Assembly (NCBI RefSeq): GCF_036365525.1
Contig: NC_090399.1
Span: forward strand, 22,082,529 to 22,146,528
DNA from: Heterodontus francisci
Taxonomy: Eukaryota
Direction of reading: 5' to 3'
DNA: 64,000 bases
Shown here: piece by piece, positions 1 through 64,000 of the stretch
Layout of the letters: every line of letters starts with the position of its first letter
Position numbering within the stretch: position 1 is the stretch's first letter
Made by a program: the position numbers and the translations under genes
The notes under the pieces: model-generated
What the model was told of the DNA's origin: nothing
Seen by the model: only the letters and a program-made list of their open reading frames with translations
Databases searched by the model: none

Positions 1-335
1 ACAGAAACATCATTAAACAATATATGAAACCAAGCTACATAAGGACATATTAGGGTAGATGACCAAATGCTTGGTGAAAGAGAGAGGTTTCTCAGGAGTG
101 CCTTAATGGAGGAGAGAGGTTTAGTGAGGGTATGTCAGAGTTTAGGGCCTCGAAGGCTGAACGCCTGATTGCCAACTATAGAGCAATTAAAATGGGTAAT
201 GTTCGAGAGACCAGAATTAGAGGAATGCAGAGATCTCAGAGGGTTGTCGGGCTGGAGAATATTACAGAGATAGGGAGGGGTGTGGTCATGCAGGGATTTG
301 AAAACAAGGATGTGAATTTTAAAATCAAAATCTAA
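1..335 (-). mobile_element. L2-type LINE 3' fragment (decayed)
   Basis: Reverse complement resembles the L2 3' region at 455-868, 9215-9760, 20105-20370 and 25110-25630 (gatgaccaaa.gcttggt.aaagag, ggagcaattaaaat). Confidence 0.6.
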
Positions 336-357
336 AGCAGAAAGTTGTTTTCTCGCT

Positions 358-450
358 GAAATAAAAAGAGAAAATTCTGGAAATACTTAGCAAGCCAGAC
401 AGCATCTGTGGAGAGAGAAACAAAGTTAATGTTTCAGGTCAATAACCTCC
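358..450 (-). mobile_element. Penelope-like element 3' terminal fragment
   Basis: aaaagagaaaattctggaaatacttagcaagccagacagcatctgtggagagagaaacaaagttaatgtttcaggtc matches the reverse complement of the PLE tail at 44790-44885. Confidence 0.65.
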
Positions 451-454
451 CACA

Positions 455-868
455 CCATCCTGTTCACTTATCACCCCTGTGTTCACTGACCTCTATTGGC
501 TCCCAGTTAAGCAGTGCCTCCATTTAAAAAACCTCATCCTTGTTTTCAAATCCCTCCATGATCTCACCCTTCCCTGTCTCTGTAATCTTATCCAGCCCCA
601 GAACCCTCAGATACTTGCACACCTTCAATTCTGACCTCTTGAGCATCCCCGATTTTAATTGCTCTACCATTGGTGACTGCACTAAGTTCTGGAATTTTCT
701 CCCTAAACCTCTCCACCTGTCTAACTCTCTATCCTCCTTAAAACCTACCTCTTACACCAAGCTTTTGGTCATCGGCTCCACTATCTCCTTTTTGATAATA
801 TGACTGTGAAGTACCTTGAGATTTTTTATTACATTTAAAGGTGCTATGTCAATACAAATTGCTGTTAT
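455..868 (+). mobile_element. L2-type LINE 3' end (decayed)
   Basis: acccctgtgttcactgacctctattggctcccag...ttcaaatccctccatg encodes an HITPVL..LHWLP-like C-terminus; tail reads ctgtgaagtaccttgag...aaaggtgctat. Confidence 0.65.
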
Positions 869-1399
869 TCAGACCTCCATATTGAGGCTCAGTCACTAAA
901 ACCCTGGTTTTGGGCTGACCAAATAGGCATGCAGCCAAATTAAGTAGGTTGTGAGTATTAATTGTATATCAATTGTACTTAATTATATGCAGGTGAAGGG
1001 CATTAATTGGAGTCTTACTGAGCACATAGAGAGACACTTACTGAAACTACATAGGATTTGAGTTAAGAGGTATATGTTTAACTTTGTCAGTATGTTTAAG
1101 ATTGAGTGAAGATTGGCTCCAGCATTATCCTTTACCAACTGGCTTTTTGCAGTATAACAGTGAGGACTGGTCAGTCTGTCATGCCATGCCCCTCTCCATA
1201 AAGTACTGTGTGGTACCAATTTCAGACAGCCTTACTGTGCTGAAGCAGACTCACCATCAACAGGACCTACAAAAGCCCCCTGTCTGCTGGGTAAGCAGTC
1301 TCTCACTTTTCTTTGACTCTGACAGCTCTCCATTCCAGACCAACCCAACAACTGACGTGTGGGCTCTTTCAGATATATAATTCCACCCACAGGAACCAC

Positions 1400-1767
1400 A
1401 AGCTCATGTGGGCTGGCGTTTCCCGATAGGCTTAATAGGACGAATCCCAAGGGCCATTTTTACATTGAGAGCTGCCAGTTTGCTTTTTGCACCAGAATGG
1501 GGCAGGCGAGATAAATGGGGTCGTTTTAAACTCACTCGCCACGGGAGTCCACGGGACCGGGTGCAATTTTACACGGCGTTCAAGAATTCGATGAAACTTA
1601 CTTCCTGGAAATCTGCTTGATCGGGGATTTGTTCCCACGTGTTCAGGAAGACCGAAGTGTTGGCGAGTCGGAGCAGGAGCGAATTCTGCATCCAAATCCG
1701 GATTGGAAGAGTTTGATTAGCGCCCATTGATTTTTTTTGTTTGTTAACGATTTAGTTTGGATTGCGG
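1400..1767 (+). promoter_or_regulatory. Putative promoter/5' UTR of the Ig-5TM gene, with tandem GAS (STAT) motifs
   Basis: Locally CpG-rich unique DNA directly upstream of the ATG at 1768. TTCGATGAA (1587-1595) and TTCCTGGAA (1602-1610) fit TTCNNNGAA, with an overlapping ETS core ACTTCC. Confidence 0.45.
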
Positions 1768-1825
1768 ATGGAGCTCCAGGTCCATCTTCCGTTGCTCCTC
1801 CTCCTCCAGCTGATCAATGCAGAAG
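1768..1825 (+). CDS. Ig-5TM receptor exon 1: signal peptide MELQVHLPLLLLLQLINAE(G)
   Basis: ATG at 1768, Leu-rich h-region, donor G|GTGAG at 1826; phase 1, matching exon 2. Confidence 0.85.
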
Positions 1826-1934
1826 GTGAGGATCTCACTGGGGAAGGGGGTTAAAATGGGTAGCAGATAGTGCAGTTCCCGCAGACCCCCCCCCCCCCCC
1901 ACCCTGGAAAAGGGGTTAGAAAGTTCCCCCCCCG

Positions 1935-2200
1935 GAAATATACTTTATTTGTAACATTTTTTTTAAAACTGCATAACAGTTCAACTTGGACATTACATAA
2001 AGTGTAGTACAGATCAGTTTCTTTCAATACAGTACAGGAGGTGCCTCACTATACTTGCCATTGCTGGTTTTATTTATAATGTACATTTACATCTCCTCTC
2101 AAATATTCTCTGGTGCCTACAGCCTGAGAGGTTTTACACTGGTTTCTAGCCCCTCAGTATACTATGGCAGGAGGGCCTTCCACATTGAGTCTTTGTGGCG
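1935..2200 (-). mobile_element. Probable Tx1/L1-like LINE 3' end
   Basis: Minus strand ends ...aaataaagtatatttc and begins gccacaaagactcaatgtggaag, resembling the Tx1-clade ORF2 end and 3' UTR. Recognised from memory only. Confidence 0.4.
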
Positions 2201-2520
2201 TCTGACCTTCACGGTGTCAGAAGGACATCGGAGCAACTCAGCGGTGAAATCTCTGCTGTGACATGTTCAGGTTTAGTAATTGCTGTTGGAGAGATTCCTG
2301 GAGGTTTTGTTACGTCATCTCTGCAAATGTTGTGGCATTCACTTTATAATGTTTCAGTCTCCCTCAAGTTCAGTGTCTGCTTTTGGCTGGAGGTTTTCTT
2401 TCCCACCACTCACTGGGGTCTTTCTACCTCCCTTTCCCTGCCTCCTTCCCCACCCCACTGCACTGCCCTTCCTGAAAGGTGCTGTAGAAATGAGAATATT
2501 GTTTCGTTCTGTGTATCTGC

Positions 2521-4916
2521 GCATCAACACGAGCAGAATTTCTCACCCACAGCTGTTACAAAAATTTCTAAATTCACTTGTAACAGCCCTTCAAAACACT
2601 CCCACAGGGGATGCTGAGACCAAGTGGGCCCACATCAGAGACGCCATCTATGAGTCAGCTTTGACCACCTACGGCAAAAGTGCGAAGAGAAATGCAGACT
2701 GGTTTCAATCTCATAATGAAGAGCTGGAACCTGTCATAGCCGCTAAGCGCATTGCACTTTTGAACTACAAGAAAGCCCCCAGCGATTTAACATCCGCAGC
2801 ACTTAAAGCAGCCAGAAGTACTGCACAAAGAACAGCTAGGCGTTGCGCAAACGACTACTGGCAACACCTATGCAGTCATATTCAGCTGGCCTCAGACACC
2901 GGAAACATCAGAGGAATGTATGATGGCATGAAGAGAGCTCTTGGGCCAACCATCAAGAAGATCACCCCCCTCAAATCTAAATCGGGGGACATAATCACTG
3001 ACCAACGCAAACAGATGGACCGCTGGGTTGAGCACTACCTAGAACTGTACTCCAGGGAGAATGCTGTCACTGAGACTGCCCTCAATGCAGCCCAGCCTCT
3101 ACCAGTCATGGATGAGCTGGACATACAGCCAACCAAATCGGAACTCAGTGATGCCATTGATTCCCTAGCCAGCGGAAAAGCCCCTGGGAAGGACAGCATT
3201 ACCCCTGAAATAATCAAGAGTGCCAAGCCTGCTATACTCTCAGCACTACATGAACTGCTATGCCTGTGCTGGGACGAGGGAGCAGTACCCCAGGACATGC
3301 GCGATGCCAACATCATCACCCTCTATAAAAACAAAGGTGACCGCGGTGACTGCAACAACTACCGTGGAATCTCCCTGCTCAGCATAGTGGGGAAAGTCTT
3401 TGCTCGAGTCGCTCTGAACAGGCTCCAGAAGCTGGCCGAGCGCGTCTACCCTGAGGCACAGTGTGGCTTTCGTGCAGAGAGATCGACTATTGACATGCTG
3501 TTCTCCCTTCGTCAGATACAGGAGAAATGCCGTGAACAACAGATGCCCCTCTACATTGCTTTCATTGATCTCACCAAAGCCTTTGACCTCGTCAGCAGAC
3601 GTGGTCTCTTCAGACTACTAGAAAAGATCGGATGTCCACCAAAGCTACTAAGTATCATCACCTCATTCCATGACAATATGAAAGGCACAATTCAACATGG
3701 TGGCTCCTCATCAGAGCCCTTTCCTATCCTGAGTGGTGTGAAACAGGGCTGTGTTCTCGCACCCACACTTTTTGGGATTTTCTTCTCCCTGCTGCTTTCA
3801 CATGCGTTCAAATCCTCTGAAGAAGGAATTTTCCTCCACACAAGATCAGGGGGCAGGTTGTTCAACCTTGCCCGTCTAAGAGCGAAGTCCAAAGTACGGA
3901 AAGTCCTCATCAGAGAACTCCTCTTTGCTGACGATGCTGCTTTAACATCTCACACTGAAGAATGCCTGCAGAGTCTCATCGACAGGTTTGCGTCTGCCTG
4001 CAATGAATTTGGCCTAACCATCAGCCTCAAGAAAACGAACATCATGGGGCAGGATGTCAGAAATGCTCCATCCATCAATATTGGCGACCACGCTCTGGAA
4101 GTGGTTCAAGAGTTCACCTACCTAGGCTCAACTATCACCAGTAACCTGTCTCTAGATGCAGAAATCAACAAGCGCATGGGTAAGGCTTCCACTGCTATGT
4201 TCAGACTGGCCAAGAGAGTGTGGGAAAATGGCGCACTGACACGGAACACAAAAGTCCGAGTGTATCAGGCCTGTGTCCTCAGTACCTTGCTCTACGGCAG
4301 CGAGGCCTGGACAACGTATGCCAGCCAAGAGCGACGTCTCAATTCATTCCATCTTCGCTGCCTTCGGAGAATACTTGGCATCAGGTGGCAGGACTATATC
4401 TCCAACACAGAAGTCCTTAAAGCGGCCAACATCCCCAGCTTATACACACTACTGAGTCAGCGGCGCTTGAGATGGCTTGGCCATGTGAGCCGCATGGAAG
4501 ATGGCAGGATCCCCAAAGACACATTGTACAGCGAGCTCGCCACTGGTATCAGACCCACCGGCCGTCCATGTCTCCGTTATAAAGACGTCTGCAAACGCGA
4601 CATGAAATCGTGTGACATTGATCACAAGTCGTGGGAGTCAGTTGCCAGCATTCGCCAGAGCTGGCGGGCAGCCATAAAGACAGGGCTAAATTGTGGCGAG
4701 TCGAAGAGACTTAGTAGTTGGCAGGAAAAAAGACAGAGGCGCAAGGGGAGAGCCAACTGTGCAACAGCCCCAACAAACAAATTTCTCTGCAGCACCTGTG
4801 GAAGAGCCTGTCACTCCAGAATTGGCCTTTATAGCCACTCCAGGCGCTGCTTCACAAACCACTGACCACCTCCAGGCGCGTATCCATTGTCTCTCGAGAT
4901 AAGGAGGCCCAAAAGA
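2521..4916 (+). mobile_element. RTE-clade (BovB/Expander-like) LINE, 5'-truncated, RT ORF intact
   Basis: ORF 2280-4865 has KAPGKD, NYRGISLLS, QCGFR, FIDLTKAFD, GVKQGCVLAP, LLFADD, YLGS and a C-terminal CSTC..CHS..H..C finger, but no APE domain. Flanked by ATCTGC at 2515-2520 and 4917-4922 (candidate TSD). Confidence 0.95.
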
Positions 4917-5025
4917 ATCTGCTGGCATAACGTGTAAAATGTTTCTTCACATTTGCTGCTGAATTTCAGTGTTTGACTCACCACCACAGTTGAAATTATT
5001 AAATTTGCTTTTCTATGTCAATCAG

Positions 5026-5331
5026 GTGGAATGAAAGAAGTGTTTGGTGTCGTTGGTTCATCAGTTTTACTGGATCCTGAATATGGAGCTGATCTCAGTA
5101 ACAGTGACGTTATATGGATGTTCACTGGCAGCAGTGGAAAGCCTGTTACTATTTTGGATTATGTACCAAATCACCCAAAAGCGGAACCGAGTGAACAGTT
5201 CAAATCTCGATTATATTTTAATGTATCCGGTGGGTCTCTGATGTTAAACAGTTTAAAAGCCAGTGACCAAGGGGTTTATACCATCACTGTAGATGAAGAT
5301 TGGAAAAGGAGTAAAGATTTGAAACTCACTG
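5026..5331 (+). CDS. Ig-5TM receptor exon 2: Cys-less V-set Ig domain (CD2/SLAM/CEACAM/HEPACAM type)
   Basis: Acceptor tcaatcag|, donor G|GTAAG, phase 1-1. Encodes GVVGSSVLL, VIW, FKSRLYFNVSGGSLMLNSLKASDQGVYTITV; no cysteines. Confidence 0.93.
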
Positions 5332-5414
5332 GTAAGTGGTCAGAATACTTGGTGATGTTGGAAGTGATGCACATTTCAGCTCCTGAACTATTCACTACTG
5401 AAGAACTGCCACAG

Positions 5415-5640
5415 ATTGGGGATGGAAGCAGGCCATTCAGCCCCTCAAACCTATTCTGCCATTCCATTGAATCATGGTTGATCTGTACCTCACCTCCATT
5501 TACCTGCCTTTGTTCCTTATCCCCCACATCCATTACCCAACAGAGAAATCAATTGATCCTCAGTCTTGAAAATTTCAGTTGACCCAGCAACCACTGCCTT
5601 CGATGGTAGATTTCCACTATAAAGCGCTTCACTGATTTCA
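5415..5640 (-). mobile_element. CR1 3' tail fragment
   Basis: gcaggccattcagcccctcaaacctattctgccattc...atcatggttgatctg is the reverse complement of the CR1 3' UTR at 7870-7940. Confidence 0.6.
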
Positions 5641-6529
5641 GTGCAGAATTTGTCTTAATTCAAGATTAAATTGAACCGCTGATCCAGTAGAACAGAAATG
5701 GGGTTCATTCAGCCTCTATTGTTGAGTTCTGTCTGTCATCCTGCAGAGAAATGCCTCAGGAATTGTGATCCATCATCCATTACTGTATTGGTGAATTCTG
5801 TCCCAAACTAGATCACTGGAATTTTTTAATTGGGGAAGAGTGGTGGAGTGGACAAGCAGACAACATCAGGATTGAAGTTGAATGTCAAGTCTTGGAATTT
5901 TAGATGATAGCGAGGCTGCGAGATGTAGTTGGAATTCAGACAGTGTCTCTGGGAAAGCTGAAAAGTGAAAGATTCAAGTGATGGTTCGTACTTAGTTGCT
6001 GCTGTGACAATGATTTTCATTGGAACTGAATAGAGATCATAGCCAAATTAGGCTGATGGATTCTGCCCACACGGGGAGGGAGTGTTAGTAAGATGTCACT
6101 GGCATCAGGTTGACAGAAGAAAATGTGGAATTGCAGGGAGAGGACATTCTGCCCTGGGCTGAAAGCCAGAATGCAGGGGTTCAGTTTCTTACATCCAGTA
6201 GTTGTAGAGAAAAATCAGATCATTCTGAAAACGCCAGTGGACTAATGTGATGAATTTATTACAAAGCAAAGCGTTGGTCAGTGGAATAATTGGGTTTTGA
6301 TTCCAGCTGGTGCCCTTGAGTTCACTTCTTGTCCAGAAAAGAAAATAGCTTCATGTTAATCTTTCCAAAGATTGGAGATGCAGGTGAAGTCATGTACAGA
6401 AGACAAATAAAAATCCAGTTCAGGTTGAAGAAGATGCTGCTGTTACACCCCAGGTTATACTATCCCGCAAGTAGATATAAGACACTGAGTCAACTCTGAC
6501 AATGTAATATGCTCAGTCCCTTTTAATAT

Positions 6530-7940
6530 TGCATCGGCAGTTATCTTTCAAAATTCTGTAGATTCTGGAGAGGTTCCTGCAGAATTGGAAGTAGCAAATG
6601 TAACACCACTATTTAAGAAGGGAGGGAGAATGGAGAACTACAGACTTGATACTTTGACATCTGTAGTCGGGAAAATGTTAGAATCTATTATAAAGGATGT
6701 AATAATGGGACACTTAGAAAATAATAGTAAAATTGGGCAGAGTCAACTTGGATTTTTGAAAGGGAAATTGTGTTTGACAAACCTGTTGGAGTTTTTTTGA
6801 GGATGTTACTTGTAGCATAGATAAAGGAGAATGAGTGGATGTGGTGTATTTGGATTTTCAGAAGGCTTTAGTAAAGTCCCACACAGGAGGTTAGTAAACA
6901 GAATTAGAACACAAGGGATTGGGAGTAATATACTAGTATGGATTGAGAATTGGTTAACAGACAGAAAGCAGAGAGTAGGAATAAACGGGTCATTCTCAGG
7001 ATGGTAGGCTGTTAGTAGTGGGGTACCACAAGGATCAGTGCTTGGGCCACAGCTGTTCACAATCTATATAAATAATTTTGATGTGGGGACCAATTATAAT
7101 CTTTCCAAATTTGCTGATGACAAAACTAGGTGGGAATGTAAGTTGAGGAAGATGCAAGGAGGCTTCAGGGGGATTTGGACAGGCTAAGTGAATGGGCACG
7201 AACGTGGCAGATGGAATATGTGGGGAAAAATGTGAAGATACCCAGTTTGGTAGAAAAAACAGTATTTCTTAAATGATGAGAGGTTGGGAAGTATTGGTGT
7301 CCTTGTTCATGAGTCACTAAAAGCTAGCATACAGGTGCAGCAAGCAATTAAGGCAAATTGCTTTCGTTGCAAGGGGAATTGTATAGAGCCTTGGTGAGAC
7401 TGCACCTAGAGTACTGTGTACAGTCTTGGCCTCCTCCTCTAAGGAACGATATACTTGCCATAGAGGGAGTGCAACGGAAGTTCACCAGACTAATTCCTGG
7501 GCGGGATTGTCTTATGAGGAGAGATTGAGGAAACTGGGCCTGTATTGTCTAGAGTTTCAAAGAATGAGAGGTGACCTCATTGAAACCTACAAAATTCTTA
7601 CAGGATGTCACAGGCTGGATGTGGATAGGATGTTTCTCTGTCTGGTGTGTCTAGAACCAGGGGACATAGTCTCAGTATAAGGGGTAGGCCTTTTAATACT
7701 GAGATGAGGAGGAATTTCTTTAATCAGAGGGCGGTGAATCTTTGGAATTCTGTACCCCAGAGGGCAGGAGCTCCATCATTGAGCATGTTCAAGATAGAAA
7801 TTGATAGATTTCAGGAGACTAATGACATCAAGGGACATTGAGATAATGTAGGAAAGCGCCTTGAGGTTTATGATCGGCCCTGATCTAATTGAATGGTGGA
7901 GCAGGCTTGACAGGCTGCATGGCCTACTCCTATTCCTAAT
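6530..7940 (+). mobile_element. CR1 (HER1-like) LINE ORF2/3' fragment, decayed
   Basis: Fragments [36 protein letters not shown] and MRGDLIETYKIL, broken by stops and frameshifts; CR1 tail present. Confidence 0.9.
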
Positions 7941-8089
7941 AACTTAAAATTGATGTCAGTGGCCTATCACTAACCTCCCTAACCAAAGGAAATGGTCCAT
8001 CGTCATTTTTGTTCAACAAAACTCTTGGCAAAATCTCTGCCTTTTTTGTGGGGAAAATCCCAGCCTCCCATATCTGTCCTGCTTTATTC

Positions 8090-8330
8090 TTGCTTTATTC
8101 ATTGCTATGATGTGATGTTGCTGTCAAAGCCAGTATGTATTACTCATCCCTAGTTGACCTGACTGAGTGAGTGACTTGTTCAGCCACTTCAGAGGACAGT
8201 TTGGTCAACGACAATGGGTACAGATATATTGTTTCTTTCTGTGAAGACTATTAGTGAGCATATGTCATGGTGGGATTTAAACTCGTGGCCTCTGAGTTTC
8301 TAGTTCAGTAACATAATCACGACATTACCA
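8090..8330 (-). mobile_element. tRNA-derived SINE remnant (same family as 24205-24570)
   Basis: catggtgggatttaaactc...ctagttcagtaacataatcac is the reverse complement of that SINE's head; the LINE-type tail is at the left end. Confidence 0.45.
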
Positions 8331-8547
8331 TACACATTATTGATTCTGTATCTAGATTGTCCACTCTCCATGGTTTAAATGTCCTTTCTGTAATGGGGTG
8401 TCCAATACTGCACAGGTTACTCTATAGTCTACTCATTGCCTTGTACAAGCTAATCGGGACCTCTTTGCTGTTCCTGCTTTTTTTTATTCTGCGCCTTTAT
8501 TTATGTGACCCAAAATACTATTGACATTTTTTTTAATGGCTTTACCT

Positions 8548-8880
8548 ACCTGCAAACGCGACATGAAGTCCTGTGACATTGACCACAAGTTGTGGGAGTC
8601 AGTTGCCAGTGATCACCAGAGCTGGCAGACAGCCATAAAGGCAGGGTAAAGAGTGGCGAGTTGAAGAGACTTAGCAGCTGGCAGGAAAAAAGACAGAAGT
8701 GCAGGAGGGAGCCAACTGTGTAACAGCCCCGACAACCAATTTTATCTGCAGCGCCTGTGGAACAGTCTGTCACTCTAGAATTGGCCTTTATAGCCACTCC
8801 AGGTGCCGCTTCACAAACCACTGACCACCTCTAGGCGCTTACCCATTGTCTCTCGAGTCAAGGAGGCCAACGGAGAAGAC
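8548..8880 (+). mobile_element. RTE LINE 3' fragment
   Basis: Near copy of 4589-4915 (tgcaaacgcgacatgaagtcctgtgacattga...ccattgtctctcgag). Confidence 0.9.
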
Positions 8881-9214
8881 TTGCATTTCCAGGGACTTGT
8901 GTATTAGCCCAAGTTTTCTCTCTGTCTACTGACTCCTTTGTTTTCTTGCATTGAGCATTTTACTTGTTTTTCTTCCCAAAATTGATTTTACCTTGCACTT
9001 TTTCATATTTAATTGCCTCCGTCTGTAGTATTTAATGGTCCACTTTGCTTTTTGCTAATCACCCTACTTTTTGTAATATTGGTAGATGTCATCTGTGATG
9101 TATAGAGAACCCAGTCCTAAGGTACATCACTTTCGCCTATTCTGTAATTCAGGCAATATCCGTTATCCTTAACCCTTTGTTTCCTGTCAATGAGCCATGC
9201 GTGTTGGGAATCAC

Positions 9215-9760
9215 CATAAACTTAGTCAAAGAGGTGGATTTTAATGAGGATCTTGAGGGAGGACCGGGTGGTGGAGCTGCAGGAGGGTTAAGGGAGGGAA
9301 TTCCAGAGCGTGGTGGCTAAAAGCATGGCCACCAATGATGAAATGCATAAGAGGACAGAGTGGGAGGAATGGAGATTTTGATGGGATGGGTTGGAGTGGC
9401 GAGGGGTGGTTTGAAGAGTTCGAGAAATAGAAAACGTTATTTCGTATTTAGAGAGAGAGTGAGTCAAGACATGATGGAATTTAAACATGAGGATGAGAAT
9501 TTTATATTTAAGGGATTGAGGGACTGGAGCCAATGCAGGACTGGGGTGATGGGTAAGAGGGACAAGATGAATTGAAGTATATTGGATGGGAAGCCAGCAA
9601 AGAGAGCATTAGAATAGTGGAGTCTGGGGGTGAGAAGGGTGATGGATGAGAATTTCAGCAACAGCTGGGCTGAAGAAGGGATGAAGCTGGGCGATGTTGG
9701 AGGTTGACATCCTTTTGTGTCTGGATTATGGTGTTGGAAGTTCAGCTCCGGGTTGAAGTA
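9215..9760 (-). mobile_element. L2-type LINE fragment (decayed)
   Basis: Minus ORFs read RLHYSNALFAGFP..LQFI and PITPVLHWL, typical of the L2 ORF2 C-terminus. Confidence 0.7.
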
Positions 9761-9876
9761 TTCTGAGGTGCCTATGAAGGACAGGGCTCTTGTTTGTTAA
9801 TTATATTAACAGAATGTGAAACATTGATCTCCTCATGCTCAGACCTGTTTATCTATTCATTCATTATCTCCCACAG

Positions 9877-10146
9877 AACCACTGTCAGACCCTTTGATCT
9901 TCAGTAATTCTACTTGTGTGGAGACCACTATTGAACTGACTTGTCAAGTGTCTGCGGGGAAAGTGCATTCCGTTCTGTGGAGAAAAGGTGACGAAGTGAT
10001 AACAAATGGCCAACATTATCAGTTAGTACAAAAGGACAACAAATTGATCATTTCTAAAGCCAGAAAATCAGACTGTGGGATCTACACTTGTACCGTGGAG
10101 AACGCTGTTAGCAAGAAGAACAGTTCATATTCTCTTTCTATTTACG
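9877..10146 (+). CDS. Ig-5TM receptor exon 3: C2/I-set Ig domain
   Basis: Acceptor ctcccacag|, donor G|GTGAG, phase 1-1. Encodes EPLSDP, IELTCQV, VLWRKG, LIISKARKSDCGIYTCTVENAVS; N-glycosylation sequons NST and NSS. Confidence 0.95.
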
Positions 10147-10651
10147 GTGAGTTAATCCAGTCAGTCAATTCCATTTATTAGATAAAAATGATATTCCACT
10201 GAAGGGCCTTGCACTCAGCCTCATTAAATATGTTAATGTGGGAATAACATTGAATATTTTCATGGCAGAGGAAAGGAGAAGGATGGAAAATCACAGACTG
10301 GTAGTGTGAAGTTTTCTAATTTACACTCCTGGCTTTTACTGGGAGTGCCGAAGTGGAAAATCACGCATTAAGTTCACAGACTTGTTCAGAATGCAGACGG
10401 GTTGCCCAATGTGGGAAATGGAACACTGGTGCAGTATGATACACTTTTCTAATCATGGAGTCGAGGTATATAGTTGGGGCAGAATGGAGAGTACTGGTGG
10501 GGGTGCTTGAAAGTAGCATCGGGTGCCTGGTGGGAAGTGTTCTATAAACAAGACCTTTGATAACCAAACTTTTAAAGGAATGAAGATCCTGTTTCCAATC
10601 TGCAATTTGGTTTGAAAATAGTATAAATATGAAACCAGTTTTCTATTTCAG

Positions 10652-10765
10652 GTCTTCCATGGCTGCATCGTTGCGCAATGGGATTATCCATTGCTGCACT
10701 GATTACTGCTGCTGCTGCCTTGATCTGTACAATAATTTCATTCTTGCCTGAGGCCAAAACAATAA
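10652..10765 (+). CDS. Ig-5TM receptor exon 4: TM1
   Basis: Acceptor ttctatttcag|, donor A|GTAAG, phase 1-1. Encodes GLPWLHRCAMGLSIAALITAAAALICTIISFLPEAKTI. Confidence 0.9.
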
Positions 10766-10934
10766 GTAAGAGAAATTTGTTTCTTGCACAATTTAGCTTT
10801 GAAAGTTTTAAAATGTTACAATATAATACAGACTCTGTGAAACATTTCAATGTGATGCCTGTTAGCATTTTCAATTCTGGTGCTTTGTGCGGAGTGATAA
10901 ATTTGAATGCGTGAATATAATTTGCTCAAGTAAG

Positions 10935-11230
10935 GATAGAAAATGCTGGCAGTACTCAGCAGGTCGGGCAGCATCTATGGAGAGAAACAGAGTTAATGTT
11001 TCAGGTTGATGACTTTGCATCAGAACTGGGAAAAGTTAGAAATGTAATAGGTTTTGAGGGGGATGGATGTTGGGGAAGAACAAAAGCAAAGTTCGGTGAT
11101 AGGGTGGAAGACAGGAAAGATTAAATGACAGAAGAGTTAGTTATGCAGGGTCAAAGGGAGTGATGATTGGGCAAGAAAAGAAACAAAAGGTGTGCCTAGA
11201 ACAGGTGTGCTACTGTCTGACAGCAAAAAC
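10935..11230 (-). mobile_element. Penelope-like element 3' UTR fragment (older subfamily)
   Basis: aaaatgctggcagtactcagcaggtcgggcagcatctatggagagaaacagagttaatgtttcaggttgatgac is a reverse-complement PLE tail. Confidence 0.7.
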
Positions 11231-11351
11231 AAGAGAAAAATTGAAACGCAGAAAAGGAAGCAAAATGGAGCAGAAAATGCTAGAAATACTCAGCAGGTCT
11301 GGCCTTGTATTTGCTCAATTAATGTTGATATGAATTTGTTTATTGTTCTAG

Positions 11352-11435
11352 ATCTTCAGTTAACTGAAAATGTATTACAAGTCTTGCATCTTATCCTCCT
11401 TATTGCTGCATTTGTATGTTGGATACAGATTGAAG
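11352..11435 (+). CDS. Ig-5TM receptor exon 5: TM2
   Basis: Acceptor tattgttctag|, donor G|GTACT, phase 1-1. Encodes NLQLTENVLQVLHLILLIAAFVCWIQIE. Confidence 0.8.
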
Positions 11436-12772
11436 GTACTGTATGTTGGTAATTGTATTCCTACAAAACAGTACTTCTGACATGCGTTAATCTGGAATTT
11501 AGTGTTACTAGGCAAAGAACTTGCGTGAGTTCTAATCTTACTTTGTCAAACTGTGAATTTAAATTCAATAAGTTGCCAATTCGAGAGCTGGCATCAGAAA
11601 ATGTACAGTTTATTGTAACAACCCAACTAGTTCACTAAGGTTGGGAATTTCCTCAGAGCTGCTCCCATTGACTGTCATAACTTCATCATACTTCCAAATA
11701 AGTTGGAATTAGCTATAATGAATAATGTCCGTCCATTCATCCTTTTGTCTTCTGACACTAGCAATCCTTGCCAAACGTGTGCATTTGACCGGTCCATCTG
11801 CATCAACCCTCTTTGGCTCATTTTCTGCCCTTCTGAACAGCTAAGCTCACAGCTCTGCACATTCTGCCAGTCTGGCTGTGCTTCTTGCTGGCCCTTCATC
11901 AAATATGGTCAGCAGCTTCTTGTAATCCTTCTACAATTCATATTCAAACTCATTTCTCTGCAGGGTGCACACAAGCTGAGCAGCCGGGGTCTCCAGGACA
12001 TTGCACCTGCTAAATGTGGCACTGCCATGGTATCCCCATGTCTTCAGACCCTCATGATCTCCAGAGTTTGCAAACTCCGTTCATAACCACTATTTTAGGG
12101 TCAAGAGGTTTCCCCTGAATTCCTATTGGATTTATTCGTGATTATCTTATATTTACAATCCCTAGTTTTAGTCTCCTGCACAAGTGGAAACATCTTTGCT
12201 GCCCTGTCAAAGATTTGCAGGCTTTCTCAGTTTTGGTATAATTCTTGTGAATCTCATTAGTATCTTCACCAATGCTTCTATCGTTTTTATAATATGGAGA
12301 GATGAACAGTACTTTGTGTGGTCTAACTGATGTTTGATACATAACTTTACAGCTTTTCAATACTATTCCTCCAGAAATGGAGCACAGTGCACTTTATTTA
12401 ATGGCCTTATTAACCTGCATCACAACTTTGTGTGTCTGTAACCCCAATCATTTTGCTCCACTACCCCATTTATTTCCCAAGCAGTATGTGGTCTCCTTAT
12501 TCTTCCTACCAAAATGAAGTGGCTTGCTATGTACTCTTCCCCCTGTTTTCTGAATCAACATGCTCTGACCTTAATCATCTACCTGATAGAATATTTGAAT
12601 TTTTGAAAGACCTTTTATCTACAGCATTACCTTTGATGTGTCATGCAAGCCACCACAAATGTATTCTTGTGGTCTTGCTTTGAGAGACACAGTGGAGAAT
12701 TAAATAGCACTGGCATTGATTCTCTATTCTATGAATGTGTGTAATTTTAGTCTCATTTTGTTCTTTTCATAG

Positions 12773-12889
12773 GAGCTGCTGAAATCATGGTGTACTTGGT
12801 GTTTTTGTGTCCCCTGCTAACATTACCCATATTATCGACTTGCACAATAAAATTCTGTGACAACAAAAGGTTAAATAATACGACCAAAT
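12773..12889 (+). CDS. Ig-5TM receptor exon 6: TM3
   Basis: Acceptor ttgttcttttcatag|, donor T|GTAAG, phase 1-1. Encodes GAAEIMVYLVFLCPLLTLPILSTCTIKFCDNKRLNNTTK. Confidence 0.82.
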
Positions 12890-13957
12890 GTAAGTTCAGA
12901 TCCGGGTTACATTTTTATATCACACTATCAAGACACTCATGATCAATGTTGTGGGGAAGGGGCTGTAAGTGGGGTGGTGAAATTAGGAGTCTGAGGGGGG
13001 TGCGCTGGGAGGGAGGGAGGGAGTTGAGAGGGTGGCAAGGCAATGTGTTTGATATAATAGTTCAAATTTGAACCTGCTGCGTTTCCAGTAAATCTTAGGG
13101 AGTGGGCAGAGAAAAATGCAGTAGGGCCCAGCAGTAAGGATAGGCATGCTGCCCCTACGGTTTCTTTAGGGGCTACTTTTATTTCTCTTAAAAGCTCAGC
13201 GGAGGTTGCAGGTCACATACTCACCTTGCATTTTGCATATTTTACAGAAGGATCCTAAAAGAGGTGCTGGATCCGTTCTTTGTCTTGAGTTGATCAAATG
13301 TTGATTGCAGGACCAGAGAGGACCAATACAATGGTGGCCGTGCCACCAGAAGCACATTGGGTGCAGGGCAAGATGCCCAGAAATTAGTTTCTCGTGCGCC
13401 CAAGTTCTACCCCAATTTTTCCGAATAACTTCTGCTAAATGTGGCCCATACCATGTGCTAGAATGTCCAATCAGTCTCACTGTTGCAAATGGATCTGATA
13501 CTCCTGCTTTGAGTCATTAGTCAGATCAGCCTGTGGTTATCTGGAGAATTAGACTGCTGCTGCTCAAATTTCATTGCTAGGCAGACATCACTACTGCCCG
13601 TCCTCAATATACCAATGAAGTCCCATAACCCCCTCCCCCATATGTTCCTGCTGCTGGGACTATTGGATCACCTGAGCACAGCAAATACAGGTGAATTCAG
13701 GCAGAGAGGAGCACACATTCATAAGCAAGGCCACTTTACTTTCTATTTGATTGTAATTGGATAGAATATCTGGCAGACTGTTAGGGGGAATGTACTGCTG
13801 CCAGCCTGATTTTCCTATATATGCACACTCGGGTGATCCACAAATCTTTTCTTGACCTGTTGCATTCCCCAAAGGCACAGCAGGAGGTAGATAGGTCAGG
13901 ATTTGTGTGTGTTTGTGACCTGTGTGCACTTTTTGATTCTGTTTTATTTGTTGCCAG

Positions 13958-14056
13958 TTTGCCATCCAAAGCTAATGGCTGCAGCATCTGCATTGGGTGA
14001 AATCATTGTGATATATGTGTCGGGCGTCCTGATTGTGGAAATAAAGAAGCAAGCTG
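13958..14056 (+). CDS. Ig-5TM receptor exon 7: TM4
   Basis: Acceptor ttatttgttgccag|, donor G|GTGAG, phase 1-1. Encodes FCHPKLMAAASALGEIIVIYVSGVLIVEIKKQA. Confidence 0.8.
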
Positions 14057-14496
14057 GTGAGTGTTCAATGATAAAATTGTAGCTAATAAATCAATTCTGA
14101 AAGTTACATCCTTTCAGGAATAGTGTGATTAGGAGAGCTAATTACACAGTCATTTGTGTTCCAACGTTTTCGTTGGGAACGTTCAAATTATTGAAGTTTA
14201 CAGTGTAGGAGGAGGCCATTTGGCCCATTGTGTCTGTGCCACCTCTTTTGCTAGACTGATCCAAATCTAATGCCTCTGCTCTCCTCTCATAACCCTGTGT
14301 CGCCTTTTGCCTCAAATATTTATCCAATTTTCTCTTGGATAAAGTGAATGGTTCCCATTTTGAACACTCCCTGTGGCAAAGCATTCTATAGTTCAAAAAC
14401 CCCATATGAAGAAAACTCTCCTAAACTGTCTTTTTACGCAAGTGGCAGCTTTAAAGTGATGACACAAGATTACACAGAATATGCACTACAGAAATA

Positions 14497-17001
14497 AGCT
14501 GTTTGACCAAACCAGTCTATGCCAGCATTTAAGGTCCACTCGAACCTCCTCCCCATCCTCCAGGGTTGTAATCTCGGGATTACTCCCTGTGCCACGTGCC
14601 AGTGAGGCTTGAAATAGGAAGATAATGCAGCTAAACACGTGGCTGAGCAGCTGGTGTAGAAGGGAAGGTTTCAGATATCTGGACCATTGGGCTCTCTTCA
14701 GGGACAGATCGGACCTGTACAAGAAGGACGGGTTACATCTAAACTGGAAGGACACTAATATCCTGGCTGCGAGGTTTGCTAGCGTCACTCGGGAGGGTTT
14801 AAACTAGTGTGGCGGGGGGTGGGAACCAGAGCAGTAGGACAGCTAGTGAAATAAATGAGGAGGACATAGTAAATAAGGCCAGTAGACTAAGAGAAACAGC
14901 AGGCAGGGAGATGTTGCTGAGCACAGCGGGACTGGTGGTCTGAAGTGCATTTGTTTCAATGCGAGAAGTATAACAAGGAAGGCAGATGAACTTGGAGCTT
15001 GGATTAGTACTTGGAAATATGATGTTGTTGCTATTACAGAGACTTGGTTGAGGGAAGGGCAGGATTGGCAGCTAAATGCTTCAGGCGGGATAGAGGGGGA
15101 TGTAAAAGGGGTGGGGGAGTTGCATTACTGGTTAAGGAGAATATCACAGCTGTAATGCGGGAGGACACCTCAGAGGGGTCATGCAGCGAGGCAATATGGG
15201 TGGAGCTCAGGAATAGGAAGGGTGCAGTCATGATGTTGGGGGTTTACTACAGGCCTCCCAAAAGCCAGCGGGAGGTAGAGGAGCAGATATGTAGACAGAT
15301 TTTGGAAAGATGTAAAGGTAACAGGGTTGTGGTGGTGGGTGATTTTAACTTCCCGTTTATTGACTGGGACTCACTTAGTGCTAGGGGCTTGGATGGGGCA
15401 GAATTTGTGAGGAGCATCCAGGAGGGCTTCTTGAAACAGAATGTAGATAGTCCAACAAGGGATGGGGCCATTCTGGACCTGGTATTGGGGAATGAGCCCG
15501 GCCAGGTGGTCTAAGTTTCAGTGGGGGAGCATTTCGGGAGCAGTGACCATAATTCCATAAGTTTTAAGGTACTTGTGGATAAGGATAAGAGTAGTCCTCG
15601 GGTGAAGGTGCTAAATTGGGGGAAGGCTAATTATAACAATATTAGGCAGGAACTGCAGAATTTAGATTGGGGGTGGCTGTTTGAGGGTAAATCAACATCT
15701 GACATGTGGGAGTCTTTCAAACGTCAGCTGATTAGAATCCAGGACCAGCATGTTCCTGTGAGGAAGAAAGACAAGTTTGGCAAGTTTCGGGAAGCTTGGA
15801 TAACACGAGATATTGTGAGCCGAGTCAAAAAGAAAAAGGAAGCATTTGTAAGGGCTGGAAGGCTAGGAACAGATGAAGCACTTGAATATAAAGACAGTAG
15901 GAAGGAACTTAAGCAAGGAGTCAGGAGGGCTAAAAGGGGTCATGAAAAGTCATTGGCAAACAGGATTAAAGAAAACCCCAAGGCTTTTTATACGTATATA
16001 AAGAGCAAGAGGGTAACCAGGGAAAGGGTTGGCCCACTCAAGGACGAGATGGGAATCTATGTGTGGAGCCAGAGGAAATGGGCGAGGTGCTAAATGAGTA
16101 CTTTGCATCAGTATTCACCAAAGAGAAGGACTTGGTGGATGATGAGCCTAGGGAAGGGAGTGCAGATAGTCTCAGTCATCTCATTATCAAAAAGGAGGAG
16201 GTGTTGGGTGTCTTGCAAAGCATTAAGGTAGATAAGTCCCCAGGGCCTGATGGGATCTACGCTAGAATACTGAGGGAGGCAAGGGACGAAATTGCTGGGG
16301 CCTTGACAGAAATCTTTGCATGCTCATTGGCTACAGGTGAGGTCCCAGAGGACTGGAGAATAGCCAATGGAACTTTAGTTAGGCCACACTTAGAATATTG
16401 TGTGCAATTCTGGTTGCCACACTACCAGAAGGACGTGGAGGCTTTGGAGAGGGTACAGAGGAGGTTTACCAGGATGTTGCCTGGTCTGGAGGGCATTAGC
16501 TATGAGGAGAGGTTGGAAAAACTCGAATTGTTTTCACTAACGATGGAGGTGGAGGGGCGACATGATAGAGGTTTACAAAGTTATGAGCGGCATGGACAGA
16601 GTGGATAATTAGAAGCTTTTTCCCAGGGTGGAAGAGTCAGTTACTAGGGGACATAGGTTTAAGGTGCGAGGGGCAAAGTTTAGAGGGGATGTGCGAGGCA
16701 AGAGTTTTTTTACACAGAGGGTGGTGGGTGCCTGGAACATGCTGCCAGAGGAGGTGGTGGAAGCAGATACGATAGTGACGTTTAAGAGACATCTTGACAA
16801 ATTTATGAATAGGAAGGGAATAGAGGGATATGGGCACTGCAAGTGCAGAAGGTGTTAGTTTAGGCAGGCATCAAGATCGGCGCAGGCTTGGAGTGCCGAA
16901 TGGCCTGTTCCTGTGCTGTACTGTTCTTTGTTCATCTAACGAGCTGTTTGACCAAACAAGTCTATGTTAGCATTTAAGCTCCACTCGAACCTCCTCCCCA
17001 T
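14497..17001 (+). repeat. 60-bp direct repeat (14497-14556 and 16942-17001) bracketing a CR1
   Basis: agctgtttgaccaaac(c/a)agtctatg(cc/tt)agcatttaag(g/c)tccactcgaacctcctccccat; 56 of 60 positions identical by eye. Confidence 0.9.
14562..16933 (+). mobile_element. CR1 LINE: ORF1 esterase end plus ORF2 endonuclease, RT core internally deleted
   Basis: ORF1 reads WCRREGFRYLDHW..DGLHLN. APE motifs GVYYRPP, VVVGDFNFP and SDHN. ORF 16063-16608 jumps from DWRIAN straight to [13 protein letters not shown] at about 16369. CR1 tail present. Confidence 0.92.
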
Positions 17002-17832
17002 TCTTCCTCATCTAACTCTTGCTGGCATAACCCTCTATTCCGGTCTCCTCCTTCTGCTTAACTAGCTTCCTCCTATCCTATTTGCCTCATCTACTGCATG
17101 TGGTGGTGAGTTCTACATTCTTTCCACTCTTTGGGCAAAGGAGGTTTTTTTTTCTGAATTCTTTATTTGATTTCATGGTGACTAGCTTATACTGATGGCC
17201 TCTAGTTTACCCTTTACCACAAGTGGAAACTATTTCTTTGTCTACTCTATCAAAACTTGTCAAAAATTAAGACCTTTATTTAGTCACTCATCAGCATTTT
17301 CTTTTCAAGACAAAAGCTATCAGTGTTACTGACTTGCCAAATGCAAAGCAGAGGGGATCTGGGACTTGAGGTTCCTGTTCCGCCGTTTCAGACCATTTTG
17401 ATCATCTGGGTTCAGCGAATACTGGAAAATTGAGAGCGGCAAGACTGTAGAGTATGGAAGCCTCAATTTTAGAGCTGGTCTCTACCACAGGAAGAGAGGG
17501 AAGAGATGAAGCTTTGTTGACTCTGGGCCACCCTTGATGGTCAGTTCAGTTGGTGGACGCCTGGGATCAAGTTGGCACTTCACCCTTTTGGGTCGTGGCT
17601 GATGCATGGTGGGGAGGACATTGAGGAGGGAAGATATTCAAATGTAGCTCACTGTTTCAACCAAAAAAGGAAAGAATTTGTTCTAAAACACTTGGAGCTT
17701 GTGCATATTTGTTTTCCTAGGCTAGGATCAAATCTAGGTTTTAAGTAAATTTATTCCCATCAAAATGAACCCACTTTCTATCTTGGCACCAGATTAATAG
17801 TGCATGTTTTGGTGCTATGAGTTTGGACAACA

Positions 17833-19810
17833 GAGTCATAGTCACTTATGGCATAGAAGGAGGCCATTCAGCCCATCAAGTCCATGCCGGCTCTCTGCAA
17901 AGCATTCCAATTAATCCCACCTCCCCACTCGATCCCCAAAGCCTTACACGTTTATTTCCATCAAGTGGCCATCCAATTTCCTTCATCTTTGCTTCAAGCA
18001 CCCTTGCGGGCAGTGAGTTCCAAGTCGTAACCATTTGCTGCATAAAAACAATTCTTCCTCACATTCCCCTGGATCTCTTACCCAAACCTTTCAATTTATT
18101 CTCCCTCGTCCTTGTACCATCAGTTAATGGAAACCAGATTTCCTTGTGTAACTTAACAAAACCTGTCATAATCTTGTACACCTCTATCCAATCTCCCCAC
18201 AATCTCCTTTGCTCCAGGGAGAACAACCCCAGCTTTTACAACTTGTGCTAAATTTGTAACTAAAATTCCCCATTCCCAGAACCATTCTGGTAAATCTCCT
18301 CTGCACCCTTTCGAGGACCCTCACATCTTTACGAAAGTGTGATGACCAGAATTGGGTGGCGCAGTGGTTAGCACTGCAGCCTCACAGCTCCAGCGACCTG
18401 GTTCGGTTCTGGGTACTGCCTGTGTGGAGTTTGCAAGTTCTCCCTGTGACTCTGTGGGTTTCCACCGGGTTTCGTCCCACAGCCAAAGACTTGCAGGTTG
18501 ATAGGTAAATTGGCCATTGTAAATTGCCCCTAGTGTAGCTAAGTGGTAGGAGAATAGTGGGAATATGGGATTAATGTAGGATTAGTATAAATGGGTGGTT
18601 GTTGGTCGGCACAGACTGGGTGGGCCAAAGGGCCTGTTTCAGTGCTGTATGACTCTAGAACTGGGCATAACTACTTTACATGGGGCCTAACCAGAGCTTT
18701 ACAAAAGTTCAACATAACTTCCCTGCTTTTGTACTCTATGCCTCTATTTATGAAGCCCAAGATCCCATATGCTTTACTAACCATTCTCTCAATACGTCCT
18801 GCTGCCTTCAAAGACCGATGCATGTACACCCCCAGATCCCTCTGTTCCTGCACACTCTAGATTTGAGCCATTTAGTCTATATTGCCTCACCCGATTTCCT
18901 TTTGCCGAAGTGCATCACCTCACACTTGTCTTGATTGATTTCAGTCTGCTAGCCTATATGTCCTGTTGCAGGTGTTTGTATTATCCTCACTGTTTGCAAC
19001 TCCTCAAAGTTTGGTAGCATCTAATTTTGAAGTTCTACTCTGTATTCTAAGATCCATGTCATTTATGTATAGCAAAAAAAAGCAGTGGTCCAAGCACTAA
19101 CCCTTGGGGAATACCGCTGTCTACCATCCTCCAGTCTGAAAACAAGCATTTATTACAACTTGCTGTTTACTGTCCGACAGCCAATTTTTTAATCCAATTG
19201 GACATTGACTCTCCTATTCCATGAGCCTCAGTTTTGTTAACCAGACTTTTATGTGGTACTTTATGTTGAATGCTTTCTTATAATCCGTAGAGACAACATC
19301 CATTGCATTCCCTTCATCAAGAAATCCAGTTAGATTTCAAACATAACCTGCCTTTTACAAATCCATGTTTAACTAATGCAAACCTCTAAGTGCCTGTTGT
19401 TTTCCTGATTATTGTTTTTGAGAACCTTACCCACTACTGATAAACTAACTGGCCTGTCATTGCCAGGACTGTCCTTACACCCCTTCTTGAATAATGTTGT
19501 CACATTTGCCACTCTCTCTCATCCTCTGGCACCTCCTCCCTATCTAAGGAAGATTATGGCAAGCCCTTCCATTAACTCCACCCCCACTTCCTTTAGCAAA
19601 CTGGGATATAAGCCATCTAGATGAAGTGACCCTAAGCAGAGCCAGCCTTTCCGGTACCTCCCCCTCAATTTTTACCCTATCCATTGCCTGTATTGTCTCC
19701 ATTTCTATCATTTTGTCTGATTCCTCTTCCCTAGTAAATACTGATGCACAGTACTCATTAAATATTCTAGTCTTGCCCTGTGCCTCAAAACATATATTAC
19801 CCTCTTAGTC
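17833..19810 (-). mobile_element. CR1 LINE fragment, decayed, interrupted by an HE1 SINE
   Basis: Minus ORF reads QEQRDLGVYMHRSLK..KAYGILGFINRGIEYKSREVML; CR1 tail at the left end. Confidence 0.8.
18353..18657 (+). mobile_element. HE1-type V-SINE
   Basis: tRNA-like head gtggcgcagtggttagcactgcagcctcacagctccag, V-domain ggagtttgcaagttctccctgtg, and CR1-like tail gggcctgtttcagtgctgtat. Confidence 0.9.
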
Positions 19811-20104
19811 TTTGTATTCTGTTCATGCATAGGATAATAATTATAAACTTTCCTGTAAATTCCTACAATAATGTAGCTTGAGCATCTTAGCTTTTCTGAT
19901 CACTGGTGTCTGGTTTGTAAGAGTTCCAGGAAATGTTGCTGATGTCAGTTTTGCAAGGACAGCATGTATTGTTCCATTGCTGAGTTGAAGTTTTTAGATA
20001 ACAAAATTTGAATTGCCATTGAATAAATGCTTGGTGAGTTCATACACTAGCCACGATAGAGACAGTCTAACTCTGGCATTTTCATTCCCTGATGAGCATC
20101 TCCA

Positions 20105-20370
20105 TACAACACTTGTAATTATATAGTGCCTTTCATGTAATGAAACGTCCCAAGGCACTTCACAGGGGCAGTACAAGACAAAATATGACAAGTCATATAA
20201 GCTATATTACACAGATGACCCAAAGCTTGGTGGAAGTGGTAGGTTTTAAGGAGCACCTTTTAAAGGAGGAAAGAGAGGTCGAGAGACAAAGATTTAGGGA
20301 GGAAATTCCAGAGTTTGGATCCCAGGCAGCTGAAAGCACGGCCGCCAATGGTGGAGCAATTAAAATTTGG
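20105..20370 (-). mobile_element. L2-type LINE 3' end
   Basis: ttatatagtgcctttcatgtaatgaaacgtcccaaggcacttcacagg is an L2 tail in reverse complement. Confidence 0.7.
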
Positions 20371-21066
20371 ATGCTTTTTTCTTTTGAAGTGTGATGGACA
20401 TGAAATGTCTACTGAGGTTTCAGCTTCGCTGCTCCTCACCACCCTGGAAACAAACCTTGGGAATTTCTGTACCAAATGTCCATAGTTTTCAATGATTGGA
20501 AATCTGGGACAGGAAATACACAATTTTATGATGCATGCTCCCAGCTGTGCCCGGAGCCCAAAGTGCTAAAGCCCAATGTCCTGGCCAGTCACCTTTTATA
20601 ATAAAGGAGATGCACATCATGCCAAATGTACTGGAGGTGATATAAGCTGTAAAGGTTGGAAGCCAAGGATTTCTAGTGATGGTGATATGACCAAGAGGCC
20701 CTGAATAAGGGTACAGTTAATTTTTCTAATGACCTGTGTCTTGTATACAAGTCAAAGAATATACATTGCATCATATTTATTGTACTCATTTTGAATATAT
20801 TATCATGAGTCGTTCAACTAATGTGCTGATATGCAGTTGGCACTCGCTGCCTGCAAGGGTGGTGGAAGCAATGATGACGAATAATTTCAAAAGGAAATTG
20901 GATGGGCAGTTGAAGGAAATAGACTTACTGGGCTACGGGGATACAGTGAGGGAATGGGACTGATTGGGCGGCTCTACAGAGAGCTGGCATGGATTCAGTA
21001 GGCTGAATGGCCGTCTTCTGTGCTGTAATGACCAACACTATGACTTTTTGCTGATATCGATTGCAG

Positions 21067-21159
21067 ATAAAGGATGTGAACCAACAGTCAATCTACAATC
21101 AAGTATAATTCCTGCTGTGGTGGTTCCGCCATTCGTTTTCTTTGCAGTTTTCATCGTAT
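21067..21159 (+). CDS. Ig-5TM receptor exon 8: outer loop Cys plus TM5
   Basis: Acceptor tcgattgcag|, donor T|GTAAG, phase 1-1. Encodes DKGCEPTVNLQSSIIPAVVVPPFVFFAVFIV. Confidence 0.82.
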
Positions 21160-22009
21160 GTAAGTATTGATGATGCAGTTCCAGGTTGTTTCAAAACCGT
21201 TGTAATGGATACAAAGTGCTGTGGGAAGGAGCTGTGACTGACTGAGATTTTCCACTTCACTCACTCCTGGTGACCACTGGGAGTGTAGATTGGGAAATTC
21301 TGTACCTCCAGCCCATGACTATGCAATCACTAATTTTTACTGGGTAAGATCAATTACAACCTGGAAGTGTGGAATTTTCTGATATTGTTTGGTTTGTCCC
21401 AGGAATGCTGAAGTGGGAAATCCTGGCCAAAATTCTTCATTCTTGCATTTATTGTCGGGATTTTTGTTAAATGTGTGAAAGGACTCCATTTTCAGGACTG
21501 GCAGTTTGACACATTGGAGCTCTGATTATACTTTGGGTATTTGTCAGCTGGGGGAGTGTTAGTTTAAGGTCTGCACTAGATATTCTCTTTGGTCCAGTGT
21601 CACCAGGCTCCTTTTGTAAATAGAGGAGTTTACCTTTACTGCACAATACTGTATATAGTTTCATAGTGTGACCTGTGAGTCATAACAATAAAATCCATTC
21701 ATATGTGAACTGAATGCTTAATTTCACATATGCCACCACAAACTTCTGAAAGACCAAATGATGAACAGACTCATGCAATGAAGCCAATTATAAACTAATG
21801 GGATGGTTTATATTGCAAAAGATATGTGGCCTAGAGAATTTTAACCTATTTCATAATGCTCCTCATAACAGAAAATAATTCAAGCTCCCTGTTACCAGGG
21901 TAAATACACTTTTCTAAGAGTTGCTTCAAAACTCTTCAGATGTTCTCCTTGCTTCTTTTGTATTTATCTAGGAAAACCTTGGCAATAGAACTACGCCTGG
22001 CAGTTTTTT

Positions 22010-22700
22010 TTTTTTTTGTCTGCTCTTTCTTGGGTTGTGAGCGTCACTGGCAAGGCCAGCGTTTATAGTCCATCCCCAGTTGCCCTTGAGAAGGTGGTGG
22101 TGACAGCTGAAGTCTGTGTGGTGAAGGGGCAAACAGAATGCTGATAGGTAGGGGGTAAGAAACATAGGAGCAGGAGTAGACCATTCAACCCGTCAAGCCT
22201 GCTCCCCACCGTTCAGTTAGATCATGGCTGATCATCTACCTCAGCGCCACTTTCCTGCGCTATCCCCATATCCCCTGATGTCATTAAAGGCTTGCTTAAG
22301 AGGCCTGGGGGAGTACTCTTATACCAGGAGTTTACCACGACAACTATGAATGAAATGTGACTTCTTCCATCACTTGTGTCTTGAGAGTAGTCTGATAGGA
22401 TGGTAATTGGACAGGTTAGATTGTCCTTTTTTGTTTGTGGACAGGACATACCTGGGAAAGACTCCACGCTATTGGGTAGATGCCAGTATTGGAATAGCTT
22501 AGCTAGAGACATAGCTAGTTCTGGAACATGGGTCTTCAGCACTGTAGCTAGGATGTTGCCGAAGCCCCATAGCCTTTGTCGTGCTCAGTGCACTCACGTG
22601 GAGAGAACTGAATTGGCTGAAAACTGCCATCTGTGATGCCGGGACCTCGGGAAGAGGCAGTGAAGGGACATCTTCTCGACATTTCTGGCTGAAGATGTCT
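22010..22700 (-). mobile_element. Fragments of the LINE family seen at 41250-42715, with an inserted CR1 tail (about 22160-22290)
   Basis: gtcactggcaaggccagcgtttat..catccccagttgcccttgagaaggtggtggtg is the reverse complement of that LINE's tail; ORF reads LKTHVPELAMSLAKLFQY. Confidence 0.65.
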
Positions 22701-23081
22701 CCTAAACTTGCAATTTCTAAATTGGTTCCAACCTGATCCATGTCATTGGCATCCCAAGCCTGAAGGTACTACATGTCAGGGGGATTTAGTATGATTGCAT
22801 AGACTCTGGTAGATGAGGTTTCAGCTGCTTTGACTATGGTTTGAATCTCTTATTTTTAAAGTGTTGGATATGTTTATTTCTAAAATCACTTCAAGTCCGC
22901 TAATACACTGATGGTATTCTGGCATTTTATTAATAGGTACATAGAGTACAAGAAAAAATATTAAATTAGTACAGGACAATGGTTAGGCCACATTGAGAGC
23001 ACTGTATATAGTTTTAGGTGCACTATTGTAGAAAGGACATTAAAGCTATAGAAAGCAGGCAATCTAGATTTTTTTTTTAAA

Positions 23082-23391
23082 ATTTATTTTATTTAGAAAT
23101 ACAGCACTGAAACAGGCCCTTCGGCCCACCGAGTCTGTGCCGACCAACAACCACCCATTTATATTAACCCTACAGTAATCCCATAACCTACCTACACTAA
23201 AGTTAATTGGACATTGTAAATTGCCCCATCAACCTGCAAGTCTTTGGCTGTGGGAGGAAACCGGAGCACCCGGAGGGAACCCACGCGGTCACAGAGAACT
23301 TGCAAATTCTGCACAGGCAGTACCCAGAATCGAACCCGGATCCCTGGAGCTGTGAGGCTGCGGTGCTAACCACTGCGCCACTGTGCTGCCC
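23082..23391 (-). mobile_element. HE1-type V-SINE
   Basis: Reverse complement of the SINE at 18353 and 26937, with head and tail present. Confidence 0.9.
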
Positions 23392-24204
23392 AAAAAGATG
23401 GCAGGAATTAAAAACCACAATTAAAAGGAAAGATTTGGAATATTGGAGTTATTTTGTGTTGGAATAACAAAGTCTAAAAGGACATTTTAAAAGGTTTTTA
23501 AAATGGGTTTTGATAGTGAATAGGGAATGTTGGGAATCGGTGAGATGAAAGATGTCTTTACTGAGGGTTCAAGCATGGAATGCTTTGCAACAAGGAATGG
23601 CTGAGGCAGGGACCATTGCATCTTTTAAAGGCAGAATAGAGGAATATTCGAATCAGAGGGAAATGCAGGGCAGTGGTATTAATTTTGAATTGCTGCAAAC
23701 ACCAGCCTTCTCCTGTGCTGTGAACGAATGGTCCTCCTAAAGAATTTTCAACCATCATTACTTGGATAAGAGGAACCGGTGTCAGTGGTAATGTCAGTTA
23801 CCTCATACCCTACATGGGTACCAGTGATGTAGACCACTAATATTACTTGGTCATTGAGGAGAAAGAAATGGGAGAAGCTATAACTGGAAGAGGGATCTAA
23901 ATGGTTATTCATCGATTATGTATATTAAATTTGGGTTAACTCCATTTAGCAACATTCTAAAATTATTTGGAATGAAGGTGATGTGGTAAATTATACTCCC
24001 TATGGTAAGTATTGCACTTTTCTTTGCCATCATCTCTTGAGCCACTATAATACTCACTATTATAGAGTAATCATCGAGTAACTTGTTTTGTTATCAGGAT
24101 GTGGGTGTTGGCATGGTTATATTTATTGTCCATTCCGAGTTGCTCTGAGAAGGTAATGGGCCTCTTTCTTAACCCTCTGCCATCTTTGTGGTGATGTTAA
24201 GCAA

Positions 24205-24570
24205 GGGGAGGCTGTGGCGTAGCGGTAATGTCACTAGACTAGTAATCTAGAGCCCAGGCTAATGCACTGGGGACATGGGTTCGAATCCCAGCATGTCAGA
24301 TGGTGAAATTTGAATTCAATTAATGAATCTGGAATTAAAAGCTCATCTAATGGTGACCATGACGCCATTGTTGTAAAAATCCATCTGGTTCACTAATGTT
24401 GGAAGGAAATCTGCCATGCTTACCTGGTCTGGTCTACATGAGTCCAGACCCACAGCAATGTGGTTGACTCTTAACCCTCTGAAATGGCCTGGCAAGCCAC
24501 TCCATTTAAGGGCAATTGGGGATGGGCAAAAAGTGCTGGCCGAGTCAACAACGCCCACGTCCCACAATAA
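24205..24570 (+). mobile_element. tRNA-derived SINE sharing its 3' tail with the 41250-42715 LINE
   Basis: Box A-like tggcgtagcgg, box B-like ggttcgaatcc, and 3' end aagggcaattggggatgggcaaaaagtgctggc..acgcccacgtccc. Confidence 0.8.
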
Positions 24571-25109
24571 AACAACAAATGAAGAAAATACGTCCAGGAC
24601 ATAGAGCTGTAACAATGAAAGAATCACCTGGAGAGGAAGTTGGAAGCAACGGCCCTCCAATTGTATTGCTACTCTTGTCCTTTTCAGGGGAGTGAGTTGC
24701 TGTTGTACACTGTAGACCACTCATTGCGCAATTGCAGCGTGCTGGTGATGGAGAAACTGGATCCCAAATCCAGTGACAAGAACATATCTGAGGAACTGCT
24801 CCTTTTGTGGATGATGTTGAACTGTAGTGTTGTGGTTTCATCCATTTCAGGCAACTGAGTATTCCATCAAACTCCTGATTTGAGTCTTGTAAATGGTGAA
24901 GAGGGGTTGAGGGGCCAGACAGTGGGTCTCTCGTCACAGAGCATCCATCCTGTGTCCTGCTGGAGTAACCATGGTGCTGATATGGTTCATCCAGTTGAGC
25001 AGTGGTGACTTCCAAGATGGTGATGTTGGGGGACTCGGTGGTGATGGTGCTGCTGGAAGGTCAGAGAAATTTCACCACTTCATGTTCGAGTATGTTCATT
25101 ATTCGACAG

Positions 25110-25630
25110 CAACAAAACTTTTTATACAGTGCCTTTAATGTAATAAAATGCCCCAAGGCACTTCACAGGAGCTTTATAAAGCAAACTTTGATTTGAAGCT
25201 AGAAAAGGAGATACCGGGACAGATGACCAAAAGCTTGGTCAAAGAGGTGGTATTTAAGGACTGTCTTAAAGGATGAAAGAGAGGGAGAGAAGTTTAGGGA
25301 AGGATTTGTAGAGCTTAGGGCCTTGGCAGCTGAAGACATGGGCACCAATGGTGGAGCAATTAAAATCCGGGATGGTCAAGAGAAAAGCCAGGATTAGAGG
25401 AGCGCAGATATCTCGGGTGAAAGGCGGTTGTGTGGCTGGAGGAGATTGCACGGGTAGAGTGGGGCAAGGCCATGGAGGGATTTGAAAACCAGGATGAAAG
25501 TTTTACGTTAAGGCTTTGCTGGACTGAGAACCAATGTAGGCCTGTAAGCACAGGGATGGTAGGTGAATGGAACTTGGTGTGAATTAGGACACAAGCAGTA
25601 GAGTTTTGGATGACCTCAAGTCAGCACAGG
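25110..25630 (-). mobile_element. L2-type LINE 3' fragment
   Basis: L2 tail plus VLTGLHW..QQ..VKL in the minus ORF. Confidence 0.7.
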
Positions 25631-25639
25631 GTAAAATAT

Positions 25640-25739
25640 CAGATAAAAACAAGAAATGCTGGAACTACTCAACAGGTCTGGCAGCATCTGTGGAAAGAGA
25701 AGCAGAGTTAACGTTTCGGGTCAGTGACCCTTCTTCAGA
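25640..25739 (-). mobile_element. Solo Penelope 3' terminus beginning at the hammerhead motif
   Basis: Minus strand reads CTGAAGAAGGGTCACTGACCCGAAACGTTAACT...gatgctgccagacctgttgag. Confidence 0.8.
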
Positions 25740-26369
25740 GGTCAGCCATGATTTCAGTGGAATACTCCCAGTCTCATGGTAACAAAGGTACTTATTCAGC
25801 AATTACATGGCAGAGGTAAACCTGCCACTCATCAGCCCAGCCTGGAAGTTGTTCAGGCCTTGCAATAAACTGGCATAGGCTGCTTTTATTATTAGTTATG
25901 AAGGGAGCTGAATAGAGTGAATCAGTGATTTTAGATTACATTTTGTTTAGCTGCTCCCATAGCCTACCTTCTGAGTGTTACATAATTTGGTAGAAACATT
26001 TTTGTTGCAACTTATTTATCATCTTAGATGATCAGTCAGCCACCTTGGATTTTTCTTACCAAACTCCCTTCTTTTGACTGGCCCGTTCCTGTTTGTCAAT
26101 TATAAAATAGTCAGTTGACCTGAGACTGAAGGACAATGTCCGAAGTGTCATTTCAAACCCTTAAGTCTAACATCTCTGTGGAAATTGCTTTCAGAGACAT
26201 TAAAATAAGCAGGTCAGTGGACAAGGGAGTTTCATATGAGCTGTTAAACTTTGGTATGCTGCACGGTAACATTTGAAGGAGAAAGAGCTTACAGACTGAT
26301 ATTCTAATCATCCATTTTTCTTGGTTCCTTTTTGCATCAGTTTAACTCGTGGTACGTTCAGATCAACAG

Positions 26370-26449
26370 GTACAATAAGGAAAAAATGGAGAGCCAGCAC
26401 TCTGTCTGCATATCCCAGTGTAAAAGATCCTGATGAACATCATTGTCCT
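26370..26449 (+). CDS. Ig-5TM receptor exon 9: stop-transfer segment and ITIM-like tail
   Basis: Acceptor atcaacag| (alternative AGs end at 26340 and 26361), donor |GTAAG, phase 1-0. Encodes CTIRKKWRASTLSAYPSVKDPDEHHCP. Confidence 0.65.
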
Positions 26450-26936
26450 GTAAGTGTTGGGATCAAATACAGGTGACAGGCTAAAAATACAGCTGTTGTT
26501 GTGAACCTTTCTGTAACTGAATATTCCTGCCATTTGCATATATTATTGTAGTCAGAAACGGAAGATTCCGTTTCATTTAGCTGTTCGAGAGTAATTTTTG
26601 TGGGGAATGAGAGGTTCCAGTATTTACTGAGCGAAGTGCATGAATACCATGGTGCTAACAGCAAGCAGAGATGTTTGATCCTAGTGATACATAAACGGGC
26701 TTATTTCTTGTCAGCTATATTCTGCTGAACGTTTAAAAGGGAAATGAAACAAAATCAAATCTCGTCTTGTAGACAAAATCTGCAAGACTAAATTAATATT
26801 AGCTTATTGCCAGACAGTTTGGAAATGTATTGTTTGAAAATTGCAATAAATGAACTATTGGAAAGAATCTAAATTTTTAGAAAATAAGGAATGATGTGTA
26901 TAGTGGTCTGAATTGCTGTATAAAACACCACATATA

Positions 26937-27263
26937 GGGGTGGTGCAGTGGTTAGCACTGCAGCCTCACAGCTCCAGCGACCCGGGTTCGGTTCTGGGTA
27001 TTGCCTGTGCGGAGATTGCAAGTTCTCCCTGTGACCGCGTGGGTTTTCAACAGGTGCTGCAGTTTCCTCCCACAGCCAAAGACTTGCAGGTTGATGGGTA
27101 AATAGGGCTTTGTAAATTGTCCCTGGTGTTGGTAGATGGTAGGAGAATAGTGGGGATGTGGTAGGGAATACGGGATTCATGTAGGATTAGTATAAATGGG
27201 TGGTTGTTGGTCAGCGCAGACTCGGTGGGCCGAAGGGCCTGTTTCAGTGCTGTATCTCTCTCT
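26937..27263 (+). mobile_element. HE1-type V-SINE
   Basis: Full head, V-domain and tail, as in the other copies. Confidence 0.9.
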
Positions 27264-27505
27264 ATATGTAGTGGTGTGTGGTCCACTGTAAACCTGTTTA
27301 TTAAACCTAGACACGGCAATAACTTGTTTTACAAAAAAAAACTTGACAACTAATACTCTGTGCCTAAAAGGAAAATCTCTATTGAAAGCATAATTTAAAA
27401 AAGACAAATCAAATTCATGTTACTGATCATTTTTGTATGTTTAATAAAAATATTGTCTTCTGTTTTCAGACATGTTGATTCACTTCTTTTGTCTTTTTTC
27501 TGTAG

Positions 27506-27577
27506 GAGCTGAAGGAACCATTCTTAAAAAAACACAGTTCTTCATCATTAGTAACTAACTTAAATCCAGGAGCTTAG
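27506..27577 (+). CDS. Ig-5TM receptor exon 10: C-terminus ELKEPFLKKHSSSSLVTNLNPGA*
   Basis: Strong acceptor ttttgtcttttttctgtag|, phase 0 matching the exon 9 donor; stop TAG at 27575-27577. Confidence 0.7.
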   Translation, partial: ELKEPFLKKHSSSSLVTNLNPGA

Positions 27578-27625
27578 TGAAGAACTGGCTTCAATCGAAG
27601 AGCCCTGCTACAAATGAAGAACTGT

Positions 27626-28489
27626 TGTCAGGCAAACCCCCCACCCGCCAAGATTGAGATGCACATTTCTCCACATGAACATTAAAACTTAAAATTGCAA
27701 GCCCCTGACCGGAAAGACGTTTCCATGGTAACTGACAGTGTTGGAACAAGGGAGAAATGGCCTTGCTCTGGCTCATTCAACAAGAATGAACTTGTGATTA
27801 CCAGACGTTGAAGGTGGGGGGAGCTAGCAATCCAGAGACTAAGGTACAATCCACAAACCTCACAGGAGAGACTATTCCATATAAGGAGCTAGTCACATGA
27901 CTAACCTGCTGGGCAAGTTGGAGTTTTTTTTTGGATTTAAACTCCCAACACAGTTATTTGAAGAGAACGCTGTGTGCTTATTGACTGAAAACATCTCTCC
28001 TGTCTGCCTGTTTCCATCTCTTTCCCATGAAACTGAATCTTGTGAAGACACATATACGCAGAACAGTCTCCTACGTGAGCAAGGTTTAAGACAAATACTG
28101 GACCCCCCAACGAAACACAAGACCATATCTTATCAAGGACTACAGCGAGTTCGAAAAACAGTAACAAGATATTGCCTCAAACTGTTCTATTTATCTTTTC
28201 TTTTTGGTCCCTATTTGCATGTGTGTATCGCGTGTACATGCCAGGGTGAGCGGGTCATATCCGTAGATGTTAACCACGTTAGAGTTTAGGTTTTAAGGTT
28301 TAATGAATTTTATCTTCTTTAAACCACAGCCTGTTTCTGCTCATTTCTTTGCCTTTATAATTGTAAAGTTGTGAACAAGGATTCACAAAGGGGGAGCTCA
28401 AAACACTGTTTAAAATTAAACTATCTTCCAATAAGACCAGGTGAAGATCGTATCAGACCCCTAGATACCTTTTGCACCTATCCGTAACA
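27626..28489. mobile_element. Putative solo LTR (Gypsy-like)
   Basis: 864 bp bounded by TGTCAGG...CCGTAACA (TG...CA), flanked by ctgt / ctat (4-bp TSD with 1 mismatch); no coding content. Confidence 0.6.
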
Positions 28490-29261
28490 CTATCTTAAAT
28501 TCAGAGTTTGAAAGCCTGGGAACTGTGAGCACCCAGCTTATTATCTTTAGCCCGTTTAGTTTTAAAGGATGAAAGGTAACAGGATGTGGATGTGCAGTTT
28601 CCGTTGTGTGTTCTCAACGAGTGTAGAAGCAAAAATTTACACCTTAACTCTAATAGTATTATGCTGAATATAAGAGCCTCGGGTGTCTGTTTACTGCCTT
28701 TTGGAATAGGAAACAGTGGTTAAGAGGCAATTGTTAGTGCCACATGCTGTTCCACTCATGAGGCAGGATTTTGTGACTTGTGCCATCTGTGGAGCCTCAT
28801 GCACAGAAAATAGCAGTTGTATTGCATAAGGTTTTGCATCCATTCACATCATTTTTTATATCTTACTCCTGGGTATGCTTTCCCCTCTCTCCCTACCCAA
28901 CACATTGCTGTTCCTCTGCCTTTCACTGCTAGTATCCAGGATTGTGCCCATTCTGGTACTTGTCTGTGTGCTTTTTGAACAACAGGCTCAACTGCCCTAG
29001 CCTCCTGTTGGCATGCATGCCACCCTCCTTTCAGTGCTGCTACCCATACCACCTCTGCCCTCCTCCCCTCCCAAATTCTGCAGGAGGATGAACCATCACC
29101 AATCCTCTGCATTTCCTTCCAGAATATCAGTTCAATCACAAATCAGGCATTTGTCATCCACAAGCTTATTGCAGATGACTATATTGATTTGTTAACCAGG
29201 TAATGGTCGGCAACAACTTGCTTTTTCCACCTGTCTGTACATTCTACCAGTTGGCTAGATC

Positions 29262-32200
29262 TTAAGAACAAAGAACAGTACAGCACAGGAACAGGCCATT
29301 CGGCCCTCCACGCCTGCGTCGATCTTGATGCCTGCCTAAACTAAAACCTTCTGCACTTCTGGGGACCGTATCCCTCTATTCCCATCCTATTCATATATTT
29401 ATCAAGATGCCTCTTAAACGTCATTATCATACCTGCTTCCACCACCTCCCCCGGCAGCAAGTTCCAGGCACTCACCACCGTCTGTAAAGAACTTGCCTCG
29501 CACATCCCCTCTAAACTTTGCCCCTCGCACCTTAAACCTATGTCCCGTAGTAACTGACTCTTCCACCCTGGGAAAAAGCTTCTGACTATCCACTCTGTCC
29601 ATGCCACTCATAACTTTGTAAACCTCTATCATGTCGCCCCTCCACCTCCGTCGTTCCTGTGAAAACAATCCAAGTTTATCCAACCTCTCCTCATAGCTAA
29701 TGCCCTCCAGACGAGGCAACATTATGGTAAACCTCCTCTGTACCCTCTCCAAAGCCTCCACGTCCTTCTAGAACATAGAACAGTACAGCACAGTACAGGC
29801 CCTTCGGCCCACGATGTTGTGCCGAACCTTTAACCTGCTCTAACATCAAACTAACTACCTACCCTTCATTCTACTATCATCCATGTACCTATCCAAGAGT
29901 TGCTTGAATGCCCCTAATGTATCTGCTTCTACTACCACCGCTGGCAGCGCATTCCACGCACCCACCACTCTCTGTGTAAAGAACCTACCTCTGACATCTC
30001 ACCTAAACCTTCCTCCAATCACCTTAAAATTATGCCCCCTGGTGATAGCCCTTTTCATGTACCCTTCGAGCTCTCCCTGGGAAAAAGTCTCTGACTATCC
30101 ACTCTATCTATGCCTCTCATCATCTTGTACCCCTCTATCAAGTCACCTCTCATCCTTCTTCGCTCCAATGAGAAAAGCCCTAACTCCCTCAACCTTTCTT
30201 CGTGGGACATGCCCTCCAGTCCAGGCAGCATCCTGGTAAATCTCCTCTGCACCCTCTCTAAAGCTTCCACATCCTTCCTATAATGAGGCGACCAGAACTG
30301 AACACAATATTCCAAGTGTGGTCGAACCAGGGCCTTATAGAGCTGCAGCATAACCTCGTGGCTCTTAAATTCAATACCCCCTGTTAATGAAAGCCAACAC
30401 ACCATACGCCTTCTTAACAACCTTATCAACTTGGGTGGCAACTTTGAGCGATCTATGGACGTGGACCCCAAGATCCCTCTGTTCCTCCACACTACCAAGA
30501 ATCCTGTCTTTAAGCCTGTATTCCGCATTCAAATTCGACCTTCCAAAATGAATCACTTCACACTTTTCCAGGTTGAACTCCATCTGCCACTTCTCAGCCC
30601 AGCTCTGCATCCTGTCAATGTCCCGTTGCAACCTACAACAGCTTTCCACACTATCCACAACTCCAGCAACCTTCGTGTCATCGGCAAACTTGCTAACCCA
30701 GCCTTCCACTTCCTCATCCAAGTCATTTATAAAAATCACAAAGAGCAGAGGTCCCAGAACAGATCCTTGTGGAACACCACTGGTCACCGAGCTCCATACT
30801 GAATACTTTCCATCTACTACCATCCTCTGACTTCTATGGGCCAGCCAATTTTATATCCAGACAGCCAACTTTCCCTGAATCCCATGCCTCCTTACTTTCT
30901 GAATGAGCCTACCATGGGGAACCTTATCAAATGCCTTGCTAAAATCCATATACACCACATCCACTGTTCTTCCTTCATCAATGTGTTTTGTCACATCTTC
31001 AAAGAATTCAATAAGGCTTGTGAGGCATGACCTGCCCCTCTCAAATCCATGCTGACTGTCTCTAATCAAACCATGCTTTTCCAAATAATCATAAATCCTG
31101 GCTCTCAGAATCCTCTCCAATTATTTGCCCACTACCGACGCAAGACTGACTGGTCTATAATTCCCAGGGTTATCCCTATTCCCTTTCTTGAACAAGGGAA
31201 CAACATTTGCCACCCTCCAATCATCCGGAACTACTCCAGTGGACAGTGAAGACGCAAAGATCATCGCCAAAGACGCAGCAATCTCTTCCCTCGCTTCCCG
31301 TAATATCCTTGGGTATATCCCGTCTGTCCCCGGGGACTTATCTGTCCTCGTATCATTCAAAATTTCCAACACATCCTCCCTCTTAACCTCAGCCTGTTCC
31401 ACGCTGTCCTCACAAACGACCAGGTCCCCCTCACTCGTGAATACTGAAGCAAAGTATTCATTTCGGACCTCCCCTACCTCCTCCGACTCCAGGCACAAGT
31501 TCCCTCCACTATCCCTGATCGGCCCTACCCTCACTCTGGCCATCCTCTTGTTCCTCACATAAGTGTAGAACGCCTTGGGATTTTCCTTAATCCTACCCGC
31601 CAAGACTTTTTCATGTCCCCTTCTAGCTCCAAGTCCATTCTTCAGTTCCTTCCTGGCTACCTTGTAACCCTCTAGAGCCCTGTCTGATCCTTGCTTCCTC
31701 AACCTTGAGTAAGCTTCCTTCTTCCTCTTGACTAGCTGTTCCACATCTCTTGTCATCCAAGGTTCCTTCGCCCTACCATCCCTTCCCTGACTTATCGGGA
31801 CAAACCTATCCAGCAGTCGCAGCAAGTGCTCCCTAAACAACCTCCACATTTCTGTCGTGCATTTCGCTGAGAACATCTGTTCCAATTTATGCTTCCCAGT
31901 TCCTGCCTAATAGCATTGTAATTCCCCCTCCCCCAATTAAATATTTTCCCATCCCGTCTGCTCCTGTCCCTTTCCATGACTATAGTAAAGGAGTTTGATC
32001 ACTATCACCGAAATGCTCTCCCACCGAGAGATCTGCCATCTGGCCTGGTTCGTTGCCAAGCACCAAATCCAACATAGTCTCCCCTCTAGTCGGCCTATCT
32101 ACGTATTGAGTCAGGAAACCTTCCTGGACACACCTGACAAAAACTGCTCCATCCAAACTATTTGCACTAAGGAGGTTCCAATCAATATTAGGGAAGTTGA

Positions 32201-33210
32201 AGTCACCCATGACAACAATCCTGTTACTTCTGCACCTTTCCAAAATCTGCCTCCCAATCTGTTCCTCCATGTCTCTGTTGCTATTGGGGGGGTCTATAGA
32301 AAACTCCCAATAAAGTGACTGCTCCTTTCCTGTTTCTGACTTCCACCCATAATGACTCATTAGACAAAGCCTCCTCGACGACCTCCCTTTCTGCAGCTGT
32401 GATACTATCCCTGATTAACAATGCCACTCCCCCACCTCTTTTACCTCCCTCCCTATTCCGTTTGAAACATCTAAACCCCGGAACATCCAACATCCATTCC
32501 TGCCCCTGTGATATCCACGTCTCCGTAATGGCCACAACATCGTAGCTCCAAGTACTGATCCATGCTCTAAGTTCATCACCCTTATTCCTGACACTTCTTG
32601 CGTTAAAATAGACACACTTCAACCCATCATACTGGTTGCAACTTTGCCCTGTCCACTATCTAACCTTCCTCACAGACTCTCTGCACTCAGTATCTGCCTG
32701 TTCAACAGCTACCCCATCCACTGATCCGTGGCTCCGGTTCTGGTAGTGTGGCGACCAGAATTGCACACAATATTTTAAGTGTGGCCTAACTAAAGTTCTG
32801 TACAGCTGCAGCATGACTTGCCAATTTTTATACTCTATGCCCCGACCGATGAAGGCAAGTATGCCTTCTTGACTACCTTATCCACCTGCGTTGCCACTTT
32901 CAGTGACCTGTGGACCTGTACGCCCAGATCTCTCTACCTGTCAATACTCCTAAGGGTTCTGCCATTTACTGTCTGCTTCCCACCTGCATTAGATCTTCCA
33001 AAATTCATTACCTCACATTTGTTCGGATTAAACTCCATCTGCCATTTCTCCGCCAAGTCTCCAACCGATCTATATCCTGCTGGATCCTCTGACAATCCTC
33101 ATCACTATCCGCAACGCCACCAACCTTTTGTGTCGTCCGCAAACTTACTAATCAGACCAGCTACATTTTCCTCCAAATCATTTATATATACTACAAACAG
33201 CAAAGGTGCT
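29262..33210 (-). mobile_element. Outer CR1 3' fragment (29262-29769, resuming 32741-33210) split by a nested CR1
   Basis: aaagcctccacgtccttct|...|ggtagtgtggcgaccagaa rejoins into contiguous CR1 ORF2; same tail as the 14562-16933 element. Confidence 0.85.
29770..32740 (-). mobile_element. Inner CR1 LINE with near-complete, frameshifted ORF2 (APE plus RT)
   Basis: Minus ORFs read [59 protein letters not shown] and KFADD. Confidence 0.95.
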
Positions 33211-33229
33211 GCATTGGTGGCATGACCTT

Positions 33230-35040
33230 TTCCACCAAATCACACCAACTTCCTCTTGAAGTGGGTCACTTTGTCCTGCTTCCCTTTTCCACCCACCCCC
33301 GCCCCCCCGCCTTAAAATTCTTCATTTGTTTATCACTGCTACGCACCACTTAAGTCTGTTTGTACACATTTTTTCATGCCTTCTCTTTGCTTTCCTAATT
33401 TTCTTTTTAATTTCCCCCTCCTGTGCTTTCTGTCCCCTTCCAGGCTTTTTGCAGTTTTGAACTCTTGGTATTGACTTTTTTTTTTGCATTATCCTACCTT
33501 GATTGGCATCTGGGTGGTGGGGGGCAGTTCTAGATTTGGGACTCATAAAATTTTTCATTGTGAAAACATATTTGTTATAAACCTCTCTCTCCCACTGAAT
33601 GTCTCCCACTGATCTGATAACGATTTACTTTCAGATAGTGTCCAGTTCACTTTTGCCAAATCACAGCTTAGCTGAGTAAAATTGACCTTTCCCCAACTAA
33701 ACTTTTTTCCTCATTGCCTGTCTTTATCCTTTGCCATACCTACTCTAAATCTAACTGAATTATTATCACTATCACCAAAATTCTTTCTCACTGCCCCTTC
33801 CACCTGCCTAGCTTCATTCCCTAAAACCAAGTCCAGAGCTGCCCCTTCTCTTGTGGGACTTCCTACATACTGCTAACAAAGTTGACCTGAATGTATTTTA
33901 AGCATTCTGTTTCCTCTATATATTTTACACTGATTTTATCCTGGTTAATAGGGGATATCAACAATCCTAATAATACTGCCCTATTGTTTATGCATCTCAG
34001 AAATTTGCCTCCTATCTTCTCTCCCTCTGACTGTTTGTTTGTGTTTTTTTGTTTGGGGATCTATAGTGTACTCCCAGTAGTGTGATTGTCTTTTTTTTGT
34101 CCTCCAGTTCAACCCATATGGTTGCACTTAATGATCCTTCTGGCATATCATCCCTCCTCACGCTGTGATCGTTTCTTTTGACCAATATTGTGATTCCTCT
34201 TATCTTCACCCTCCCCCCTCCCCTCCACCACCACCAATCCTATCTGAAAACCCTGGAACCAGGAATGTTAAGCTGCCATTTCTGCCCTTTAAACCATGTT
34301 TCGATAATAGTTCTTTGTGCTGCCAGGTGTCTATCTGCACCCTCAGCTCAACTGCCTTATTTACTCGTCTCCTTGCATTGAAGTACTTACCATTAATTAC
34401 TGAACAACTCCTTTTGTTTCCACTGCCTTCCACACTTCACTTACTAATTTTCTTTTTTCCATTTCCAACTTTGGTTCTCCCTCTTCTGAATCTGCTCTCA
34501 GGCTCCCCTCTCTTGCCAAGCTAGTTTACACTCTCCCCAACAGCACCAGCAAACCTCCCCATCATGATAGTGGTCTCGGCCCTGCTGAGGTGCAACCCAT
34601 CTAGCCTGTACAGGTCCCACCTCTTCCAGAACCAGTCCCAGTGCTCCAGGAATCTAAAGCCCTACCTCCTGCACCATCTCTCCAACCATGCACTAAGCTA
34701 AGCTACACTGTCCTACTTCTGTACTAACTAGCTTGTAGCACCAAGAATAATCCAGGGGTCCTACTTTTTAATTATTTTCCTACTTTCCTAAACTCTACCT
34801 GAAGGACCTCATTCCTCTTTCTTTCTACCTGTGTCATTAGTACTGATGTGGACCATGACCTCTGGCTTTTCATTCTCCACCCTCAATGTTTTGCAGCTGC
34901 TCAGTGGCATCCATGACTCTGGCACCAGGGAGGCAACATCCCCTCCTGGAGTCACATCTGCAGCCACAGAAACACCTGTTTCTTATCCTAACTATAGAAT
35001 CCCCTATCACTGTTGCTTTTCTGACCTTCCACCTTCCCGC
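33230..35040 (-). mobile_element. Old CR1 5' part (ORF1 esterase plus endonuclease), decayed
   Basis: VIGDSIVRIRNRCFCG..CCLPGARVMD (ORF1); FNARRRVNK and LLGVHYRSPN (ORF2). Confidence 0.75.
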
Positions 35041-35199
35041 TAGCAACCCCCCCCCCCCCCCACCCCCCCCTCCTGGGAGTTTCTTATGTTGCTGCAGCCT
35101 TGGCTCTGGCTGTAACTGCTCTGAGGAACCATTGCTCCCTGCCTGCACACTCTTAAGCTACAGGATGACCACCTCGGGAAAAATGCCATCCACAGAGCA

Positions 35200-38100
35200 C
35201 AGCCATGTAAGGCAGATGAATTGAGGGCATTGATCAGCACATGGGATTATGATATTATTGCTATCACAGAGACATGGTTGAGGGAGGGGCAGGACTGGCA
35301 GCTCAATGTTCCAGGGTATGGAGTCTTTAGGCATGACAGGGGAGGAGATAAAAGTGGAGATGGTATTGCACTGTTGATCAAGGAGTCAATTAGCACAGTA
35401 AGGAGGGATAATATAGAGTCATAGTGATACAGCACTGAAACAGGCCCTTTGGCCCACCGAGTCTGTGCCGACCAACAACCACCCATTCATACTAATCCTA
35501 CATTAATCCCATATTCCCTACCGCATCCCCACCATTCTCCTACCACCTACTTACACTAGGGACAATTTACAATGGCCAATTTACCTATCAACCTGCAAGT
35601 CTTTGGTTGTGGGAGGAAACCGGAGCACCTGACGGAAACCCACACAGTTACAGGGAGAATTTGCAAACTCCACACAGGCAGTACCCAGAAGCGAACCTGG
35701 GTCACTGGAGCTGTGAGGCTGCAGAGCTAACCACATATCTTAGAAGGTTCCTCAAATGAGACCATATGGGTAGAACTTAAAAACAAAAAGCGGGCAATCA
35801 CTTGGCTGGTAATGTACTACAGGCCTCCAAACAGTCAGGGAGAGATAGAGGAGCAGATATGCAGGCAAATCTTAGGGAGGTGTAAAAATAATAGTAGGGG
35901 ATTTCAGCTTCCCGAATATCAACTGGGATAGCAAAAGGCTTAAAGGGGGCGGAATTCTTAAAATGCATACAGGAGAGCTTTTTGAGCCAGTACATAGAAA
36001 GTCCTACAAGGGAAGGGGCAGTACTGGACCTACTCCTAGGGAATGAAGCCAGACAAGTGGTAGGTGTCAGTGGGGGAGCATTTCGGGGGTAGTGACCATA
36101 GCTCTAAGATTTAAGGTAGTTCTGGAAAAGGGCAAAGATGGACCGGAAATAAAGGTACTGAATTGGGGGAAGGCTGATTTCAATATGATAAGACAGGATC
36201 TGGCCAAAGTGGACTGGGAGCAGCTACTTGGAGGAAAGTCTACATCAGATTGGTGGGAGGCATTCAAAGAGGAAATAGTGAGAGTTCAGAGTCAACCTGT
36301 ACCCATTAAGGTGAAGGGTAGGACCAACAAGTCCAGGTAACCTTGGATGTCAAGGGATATAGAGGATTGGATCAGGGGGGATAAAAAGGCTTATGGCAGA
36401 TTCAGAGCACTGAAAACAGCAGAGGCCCTAGAGGAGTATAGAAAGTGTAGGGGGTACTTAAAGTAATTAGGAGAGCGAAGAGGGGACATGAAAAAACATT
36501 GGTGATAAGATAAAGTAAAATCCTAAGGCATTTTATAAGTATATTAAGGGCAAGAAGATAAGCAGGGAAAATGTAGGGCCCATTAGTAATCAAAGTGGCA
36601 ATCTGTGTGTGGAGCCAGAGGATATAGGTGAGGTTTTAAATGATTACTTTTCATCTGTGTTCACTATGGAGAAGAATGAAGTAGAGGTAGAGATCAGGGA
36701 GGGGATTGTGATATACTTGAACATATTAGTATTGTTGGGAAGAGGTATTAGCTGTTTTAGCTAGCTTAAAAGTGAATAAATCCCCAGGCTCAGATGAGAT
36801 GTATCCCAGGCTGTTATGTGATTGCAGGGGCTCTGACACAAATTTTCAAATCCTCTCTGGCCACAGGAGAGGTACCAGAGGACTGGAGGACAGTGAATGT
36901 GATACCATTATTCAAGAAGGGTAGCAAGGATAAACCAGGTAATTACAGGCCAGTGAGTCTAACATCAGTGGTTGGGAAACGATTGGAAAAAACTCTGAGG
37001 CAGGGATTAATCAGGGATAGTCAGCATGGCTTTGTCAGGGGAGATAGTGTCTGACTAACTTGATTGAATTTTTTGAGGTGGTGATGAAATGTGTAGATGA
37101 GGGTAAAGCAGTTGATGTAGTCGACATGGACTTCAGTAAGGCTTTTGATAGGGTCCCACATGGGCAATTGGTTAACAAGGTAAGAGCCCATGGGATCCAG
37201 GGCAAGTTGGCAAATTGGATCCAGAATTGGCTTAGTGGCAGGAGGCAGAGGGTGATGGTCGAGGGTTGTTTCTGCGAGTGGAAGCCTGTGACCAGTGGTG
37301 TACGACAGGGGTTGGTGCTGGGACCCTTGCTGTTTGGAGTGTACATTAATGATTTAGACATGAATATAGGAGGTATGATCAGTAAGTTCGCAAATGCCAC
37401 GGAAATTGATGGTGTCGTAAATAGTGAGGAGGAAAGCCTTAGATTACAGGATGATAAAGAAGGGCTGGTAATATGGGCGGAGCAGTAGCAAATGGAATTT
37501 AATCCTGAGAAGTGTGAGGTGAGGCATTTTGGGAGGACTAACAAGGCAAGGGAATATACAATGGATGGTAGGACCCTAGGAAGTACAGAGGGTCAGAGGG
37601 ACCTTGGTGTACTTGTCCATAGATCACTGAAGGCAGCAGCACAGGTAGATAAGGTGGTTAGGAAAGCATATGGGATACTTGCATTTATTAGCCGAGGCAT
37701 AGAATATAATAGCAAGGAGGTTATGATGGAGCTGTATAAAATGCCAGTTAGGCCACAGCTGGAGTACTGTGTACAGTTCTGGGCACCACACTATAGGAAG
37801 GATGTGATTGCACTGGAGAGAGTGCAGAGGAGATTCACCAGGATGTTGCCTGGGCTGGAGCATTTCAGCTATGAAGAAAGACTGAAAAGGCTAGGGTTGT
37901 TTTCCTCAGAGCAGAGAAGGCTGAGGGGGGACATGATTGAGGTATACAAAATTATGAGGGGCATTGATAGATTAGATAGGAAGAAACTTTTTCCCTTAGT
38001 TGAGGGGTCATTAACCAGGGGGCATAGATTTAAGGTAGGGGGCAGGAGACTTAGAGGGGATTTGAGGAAAAGATTTTTCACCCAGTGGGTGGTTGGAATC

Positions 38101-38297
38101 TGGAATGCACTGCCCGAAGAGGTGGTAGATGCAGGAACCCTCAACATTTAAGAAGTATTTAGATGAGCACTTGAAACGCCATAGTATACAAGGCTACAGG
38201 CCAAGTGCTGGAAAATGGGATTAGAGTAGTTAGGTGCTTGATGGCCGGCACAGACATGATGGGCCGAAGGGCCTGTTTCTGAGCTGTATAACTCTGA
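35200..38297 (+). mobile_element. CR1 LINE ORF2 to 3' tail, decayed, containing an HE1 SINE
   Basis: [44 protein letters not shown]; tail gggccgaagggcctgtttct. Confidence 0.93.
35413..35733 (-). mobile_element. HE1-type V-SINE inserted in a CR1
   Basis: Reverse-complement SINE; the CR1 sequence resumes at atatcttagaagg. Confidence 0.88.
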
Positions 38298-38974
38298 GTA
38301 GATCCACTGAAGTGATATCAGCTACTATTCATGCTCCTGCAGCTGACATCACTTCCTGCACGTGATTGTCCAAGACATAAGTTGCCTGGAGTTCTCACAT
38401 GGCATAGGATGTGCATTCATTGGGGCAGAGTTGCCCAGCCTTGCTGTTACTTACTAGACTACTAGCTAAATTTCTTACTTTCAACCCACTGTCCAAACAG
38501 AAAACAAAAAGACAACAGTAATACTCACCAATCACCTACCTGCTGTCCTTTGCGATTAGTCCTTGATTTGTTTTTATTGTTGGCTTTTATTATTACTTGG
38601 ATCTGTGCTCTGTCCTGGGCCTTGTCTCCTTCTCTATTTATGATCCTGCTGTCCCTGTTGTTGCCATCTCCATGGCTCCATGCTCTGTCTTGGGCCTTCT
38701 CTCCCACTCTGTGCACCTGCCACCTCAGTTCTTGTCGCCTCTGCTCAGGTGCACACATTTGTCAATTTAGCTTTTTCTTTCACTTCCTCATCCAAGCCAA
38801 CAACCCTCCCTCCCCCCTCCACCCCGTCCTTCTAGCCTTTCACTTTGCCATTTTACTGCACACTCTCTCTAAGCTCATCTTAGCCATGACACTTAGCATT
38901 GCATTCCAGCTGAACTTCCCACCATCCACGTTCCTTTCCTGGCTCCCATGTGACATTATAATTAGTTCTCTCTC

Positions 38975-39810
38975 CTCTTCCTCTGGTTACTGACCTCTCT
39001 GCTAATGGTAATAGAACTTTCCGAGTCACTCCATCTAGGCCCCTCATAATTTTATACACCTCAATTAAACCTCCCCTCGCCCTCCTCTGATCTAAGGAAA
39101 ACAATCCCAGCCTATCCAAGTTTTCCTCATGGCTAAAATGACCCATTCCTGGCAACATCCTTGTAAATCTCCTCTGTACCTTCTGCAGTACAATTACATC
39201 CCTCCTGTAACAGTCTAACTCGTGTTCTATACAGTTCTAGCATAATCTCCCTGCTCTTTTACACTAAGCCTTGGCCAATAAAGGAAATATCCCATATTCC
39301 TTGTTAACCACCTAATCTACTTGTCCTGCTACCCTCGGGCATACACTCCAAGTTCCCTCTGCTCTTCTACATTTCTCAGTATCCTTTTTAGTGTGTATTC
39401 CCTTGCCTTGTTTGTCCTCCCAAATGTACCTCTTACTTCTCTGGATTGAATTCTATTTGCCACTTTTCTGCCCACCTGACTATCCATTGGGATCTTCCTG
39501 CAATCTACAGCTTTGTTCTTTGCCTTCAACCACACGGCCAATTTCTTATCTGCAAACCTCTTAATCATGCCCCCTACATATAAGAATAAGTCATTCATAT
39601 ATACCACAAACAGCAAGGGACCCTGTACTGAGCCCTGCAGAGTCTCATTGGAAACAGCCTTCCAGCCACGCAAACACTCAGAGCGTAATCCTTTGCTTCC
39701 TGTCTCTGAGCCAATTTTGGATCCAACTTGCCACTTTGCTTTGGATCTCATGAGCTTTTAATTTTCTAACCAGCCTGCGATGTGGGAATTTGTCAAAAGC
39801 CTTGCGAAAA
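38975..39810 (-). mobile_element. CR1 RT fragment, decayed
   Basis: LQGSVQGPLLFVVYMNDL..RFAD; LGLFSLDQRR.RG.LIEVYKIM. Confidence 0.8.
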
Positions 39811-41249
39811 TCCATCCTTTTCTTGCCTAAAATGCCTCTGCCTCTCCACCTTCTCCTCCTTTAAGAGATTCCTTAACTTTCTTTTCAACCTACATCTGAC
39901 CAAGCTTTTGGCCACTCTTCCTGTTATCTCTTCATTTGGTTCAATGTCTGTTTTTTTTTTTCTTTATAGCTCTGAAGTATATTAAAGCTGTGAGATAAAT
40001 ACAAGTTATACAAATCAATTAACCATCCACTAATAATGGCTGTCGATCGGAGAAAATTCTGCTGTAAATGGCTTTGTTTCATACCAAACTTGATCTGTTC
40101 AATGAACACTGCCTTCTTTGCTGGGGAAAGCTGACTGAATATGATGACATCTTATTCAAGTGAAAGACTTGACATTCCATTGTAACTTTTTAATGTTTCA
40201 ACTTTGTTTCAATTTTTTTTTATATATTGCCTATTAAAACAGTTGCTGTATTTATGTGAATATTTGCCAGCAAGGCAACATTTCTGGTTCATCTGGTTAC
40301 CTTGTGATTGTGAAGTCAGTCACTTATTTTTATTCATTCTCAGGCTAAGGGTGTTTGTTGGCAAAGCCAAAATAGTATTCAATATTCCGAGTTGCTCTTG
40401 ACCAGGTAGTAGTGAACCGAGTTCTTGAACTGCTGCAGTCGGTATGGTGAAGGTACTTCTAAATTCATGTGTAGACTTTAATCATTTTCTAAGTGTGAAT
40501 AATGGTTAATTCCGCAAAAGAAAATATTTCTGCCTATGTCCTTTTAATTGGTTCAAGTGGTCCAGAAACAAAGACTGATTTATTTCAGGTTCTACTTGGT
40601 GTGACCTTTTAAGTATATGTTTGACTACTACTGTGTGTATTGTATGCTTAATAAACCTATGACACCTGATTTCAGTATTCACCTTAGTAACAAGCCCATG
40701 CCTGTCTGTTATCTTGATCCTGCTGAATGCAGATATTGCGAATGGAACTGAACACTACAAGCAGCAAACAGTTTATGATGAAGGGATGGGTTATTGCTGA
40801 AACAGCAGAAGATATTTGGGCCGAGGATACAGCCTTCAGGAGCTCCTGCAGCGATGCCCTGGGCTTCAGACAATCCAGCAGCCACTAGTGGGGCGAGAGC
40901 CACATGTAGGTCAGAATGAGTTGGGATTCATAATTTCCCATCCCAGAAGTGTATTAGTGAAGGTTTTTTATGGTCATCTTTACACAGCTTCATCTGAATC
41001 TGTTTTGTTTCTTCCAGTCCACAAATTACCAGAATTTATAACTTACCATGTTGGTATTTGAAACCAAGATCCCTGGGTTGTTCACTCAGCACTATAACCA
41101 CTGGGCCACTGTACCCTGTATAAGTGTGGGATAAGGGCTAGTTCTGCAAAGTAACATATCTCTGCATATGTCCTCCTTAATTGGTTCAAATGGTACAGAA
41201 ACAAAGACATTTATTTTATGTTCTACTTGGAGTCATACCTATATGTGGT

Positions 41250-42715
41250 TGTTGGAAGCCAATCATCTCAGCCCCAGGGCCATGACTGCAGGAGTTCTTC
41301 AGGGTAGTGTCTGAGGCCAACCATCTTCAGCTGCTTCATCAATGACCTTCCCTCCACCATAAGGTCAGAAATTGGGAAGTTTGCTGATGATTGTATGATG
41401 TTCAGTACTATTGGCAACTCCTCAGCCACTGAAGCAGTCCGTGTCCATGTGCAGCAAGACCTGCACAACATTCAAGCTTGGGCAGATAAAGTGGCAAGTA
41501 CCATTCACGCTGTACAAGTGCCAGGCAATGACTGTCTCCAACAAGAGAGAATCTAACCATCTCCCCTTGACATTCAATGACATTATCATTGCTGAATCCC
41601 TCACCATCAAAATCCTGGGAGCTACCATTGACCAGAAACTGAACTGGACTAGCCACATAAATACTGTGCTGACAACAGCAGGTCAGAGGCTGGGCATTCT
41701 GTAGCGAGTAACCAACCTCCTGACTCACCAAAGCCTGTCTACCATCTTGTTCCTGGGATAGCAGGATTGACCTATGAAGAGAGAGTGGGGAAACTGGGCC
41801 TGTATTCTCTAGAGTTTTGAAGAATGAGAGGTGATCTCATTGAAACCTACAAAATACTTAAAGGGGTAGACAGGGTAGGTGCTGGTAAGATGTTTCCCCT
41901 TGTTGGGGGGTCTAGAACCAGGGAACACAATTTCAAAATAAGGGGGAAGCCACTTAGGACCAAGATGAGGAGAAATATCTCTACTCAGAGGGTTGTGAAT
42001 CTTCAGAATTCTCAACCCAGAGGGCTGTAGAAGCTCAGTCATTAAGTATGTTTAAAGCAGAGATTGGCAGATTTCTAAATATCAAGAACTTAAGGGGATA
42101 TGGGAATAGTGTGAGAAAAAGGTATTGAAGTGGATGATCGGCCATGACTGTATGTTGAACGGCGGAGGAGGCTCGATGGGCTGAATGGACTACTCCTGCT
42201 CCTATGTTCCTAACTACAAGTTGGGAGTGTGATGGAATACTCTCCACTTGCCTGGATGAGTACAGCTCAAACAAAGCTCAGGAAACTCGACACCATCTAG
42301 GTCAAAGCAGCTTGCTTGATTGGCACCTCATCTACCACCGACGCACAGTGGGTGCAGTGTGTACCATATACAAGATGCACTGCAGCAACTCCCCACACCT
42401 CCTTCAAACAGCACCTTGCAAATGTGCGACCTCTTCCAAATAGAAGGACAAGGGCAGCAGATGTGTAGGAACACCACCATCTGCAAGTTCCCCTCCAAGC
42501 CACACACCATCCTGACTTGAAACTATTTTGCCGTTCCTTCATTGTCGCCAAGTCAAAATCCTGGAACTCCCTTCCTAACAGCACTGTTGGTATACCCACA
42601 TCAGATACACTGAAGTGGTTCAAGAAGGCAGCTCACCATCACCTTCTCAAGGGCAATTAGGGATGGGCAACAAATGCTGGACTTGACAGCAATGCTCACA
42701 TCCTATGAAAGGATA
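41250..42715 (+). mobile_element. CR1-group LINE (distinct family) RT/3' end, split by a CR1 3' fragment at about 41745-42215; inverted piece at about 40700-40890
   Basis: ggagttcttcagggtagtgtctgaggcccaacc ([10 protein letters not shown]-like), aagtttgctgatgat (KFADD), and tail caagggcaattagggatgggcaacaaatgctgg. Confidence 0.75.
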
Positions 42716-43140
42716 AAACAAGAATTTTGATGGATGTGATACAGGATTAAAAAAGCACAATGCATTAAAAATTGTGATGCAATGATGCCACATCAGCTTG
42801 GCATCAGGTTTCAAAATTTTACAATTATAAAATATCAGCTTCTGTACTCCCAGGAGCGCATATCATGAAATTGCTGAACCCAGTCAATTTTCCATCCATT
42901 AAAGTGAAGTGGGATTTATTTACCTCTTTGCTGTGGATTAAATGCCTAAAAGTTTGTTGAAAGGAGTCACTTTGTTTTGAGATGTTGTGATTCCCTGGAA
43001 AGGATGATGCTGTTTGTTGTACATTCCCCAAATTGCTAGAGGAAGGGGTTGGGGGTGGTGAGGGGGCATCGGGGGGAGGTGGGGAAGGAATAATTTTCTG
43101 CCAGAATGGGAGGGTTGGAAAAATTTGGGGAGACTCATTG

Positions 43141-44885
43141 CTCACCCTCCTCACCACCCTTCTCCCCCTGGCTGAACTTGTTCTCACATTGAACAACTTC
43201 TCCTTCAACTCCATGCACTTCCTTCAAGTAAAAGGTGTCGCTATGGGTACCTGCATGGGTCCTAGTTATGCCTGTCTTTTTGTGGGATATGTCGAGCATT
43301 CTTTGTTCCAGTCCTACTCAGGCCCCCTCCCCCAACTCTTTTTCTGGTACATTGATAACTGTATCGGTGCCGTTTCCTGCTCCCGCCCCGAACTGGAAAA
43401 CTTTATCAACTTTGCTTCCAATTTCCACCCTTCTCTCACCTTTACATGGTCCATCTCTGACACTTCCCTTCCCTTCCTCGACTTCTCTGTCTCCATCTCT
43501 GGGGATAAGTTGTCTACCAATATCCATTATAAGCCCACTGACTCCCACAGCTACCTCGACTACACTTCTTCACACCCTACCTCCTGTAAGGACTCCATTC
43601 CATTCTCCCAGTTTCTCCGTCTCTGACGCATCTGCTCTGATGATGCTACCTTCCATGACGGTGCTTCTAATATGACCTCCTTTTTCCTCAACCGAGGATT
43701 TCCCCCCACTGTGGTTGACAGGGCCCTCAACCGTGTCCGACCCATTCCCCGCACCTCTACCCTCACCCCTTCCCCTCCCTCCCAGAACCGTGACAGGGTT
43801 CCCCTTGTCCTCACTTTTCATCCCACCAGCCTCCATATCCAAAGGATCATCCTCCGCCATTTTCGCCACCTCCAGCGTGATGCCACTACCAGTCGCATCT
43901 TCCCCTCCCTTCCCCTGTCAGCATTCCGAAGGGATCGTTCCCTCCGCGACACCCTGGTCCACTCCTCCATTACCCCCACCACCTCGTCCCCATCCCAGGG
44001 CACCTTCCCCTGCAATCGCAGGAGGTGTAATACCTGCCCATTTACCTCCTCTCTCCTCACTATCCCAGGCCCCAAACACTCCTTTCAGGTGAAGCAGCGA
44101 TTTACTTGTACTTCTTTCAATGTAGTATACTGTATTCGCTGCTCACAGTGTGGTCTCCTCTACATTGGGGAGACCAAGCGCAGACTGGGTGACCGCTTTG
44201 CGGAACATCTCCGCTCAGTCCGCAAGCAGGACCCTGAGCTTCCGGTTGCTTGCCATTTCAACACTCCCCCCTGCTCTCATGCTCATATCTCTGTCCTGGG
44301 ATTGCTGCAGTGTTCCAGTGAACATCAAAGCAAGCTCGAGGAACAGCATCTCATCTACCGATTAGGCACACTGCAGCCTGCCGGACTGAACATTGAGTTC
44401 AATAATTTCAGAGCATGACAGCCCCCCATTTTACTTTCATTTTTAGTTATTTTTTCTTCCTTTTTTTTACATTCCTTTTTACATTTTTTACAATCTTTTT
44501 TTGCATTTATTTCATTTCATCTTAGTTTGTTCAGTCTGCTTACCCACTTTTTTTCAGGTTGTTTTTCTTCAGGTTTGCACTTGCTGCTGTTCAATATTCA
44601 GTGTATTCACACCTAATCTGTACTAATGCTTTGTCTTTCAACACACCATTAACATATTGTTTGCCTTTTCTCCGTGAGCTTTTGGTCAGCTATGTGGCCT
44701 GGTCCAATCTGCACCTTCTCCTTTGTTATCTCTTGCCCCACCCCCACCTCACTTGTTTATAATCTGTGACTTTTCTAATATTTGTCAGTTCCGAAGAAGG
44801 GTCACTGACCCGAAACGTTAACTCTGCTTCTCTTTCCACAGATGCTGCCAGACCTGCTGAGTGATTCCAGCATTTCTTGTTTTTG
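43141..44885 (+). mobile_element. Penelope-like element, 5'-truncated (RT plus GIY-YIG), with a premature stop
   Basis: QVKGVAMGTCMGPSYACLFVG, YIDN (YIDD site), LPFLD, YKPTDSHSYL; TGA at 43624-43626; NVVYCIRCSQCGLLYIGETKRRLGDRFAEH; T-rich 3' UTR. Confidence 0.95.
44787..44823 (+). ncRNA. Minimal hammerhead-ribozyme-like motif in the PLE 3' terminus
   Basis: AGTT-CCGAAGA-A-GGGTC act GACCC-GAAA-CGTT-AACT: stem I AGTT/AACT, 5-bp stem II, palindromic AACGTT; core is a CCGAAGA variant of CUGANGA. Confidence 0.6.
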
Positions 44886-46099
44886 TTGCTCCAAAAGTTA
44901 GTTGACAGCACACTGCTTGATATTTTCCGATCAAGTCTCATTTTCTACATTTTCCTCGCTAAATATATTTCCATGAAATCCCAGTTACATCTCTCTATTT
45001 GGCAGCTTGCCTCCTGCTGATTCTCTGATCGCTGTATTTAACTGCATTGGGAGTTTTGGTGTTACTTTTATTGGGTCTTTGGTGAGCATTGAGGCGGTTA
45101 GTTTAGTGCATGTTTTTTGGTGCTGATATTAACTTCAGTTTGAGACTTTTTTTTTCAGTTCCCATCATTGAAAGGATTTTACTGTTAGTTTAAACACCTC
45201 ACAGTGGGAAGGTGGGCTTTCCCATGGGAATTTCTCTTGACCTTGGGTTTCTTGAGGATGAGGGGGGAGCTGTGAAGTAATAATCAGAGGGAGACTGCAC
45301 AGACCTACCTTTTGACCAGTAAGTAGTATCACAGACCCAGCAAATATCATCGGGGATGTGTTTTCACCAAGGCTTCTTCATGCAGGCCTATCTGGGATTA
45401 AAGTTTCATCTTATAGACAACCTAAAGAGTGGTTTTGAGTTGAAGGAGTGCATGCACAGTGGCTCAGTAAGTCACTAAGCATTATATAGCTAGGGTGTTT
45501 TACAATGACTTGGTGGGTGAAGTCCTTTGAAAGAATAAATGTGGCAAGGATTTTAATTGGATATTACATCTTTTAGGTTTGCCCAATGAAGTAATGGAAG
45601 GCATAGAATTGTGAACTCCATGATTGTATGGGGTGGCTTGGATTAGGTTGACCAAAAGCACTTTGCAGCATGGATCGAGCCATCTGTCCAATACATGGTA
45701 CTATTGAGTAAGATCAGCCTCACCAGATTCCTTTTTAATTGTGCCGCTTTTAGTTGTGAATCTGTTTGCCGAGATCTGTATCTGTGGGTAGTGTATACAG
45801 CATTGAGCCTGATCTCACCACCTGATGTCAGAAATAGTGCACCACTGATCTCTAGAGGATCTCTTTATTTAAACAAGCTAACCACACAACAGGACAGCTT
45901 GCTGCATTGTTGGCCAGTTTGCATCTGCAACTAAGCAGAAAAGCTGATAACAACAATGTCTGATGCAGAAAATAAATGGGTTACAACGATCAACTAGTAA
46001 TACATGAACAATATTTAAACTGCAGAAAGCTATCAGCTTTTTTCCAATTTCTATGTCAGGGTTTACAATGAAAACTATTGGTGTAAACGTCACAGAAAC

Positions 46100-47650
46100 A
46101 AAGAAAAATTTACGGCACAGGAGGAGACCATTCAGTCCCTCGTGTCCATGCTGGCCAAAAGAGTTATCCAGCCTAATCCTACTTTTCAGTCCTTGGTCTG
46201 TAGCCCTGATGGTTATGGCACCCCAAGGGCATATCCAAGTGTTTTTCCAATGTGATGAGTGTTTCTGCCTCTACCACCCTTGCAGGCAGTGAGTTCCAGA
46301 ACCCCACCATCCTCTGGGTGAAAAAGATTACTCCTCAACTTTCCTCTGATCCTTCCACCAATTACTTTAAACATATGGTCCCTTGTTATTGATGTTTCTG
46401 CTAAGGGAAATGGGTCCTTCCTATCCACTCTATCTATGCCCCACATAATTTTATACACCTCAAATAAATTTCCTCTCAGCCTCCTCTGTTCCAAAGAAAA
46501 CAATGCCAGCCTATCCAATCTTTCTTCATCGATAAAATTCTCCAGTGCTGACAACATTCTCGTAAATCTCATCTATATCCTTTCCAATGTGATTACTTCT
46601 TTCCTATAATGTGGTAACTATAATAGACTGCAGACAGTATGTTCTATATTTTTCTGCTCTTATACTCTATGCCTTGACTAACAAAGGAAAGTATCCTATA
46701 TATCTGCTTACCCACCTTATCTATGTCCTGCTACCTTCAGGGAGCTCTAGACATGCACTTCAAGGTGCCTCTGTTCCTCTACATTTCTCTGAATCATACC
46801 ATTTATTGCATATTCCCTTGCCTTGTTTGCCCTCCCCAAATGCGTCACCTCATACATCTCTGGATTAAATTCTATTTGTCCCTTTTCTGCCCACCTGACT
46901 AGTCCATTGATATCGTCTTGAAGTCTACAGCTTTCTTCTTCACTATAAACCACACGGCCAATTTTTGCATTATCCACAAACTTCTTAATCATGCTTCTTA
47001 CATTTACGTTTAAATGATTGTTTGTTACATACCATGAACATCAAAGGACCCAGTACTGAGCCCTGAGGAAACCCACTGGATGTAGCCTTCCAGTCACAAA
47101 AACACCCATAAACTATTACCCTTTGCTTCCTGCCACTGAGCCAATGTTGGATCCAATTTACCACTTACCCTTGGATCCCATGGACTTTTAATTTTCTGAC
47201 TAGTCTGCCTTGTGGGGCCTTGTCAAAAGCCTTGCTAAAATCCACGTAGGCAATGTCAAACATGCTAGCCTCATCGATCTTCCTCATTACCTCCTCAAAA
47301 AATTCAATCGACTTAATCAGATACAACCTTCCCTTAACCCATTCATGCTAAAGGTCCTTGAATATTCTTTGCCTTTTTAAGTGATGATTTATGTTTCTCA
47401 GAATTTTTTCCAATAATTTGCCCACACCAAGATTAGGCTGACTTGGGTTATCCCTTCCTTTTTAAACAATGGGATAACATTACCAGTCCTCATGCATCAT
47501 GCCTGTAGCCAGAGAGTATTGGAAAATGAGGGTCTGCTATTTCTTTCCGTACTTCTCTTCGCAGGCTGGGATATATTTCACCCTGGTGGGTATCAACTTT
47601 CAAGGATGCTAAACACCTTAGTAATTCCTCCCTCACTGTTATGACCTCAG
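46100..47650 (-). mobile_element. CR1 RT/3' fragment, decayed
   Basis: IKKFVDNAKIGRVV..LQDDINGLVRWAEK; RFTRML..LEQRRLRGNLFEVYKIM. Confidence 0.85.
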
Positions 47651-47789
47651 TGAGACCATTAACATTAAAATATGAGATATCAACACCAGACCAATTAAAA
47701 GAATTACACAACATGATTTCATGTTTTAGTACTTTTATTATAACAACTGAACTAAAAGGAATCCCTGCTAACTAAACAGTACTTTTTAA

Positions 47790-48446
47790 GTAAAAACAAG
47801 AAATGCTGGAACCACTCAGCAGGTCTGGCAGCATCTGTGGAAAGAGAAGCAGAGTTAACATTTTGAGTCAGTGACCCTTCTTCGGAACTGACAAATATTA
47901 AAAATGTCACAGGTTATAAGCAAGTGAGGTGGGGGTGGGGCAAGAGATAACAAAGGAGAAGGTGCAGATTGGACAAGGCCACATAGCTGACCAGAAAGTC
48001 ATGAAACAAAGACAAACAATATGTTAATGGTGTGTTGAAAGACAAAGCATTAGTACAGATTAGCTGTTAATACACTGAATATTGAACAGCAGCAAGTGCA
48101 AACATGAAAAAAAACAGTGGGTAAGCAAACTGAACAAACTAAGTTGAAATGAAATAAATGAAAAAAAAAGGTTGTAAAAAATGTAAAAAAGAAAAAAAGA
48201 AGAAAAAAGAAAAAACAACTAAAAATGAAAGTAAAATGGGGGGGCTGTCATGCTCTGAAATTATTGAACTCAATGTTCATTCCGGCAGGCTGTAGCGTGC
48301 CTAATCGGTAGATGAGATGCTGTTCCTCGAGATTGCGTTGATGTTCACTGGAACACTGCAGCAATCCCAGGACAGAGATGTGAGCATGAGTGCAGGGTGG
48401 AGTGTTGAAATGGCAAGCAACCGGAAGCTCAGGGTCCTGCTTGCGG
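47790..48446 (-). mobile_element. Penelope-like 3' fragment
   Basis: Reverse complement of about 44220-44885 (GIY-YIG end, 3' UTR, degenerate hammerhead). Confidence 0.9.
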
Positions 48447-50780
48447 ATTTCTTATCCATAGCTGTTACGTAAGTTTCAAAATTCACTTGAAAAAGCCCTT
48501 CAAAACACAGGGGATGCAGAGACCAAATGAGCCCACATCAGAGATGCCATTTATGAGTCAGCAATGACCGCCTTTGGCAAATGTGAGAAGCAGAGTGCAG
48601 ACTGGTTTCAATCTCACTTTGTCATAGCCATTAAGCACACTGCACTGTTGAACTACAAGAAAGCCCCCAGCGAGCTAACATCCTTCACACTTAAAGTAGC
48701 CAGGAGCACTGCAAAAAGAACAGTTAGGCACTGTGCAAATGACTGCTGGCAACACCTATGCAATCGTATTCAGCTGGCCTCTGACACCGGGAACATCAGA
48801 TGATGGCATTAAGAGAGCTTTTGGGCCAACCATCAGGAAGATTGCACCCCTCAAATCTAAATCAGGGGACACAATCGCTGACCAACGCAAGCAAATGGAC
48901 CGCTGGGTGGAGCACTGTACCTAGAATTGTACTCCAAGGAGAATGTTGTCACTGAGACCGCCCTCAATGCAGCCCAGTCTCTGCCAGTCATGGATGAGCT
49001 GGATGAAAAGCCAACAAAATCGGAACTCAGTGATGATATTGATTCTCTAGCCAGTTCAAAAGCCCCTGGTAAGGACGACATTACTCCTGAAATAATCAAG
49101 AGTGCCAAGCCTGCTATACTCTCAGCACTCCATGACCTGCTTTGCCTGTGCTGGGATGAGGGAGCAGTACCCCAGGACATGCGCGATGCCAATATCATCA
49201 CCCTCAAGAAGAACAAGGGTGACCGCGGTGACTGCAACAACTACCGTGGAATCTCCCTGCTCAGTATAGTGGGGAAAGTCTTTGCTTGATTCGTTTTAAA
49301 CAGACTCCAGAAGCTGGCTGAGCGTGTCTACCCTGAGGCACAGTACGGCTTTCGAGTCGAGAGATCCACCATTGACATGCTGTTCTCCCTTCGCCAGCTA
49401 CAGCAGAAATGCCGTGAACAACAGATGCCCCTCTACATTGCTTTCATTGATCTCACCAAAGCCTTTGACCTCGTCAGCAGACGTGGTCTCTTCAGACTAT
49501 TAGCAAAGATCAAAGCTACTAAGTATCATCACCTCATTCCATAACAATAAGAAAGACACAATTCAGCATAATGGTGCCTCATCAGACCCCTTTCCTATCC
49601 TGAGTGGCGTGAAACAGGGCTGTGTTCTTGCACCTACACTGTTGGGGATCTTCTTCTCCCTGCTGCGCTCACAGGCTTTCAAGTTTTCAGAAGAAAGAAT
49701 TTTCCTCCACACAAGATCAGGTGGCAGGTTGTTCATCCTTGGCCGTCTTAGAGCGAAGACCAAAGTACAGAAAGTCCTGATCTGGAAACTCCTCTTTGCT
49801 GATGATGCTGCATTAGCACCCCCCATAGAAGAGTGTGTGCAGGATTGCAGTTGCCTGCAACGAATTTGGCCTAACCATCAGCCTCAAGAAAATGAACATC
49901 ATGGGACAGGAAATCAGGAATGCTCCATCCATCAAAATTGGCGACCACGCTCTGGAAGTGGTTCAAGAGTTCACCTACCTAGGCTCAACTATCACCAGGA
50001 ACCTGTCTCTCGATGCAGAAATCAACAAGCGCATAGGAAAGGCATCCGCTGCTATGTCCAGACTGGCCAAGATGGTGTGGCAAAATGGCGCACTGACTTG
50101 GAACACAAAAGTCTGAGTGTTTCAAGCTTGTGTCCTCAGTACCTTGCTCTACTGCAGCGAGGTCTGGACAACGTATGTCAGCCAAGAGCGACGTCTCAAC
50201 TCATTCCATCCTCACTGCCTCTGGAGAATCCTTGGCATCAGATGACAGGACCGTATTTACAACACAGAAGTTCTCGAGGCGGCCAACATCCCAAGCATAT
50301 ACACCCTACTGAGCCAGCAGCACTTGAGATGGCTTGGCCATGTGAGCCGCATGGAAGAACGCAGGATCCCCAAGGACGCATGGTACAGTGAGCTCGTCAG
50401 TGGTATCAGACCCAACGGCCGTCCATGTCTCCGCTTTAAAGATGTCTGCAAACGCGACATGAAGTCCTGTGACATTGATCACAAGTCGTGGGAGCCAGTT
50501 GCCAGTGATTGCCAGAGCTGGCGGACAGCCATAAAGACGGGGCTAAAGAGTGGCGAGTCGAAGAGACTTAACAGTTGGCAGAAAAAAAGACAGAAGTGCA
50601 AGGAGAGAGCCAACTGTTCGAGACAGCCCCGACAACCAATTTTATCTGCAGCACCTGTGGAAGAGTCTGTCACTCTAGAATTGGCCTTTATAGCCACTCC
50701 AGGCGCTGCTTCACAAACCACTGACCACCTCCAGGCGCTTACCCATTGTCTCTCGAGACAAGGAGGCCAAAGAAGAAGAA
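48447..50780 (+). mobile_element. RTE LINE, 5'-truncated, decayed (same family as 2521-4916)
   Basis: Collinear with the 2521-4916 copy but broken by stops and frameshifts; retains LLFADD and the 3' end ccattgtctctcgagacaaggaggccaaagaagaag. Confidence 0.95.
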
Positions 50781-50945
50781 AAGCTGATCGCTACCACTAA
50801 AATGCTGTCACACTGAAACCCCTGACGCCTGCCCAGCTTATTCCCGAAAACTAAGTCCAGAACTGCCCCTGTTCTTGTTGGGTTTGCGATCTACTGGTAA
50901 AAAAGTTCCCCTGAATTTATTTTAAGAATTCGGCATCATCTATAC

Positions 50946-51872
50946 CAGGGTTGTCCCGCCAAAGTTTTCCATCTGGCCTGTGGATGTAAACTGTACCGGA
51001 CTGTTCCTCCCCCTCTCCAGAGTTCCGTGACTGGAGATGTGAAACTTTCCATTGGCTTCTTCTTTCAGACCGGCTTTTAAAAAAAAATTGTGCAGTCAGT
51101 TTCTAACTAAGAGTGCAATTTTTAATAAACTGACCAACCACAAAGCTGCCCTGCTGAGCGTTCCCGGGAGAGAGAGAGAGAGAGGGAAGAACAGAACGTG
51201 AAAAAGAGATGGAACAGAGAGAGAGTGAGGGGGAACAGAGAGGGGGCAGAGAGCAAGGGAGCAAAGAAAGAGAGGGGGTAACAGAGAGAGATAGAAAGGG
51301 GGTAGAAAGGGAGGGTAAAGAGGGGGAGCAGACAGAGAAAGGGGGCAGAGAGTGAGGGGCAGAGAGAGAGAGAGGGGGGACAGAGAGAGGGGGAGCAGAG
51401 AGGGAGCGGGGCAGAGAGAGAGAGCAGAGAGAGGGGCAGAGAGAGAGGGGTACAGAGTGAGGTGGGGGAACAACAAAGGGAAGGAGAGAAAAACAGGGAG
51501 AGAGAAAGAGAAAGACAGAGAGGGAAAAAGAGACAGAGATAGAGTGATCAAGAGCATGCCTGATAGATGGACATCTATCCGGAATACTCCACAACACTAC
51601 AATAAGTGTGTGGACAAACATTAACTACTTGAGCAAGAAAAAAAATGCCAGGTATCTCACTAAATCAGTGTCCAACATAGTGACGAGAAAGTAAGTTAAT
51701 AAATTAGTCTTTGCATTTAAAGCTTCTTTGCAAAAATGCACATCTGTTGTTGTTTTGATTAATAGTAAGATCAATTTTTAGTGCCTTTATCTTTCTGAAA
51801 TTGTCTCACCGGCCCCCTATGTAAGACAAAACTTGTAATGTGGCTCCCATGCAAAAAGGTCGGACACCCCTG
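50946..51872. mobile_element. Non-autonomous hAT (Charlie-like) DNA transposon inserted in a CR1 remnant
   Basis: Ends CAGGGTTGTCC...GGACACCCCTG; 8-bp TSD atctatac/ctctatac; minus-strand CR1 endonuclease remnants on both sides (about 50790-50945 and 51880-52230). Confidence 0.75.
51168..51545 (+). repeat. GA-rich low-complexity tract
   Basis: (GA)n and GGGGCAGAGA-type repeats; explains the spurious ORFs at 51096-51624. Confidence 0.9.
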
Positions 51873-52881
51873 CTCTATACCATTTACACTGAATTTTTCC
51901 CAGTAATATTAGGCTAGTTGTCATCTCCTACTTACTGCTGTATTCTTTTTGCACTTCTCAGCAATTTGTCGACATGTTTGCTCTTCTGTCTCCCTCTGAC
52001 TGGGGAGTTCTATTGTATATTCCCGACAGTGTGTGAGTGCCTTTTTTATTTTTCCTCAGTTCAACCCATTTGACCTCATTTGATGGTCCTTTGAGCATAG
52101 AATCCCTTCTTACAGCTGTGATTATCTCTTTAACCGATATTGTGGACGCTCCCCTCCTTTTTTATCCCCCTCTGTAACCCATCTGAAAACCCGATCACCA
52201 GGAATGTTGAGCTGCAATTTTTGCCCTTCAAGACATTCCGCTCTCCTGTATTTTAATGGAACCATAAAGATAAATCAAGGTAAGGTAGCTGTTTCGAGCT
52301 GATCCTTCTATAGAAAGCCACCATCCCCATTATAGGATCTAACTGCCGCTCGAATGACTCAAGGTTTTTCCTCCATGACCCCAACGCCAAGACACAGTTC
52401 AATCACTCTCTGTTTGAAGAAACGCTTCCTGACATCAGGCCTGAACTTACCTTTTATCAGTTTGTACCTACACCCATTGCCCTCAGTTAAAATGAGTGAG
52501 TCAATAACTAGATTAAAGTTATTGACAGAGGAATATATTAGTATTGCAACTTCAATCCAGTGATCTGACCAGAAATAGCGACATGATTTTTTTGAAGAAG
52601 TTACCACAAGGTCCGCCCTTAAAATTTTCCATCCAGCTCAGTGGGGTATAAGGAGTGATTCATACTAAAAATGTTTCTGCCAAGTATTAAATATGAAACA
52701 TTCTGGAAAATAAGTGAAAAACTCAAAGCATTTTTGTGGTGGAGTGGACAAGCCTCACACTGCTCAGAAAATAAATCCCCTATGTAATGTAGACTTCTGC
52801 AACTGGCACTGGTCCAGTGAGTACATGGTGAATGAAACATTTCTCAATTGAACATAACTAATTCACACCATGGGGAAGTAC

Positions 52882-53252
52882 CTACCCATTCCCTGTCCGT
52901 TGTTAGGAGGACTGTTAACACTAACCTGGCCATTAGTGTTTCCATTGAGAGGCTAATGGATAATTCATAAACCCCACTGTCATTAAGCTGCAAATCTTTC
53001 AGTAGCAATAAAGAATTCCCTGGAAAAAGAACAGCTTGCTATTTGTCATGCTCAGGAACGGACTGGTGTTAACTGCATTCAGCGAGGTTGTTGTCTCTCC
53101 CCATCTATATTCCACAATTCTAGTCCCGGCTCTGATGCATTTGATCCGAAAGTAACCGCTTGAGTCTGAGACTGTGTAAGAGGTGGGTAGGAGCACAGAC
53201 TGAGCAACAGTTCTATTCAGACTGTCCTGGTTCACTCCCAGTGTTTCAGCAG
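52882..53252 (-). pseudogene. Decayed V-set Ig exon (CEACAM/HEPACAM/CD2-like)
   Basis: Acceptor tctatctgtag| (phase 1). Reads LNRTVAQSVLLPTSY..YFRIKC..RIVEY, then after a frameshift (TAA and TAG in the second frame) AVLFPGNSLLLLKDLQLNDSGVYELSI..LVLTV. Donor GTAGGT or GTACTT at about 52886/52882. Confidence 0.8.
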
Positions 53253-53559
53253 CTACAGATAGAGATAATAATTGTTTTAATATTAAACTTAATATATAAG
53301 TTAAAACATTATTTAAATCATACAGTATAACTAATATAAATAACTATTCACCATATCTTATAGATATTCAACATGACATAGTGGTCTTAGATTCATTACA
53401 AAACTGGGAAGATTCTGCTCTACTGCAGGAACTAAGTAATGGCTACATTTCACTAATGCTTGTGGAAAAGTAACTAGCATAATATTTTCATCACAATTAC
53501 ACACCAGCAGGTGAAAACCTTGTCAATGTTGGGAGCACTGCTAATTTTGATATATATTA

Positions 53560-55240
53560 TTGACATGAACTTGTGTACATGGGGCATAATTTCAAAGTTT
53601 GCAGATGATACAAAGTTCAGAAATGTAGTAAAGAGTGAGGAGGATAATAGCAGAACTCGGGAGGACATAGGCTGGAGAAATGGGTAGACACATGCCGATA
53701 AAAATTAATGCAAAGAAGTGTGAAGTATTTCATTTTGGTAGGAAGAATGATGTAAGGTAACATAAACTAAATGGTACAATTTGAACAGGGTGCAGGAACA
53801 GAAACCTCGGGGTGTAAGTACACAAGTCTTTGAAGGTGGCAGAACAAGTTGAAAAGGTTGTTAAAGAGGCATATAGGATCTTTGGCTTTGTTAATAGAGG
53901 TATCGAGTACGACAGCAAGGAAGTTACATAACACTGGTTTGGCCCAAGGTGGAATATTACAAACATACCAACATACATACGAATTAGGAGCTGGAGTAGG
54001 CCACTCGGCTCTTCGAGCCTGCTCCGCCATTCAATAAGATCATGGCGTCTCTGATTGTAACCTCAACTCCACATTCCCGCCTACCCCCAATAACCTTTTA
54101 CTGCCTTGCTTATCAAGAATCTATCTACTTCTGCCTTAAAAATATTCAAAGACTCTGCTTCCACCACCTTTTGAGGAAGAGAGTTCCAAAGACTCAAGAC
54201 CCTCTGAGAGAAAAGAATGCTCCTCATCTTTGTAATAAATGGGCGACCCTTTATTTTTAAACAGTGACCCCCTAGTTCTAGATTCTCCCACAAGAGGAAA
54301 CATCCTTTCCACATCTACCCTGTTAAAACCCGTCAGGATCTTATATATTTCAATCAAGTCACCTCTTACTCTTCTAAACTCCAGCGGATACAAGCCAAAC
54401 CTATTCCAACCTTTCCTCATAAGACAACCCACCCATTCCAATTATTAGTCTAGTAAACCTTCTCTGAACTGCTTCCAACGCATTTACATCCTTCCTTAAA
54501 TAAGGAGACGAGTACTGCACACAGTACTCCAGATGTGGTCTCACCAATGCCCTGAGTAGCTGAAGCATAACCTCCCTACTTTTATTTTCAATTCCCCTCG
54601 CAATAAATGGTAACATTCTATTAGCTTTCCTAAGTACTTGCTGTACCTGCATACTAACCTTTTGTGATTTATGCACGAGGACACCCAGATCCCTATGCCT
54701 CTCAAGCTCTGAAATCTATCATCATTTAAATAATGCCCATTTCTGGGCACCGCATGTTAGTAAGGATGCCAAAGCCTTAGAGAGGGTGCAGAGGAAATTT
54801 ACTGGAATGGTAATTGGGATAAAAGACATCAGTTATGTCGAGAGACTAGAGAAACTGGGCTTACAGCAGAGAAGGTTGAAGGTGACAATATTGATATTGC
54901 TGGTTCCTTTAATTAAACCGGACTCATTTCAGTGTTAATAGATTGGAGAAACTGGGATTACTACAAAAAAGGTTAAAGGGAGATTCAACAGAGCCATCCA
55001 AAATCTCATAGGGCTTTGATATATAAGGAGAAATTGTTTCCAGTGGCAGAATGGTTGGTAACCAAACAACAAATGCAGATTAATTGGTAGAAGAACTAAA
55101 AGCAACTTGAGGAAAAGTAAAATTTATGTGGCAAGTTGTTCTGATCTGAAATGCATTGCCTAAATGAGTGTTGGAAAAAGATTCAATAATAACTTTCAAA
55201 AGGGAATTGGATATATGCTTGAAAAGGAGAGATTTGCAGA
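53560..55240. mobile_element. CR1 fragments: + strand (about 53560-53950 and 54740-55240) with a nested - strand 3' fragment (about 53960-54740)
   Basis: aagtttgcagatgatacaaag (KFADD); minus ORFs read [12 protein letters not shown] and RGDLIEIYKIL. Confidence 0.8.
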
Positions 55241-55292
55241 GCTATTTATTGGTGCATCATTTGTTGTATCGTTCTATGATTCAATGTCAAAC

Positions 55293-55765
55293 AGGGGAGG
55301 GGGGAGAGGGGAGGAGAGGGGGGGAAGAGGGGGGGAGGAGAGGAGAGGGAGGAGGAGAGGGGAGGGGCGGCGAGGGGAGGAGAGGGGGGAAGTGGGGAAA
55401 GAGGGGTGGAGGAGAGGAGAGGGAGGAGGAGAGGGGAGGAGAGGGGGAGAGAGGGGGAGGGGAGGAGAGGGGAGGGGCAGAGAGGGGAGGAGAGGAGGGA
55501 GGGGGGGAAGAGGCGGGAGAGGGGGGAGAGGGGAGGAGAAGGGGGAGAGGGGGAGGGGGAGGAGAAGGGGGAGAGGGGGGAGGGGGAGGAGAAGTGGGGA
55601 GAGGAGGGAGGAGAGGGGGGAGGAGGGGGGGAGGAGGGGGGAGGAGGGGGGAGGAGAGGGGGGAAGGAGAGGGGGAGGGGAGGGGAGGGGGAGCAGCGGG
55701 GGGGAGGAGAGTGGGGAGGGGGAGCAGCAGGGGGGGGGAGCAGCGGTGGGGGGGAGCAGCGGAGG
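55293..55765 (+). repeat. G/A-rich polypurine tract (G4/triplex potential)
   Basis: About 470 bp, almost only G and A, with many G-runs of 3 or more. Confidence 0.9.
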
Positions 55766-56009
55766 AGTGCGTTTTTCTGTGCATGCGCCATAAACACAGC
55801 AGCAAAAGACTCACCAGCCGGTCCCCGCACCCGGTGACACCAAGGTCTTTGGGCCGCTCGCTCCCCACGGCTCTCTCCGGCCTCTCGCTTCTGGCCCTCT
55901 CCATCCAGCCGTTCCCTCCAGCTGCGGATCCCCAATCCAGTTGCTTTCTCCCCTACTTCTCAACAGTACTTCAGGCATTGCAACTGTCTGGTCCCTGCCC
56001 TTTTGCATG

Positions 56010-56358
56010 CTCCCTCTCCCCACCTCTCCCCCCCTCTTCCTCTTCCCCCACCCCTCCCCCCCTCTCCCTCTTCACCCACCCCTCCCCCCTCTCCCTCTTC
56101 ACCCACCCCTCCCTCCCCCTCTTCACCCAGCTCTCCCTCTTCACCACCCCTCCCTCCCCCTCTTCACCCACCCCTCCCTCTCCCCCCTTCACCCCCCCCT
56201 CCACCCCCCGACCTCCACCCCTCCCTCTACCCCCCGACCTCCACTCCTCCCTCTACCCCACCTCTAACCCCCTACCTCCACCCCTCCCTCTCCCCCGTTC
56301 TACCCCCCTACCTCCACCCCTCCCTCTACCCCCTACCTCCACCCCCCTACCTCCACCA
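56010..56358 (+). repeat. C-rich low-complexity tract
   Basis: Units such as cttcacccacccctccccc and cctacctccacccctccctcta. Confidence 0.9.
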
Positions 56359-57230
56359 CAGTTGAATGTCTGAAGAGCAGTTGCAAAGTCGGGGAAATAG
56401 CATCCGAAACAAAACCTCAACAATTCTGGGTTTAATTATTGAAAAGTTTTATTAAGTTCATTAAGTATCCGAGGAACTACTGTGCGTGGATACATGAGTG
56501 TTGTGTCCAGCATTCCCGTGAGACAGACAGGCCGAGTCTCTGCTATGCACAGCTAAAGAGATTGTTCCTGGAGAGCTTTGTGGTGAATGACCGCGTGGCT
56601 CTCTATTCCACTACTGTATTGTCCATGTGAAGAAGGGAAAGTCACAAGAGTCTGAGCTCAGTCTATTCTTGGTGAATGTTCCCCAAGCGCATCCCAATGT
56701 GCATTCCCAATTCATCCATAAATGCAATGTTCCTTTCCACTTCGTGACAAGCTCCGCAGCATGATCCAGTTGCCGTCATTGCTTGAATGCTGACCTTAAG
56801 TCTCAAGGATTGTTTTCTCGACGGCATGTTTTACATGAAAAGAAATAAGGAAAGAACATCAGTGTCAGAGCTTCCCTCCCTCCAATGAAATTACTGTTGA
56901 GCATGCTTTATATTCTGCAGCATAGGCATGTACTGATAACACCGCCAATGAATCACTTAGTACCCACCTCAGCTGTAGGAGTCAGGATGATGTAACTGCC
57001 CCTTTCTCGTGATGGTTCAATGCTGCTCTCAGGGAAAACATGAATGATGTGAGGGTGCTGGAAAAAGAAGCACATTTCTTTTGGACTATGAACATAAAGC
57101 AGGCCATTTAGCCCAGCTGTTCCCTGCTAGTGGTTATGCTACTCCTGCGCCTTCCCATCTGCTCCCATTTAATCCTGCCTAGTACTATCAGCATCACCTT
57201 CCATTTCTTTCACTCTTACCTACCTTTGCC

Positions 57231-58631
57231 TTAAAGCAACATTGAGGATGGAGAACGGTGTGGCTGCACTCCCACCTCACCAGTTGTGTACGCAGCAAGA
57301 GCATTCACATTTCTGCTACCACTGGACACGGCATGCTTGTTTCTTTTAGTGCTCAGTCTCTTCTTGCTGAATGTTCCCCAAGTGCTTGACCCCTTTGGAC
57401 GCCCTCTCTGCTTGACAGGCAGCAGCTGGCAATTGCTGAGTCTCACAAGGCTTTGCATGGTTGTTTCAAGGGCGGATGGGGAAACAGGTGGCAGTGTGTC
57501 CATGTGCACTGCTCTGATGGGTGCAGGAACAGGTGGCAGTGTGTCCATGTGCACTGCTCTGATGTGTGCAGGAACAGGTGGCAGTGTGTCCATGTGCACT
57601 GCTCTGATGGGTGCGGATTGGGTGCAGCTGGGAGATGCTTCCTGATCGCTTTGATCTCATTGATGTCTTTATCCACAATGGCTGATCTCACGCGGCAGGC
57701 GCTGGAGCCCATGAAATCGACAGAAACACCCACAATCTCTTCCAGCATCTGAGCCGTCTCATTCGTCACCATGGCATAGAACACAGCCCTGCCCCTACCA
57801 ACATTGTCCTGCACCATCACCTGGTACAGAGAGTAGCCGCATTTGTTCACTTTGCACGTTCCGTCCACGAACAGCAGTTCAGGAAAGGCCTGCATGTGGG
57901 TCTTCATGGCTGGTGTCATGAGGCAATATAGAGGATGTTGCTTCCCTGCAGGCCAACCCGCACTGCAGCCCCGTCCTGCTGAATCTTCTGCAGCGTATCA
58001 CACAGCGTATCCATGCTGTCATCCCCTGTTTTGAACCGGGATTTTACATTTCTAATGTCACTAGTCACGGTCTTATTGAAGGAACGCTCAATATAATCCT
58101 TCAGCTGTTTGTTCCCAGCCTGCAGCTTGACCAACTCTTCTACCTTCTGCCTTTCATCGTGGTTCAGTTGTCGTCTCCTTGCATAGAAGCGTAAACATTC
58201 TGGATGCAAAACATGACCGGTATGTACAAGATGGTAGGAGCTGACACACAGTTTGTTCTTGCTCGTATTGAATTTCACACTGATGAAGACCTCACAGCCC
58301 AGGGCGAGATACCTGAAAAGTTACACAGACATTCAATGAGCACGCCCCAAGTTCCTCGTGCCCTCACCAAAATGTCAGCCCTCTCCAGGTGTGTTGTTGG
58401 CAGCAGTTTACATGTGCACCATGACAAGGTCCCAAAATCTGGTGCGCACCTGTTTTGCAGTGCAGAGGAGGTTGCACAGAGGTGGTCGACCAGCCATTGC
58501 TCCATCCAGGAAATCACAACAAAGGCAGTCCGTAGACATGGGGGCGGTAAGCGCGTGGCTTTGTGGGCACAGAATCTCACTGACGAGATGTATTGATACT
58601 GCAAATCTAATCTTGGTTCGATGCGCATCAA
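57231..58631 (-). pseudogene. MULE/Mutator-type transposase relic (ZSWIM1/3-like N-terminus plus partial MULE domain), internally deleted and frameshifted
   Basis: HTGH..YARRRQL..DIRNVK; FPELLFVDGTCKVNKCGYSLYQVMVQDNVGRGRAVFYA..ET..AIVDKDINEIKAIRKHLP; then jumps to a C-terminal KQRGRPKGS (AT-hook-like). Confidence 0.8.
57481..57615. repeat. Tandem repeat, 3 x 45 bp
   Basis: g(a/g)aacaggtggcagtgtgtccatgtgcactgctctgatg(g/t)gtgc(a/g) at 57481, 57526 and 57571. Confidence 0.95.
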
Positions 58632-59039
58632 GGAACAGCTTTACAGGACTGACACGCTACACAAGTGGAAATGTAGTGACCGCAGCACCTACCTCTGATT
58701 CGGTCTCACCCCAGTAGAACGGATGTGTGGCTGCCCATACTGTACACAGCATAGCCTCACCGAAATGTTTTCAGAGCAACTTACAACAGGGACTGGAGCA
58801 CATGTACTGCCTGCACACAGTCCCAGACAAAGGAAAAGATTTTAGTGCAGTGCAGTGGACTGGAGCACATGCAGTGCCCCAGACAATGGAAATGTTTTCA
58901 GAGCAACTTACAACAGCAGAGCAACTTACCTTGGAGCTATCTCCTCTGTCTAATAAAAATGAAGCAGACTGAAATCTCCAAAACGGCTAAATAATTGCAA
59001 TAAAATGCGAGAAAATGCCCGACGAAACCTCTCCTCCTT

Positions 59040-59290
59040 CCACTTTCAGAAACTCGCGCCGAAGCTTTTACGCATGCGTGAATATCGGAAGATTGACACA
59101 TCCGTGAATACCCGTTGGCATTGCATAAAGCGCATGCGCAGAGGCTGACCAGGCGTGTTGCCCGAGGGAGTCCACGTAACGAGATGACGTCATTGGCGCA
59201 TGCGCTAACCAGTCCTGGCAAGCCGGAACGCAGCGCATGCGCAGACAGCAGGAGACCGTCAGTGGGGAGCTGCGTTGTCAGGAATCACTT
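59040..59290. promoter_or_regulatory. CpG-rich promoter-like segment with NRF1, CRE and ETS motifs
   Basis: GCGCATGCGC at 59130, 59196 and 59233; ACGCATGCGT at 59070; ATGACGTCAT at 59184; CCGGAA at 59223. Confidence 0.6.
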
Positions 59291-59989
59291 TGTAGAAATA
59301 TTTGGTGACCTGGAAGAAATGTCACGTCTCTGAAGCTGGAAGCAAACAGCCGAGGGCAAAAACTGCAGGTCAAGGAGGAGGAACCTCCGAGTACAGTTTT
59401 CATCTGCAGGCCGGTGGACCATATGTTGGACAATCCTATAACATTAGTTCCACTGAACTTAAACCGCCAATGATTATCCCAGATATAATTCTTCCAATAA
59501 ATGTTAACACAATTCCTGTATTAATTTTAACAAACTGTTATTGATCAGCAGCAAAGAGATTACAAGTGAAAAATAGCCACCAAATACTCAAAGTCCCATT
59601 TCCTTTAAGTTACGGTTTGTTACAGATTCTGTTTGACTGTTTCCAGTTGAGTTTATCAGAAGGAATGTCAGCCACTGTCACTGTAGAAACACCAGCAGAA
59701 ATACAATTCAAGTCTCTCGTCAGGGAAACTGATGAGGTCCACTTGCAACAAATCAAAATGAAAACCTTTACTTACAAATAGGCCTTGTTTAATCTTTAGT
59801 GAACCTTACAACCAAACCAATAGCATCATGATATTGTTTACTGTTATCTGAAAAGTACCCTTCAAACTTAATTTTTGCCTTATGCCACAGGTTTCCAAAC
59901 TCTGGTCCAGGTATCTGACGGGAGAGTTACTAAAGGGATTTTCCGATCTTCTGCTTAATTTCAGTGGAAGATAGGCTGACATATGGGAA

Positions 59990-60815
59990 TATTAGAGCAT
60001 AGGAACAGGAGCATGCCACTCACCCCCATCGAGCTAGTACCACCATTCAATTAGATCATGGCTTATCAGTATGTCAGCTCCATTTACCTGTCTTAGTTCC
60101 ATATCTTTTAATACCTTTACCAACAAAGGTCCAGTGGTGGCCCACAGGAATGGGTACTGAGACCACCATTTACATCAATGATCTTCGAATGGTAAGTAGA
60201 CGAAGGCCATTTGTCCCGTCAAATCTGTGCAGCTCGTACGAAGAGCAATCCAGTTTGTTCACTCCCCTGCTCTTTCCCCATATCACTGCAATTTTCTCTA
60301 CTGGCATTTATCCAATTCTCTTCTGAAAGTTACTATTGGATGTGCACCCTATCAGGCAGCGTATTCCAAATCCTAACCACTCGTTGTGTGAATTTTTTTT
60401 TTCTCACATTGACAAACGAACCAGAGGCAATCACCTTAAATCTGTGCCATCTGATTATCAATGCTTCAGACACTGGAAACAGTTTCTCTTGATTTACTCT
60501 ATCAGTCTTTTTCAGTCAGTAGCCAGCTTCCGTCTGCCAATTGTAAAATCCTGGCCCATGCCTCTATTTACAAAGCCCAGGATCCCATATGTTTCATTAA
60601 CTGCTTTGTTAACTTGCCCTGACACCTTTAAAAATTTGTAAAGAAACACCCCTAAGTCCTTCTGTTCTTGTACCCCTTTTAACATTGTACCATTTAGCTT
60701 GCATTGTCTCCCCTCATTCATCCGACCAAAATGTATCACCTCACACCTTTCTGTGTTGAATTTTATCTGCCACGTCTTTACCCATTCCACCAGCCTGTCG
60801 ATGTCCTCCTGAAGT
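59990..60815 (-). mobile_element. CR1 3' fragments, decayed
   Basis: WVKTWQIKFNTERCEVIHFGR..QEQKDLGV; CR1 tails present. Confidence 0.75.
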
Positions 60816-61129
60816 TAAATTAAAACTTTCCTCTGAAAACTTCCATCACTACATCTCCCCACTTTTATGCCTCTGTGAATCATTTTATGACAAAATATCT
60901 TCAACATGCGAGCACACCCCAAATGGGCGTGTGTGACCAAATGAACTCATCAAACAACAGGTAATTATTGCAACATCTCATTTATTATTCAGTTACATTG
61001 TTCGCCTTCAAAGCTCTGTCACAAGGAATGTATTTTCCTTTGATATATTGTGGTGTTTCTTTGAAGTGTCACCAGAGGTCCTATCATAGCAATGCATAAC
61101 ATTTTCATAATCTGGCCACCAAGGAAAGA

Positions 61130-61545
61130 AAAAAACTTGGATTCATACAGAACCTTTCACAACCTCAAGTTGTTCTGAAATGCTTTTACAGCCAATTACA
61201 GTCACTGTTGTCATGCAGGAAACATACAAGCCAATTGGCACACAATGAGTTCCCACAAACAGCAAACTGTCCTGGCCAGGTAATCAATTTTAGTGTTGGG
61301 ATAAATATTCATCAGGACACCGGGGAGAACTCCCCTTAGAAATAGTGCTATGAGACCTTTTGCCACAGGTGGGGGTCTCAGTTTAATGTCCAATCTGAAA
61401 GACAGCACCTCAGGCATTGCAAGACATTCTCAGTACAGCACTGGGAACGTCAGTCTGGATTTTGTGCTCAGTTCTCTGGAGTGTGGCCTGCACCCATGAC
61501 CTTCTGGCTTAAAGGCAAAAGTGCTACTCACTGAGCAGTGACTCA
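61130..61545 (-). mobile_element. Deu-domain SINE (SacSINE1/AmnSINE1-like)
   Basis: gagaactcccc..aaatagtgctatgaga..ctcagtttaatgtccaatctgaaagacagcacctc..cagtacagcactgggaacgtcagtctggat is a reverse-complement Deu domain; L2-like tail at the left end. Confidence 0.7.
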
Positions 61546-61804
61546 CATCATGATATTTTCATAGATCATTCCATTGGAAATTCCTATGTACAGTTGAAAA
61601 GCAAACAAGTATTTAAACCTTTAACACAATAAAATGTCCTGAGGCATTTCGCAGGCTGCGAAGCTGACAACTGTGGGTCGTTTAGAATGAGTCAGAGAAG
61701 ATCAGAATTGAAGGGCGATGCATGGAGCAGCTGGGAAACCAAACATTAGGATTTGGGAAGAATCAGTGGCAGAATGGAAGCAAAAGTGGGATACAATGTG
61801 CATA

Positions 61805-62695
61805 GTTTAAAAATAAAATAAAATAAAATATAAAAATATAAAAAAAGGCCAGTCGTGCTCTGACGTTATTGAACTCAGTGTTCAGTCTGCGAGGCTGTAG
61901 AGTGCCTAATCAAAAGATCAGGTGCTGCTCCTCGAGCTTCTACTTCTTTCAATGTACTATACTGAATTCGCTGCTCACAATGTGGTCTCCTCTATATTGG
62001 GAGACCAAGCGCAGACTGGGTGACCGCTTTGCGGAACATCTCCGCTCGGTCCGCAAGCAGGACCCTGAGCTTCTGGTTGCTTGCCATTTCAACACTCCCC
62101 CTGCTCTCATGCTCACATTTCTGTCCTGGGATTGCTGCAGTGTTCCAGTGAACATCAACGCAAGCTCGAGGAACAGCATCTCATCTACCGATTAGGCACA
62201 CTACAGCCTGCTGGACTGAACATTGAGTTCAATAATTTCAGATCATGACAGCCCCCCATTTTACTTTCATTTTTAGTTGCTTTTACTTCTTTTTTCATTT
62301 TTACATTTTTTACAACCTTTTTCTGCATTTATTTCATTTCATCTTAGTTTGTTCATTTTGCTTACCCACTGTTTGTTTTCATGTTTACACTTGCTGCTGT
62401 TCAATATTCAGTCCGTTAACACCTATTCTGTACTGATGCATTGTCTTTCAACACACCATTAACATATTGTTTGCCTTTGTTTCATGACCTTCTGGTCATC
62501 TATGTGGCCTTGTCCAATCTGCACCTTCTCCTTTGTTATCTCTTGCCCCACTCCCACCTCACTTGCTTATAACCTGTGACTTTTTTAATATTTGTTAGTT
62601 CCGAAGAAGGGTCACTGAACCGAAACGTTAACTCTGCTTCTCTTTTCACAGATGCTGCCAGACCTGCTGAGTGGTTCCAGCATTTCTTGTTTTTA
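61805..62695. mobile_element. Penelope-like element: short - strand piece (61805-61939) joined head-to-head to a + strand 3' copy (61940-62695)
   Basis: 61850-61939 is a diverged reverse complement of 62162-62250; the + copy has ETKRRLGDRFAEH and a hammerhead-like motif at 62597-62633. Confidence 0.85.
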
Positions 62696-64000
62696 ACTCA
62701 ATACAAACCTTTTTAACTGTATCTCTGGCCACATCTCATCCCACATCCTCTGATCTCCTATAAAACATCTTTAAGTTGTTTGCTACTGGACCGGTGTGTT
62801 TCCTACATTACACCAGGAATGATACTGTGAAAGTAAGTCATTGGTTGCAAGGAATTTCAGAAGATGGACCTTTTTGTTACATGTCAAGAATGGCCACAGC
62901 ACCTGGGAGACAGTAACACAGTAAGAGTCATCAGCTCCAGGAGGGGAGTGGAGACATTTGCAGAATTGTTTTTTTTCAGCTGTACCCTCTTTGCTAGAAT
63001 TTCTCTCAGGTTGTGATAGTACTTCCAGCACAATTCACCCAAAATAATCAAACCATCACTGACGCATATTATTTGCAGCACCAATCGAGTTTCTGCATTC
63101 TTTTGCGCTGGTTCAAAAAAACATTGCACAGGAAGTTTGTCCCACGCGCAAACTGGCAACACCACCAGACTCAAAAAAAACAGACTGAATTCATCTCCAT
63201 GGTGAGTTTTCAGTAACTGTGTCCGTTTTCTGCTCTTCGAGGAGGTAATGAAAATTAAGGAGTTCTTTCTTTAGGTGTTTGGGCAATAAGAGGCAACTTT
63301 CTAAACCTTTTAATTATTCAGCAATAATTAATTTATAAAGACACTGACTTTTGCACACCGCCGAAATTAATAAATATTTCTGTATAGTTTTTTTTCAAGT
63401 AATTTCAGTTATTTAAAATTGGGTTACTCGTTAGACACTGAGTATTTTTTGCTTATCTTTTGTGCTAAACCCATTTCCAGCTGTATTAATAAAACTGCAC
63501 CAGGTGATCATTCTTAAATATATCTAGGAATATTTTTAATGCAGACTTTTTTGGGGGGAACGGAAGTTCTAAAACACTGTCCTACTGCACTGATACAAGT
63601 AAGATTTTACAATGTCTATAATCAGTTTGAGCGGAAACTTAAACAAAAAATTAAATTCGAAAAAACTAGTTCAATTTTGACCGCAATTTGCGCGCGGATT
63701 GTCAATTGCGCCCAAAGCGGAAACTCTGCCGTCATGTCCATTATCCTTGGGAGTGTGATTCACTGTTGCAAACACGCATTCAGTGAGCTTACTTTAACAC
63801 GCAATGGCTGCCTTCTATAATAAGAAGTTGCAGTGGTGCATTTAACATTTTTTTTTTTCCAAACACCATTTGTTTCCTAGAGGCTTAATCAAATAAATGG
63901 ACAGCAGGTTAAGAAAGATATTCGGACCAGTGTTACAAGCGGGAATATCTCGAAAAGAACAATTGTGTTCATCGGAAATCCACTTCAGTGGATGAGCTCT

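Follow-up and report, generated by a model that had tools for sequence, protein, structure and literature searches.

A horn-shark gene encoding a two-Ig, five-pass surface protein built like CD47, and the unnamed jawed-vertebrate family to which it belongs

The window analysed here, a 64,000-nt stretch of the Heterodontus francisci genome, contains an expressed gene that encodes a five-pass surface protein. Its ten exons (Table 1) join into 1293 nt, equal to 430 codons and a stop, with no internal stop codons; translation begins at ATG 1768 in exon 1 and ends at TGA 27575-27577 in exon 10. Exons 2-10 have an AG acceptor and exons 1-9 a GT donor, introns 1-8 are in phase 1 and intron 9 is in phase 0. 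LINEs fill the long introns of the locus, which is 26 kb in extent. By a local equality check, the exon concatenation is letter for letter protein P0194, which is RefSeq XP_067865347.1, and exon 8 is 100% identical to P0194 by tblastn; the exons, splice sites, phases and 430-aa ORF that had been proposed from the sequence are thus correct. A polyA-like signal lies at 27681, near the end of exon 10. Searched at gathering thresholds, Rfam has no match in the whole window.

Table 1. Exons of the horn-shark gene and selected codons within them (window coordinates)
Feature	Position	Strand	Content
Exon 1	1768..1825	+	start codon and signal peptide, residues 1-20; hydrophobic L-rich core
Exon 1 compared with P0194	1768..1825	+	same as P0194 residues 1-19
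Exon 2	5026..5331	+	N-terminal V-set Ig domain, Cys-less, residues 20-122; N-glycosylation sequon N85
Exon 3	9877..10146	+	membrane-proximal C2/I-set Ig domain, residues 122-212
Exon 3 Cys codons		+	canonical 9942 and 10089; extra Cys188 10074-10076; Cys135 at 9915 (codons checked)
Exon 4	10652..10765	+	stalk and TM helix 1, residues 212-250; hydropathy core 225-243
Exon 5	11352..11435	+	TM helix 2 and extracellular loop 1, W273...E277-G278, residues 250-278
Exon 6	12773..12889	+	TM helix 3 and basic intracellular loop 2, residues 278-317
Exon 7	13958..14056	+	TM helix 4, residues 317-350
Exon 8	21067..21159	+	extracellular loop 2 and TM helix 5, residues 350-381
Cys353 codon, exon 8	21075-21077	+	motif G-C-E-P; codon checked
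Exon 9	26370..26449	+	start of cytoplasmic tail, RKKWR...
Exon 10	27506..27577	+	end of tail and stop codon

RNA evidence is provided by transcript contigs from runs X1-X4, which represent two studies and two organisms. The joints in these contigs (10146/10652, 10765/11352, 11435/12773 and 12889/13958) are all GT..AG, and one contig of 508 nt runs without a mismatch from the end of exon 3 through exons 4-7 and a further 58 nt. The joints cover exons 3-4-5-6-7 in the order proposed, with exons 5-7 included after exon 4; for junctions 1-2, 2-3 and 7-10 the support is identity with the RefSeq model. None of the transcript-contig joints listed for the region of exons 3-7 skips exon 4 or exon 5. 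RefSeq already holds the gene as a model with four predicted isoforms, under a name that hides its architecture; some isoforms lack exon 4 or exon 5. Isoform X3 (P0004) skips exon 4, and isoform X4 (P0152) has no exon 9 and ends after exon 8. All of the TM exons are phase 1-1, so that each can be skipped in frame.

From the N-terminus, a signal peptide is followed by the Cys-less V domain, the C2/I-set domain, the five helices and finally a short tail; hydropathy and two AlphaFold models agree in giving this layout. The Pfam V-set family matches exon 2 (E 5.8e-8, 33.3 bits; cut-off 26 bits), which has no Cys codons, and I-set matches exon 3 (E 4.8e-16), in keeping with the Cys-less IgV and following IgC2 of the original prediction. 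All five hydrophobic segments quoted there are present, as one hydropathy core in each of exons 4-8, and in one of the two AlphaFold models the helices occupy residues 215-241, 249-277, 282-309, 320-353 and 360-391. The N-terminus lies outside, because the signal peptide and Ig domains require it, and the C-terminus lies inside. Basic residues follow TM3 and TM5 as described: intracellular loop 2 (residues 305-321) has four K/R, and the 47-aa cytoplasmic tail opens with its basic stretch. In a structure search, the best matches of the ectodomain were CD58, CD48, SLAMF6 and 2B4. A two-copy complex prediction for the V domain gave scores of 0.00 and 0.00, which speak neither for nor against binding.

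The five-helix domain, and with it the Ig-Ig-five-TM architecture, recurs in over 100 proteins, which come from some 60 species. The family is wider than sharks, and includes rays, birds, turtles, tuatara and lizards; sharks and rays have dozens of paralogues, and the other groups one to a few genes. No members were found in mammals in the searches made. Together with the spliced contigs and the five helices of both AlphaFold models, this retention in elasmobranchs and sauropsids upholds the reading of the locus as coding for a separate multi-pass member of the IgSF that combines a CD2/SLAM-like ectodomain with a CD47-like five-TM layout. The W273...E277-G278 segment of extracellular loop 1 is nearly invariant: among 107 family sequences, 99% have W273 and 97% have G278. 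In bird proteins the TM domain is more conserved than the Ig domains, and the exon boundaries of the TM domain are conserved between shark and bird, the bird boundaries being inferred from isoform alignments. For several birds RefSeq predicts TM2-skipped isoforms, in which the skipped unit is the segment homologous to shark exon 5. When residues 213-392 of P0194 were used as a homologue query, with candidates chosen by shared words, only eight close relatives were obtained. The chicken orthologue is LOC422295.

XP_067865347.1 is named "hepatic and glial cell adhesion molecule-like isoform X1", and the other family genes are either uncharacterised or named ad hoc, as HEPACAM-like, CD48-like, CEACAM-like or hemicentin-like. 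Names of the HEPACAM/CEACAM type are assigned automatically from Ig similarity and are uninformative about the membrane part; the automatic RefSeq names conceal one coherent five-helix family. We found no description of a two-Ig, five-TM family in the literature, and the family, an old one of jawed vertebrates, is so far without a name.

Of the 103 ungapped family sequences, 96 retain Cys188, which lies in the E-F turn of the membrane-proximal Ig domain; Cys353, in the TM4-TM5 loop (ECL2), is retained in 101 of 107. Both residues are present in 96 sequences and both are absent in five; Cys188 is never present alone, and two family sequences have a replacement Cys. Because the two cysteines are retained or lost as a pair, a Cys188-Cys353 disulfide is predicted from the sequences to link the Ig domain to ECL2, comparable to the inter-domain disulfide C15-C245 between the Ig domain and ECL2 of human CD47 (PMC8410850). 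The sole sensible reading of the covariation is that ECL2 faces outward in a five-TM protein.

CD2/SLAM and HEPACAM/CEACAM receptors have a single membrane pass or a GPI anchor, and signalling by SLAM receptors goes through ITSM tyrosine motifs (TxYxxV/I). The horn-shark protein resembles CD2/SLAM receptors in that its N-terminal Ig domain is of the V-set and lacks the canonical disulfide, with a C2-set domain next in line, and it resembles HEPACAM/CEACAM in the order of V and C2 domains and in weak Ig-level sequence matches. In contrast to the former, it has five TM helices, spliced in series in the RNA contigs (exons 4-7), and its family has no conserved ITSM or ITIM; in contrast to the latter, the family has a conserved five-TM membrane part. 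ITSMs were absent from 60 elasmobranch and 95 sauropsid tails, and ITIM-like motifs were present in 4 of the 60 elasmobranch tails, three of these being isoforms of the horn-shark gene. One candidate for a family ITIM, S-A-Y-P-S-V in exon 9, was rejected; it fits the consensus, yet shows no conservation even in the nearest paralogue. The original prediction spoke of an immune receptor, and of this description the CD2/SLAM-like fold of the ectodomain stands, whereas the immune role is suggested by that fold and the tail motifs are unconserved.

CD47 (integrin-associated protein) is an IgSF protein with five TM helices and a single IgV domain; it binds SIRP-alpha, thrombospondin-1 or integrins, and poxviruses have CD47-like proteins. 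It has been described as the immune system's sole five-TM receptor (PMC8410850). In both CD47 and the horn-shark protein, an Ig ectodomain runs straight into five TM helices with N-out/C-in topology, ECL2 has a conserved Cys paired with a Cys of the adjoining Ig domain (for the shark protein, a pairing predicted here), and a short tail without tyrosine motifs is produced from small alternative 3′ exons. The genes are also organized alike, with Ig exon(s), TM exons and short tail exons, and in the shark gene there is one TM helix per exon. In the CD47 gene, the IgV is encoded in exon 2 and the tails are made by skipping exons 8-13 (PMC10902115), which leaves five exons, 3-7, for the five-helix domain, probably with one helix each; their position, after the IgV exon and ahead of the tail exons, is compatible with the shark layout. 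A further likeness is seen in birds, where the family's TM bundle is more conserved than a simple anchor would be. There are also differences: the shark protein has two Ig domains and CD47 one, the distal domain being a Cys-less V of the CD2 type; the Ig-side Cys is in the E-F turn here and in the A strand in CD47; the SWF linker motif of CD47 is absent from the family; and the family has large paralogue sets in sharks and rays.

Searches for a link to CD47 were made at the level of both sequence and structure. Pfam V-set_CD47 (PF08204) matches the second Ig domain only, in 14 of 41 members (best E 4.4e-4), and one of its matches, at 18.5 bits and E 0.0018, is under the 21-bit cut-off. PF04549, which we take to be the Pfam CD47 transmembrane family, had no match at E<=1 or E<=10 in sets of 10, 41 and 10 members. 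CD47 was not returned from PDB sequences by phmmer or by a family profile, and a protein-atlas search with residues 123-392 returned only the protein's own cluster and Ig families. Single TM exons, which are too short as queries, had no matches in Pfam, PDB sequences or the protein atlas. Foldseek listed 7myz_C (CD47 structure 7MYZ) at rank 45, with E 2.6e-5 over 280 aligned columns; its TM-score was 0.23/0.26 and its rmsd 19 Å. The top 50 VIA rows do not include CD47, the VIA-align lists being filled by Ig-only matches, and in four structure searches with two models Ig-only matches dominate and the TM fold was never isolated. Among predicted viral structures (BFVD), there were matches to an unnamed protein of 290 aa (UPI00001D9782; 281 aligned columns) and to MC002L (430 columns).

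The protein is built like CD47, and we place the chance that its TM module shares ancestry with that of CD47 at roughly even; relatedness is favoured because of the predicted Ig-to-ECL2 disulfide and the exon layout. The reading towards which we lean slightly is that of a five-pass glycoprotein with a type-I start, a CD47-type base and a CD2/SLAM-type head, in an old jawed-vertebrate family. In such a protein, the Cys188-Cys353 disulfide would hold the ectodomain against the helix bundle, the role of C15-C245 in CD47, and the distal V domain may bind a partner on another cell in the manner of CD2, CD58 and SLAM. Since no tyrosine motif of the tail is conserved, signals would pass through lateral partners and the helix bundle, which is conserved. 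Overall, the protein would work as a CD47-type molecule with a CD2/SLAM-type head.

Alternatively, the five-helix module could be an independent invention unrelated to CD47, acquired as a separate multi-pass domain by a CD2/SLAM-type receptor, a scenario that we think possible and tend to doubt. The module would then be a scaffold or a channel- or transporter-like unit, and the likeness to CD47, including the loop Cys, would be convergent. The missing HMM or phmmer link between the TM domain and CD47 fits this scenario, as does the atlas search that returned only the protein's own cluster and Ig families; however, a failed sequence search is weak evidence, because viral CD47-like proteins have only seven residues identical to human CD47 (PMC8410850). 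The low TM-score of 7myz_C, the VIA result and the different location of the Ig-side Cys also fit, but convergence would have to account for a helix number, a topology and a tethering Cys in ECL2 that all coincide with CD47, for a helix-per-exon layout compatible with CD47 exons 3-7 (presumed to encode one helix each), and for the fact that in both the tail exons are short, used alternatively and free of tyrosine motifs.

A different question is which product predominates. It is improbable, in our estimation, that the main product is a single-pass Ig-Ig-TM5-tail form or a four-TM skipped form, with the five-TM protein being minor or non-functional. Skipping in frame is possible for the phase 1-1 TM exons, and shortened forms are predicted by RefSeq: isoforms of this gene without exon 4 or exon 5, TM2-skipped forms in several birds, and Ig-Ig-TM5 forms in Carcharodon and Cetorhinus (P0181 and P0183). 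The contigs, however, hold exons 4, 5, 6 and 7 in series, with no skip joints listed; elasmobranchs and sauropsids alike have conserved the full TM domain, in birds more strongly than the Ig domains; and Cys353 covaries with the Ig Cys. That an annotation or assembly artefact joined an IgSF gene to an adjacent gene for a multi-pass protein is very hard to credit, for although the locus is 26 kb with LINE-filled introns and junctions 7-8, 8-9 and 9-10 come from the RefSeq model, the zero-mismatch contig joins Ig exon 3 to the exons for TM helices 1-4, the architecture recurs throughout the family, and the Ig and loop cysteines covary.

Besides CD47, the analysis points to a second, widespread family with Ig domains on a five-helix base, and the predicted Ig-to-loop tether is apparently shared. 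Its existence raises the questions of what purpose is served by the five-helix module, the most conserved part of the protein in birds; of how CD47 originated; and of whether there are further CD47-like recognition ligands in non-mammalian vertebrates. The chicken orthologue offers a tractable experimental model.

Finally, we note a speculative scenario, to which we give a rather low probability, in which the family is an evolutionary bridge between CD2/SLAM and CD47. A V-C2 five-TM ancestor may have given rise to CD47 by reduction to one Ig domain, and to CD2/SLAM by loss of the TM1-4 exons; the family would be a second CD47-like recognition system that is still run in sharks, rays, birds and reptiles and has been lost in mammals. 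Present-day annotations contain in-frame Ig-Ig-TM5 isoforms, which show how easy such a loss of the TM1-4 exons could be.

The horn-shark gene model is a pre-existing RefSeq prediction. The original prediction, read from the DNA, consisted of ten exons with GT-AG sites and matching phases that splice into an uninterrupted 430-aa ORF, and a local check confirmed it as exactly equal to P0194, the full-length RefSeq protein of the gene (XP_067865347.1, 430 aa). P0194 was among the cluster neighbours of P0004, a database protein retrieved by an exon 2 search of protein representatives and 100% identical to every exon but exon 4. The model itself was searched one exon at a time, and joined exons were used only for the test of equality. 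By sequence inspection, the start codon ATG at 1768 opens exon 1, a TGA closes exon 10, and all internal exons are bounded by an AG acceptor, itself preceded by a pyrimidine-rich tract, and by a GT donor. Introns 1-8 are in phase 1 and intron 9 is in phase 0; the exons, which total 1293 coding nt, are each stop-free in translation. Exon 2 matches the Pfam V-set above the curated cut-off and has zero cysteines, while exon 3 encodes an I-set/C2 domain (4.8e-16, Pfam). The five hydrophobic segments proposed earlier are present, one each in exons 4, 5, 6, 7 and 8; searched singly against Pfam, these short TM exons matched no family.

The proposed five-TM, N-out/C-in layout is supported by five hydropathy cores in P0194, by the charge pattern and by five AlphaFold helices. 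Basic residues do follow TM3 and TM5, with four Lys/Arg in the TM3-TM4 loop and RKKWR at the start of the tail, and the TM2-TM3 loop is acidic. This charge distribution, together with the signal peptide and two extracellular Ig domains, gives the N-out/C-in orientation. The AlphaFold model of P0194 (41-sequence alignment; overall pLDDT 74.9, about 90 in the Ig domains) has helices at residues 215-241, 249-277, 282-309, 320-353 and 360-391. An owl relative with the second Ig domain and TM domain only (P0229; 107 sequences) was modelled at pLDDT 87 and pTM 0.78, with five long helices mostly above 90 pLDDT.

The product is a five-TM protein built like CD47. The likeness extends to five helices, a tethering cysteine (here a predicted tether) in ECL2, the extracellular TM4-TM5 loop, and a short tail that is free of tyrosine motifs and encoded by small alternative exons. 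The shark gene has one exon per TM helix; in CD47, with the IgV encoded by exon 2 and the tails by exons 8-13, the five exons in between (3-7) remain for the five-helix domain (PMC10902115). The protein probably works like CD47 mechanically. CD47 has been described as the immune system's only five-TM receptor (PMC8410850). The sequence of this receptor, which puts a CD2/SLAM-type head on an Ig-plus-five-TM build, is already in RefSeq, but only as an automatically generated prediction whose names mislead; in the literature searchable, we found no paper that deals with the family, with its gene in chicken or with the architecture.

Homology with CD47 was not established by any of the tests, and the protein is therefore not classed as a CD47 family member. 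At thresholds as loose as E<=10, Pfam CD47 models matched the TM region in none of 61 members, and matches of V-set_CD47 to the second Ig domain were all under the Pfam cut-off. CD47 was not found among PDB sequences by phmmer or with the family profile. Among the matches listed by Foldseek, full-length CD47 (7myz_C) was the only one over both Ig and TM parts (280 columns), at rank 45 with a TM-score of 0.23-0.26; the VIA-align lists were taken up by Ig-only matches, so that the helix bundle was compared only together with the Ig domains. Whether the TM module and CD47 share ancestry is about an even bet, the rival being that the module is unrelated or convergent and has another role. Matches of the shark model in BFVD include MC002L of Molluscum contagiosum virus (451 aa, aligned over 430 columns) and the unnamed viral protein UPI00001D9782 (290 aa, aligned over 281 columns); either might be a viral Ig-plus-multi-TM protein.

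The tether is predicted from covariation. Cys144 and Cys193 are the canonical pair of the second Ig domain, which carries a further cysteine, Cys188, in its E-F turn (D-C-G-x-Y-x-C); Cys353 is found in the TM4-TM5 loop (G-C-E-P). Of 107 sequences, 96 have both Cys188 and Cys353 and 5 have neither, the latter representing at least three independent losses, and Cys188 never occurs without Cys353; two sequences with Cys353 alone carry a new Cys at the residue-135 column. This is the pattern expected of a disulfide, and suggests one from the membrane-proximal end of the Ig domain to ECL2. In CD47, C15-C245 ties the ectodomain to ECL2 and is needed for SIRP-alpha binding and signalling (PMC8410850). 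Our best reading is that the shark protein is a putative leukocyte-type surface recognition molecule, in which the distal V domain would engage in trans with a partner, the predicted disulfide to the conserved helix bundle would fix the orientation of the molecule, and the signal would pass via the bundle or lateral partners rather than the tail.

Judged by sequence comparison, the two-Ig five-TM gene belongs to an old family. Residues 213-392 of P0194, which comprise just the TM part, matched 56 of the 194 proteins collected at that stage. RefSeq names in the family range from HEPACAM-like, CD48-like and CEACAM-like to CD276 homolog, hemicentin-like and "uncharacterized". Relatives are found in sharks (Scyliorhinus, Carcharodon, Mustelus, Cetorhinus, Chiloscyllium, Stegostoma, Hemiscyllium, Heptranchias and Pristiophorus) and rays (Hemitrygon, Mobula, Pristis, Hypanus and Amblyraja). 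A TM profile from sharks and rays alone also matched an eagle protein, whose C2-plus-TM region retrieved orthologues in every bird order sampled (chicken LOC422295), turtles, tuatara and lizards; the shark-and-ray profile aligns full length to sauropsid proteins, down to 1e-24 in turtles and 1e-13 in birds. The searches were word-indexed, a type that can miss distant relatives, and the range covered is elasmobranchs and sauropsids. A quick tree of the C2-plus-TM region separates these two groups (99 SH-aLRT) and contains several shark paralogue clades. Among bird orthologues, the TM domain is best conserved, at 83% identity compared with 71% in the V domain and 51% in the tail. Precomputed Pfam lists give accessions PF28321 and PF28299 for some members. 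In three lizard members (P0317, P0322 and P0323) the V domain is not recognisable, leaving one C2-type Ig and five TM helices, a domain count equal to that of CD47. The horn shark has several paralogues on one 74.5-Mb scaffold, with a single member within the window. One of them, P0153, is 90% identical to P0194 in V and 85% in C2, but only 64% in TM and 38% in the tail, a mosaic that points to an exchange of exons or to gene conversion in the 5′ half.

A second rival is that the main product is single-pass or four-TM, through exon skipping. RefSeq predicts isoforms without exon 5 (X2), without exon 4 (X3) or ending after exon 8 (X4). Isoforms that lack the TM2 exon, always in frame, recur in the annotations of sharks (P0151, P0154, P0158) and of several birds (P0283, P0290, P0268, P0265). 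In isoforms of Carcharodon and Cetorhinus (P0181, P0183) and in a cluster representative (P0025), TM5 and the tail directly follow the second Ig domain, and the protein is single-pass with exactly the CD2/SLAM layout. In a four-TM product the downstream topology would invert, placing the loop cysteine inside the cell; TM2-exon skipping may serve as a regulated off-switch or be no more than splicing noise. The bird isoforms omit exactly the segment aligned to shark exon 5, the codon at the junction being altered, and the exon 3/4 and 6/7 boundaries coincide between shark and bird; the one-helix-per-exon, phase-1 structure is therefore common to both.

Transcripts that stop after exon 4, which the original prediction had named as evidence against itself, are answered for the five-TM model by a 508-nt contig with zero mismatch, comprising the terminal 35 nt of exon 3, exons 4, 5, 6 and 7, and 58 nt beyond the stretch examined. 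The data are four public runs holding parts of 9800-14100, three from one sample of organism A and one from another study (organism B). They cover the exons of this stretch and almost no unique intron sequence. Contig joints at 10146|10652, 10765|11352, 11435|12773 and 12889|13958 skip the introns exactly, all GT..AG, and are the same in both organisms, with a few mismatches per exon in organism B. Of the nine junctions proposed, 3-4, 4-5, 5-6 and 6-7 are thus seen in RNA contigs, and 1-2, 2-3 and those from 7 to 10 rest on the RefSeq model. A fused gene model is almost excluded, both by the joining of exon 3 to exons 4-7 in the 508-nt contig and by conservation of the architecture in relatives. 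Paralogue-like contigs, with 8 mismatches in exon 4, are also present in the runs.

Repeats and other features of the window
Feature	Position	Strand	Remarks
LINE copy, young-looking	2280-4865	+	intron 1; uninterrupted 861-aa ORF, reverse-transcriptase motifs, C-terminal Cys-rich knuckle
Short dispersed repeat	10940-11055 and 11271-11303		intron 4; RNA contigs in all four runs
CR1-like LINE fragments	15044-16608	+	intron 7; endonuclease and RT pieces, shifted frames
CR1-like LINE fragments	29400-32700	-	endonuclease and RT pieces, shifted frames
CR1-like LINE fragments	37000-38200	+	endonuclease and RT pieces, shifted frames
ORF with GIY-YIG-type endonuclease motif	43672-44418	+	...YIGETKRRLGDRFAEH...
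Purine-rich (G/A) low-complexity tract	55160-56380	both	other strand pyrimidine-rich
ORF fragment with GIY-YIG-type endonuclease motif	61869-62195	+

The intron 4 repeat has a summed contig depth of about 8,000-57,000 in the four RNA runs, compared with 5-80 for exons, and its contigs have many variant flanks and some opposite-strand joints. Rfam gave no match anywhere in the window at gathering thresholds. GC skew is strongly negative at 28-36 kb (-0.33 and -0.27), as would fit LINE copies on the minus strand. The motif of the two GIY-YIG-type ORFs is typical of Penelope-like elements. Finally, we note that the purine-rich tract contains long spurious ORFs, either Gly/Glu/Arg-rich or Pro/Ser/Leu-rich.
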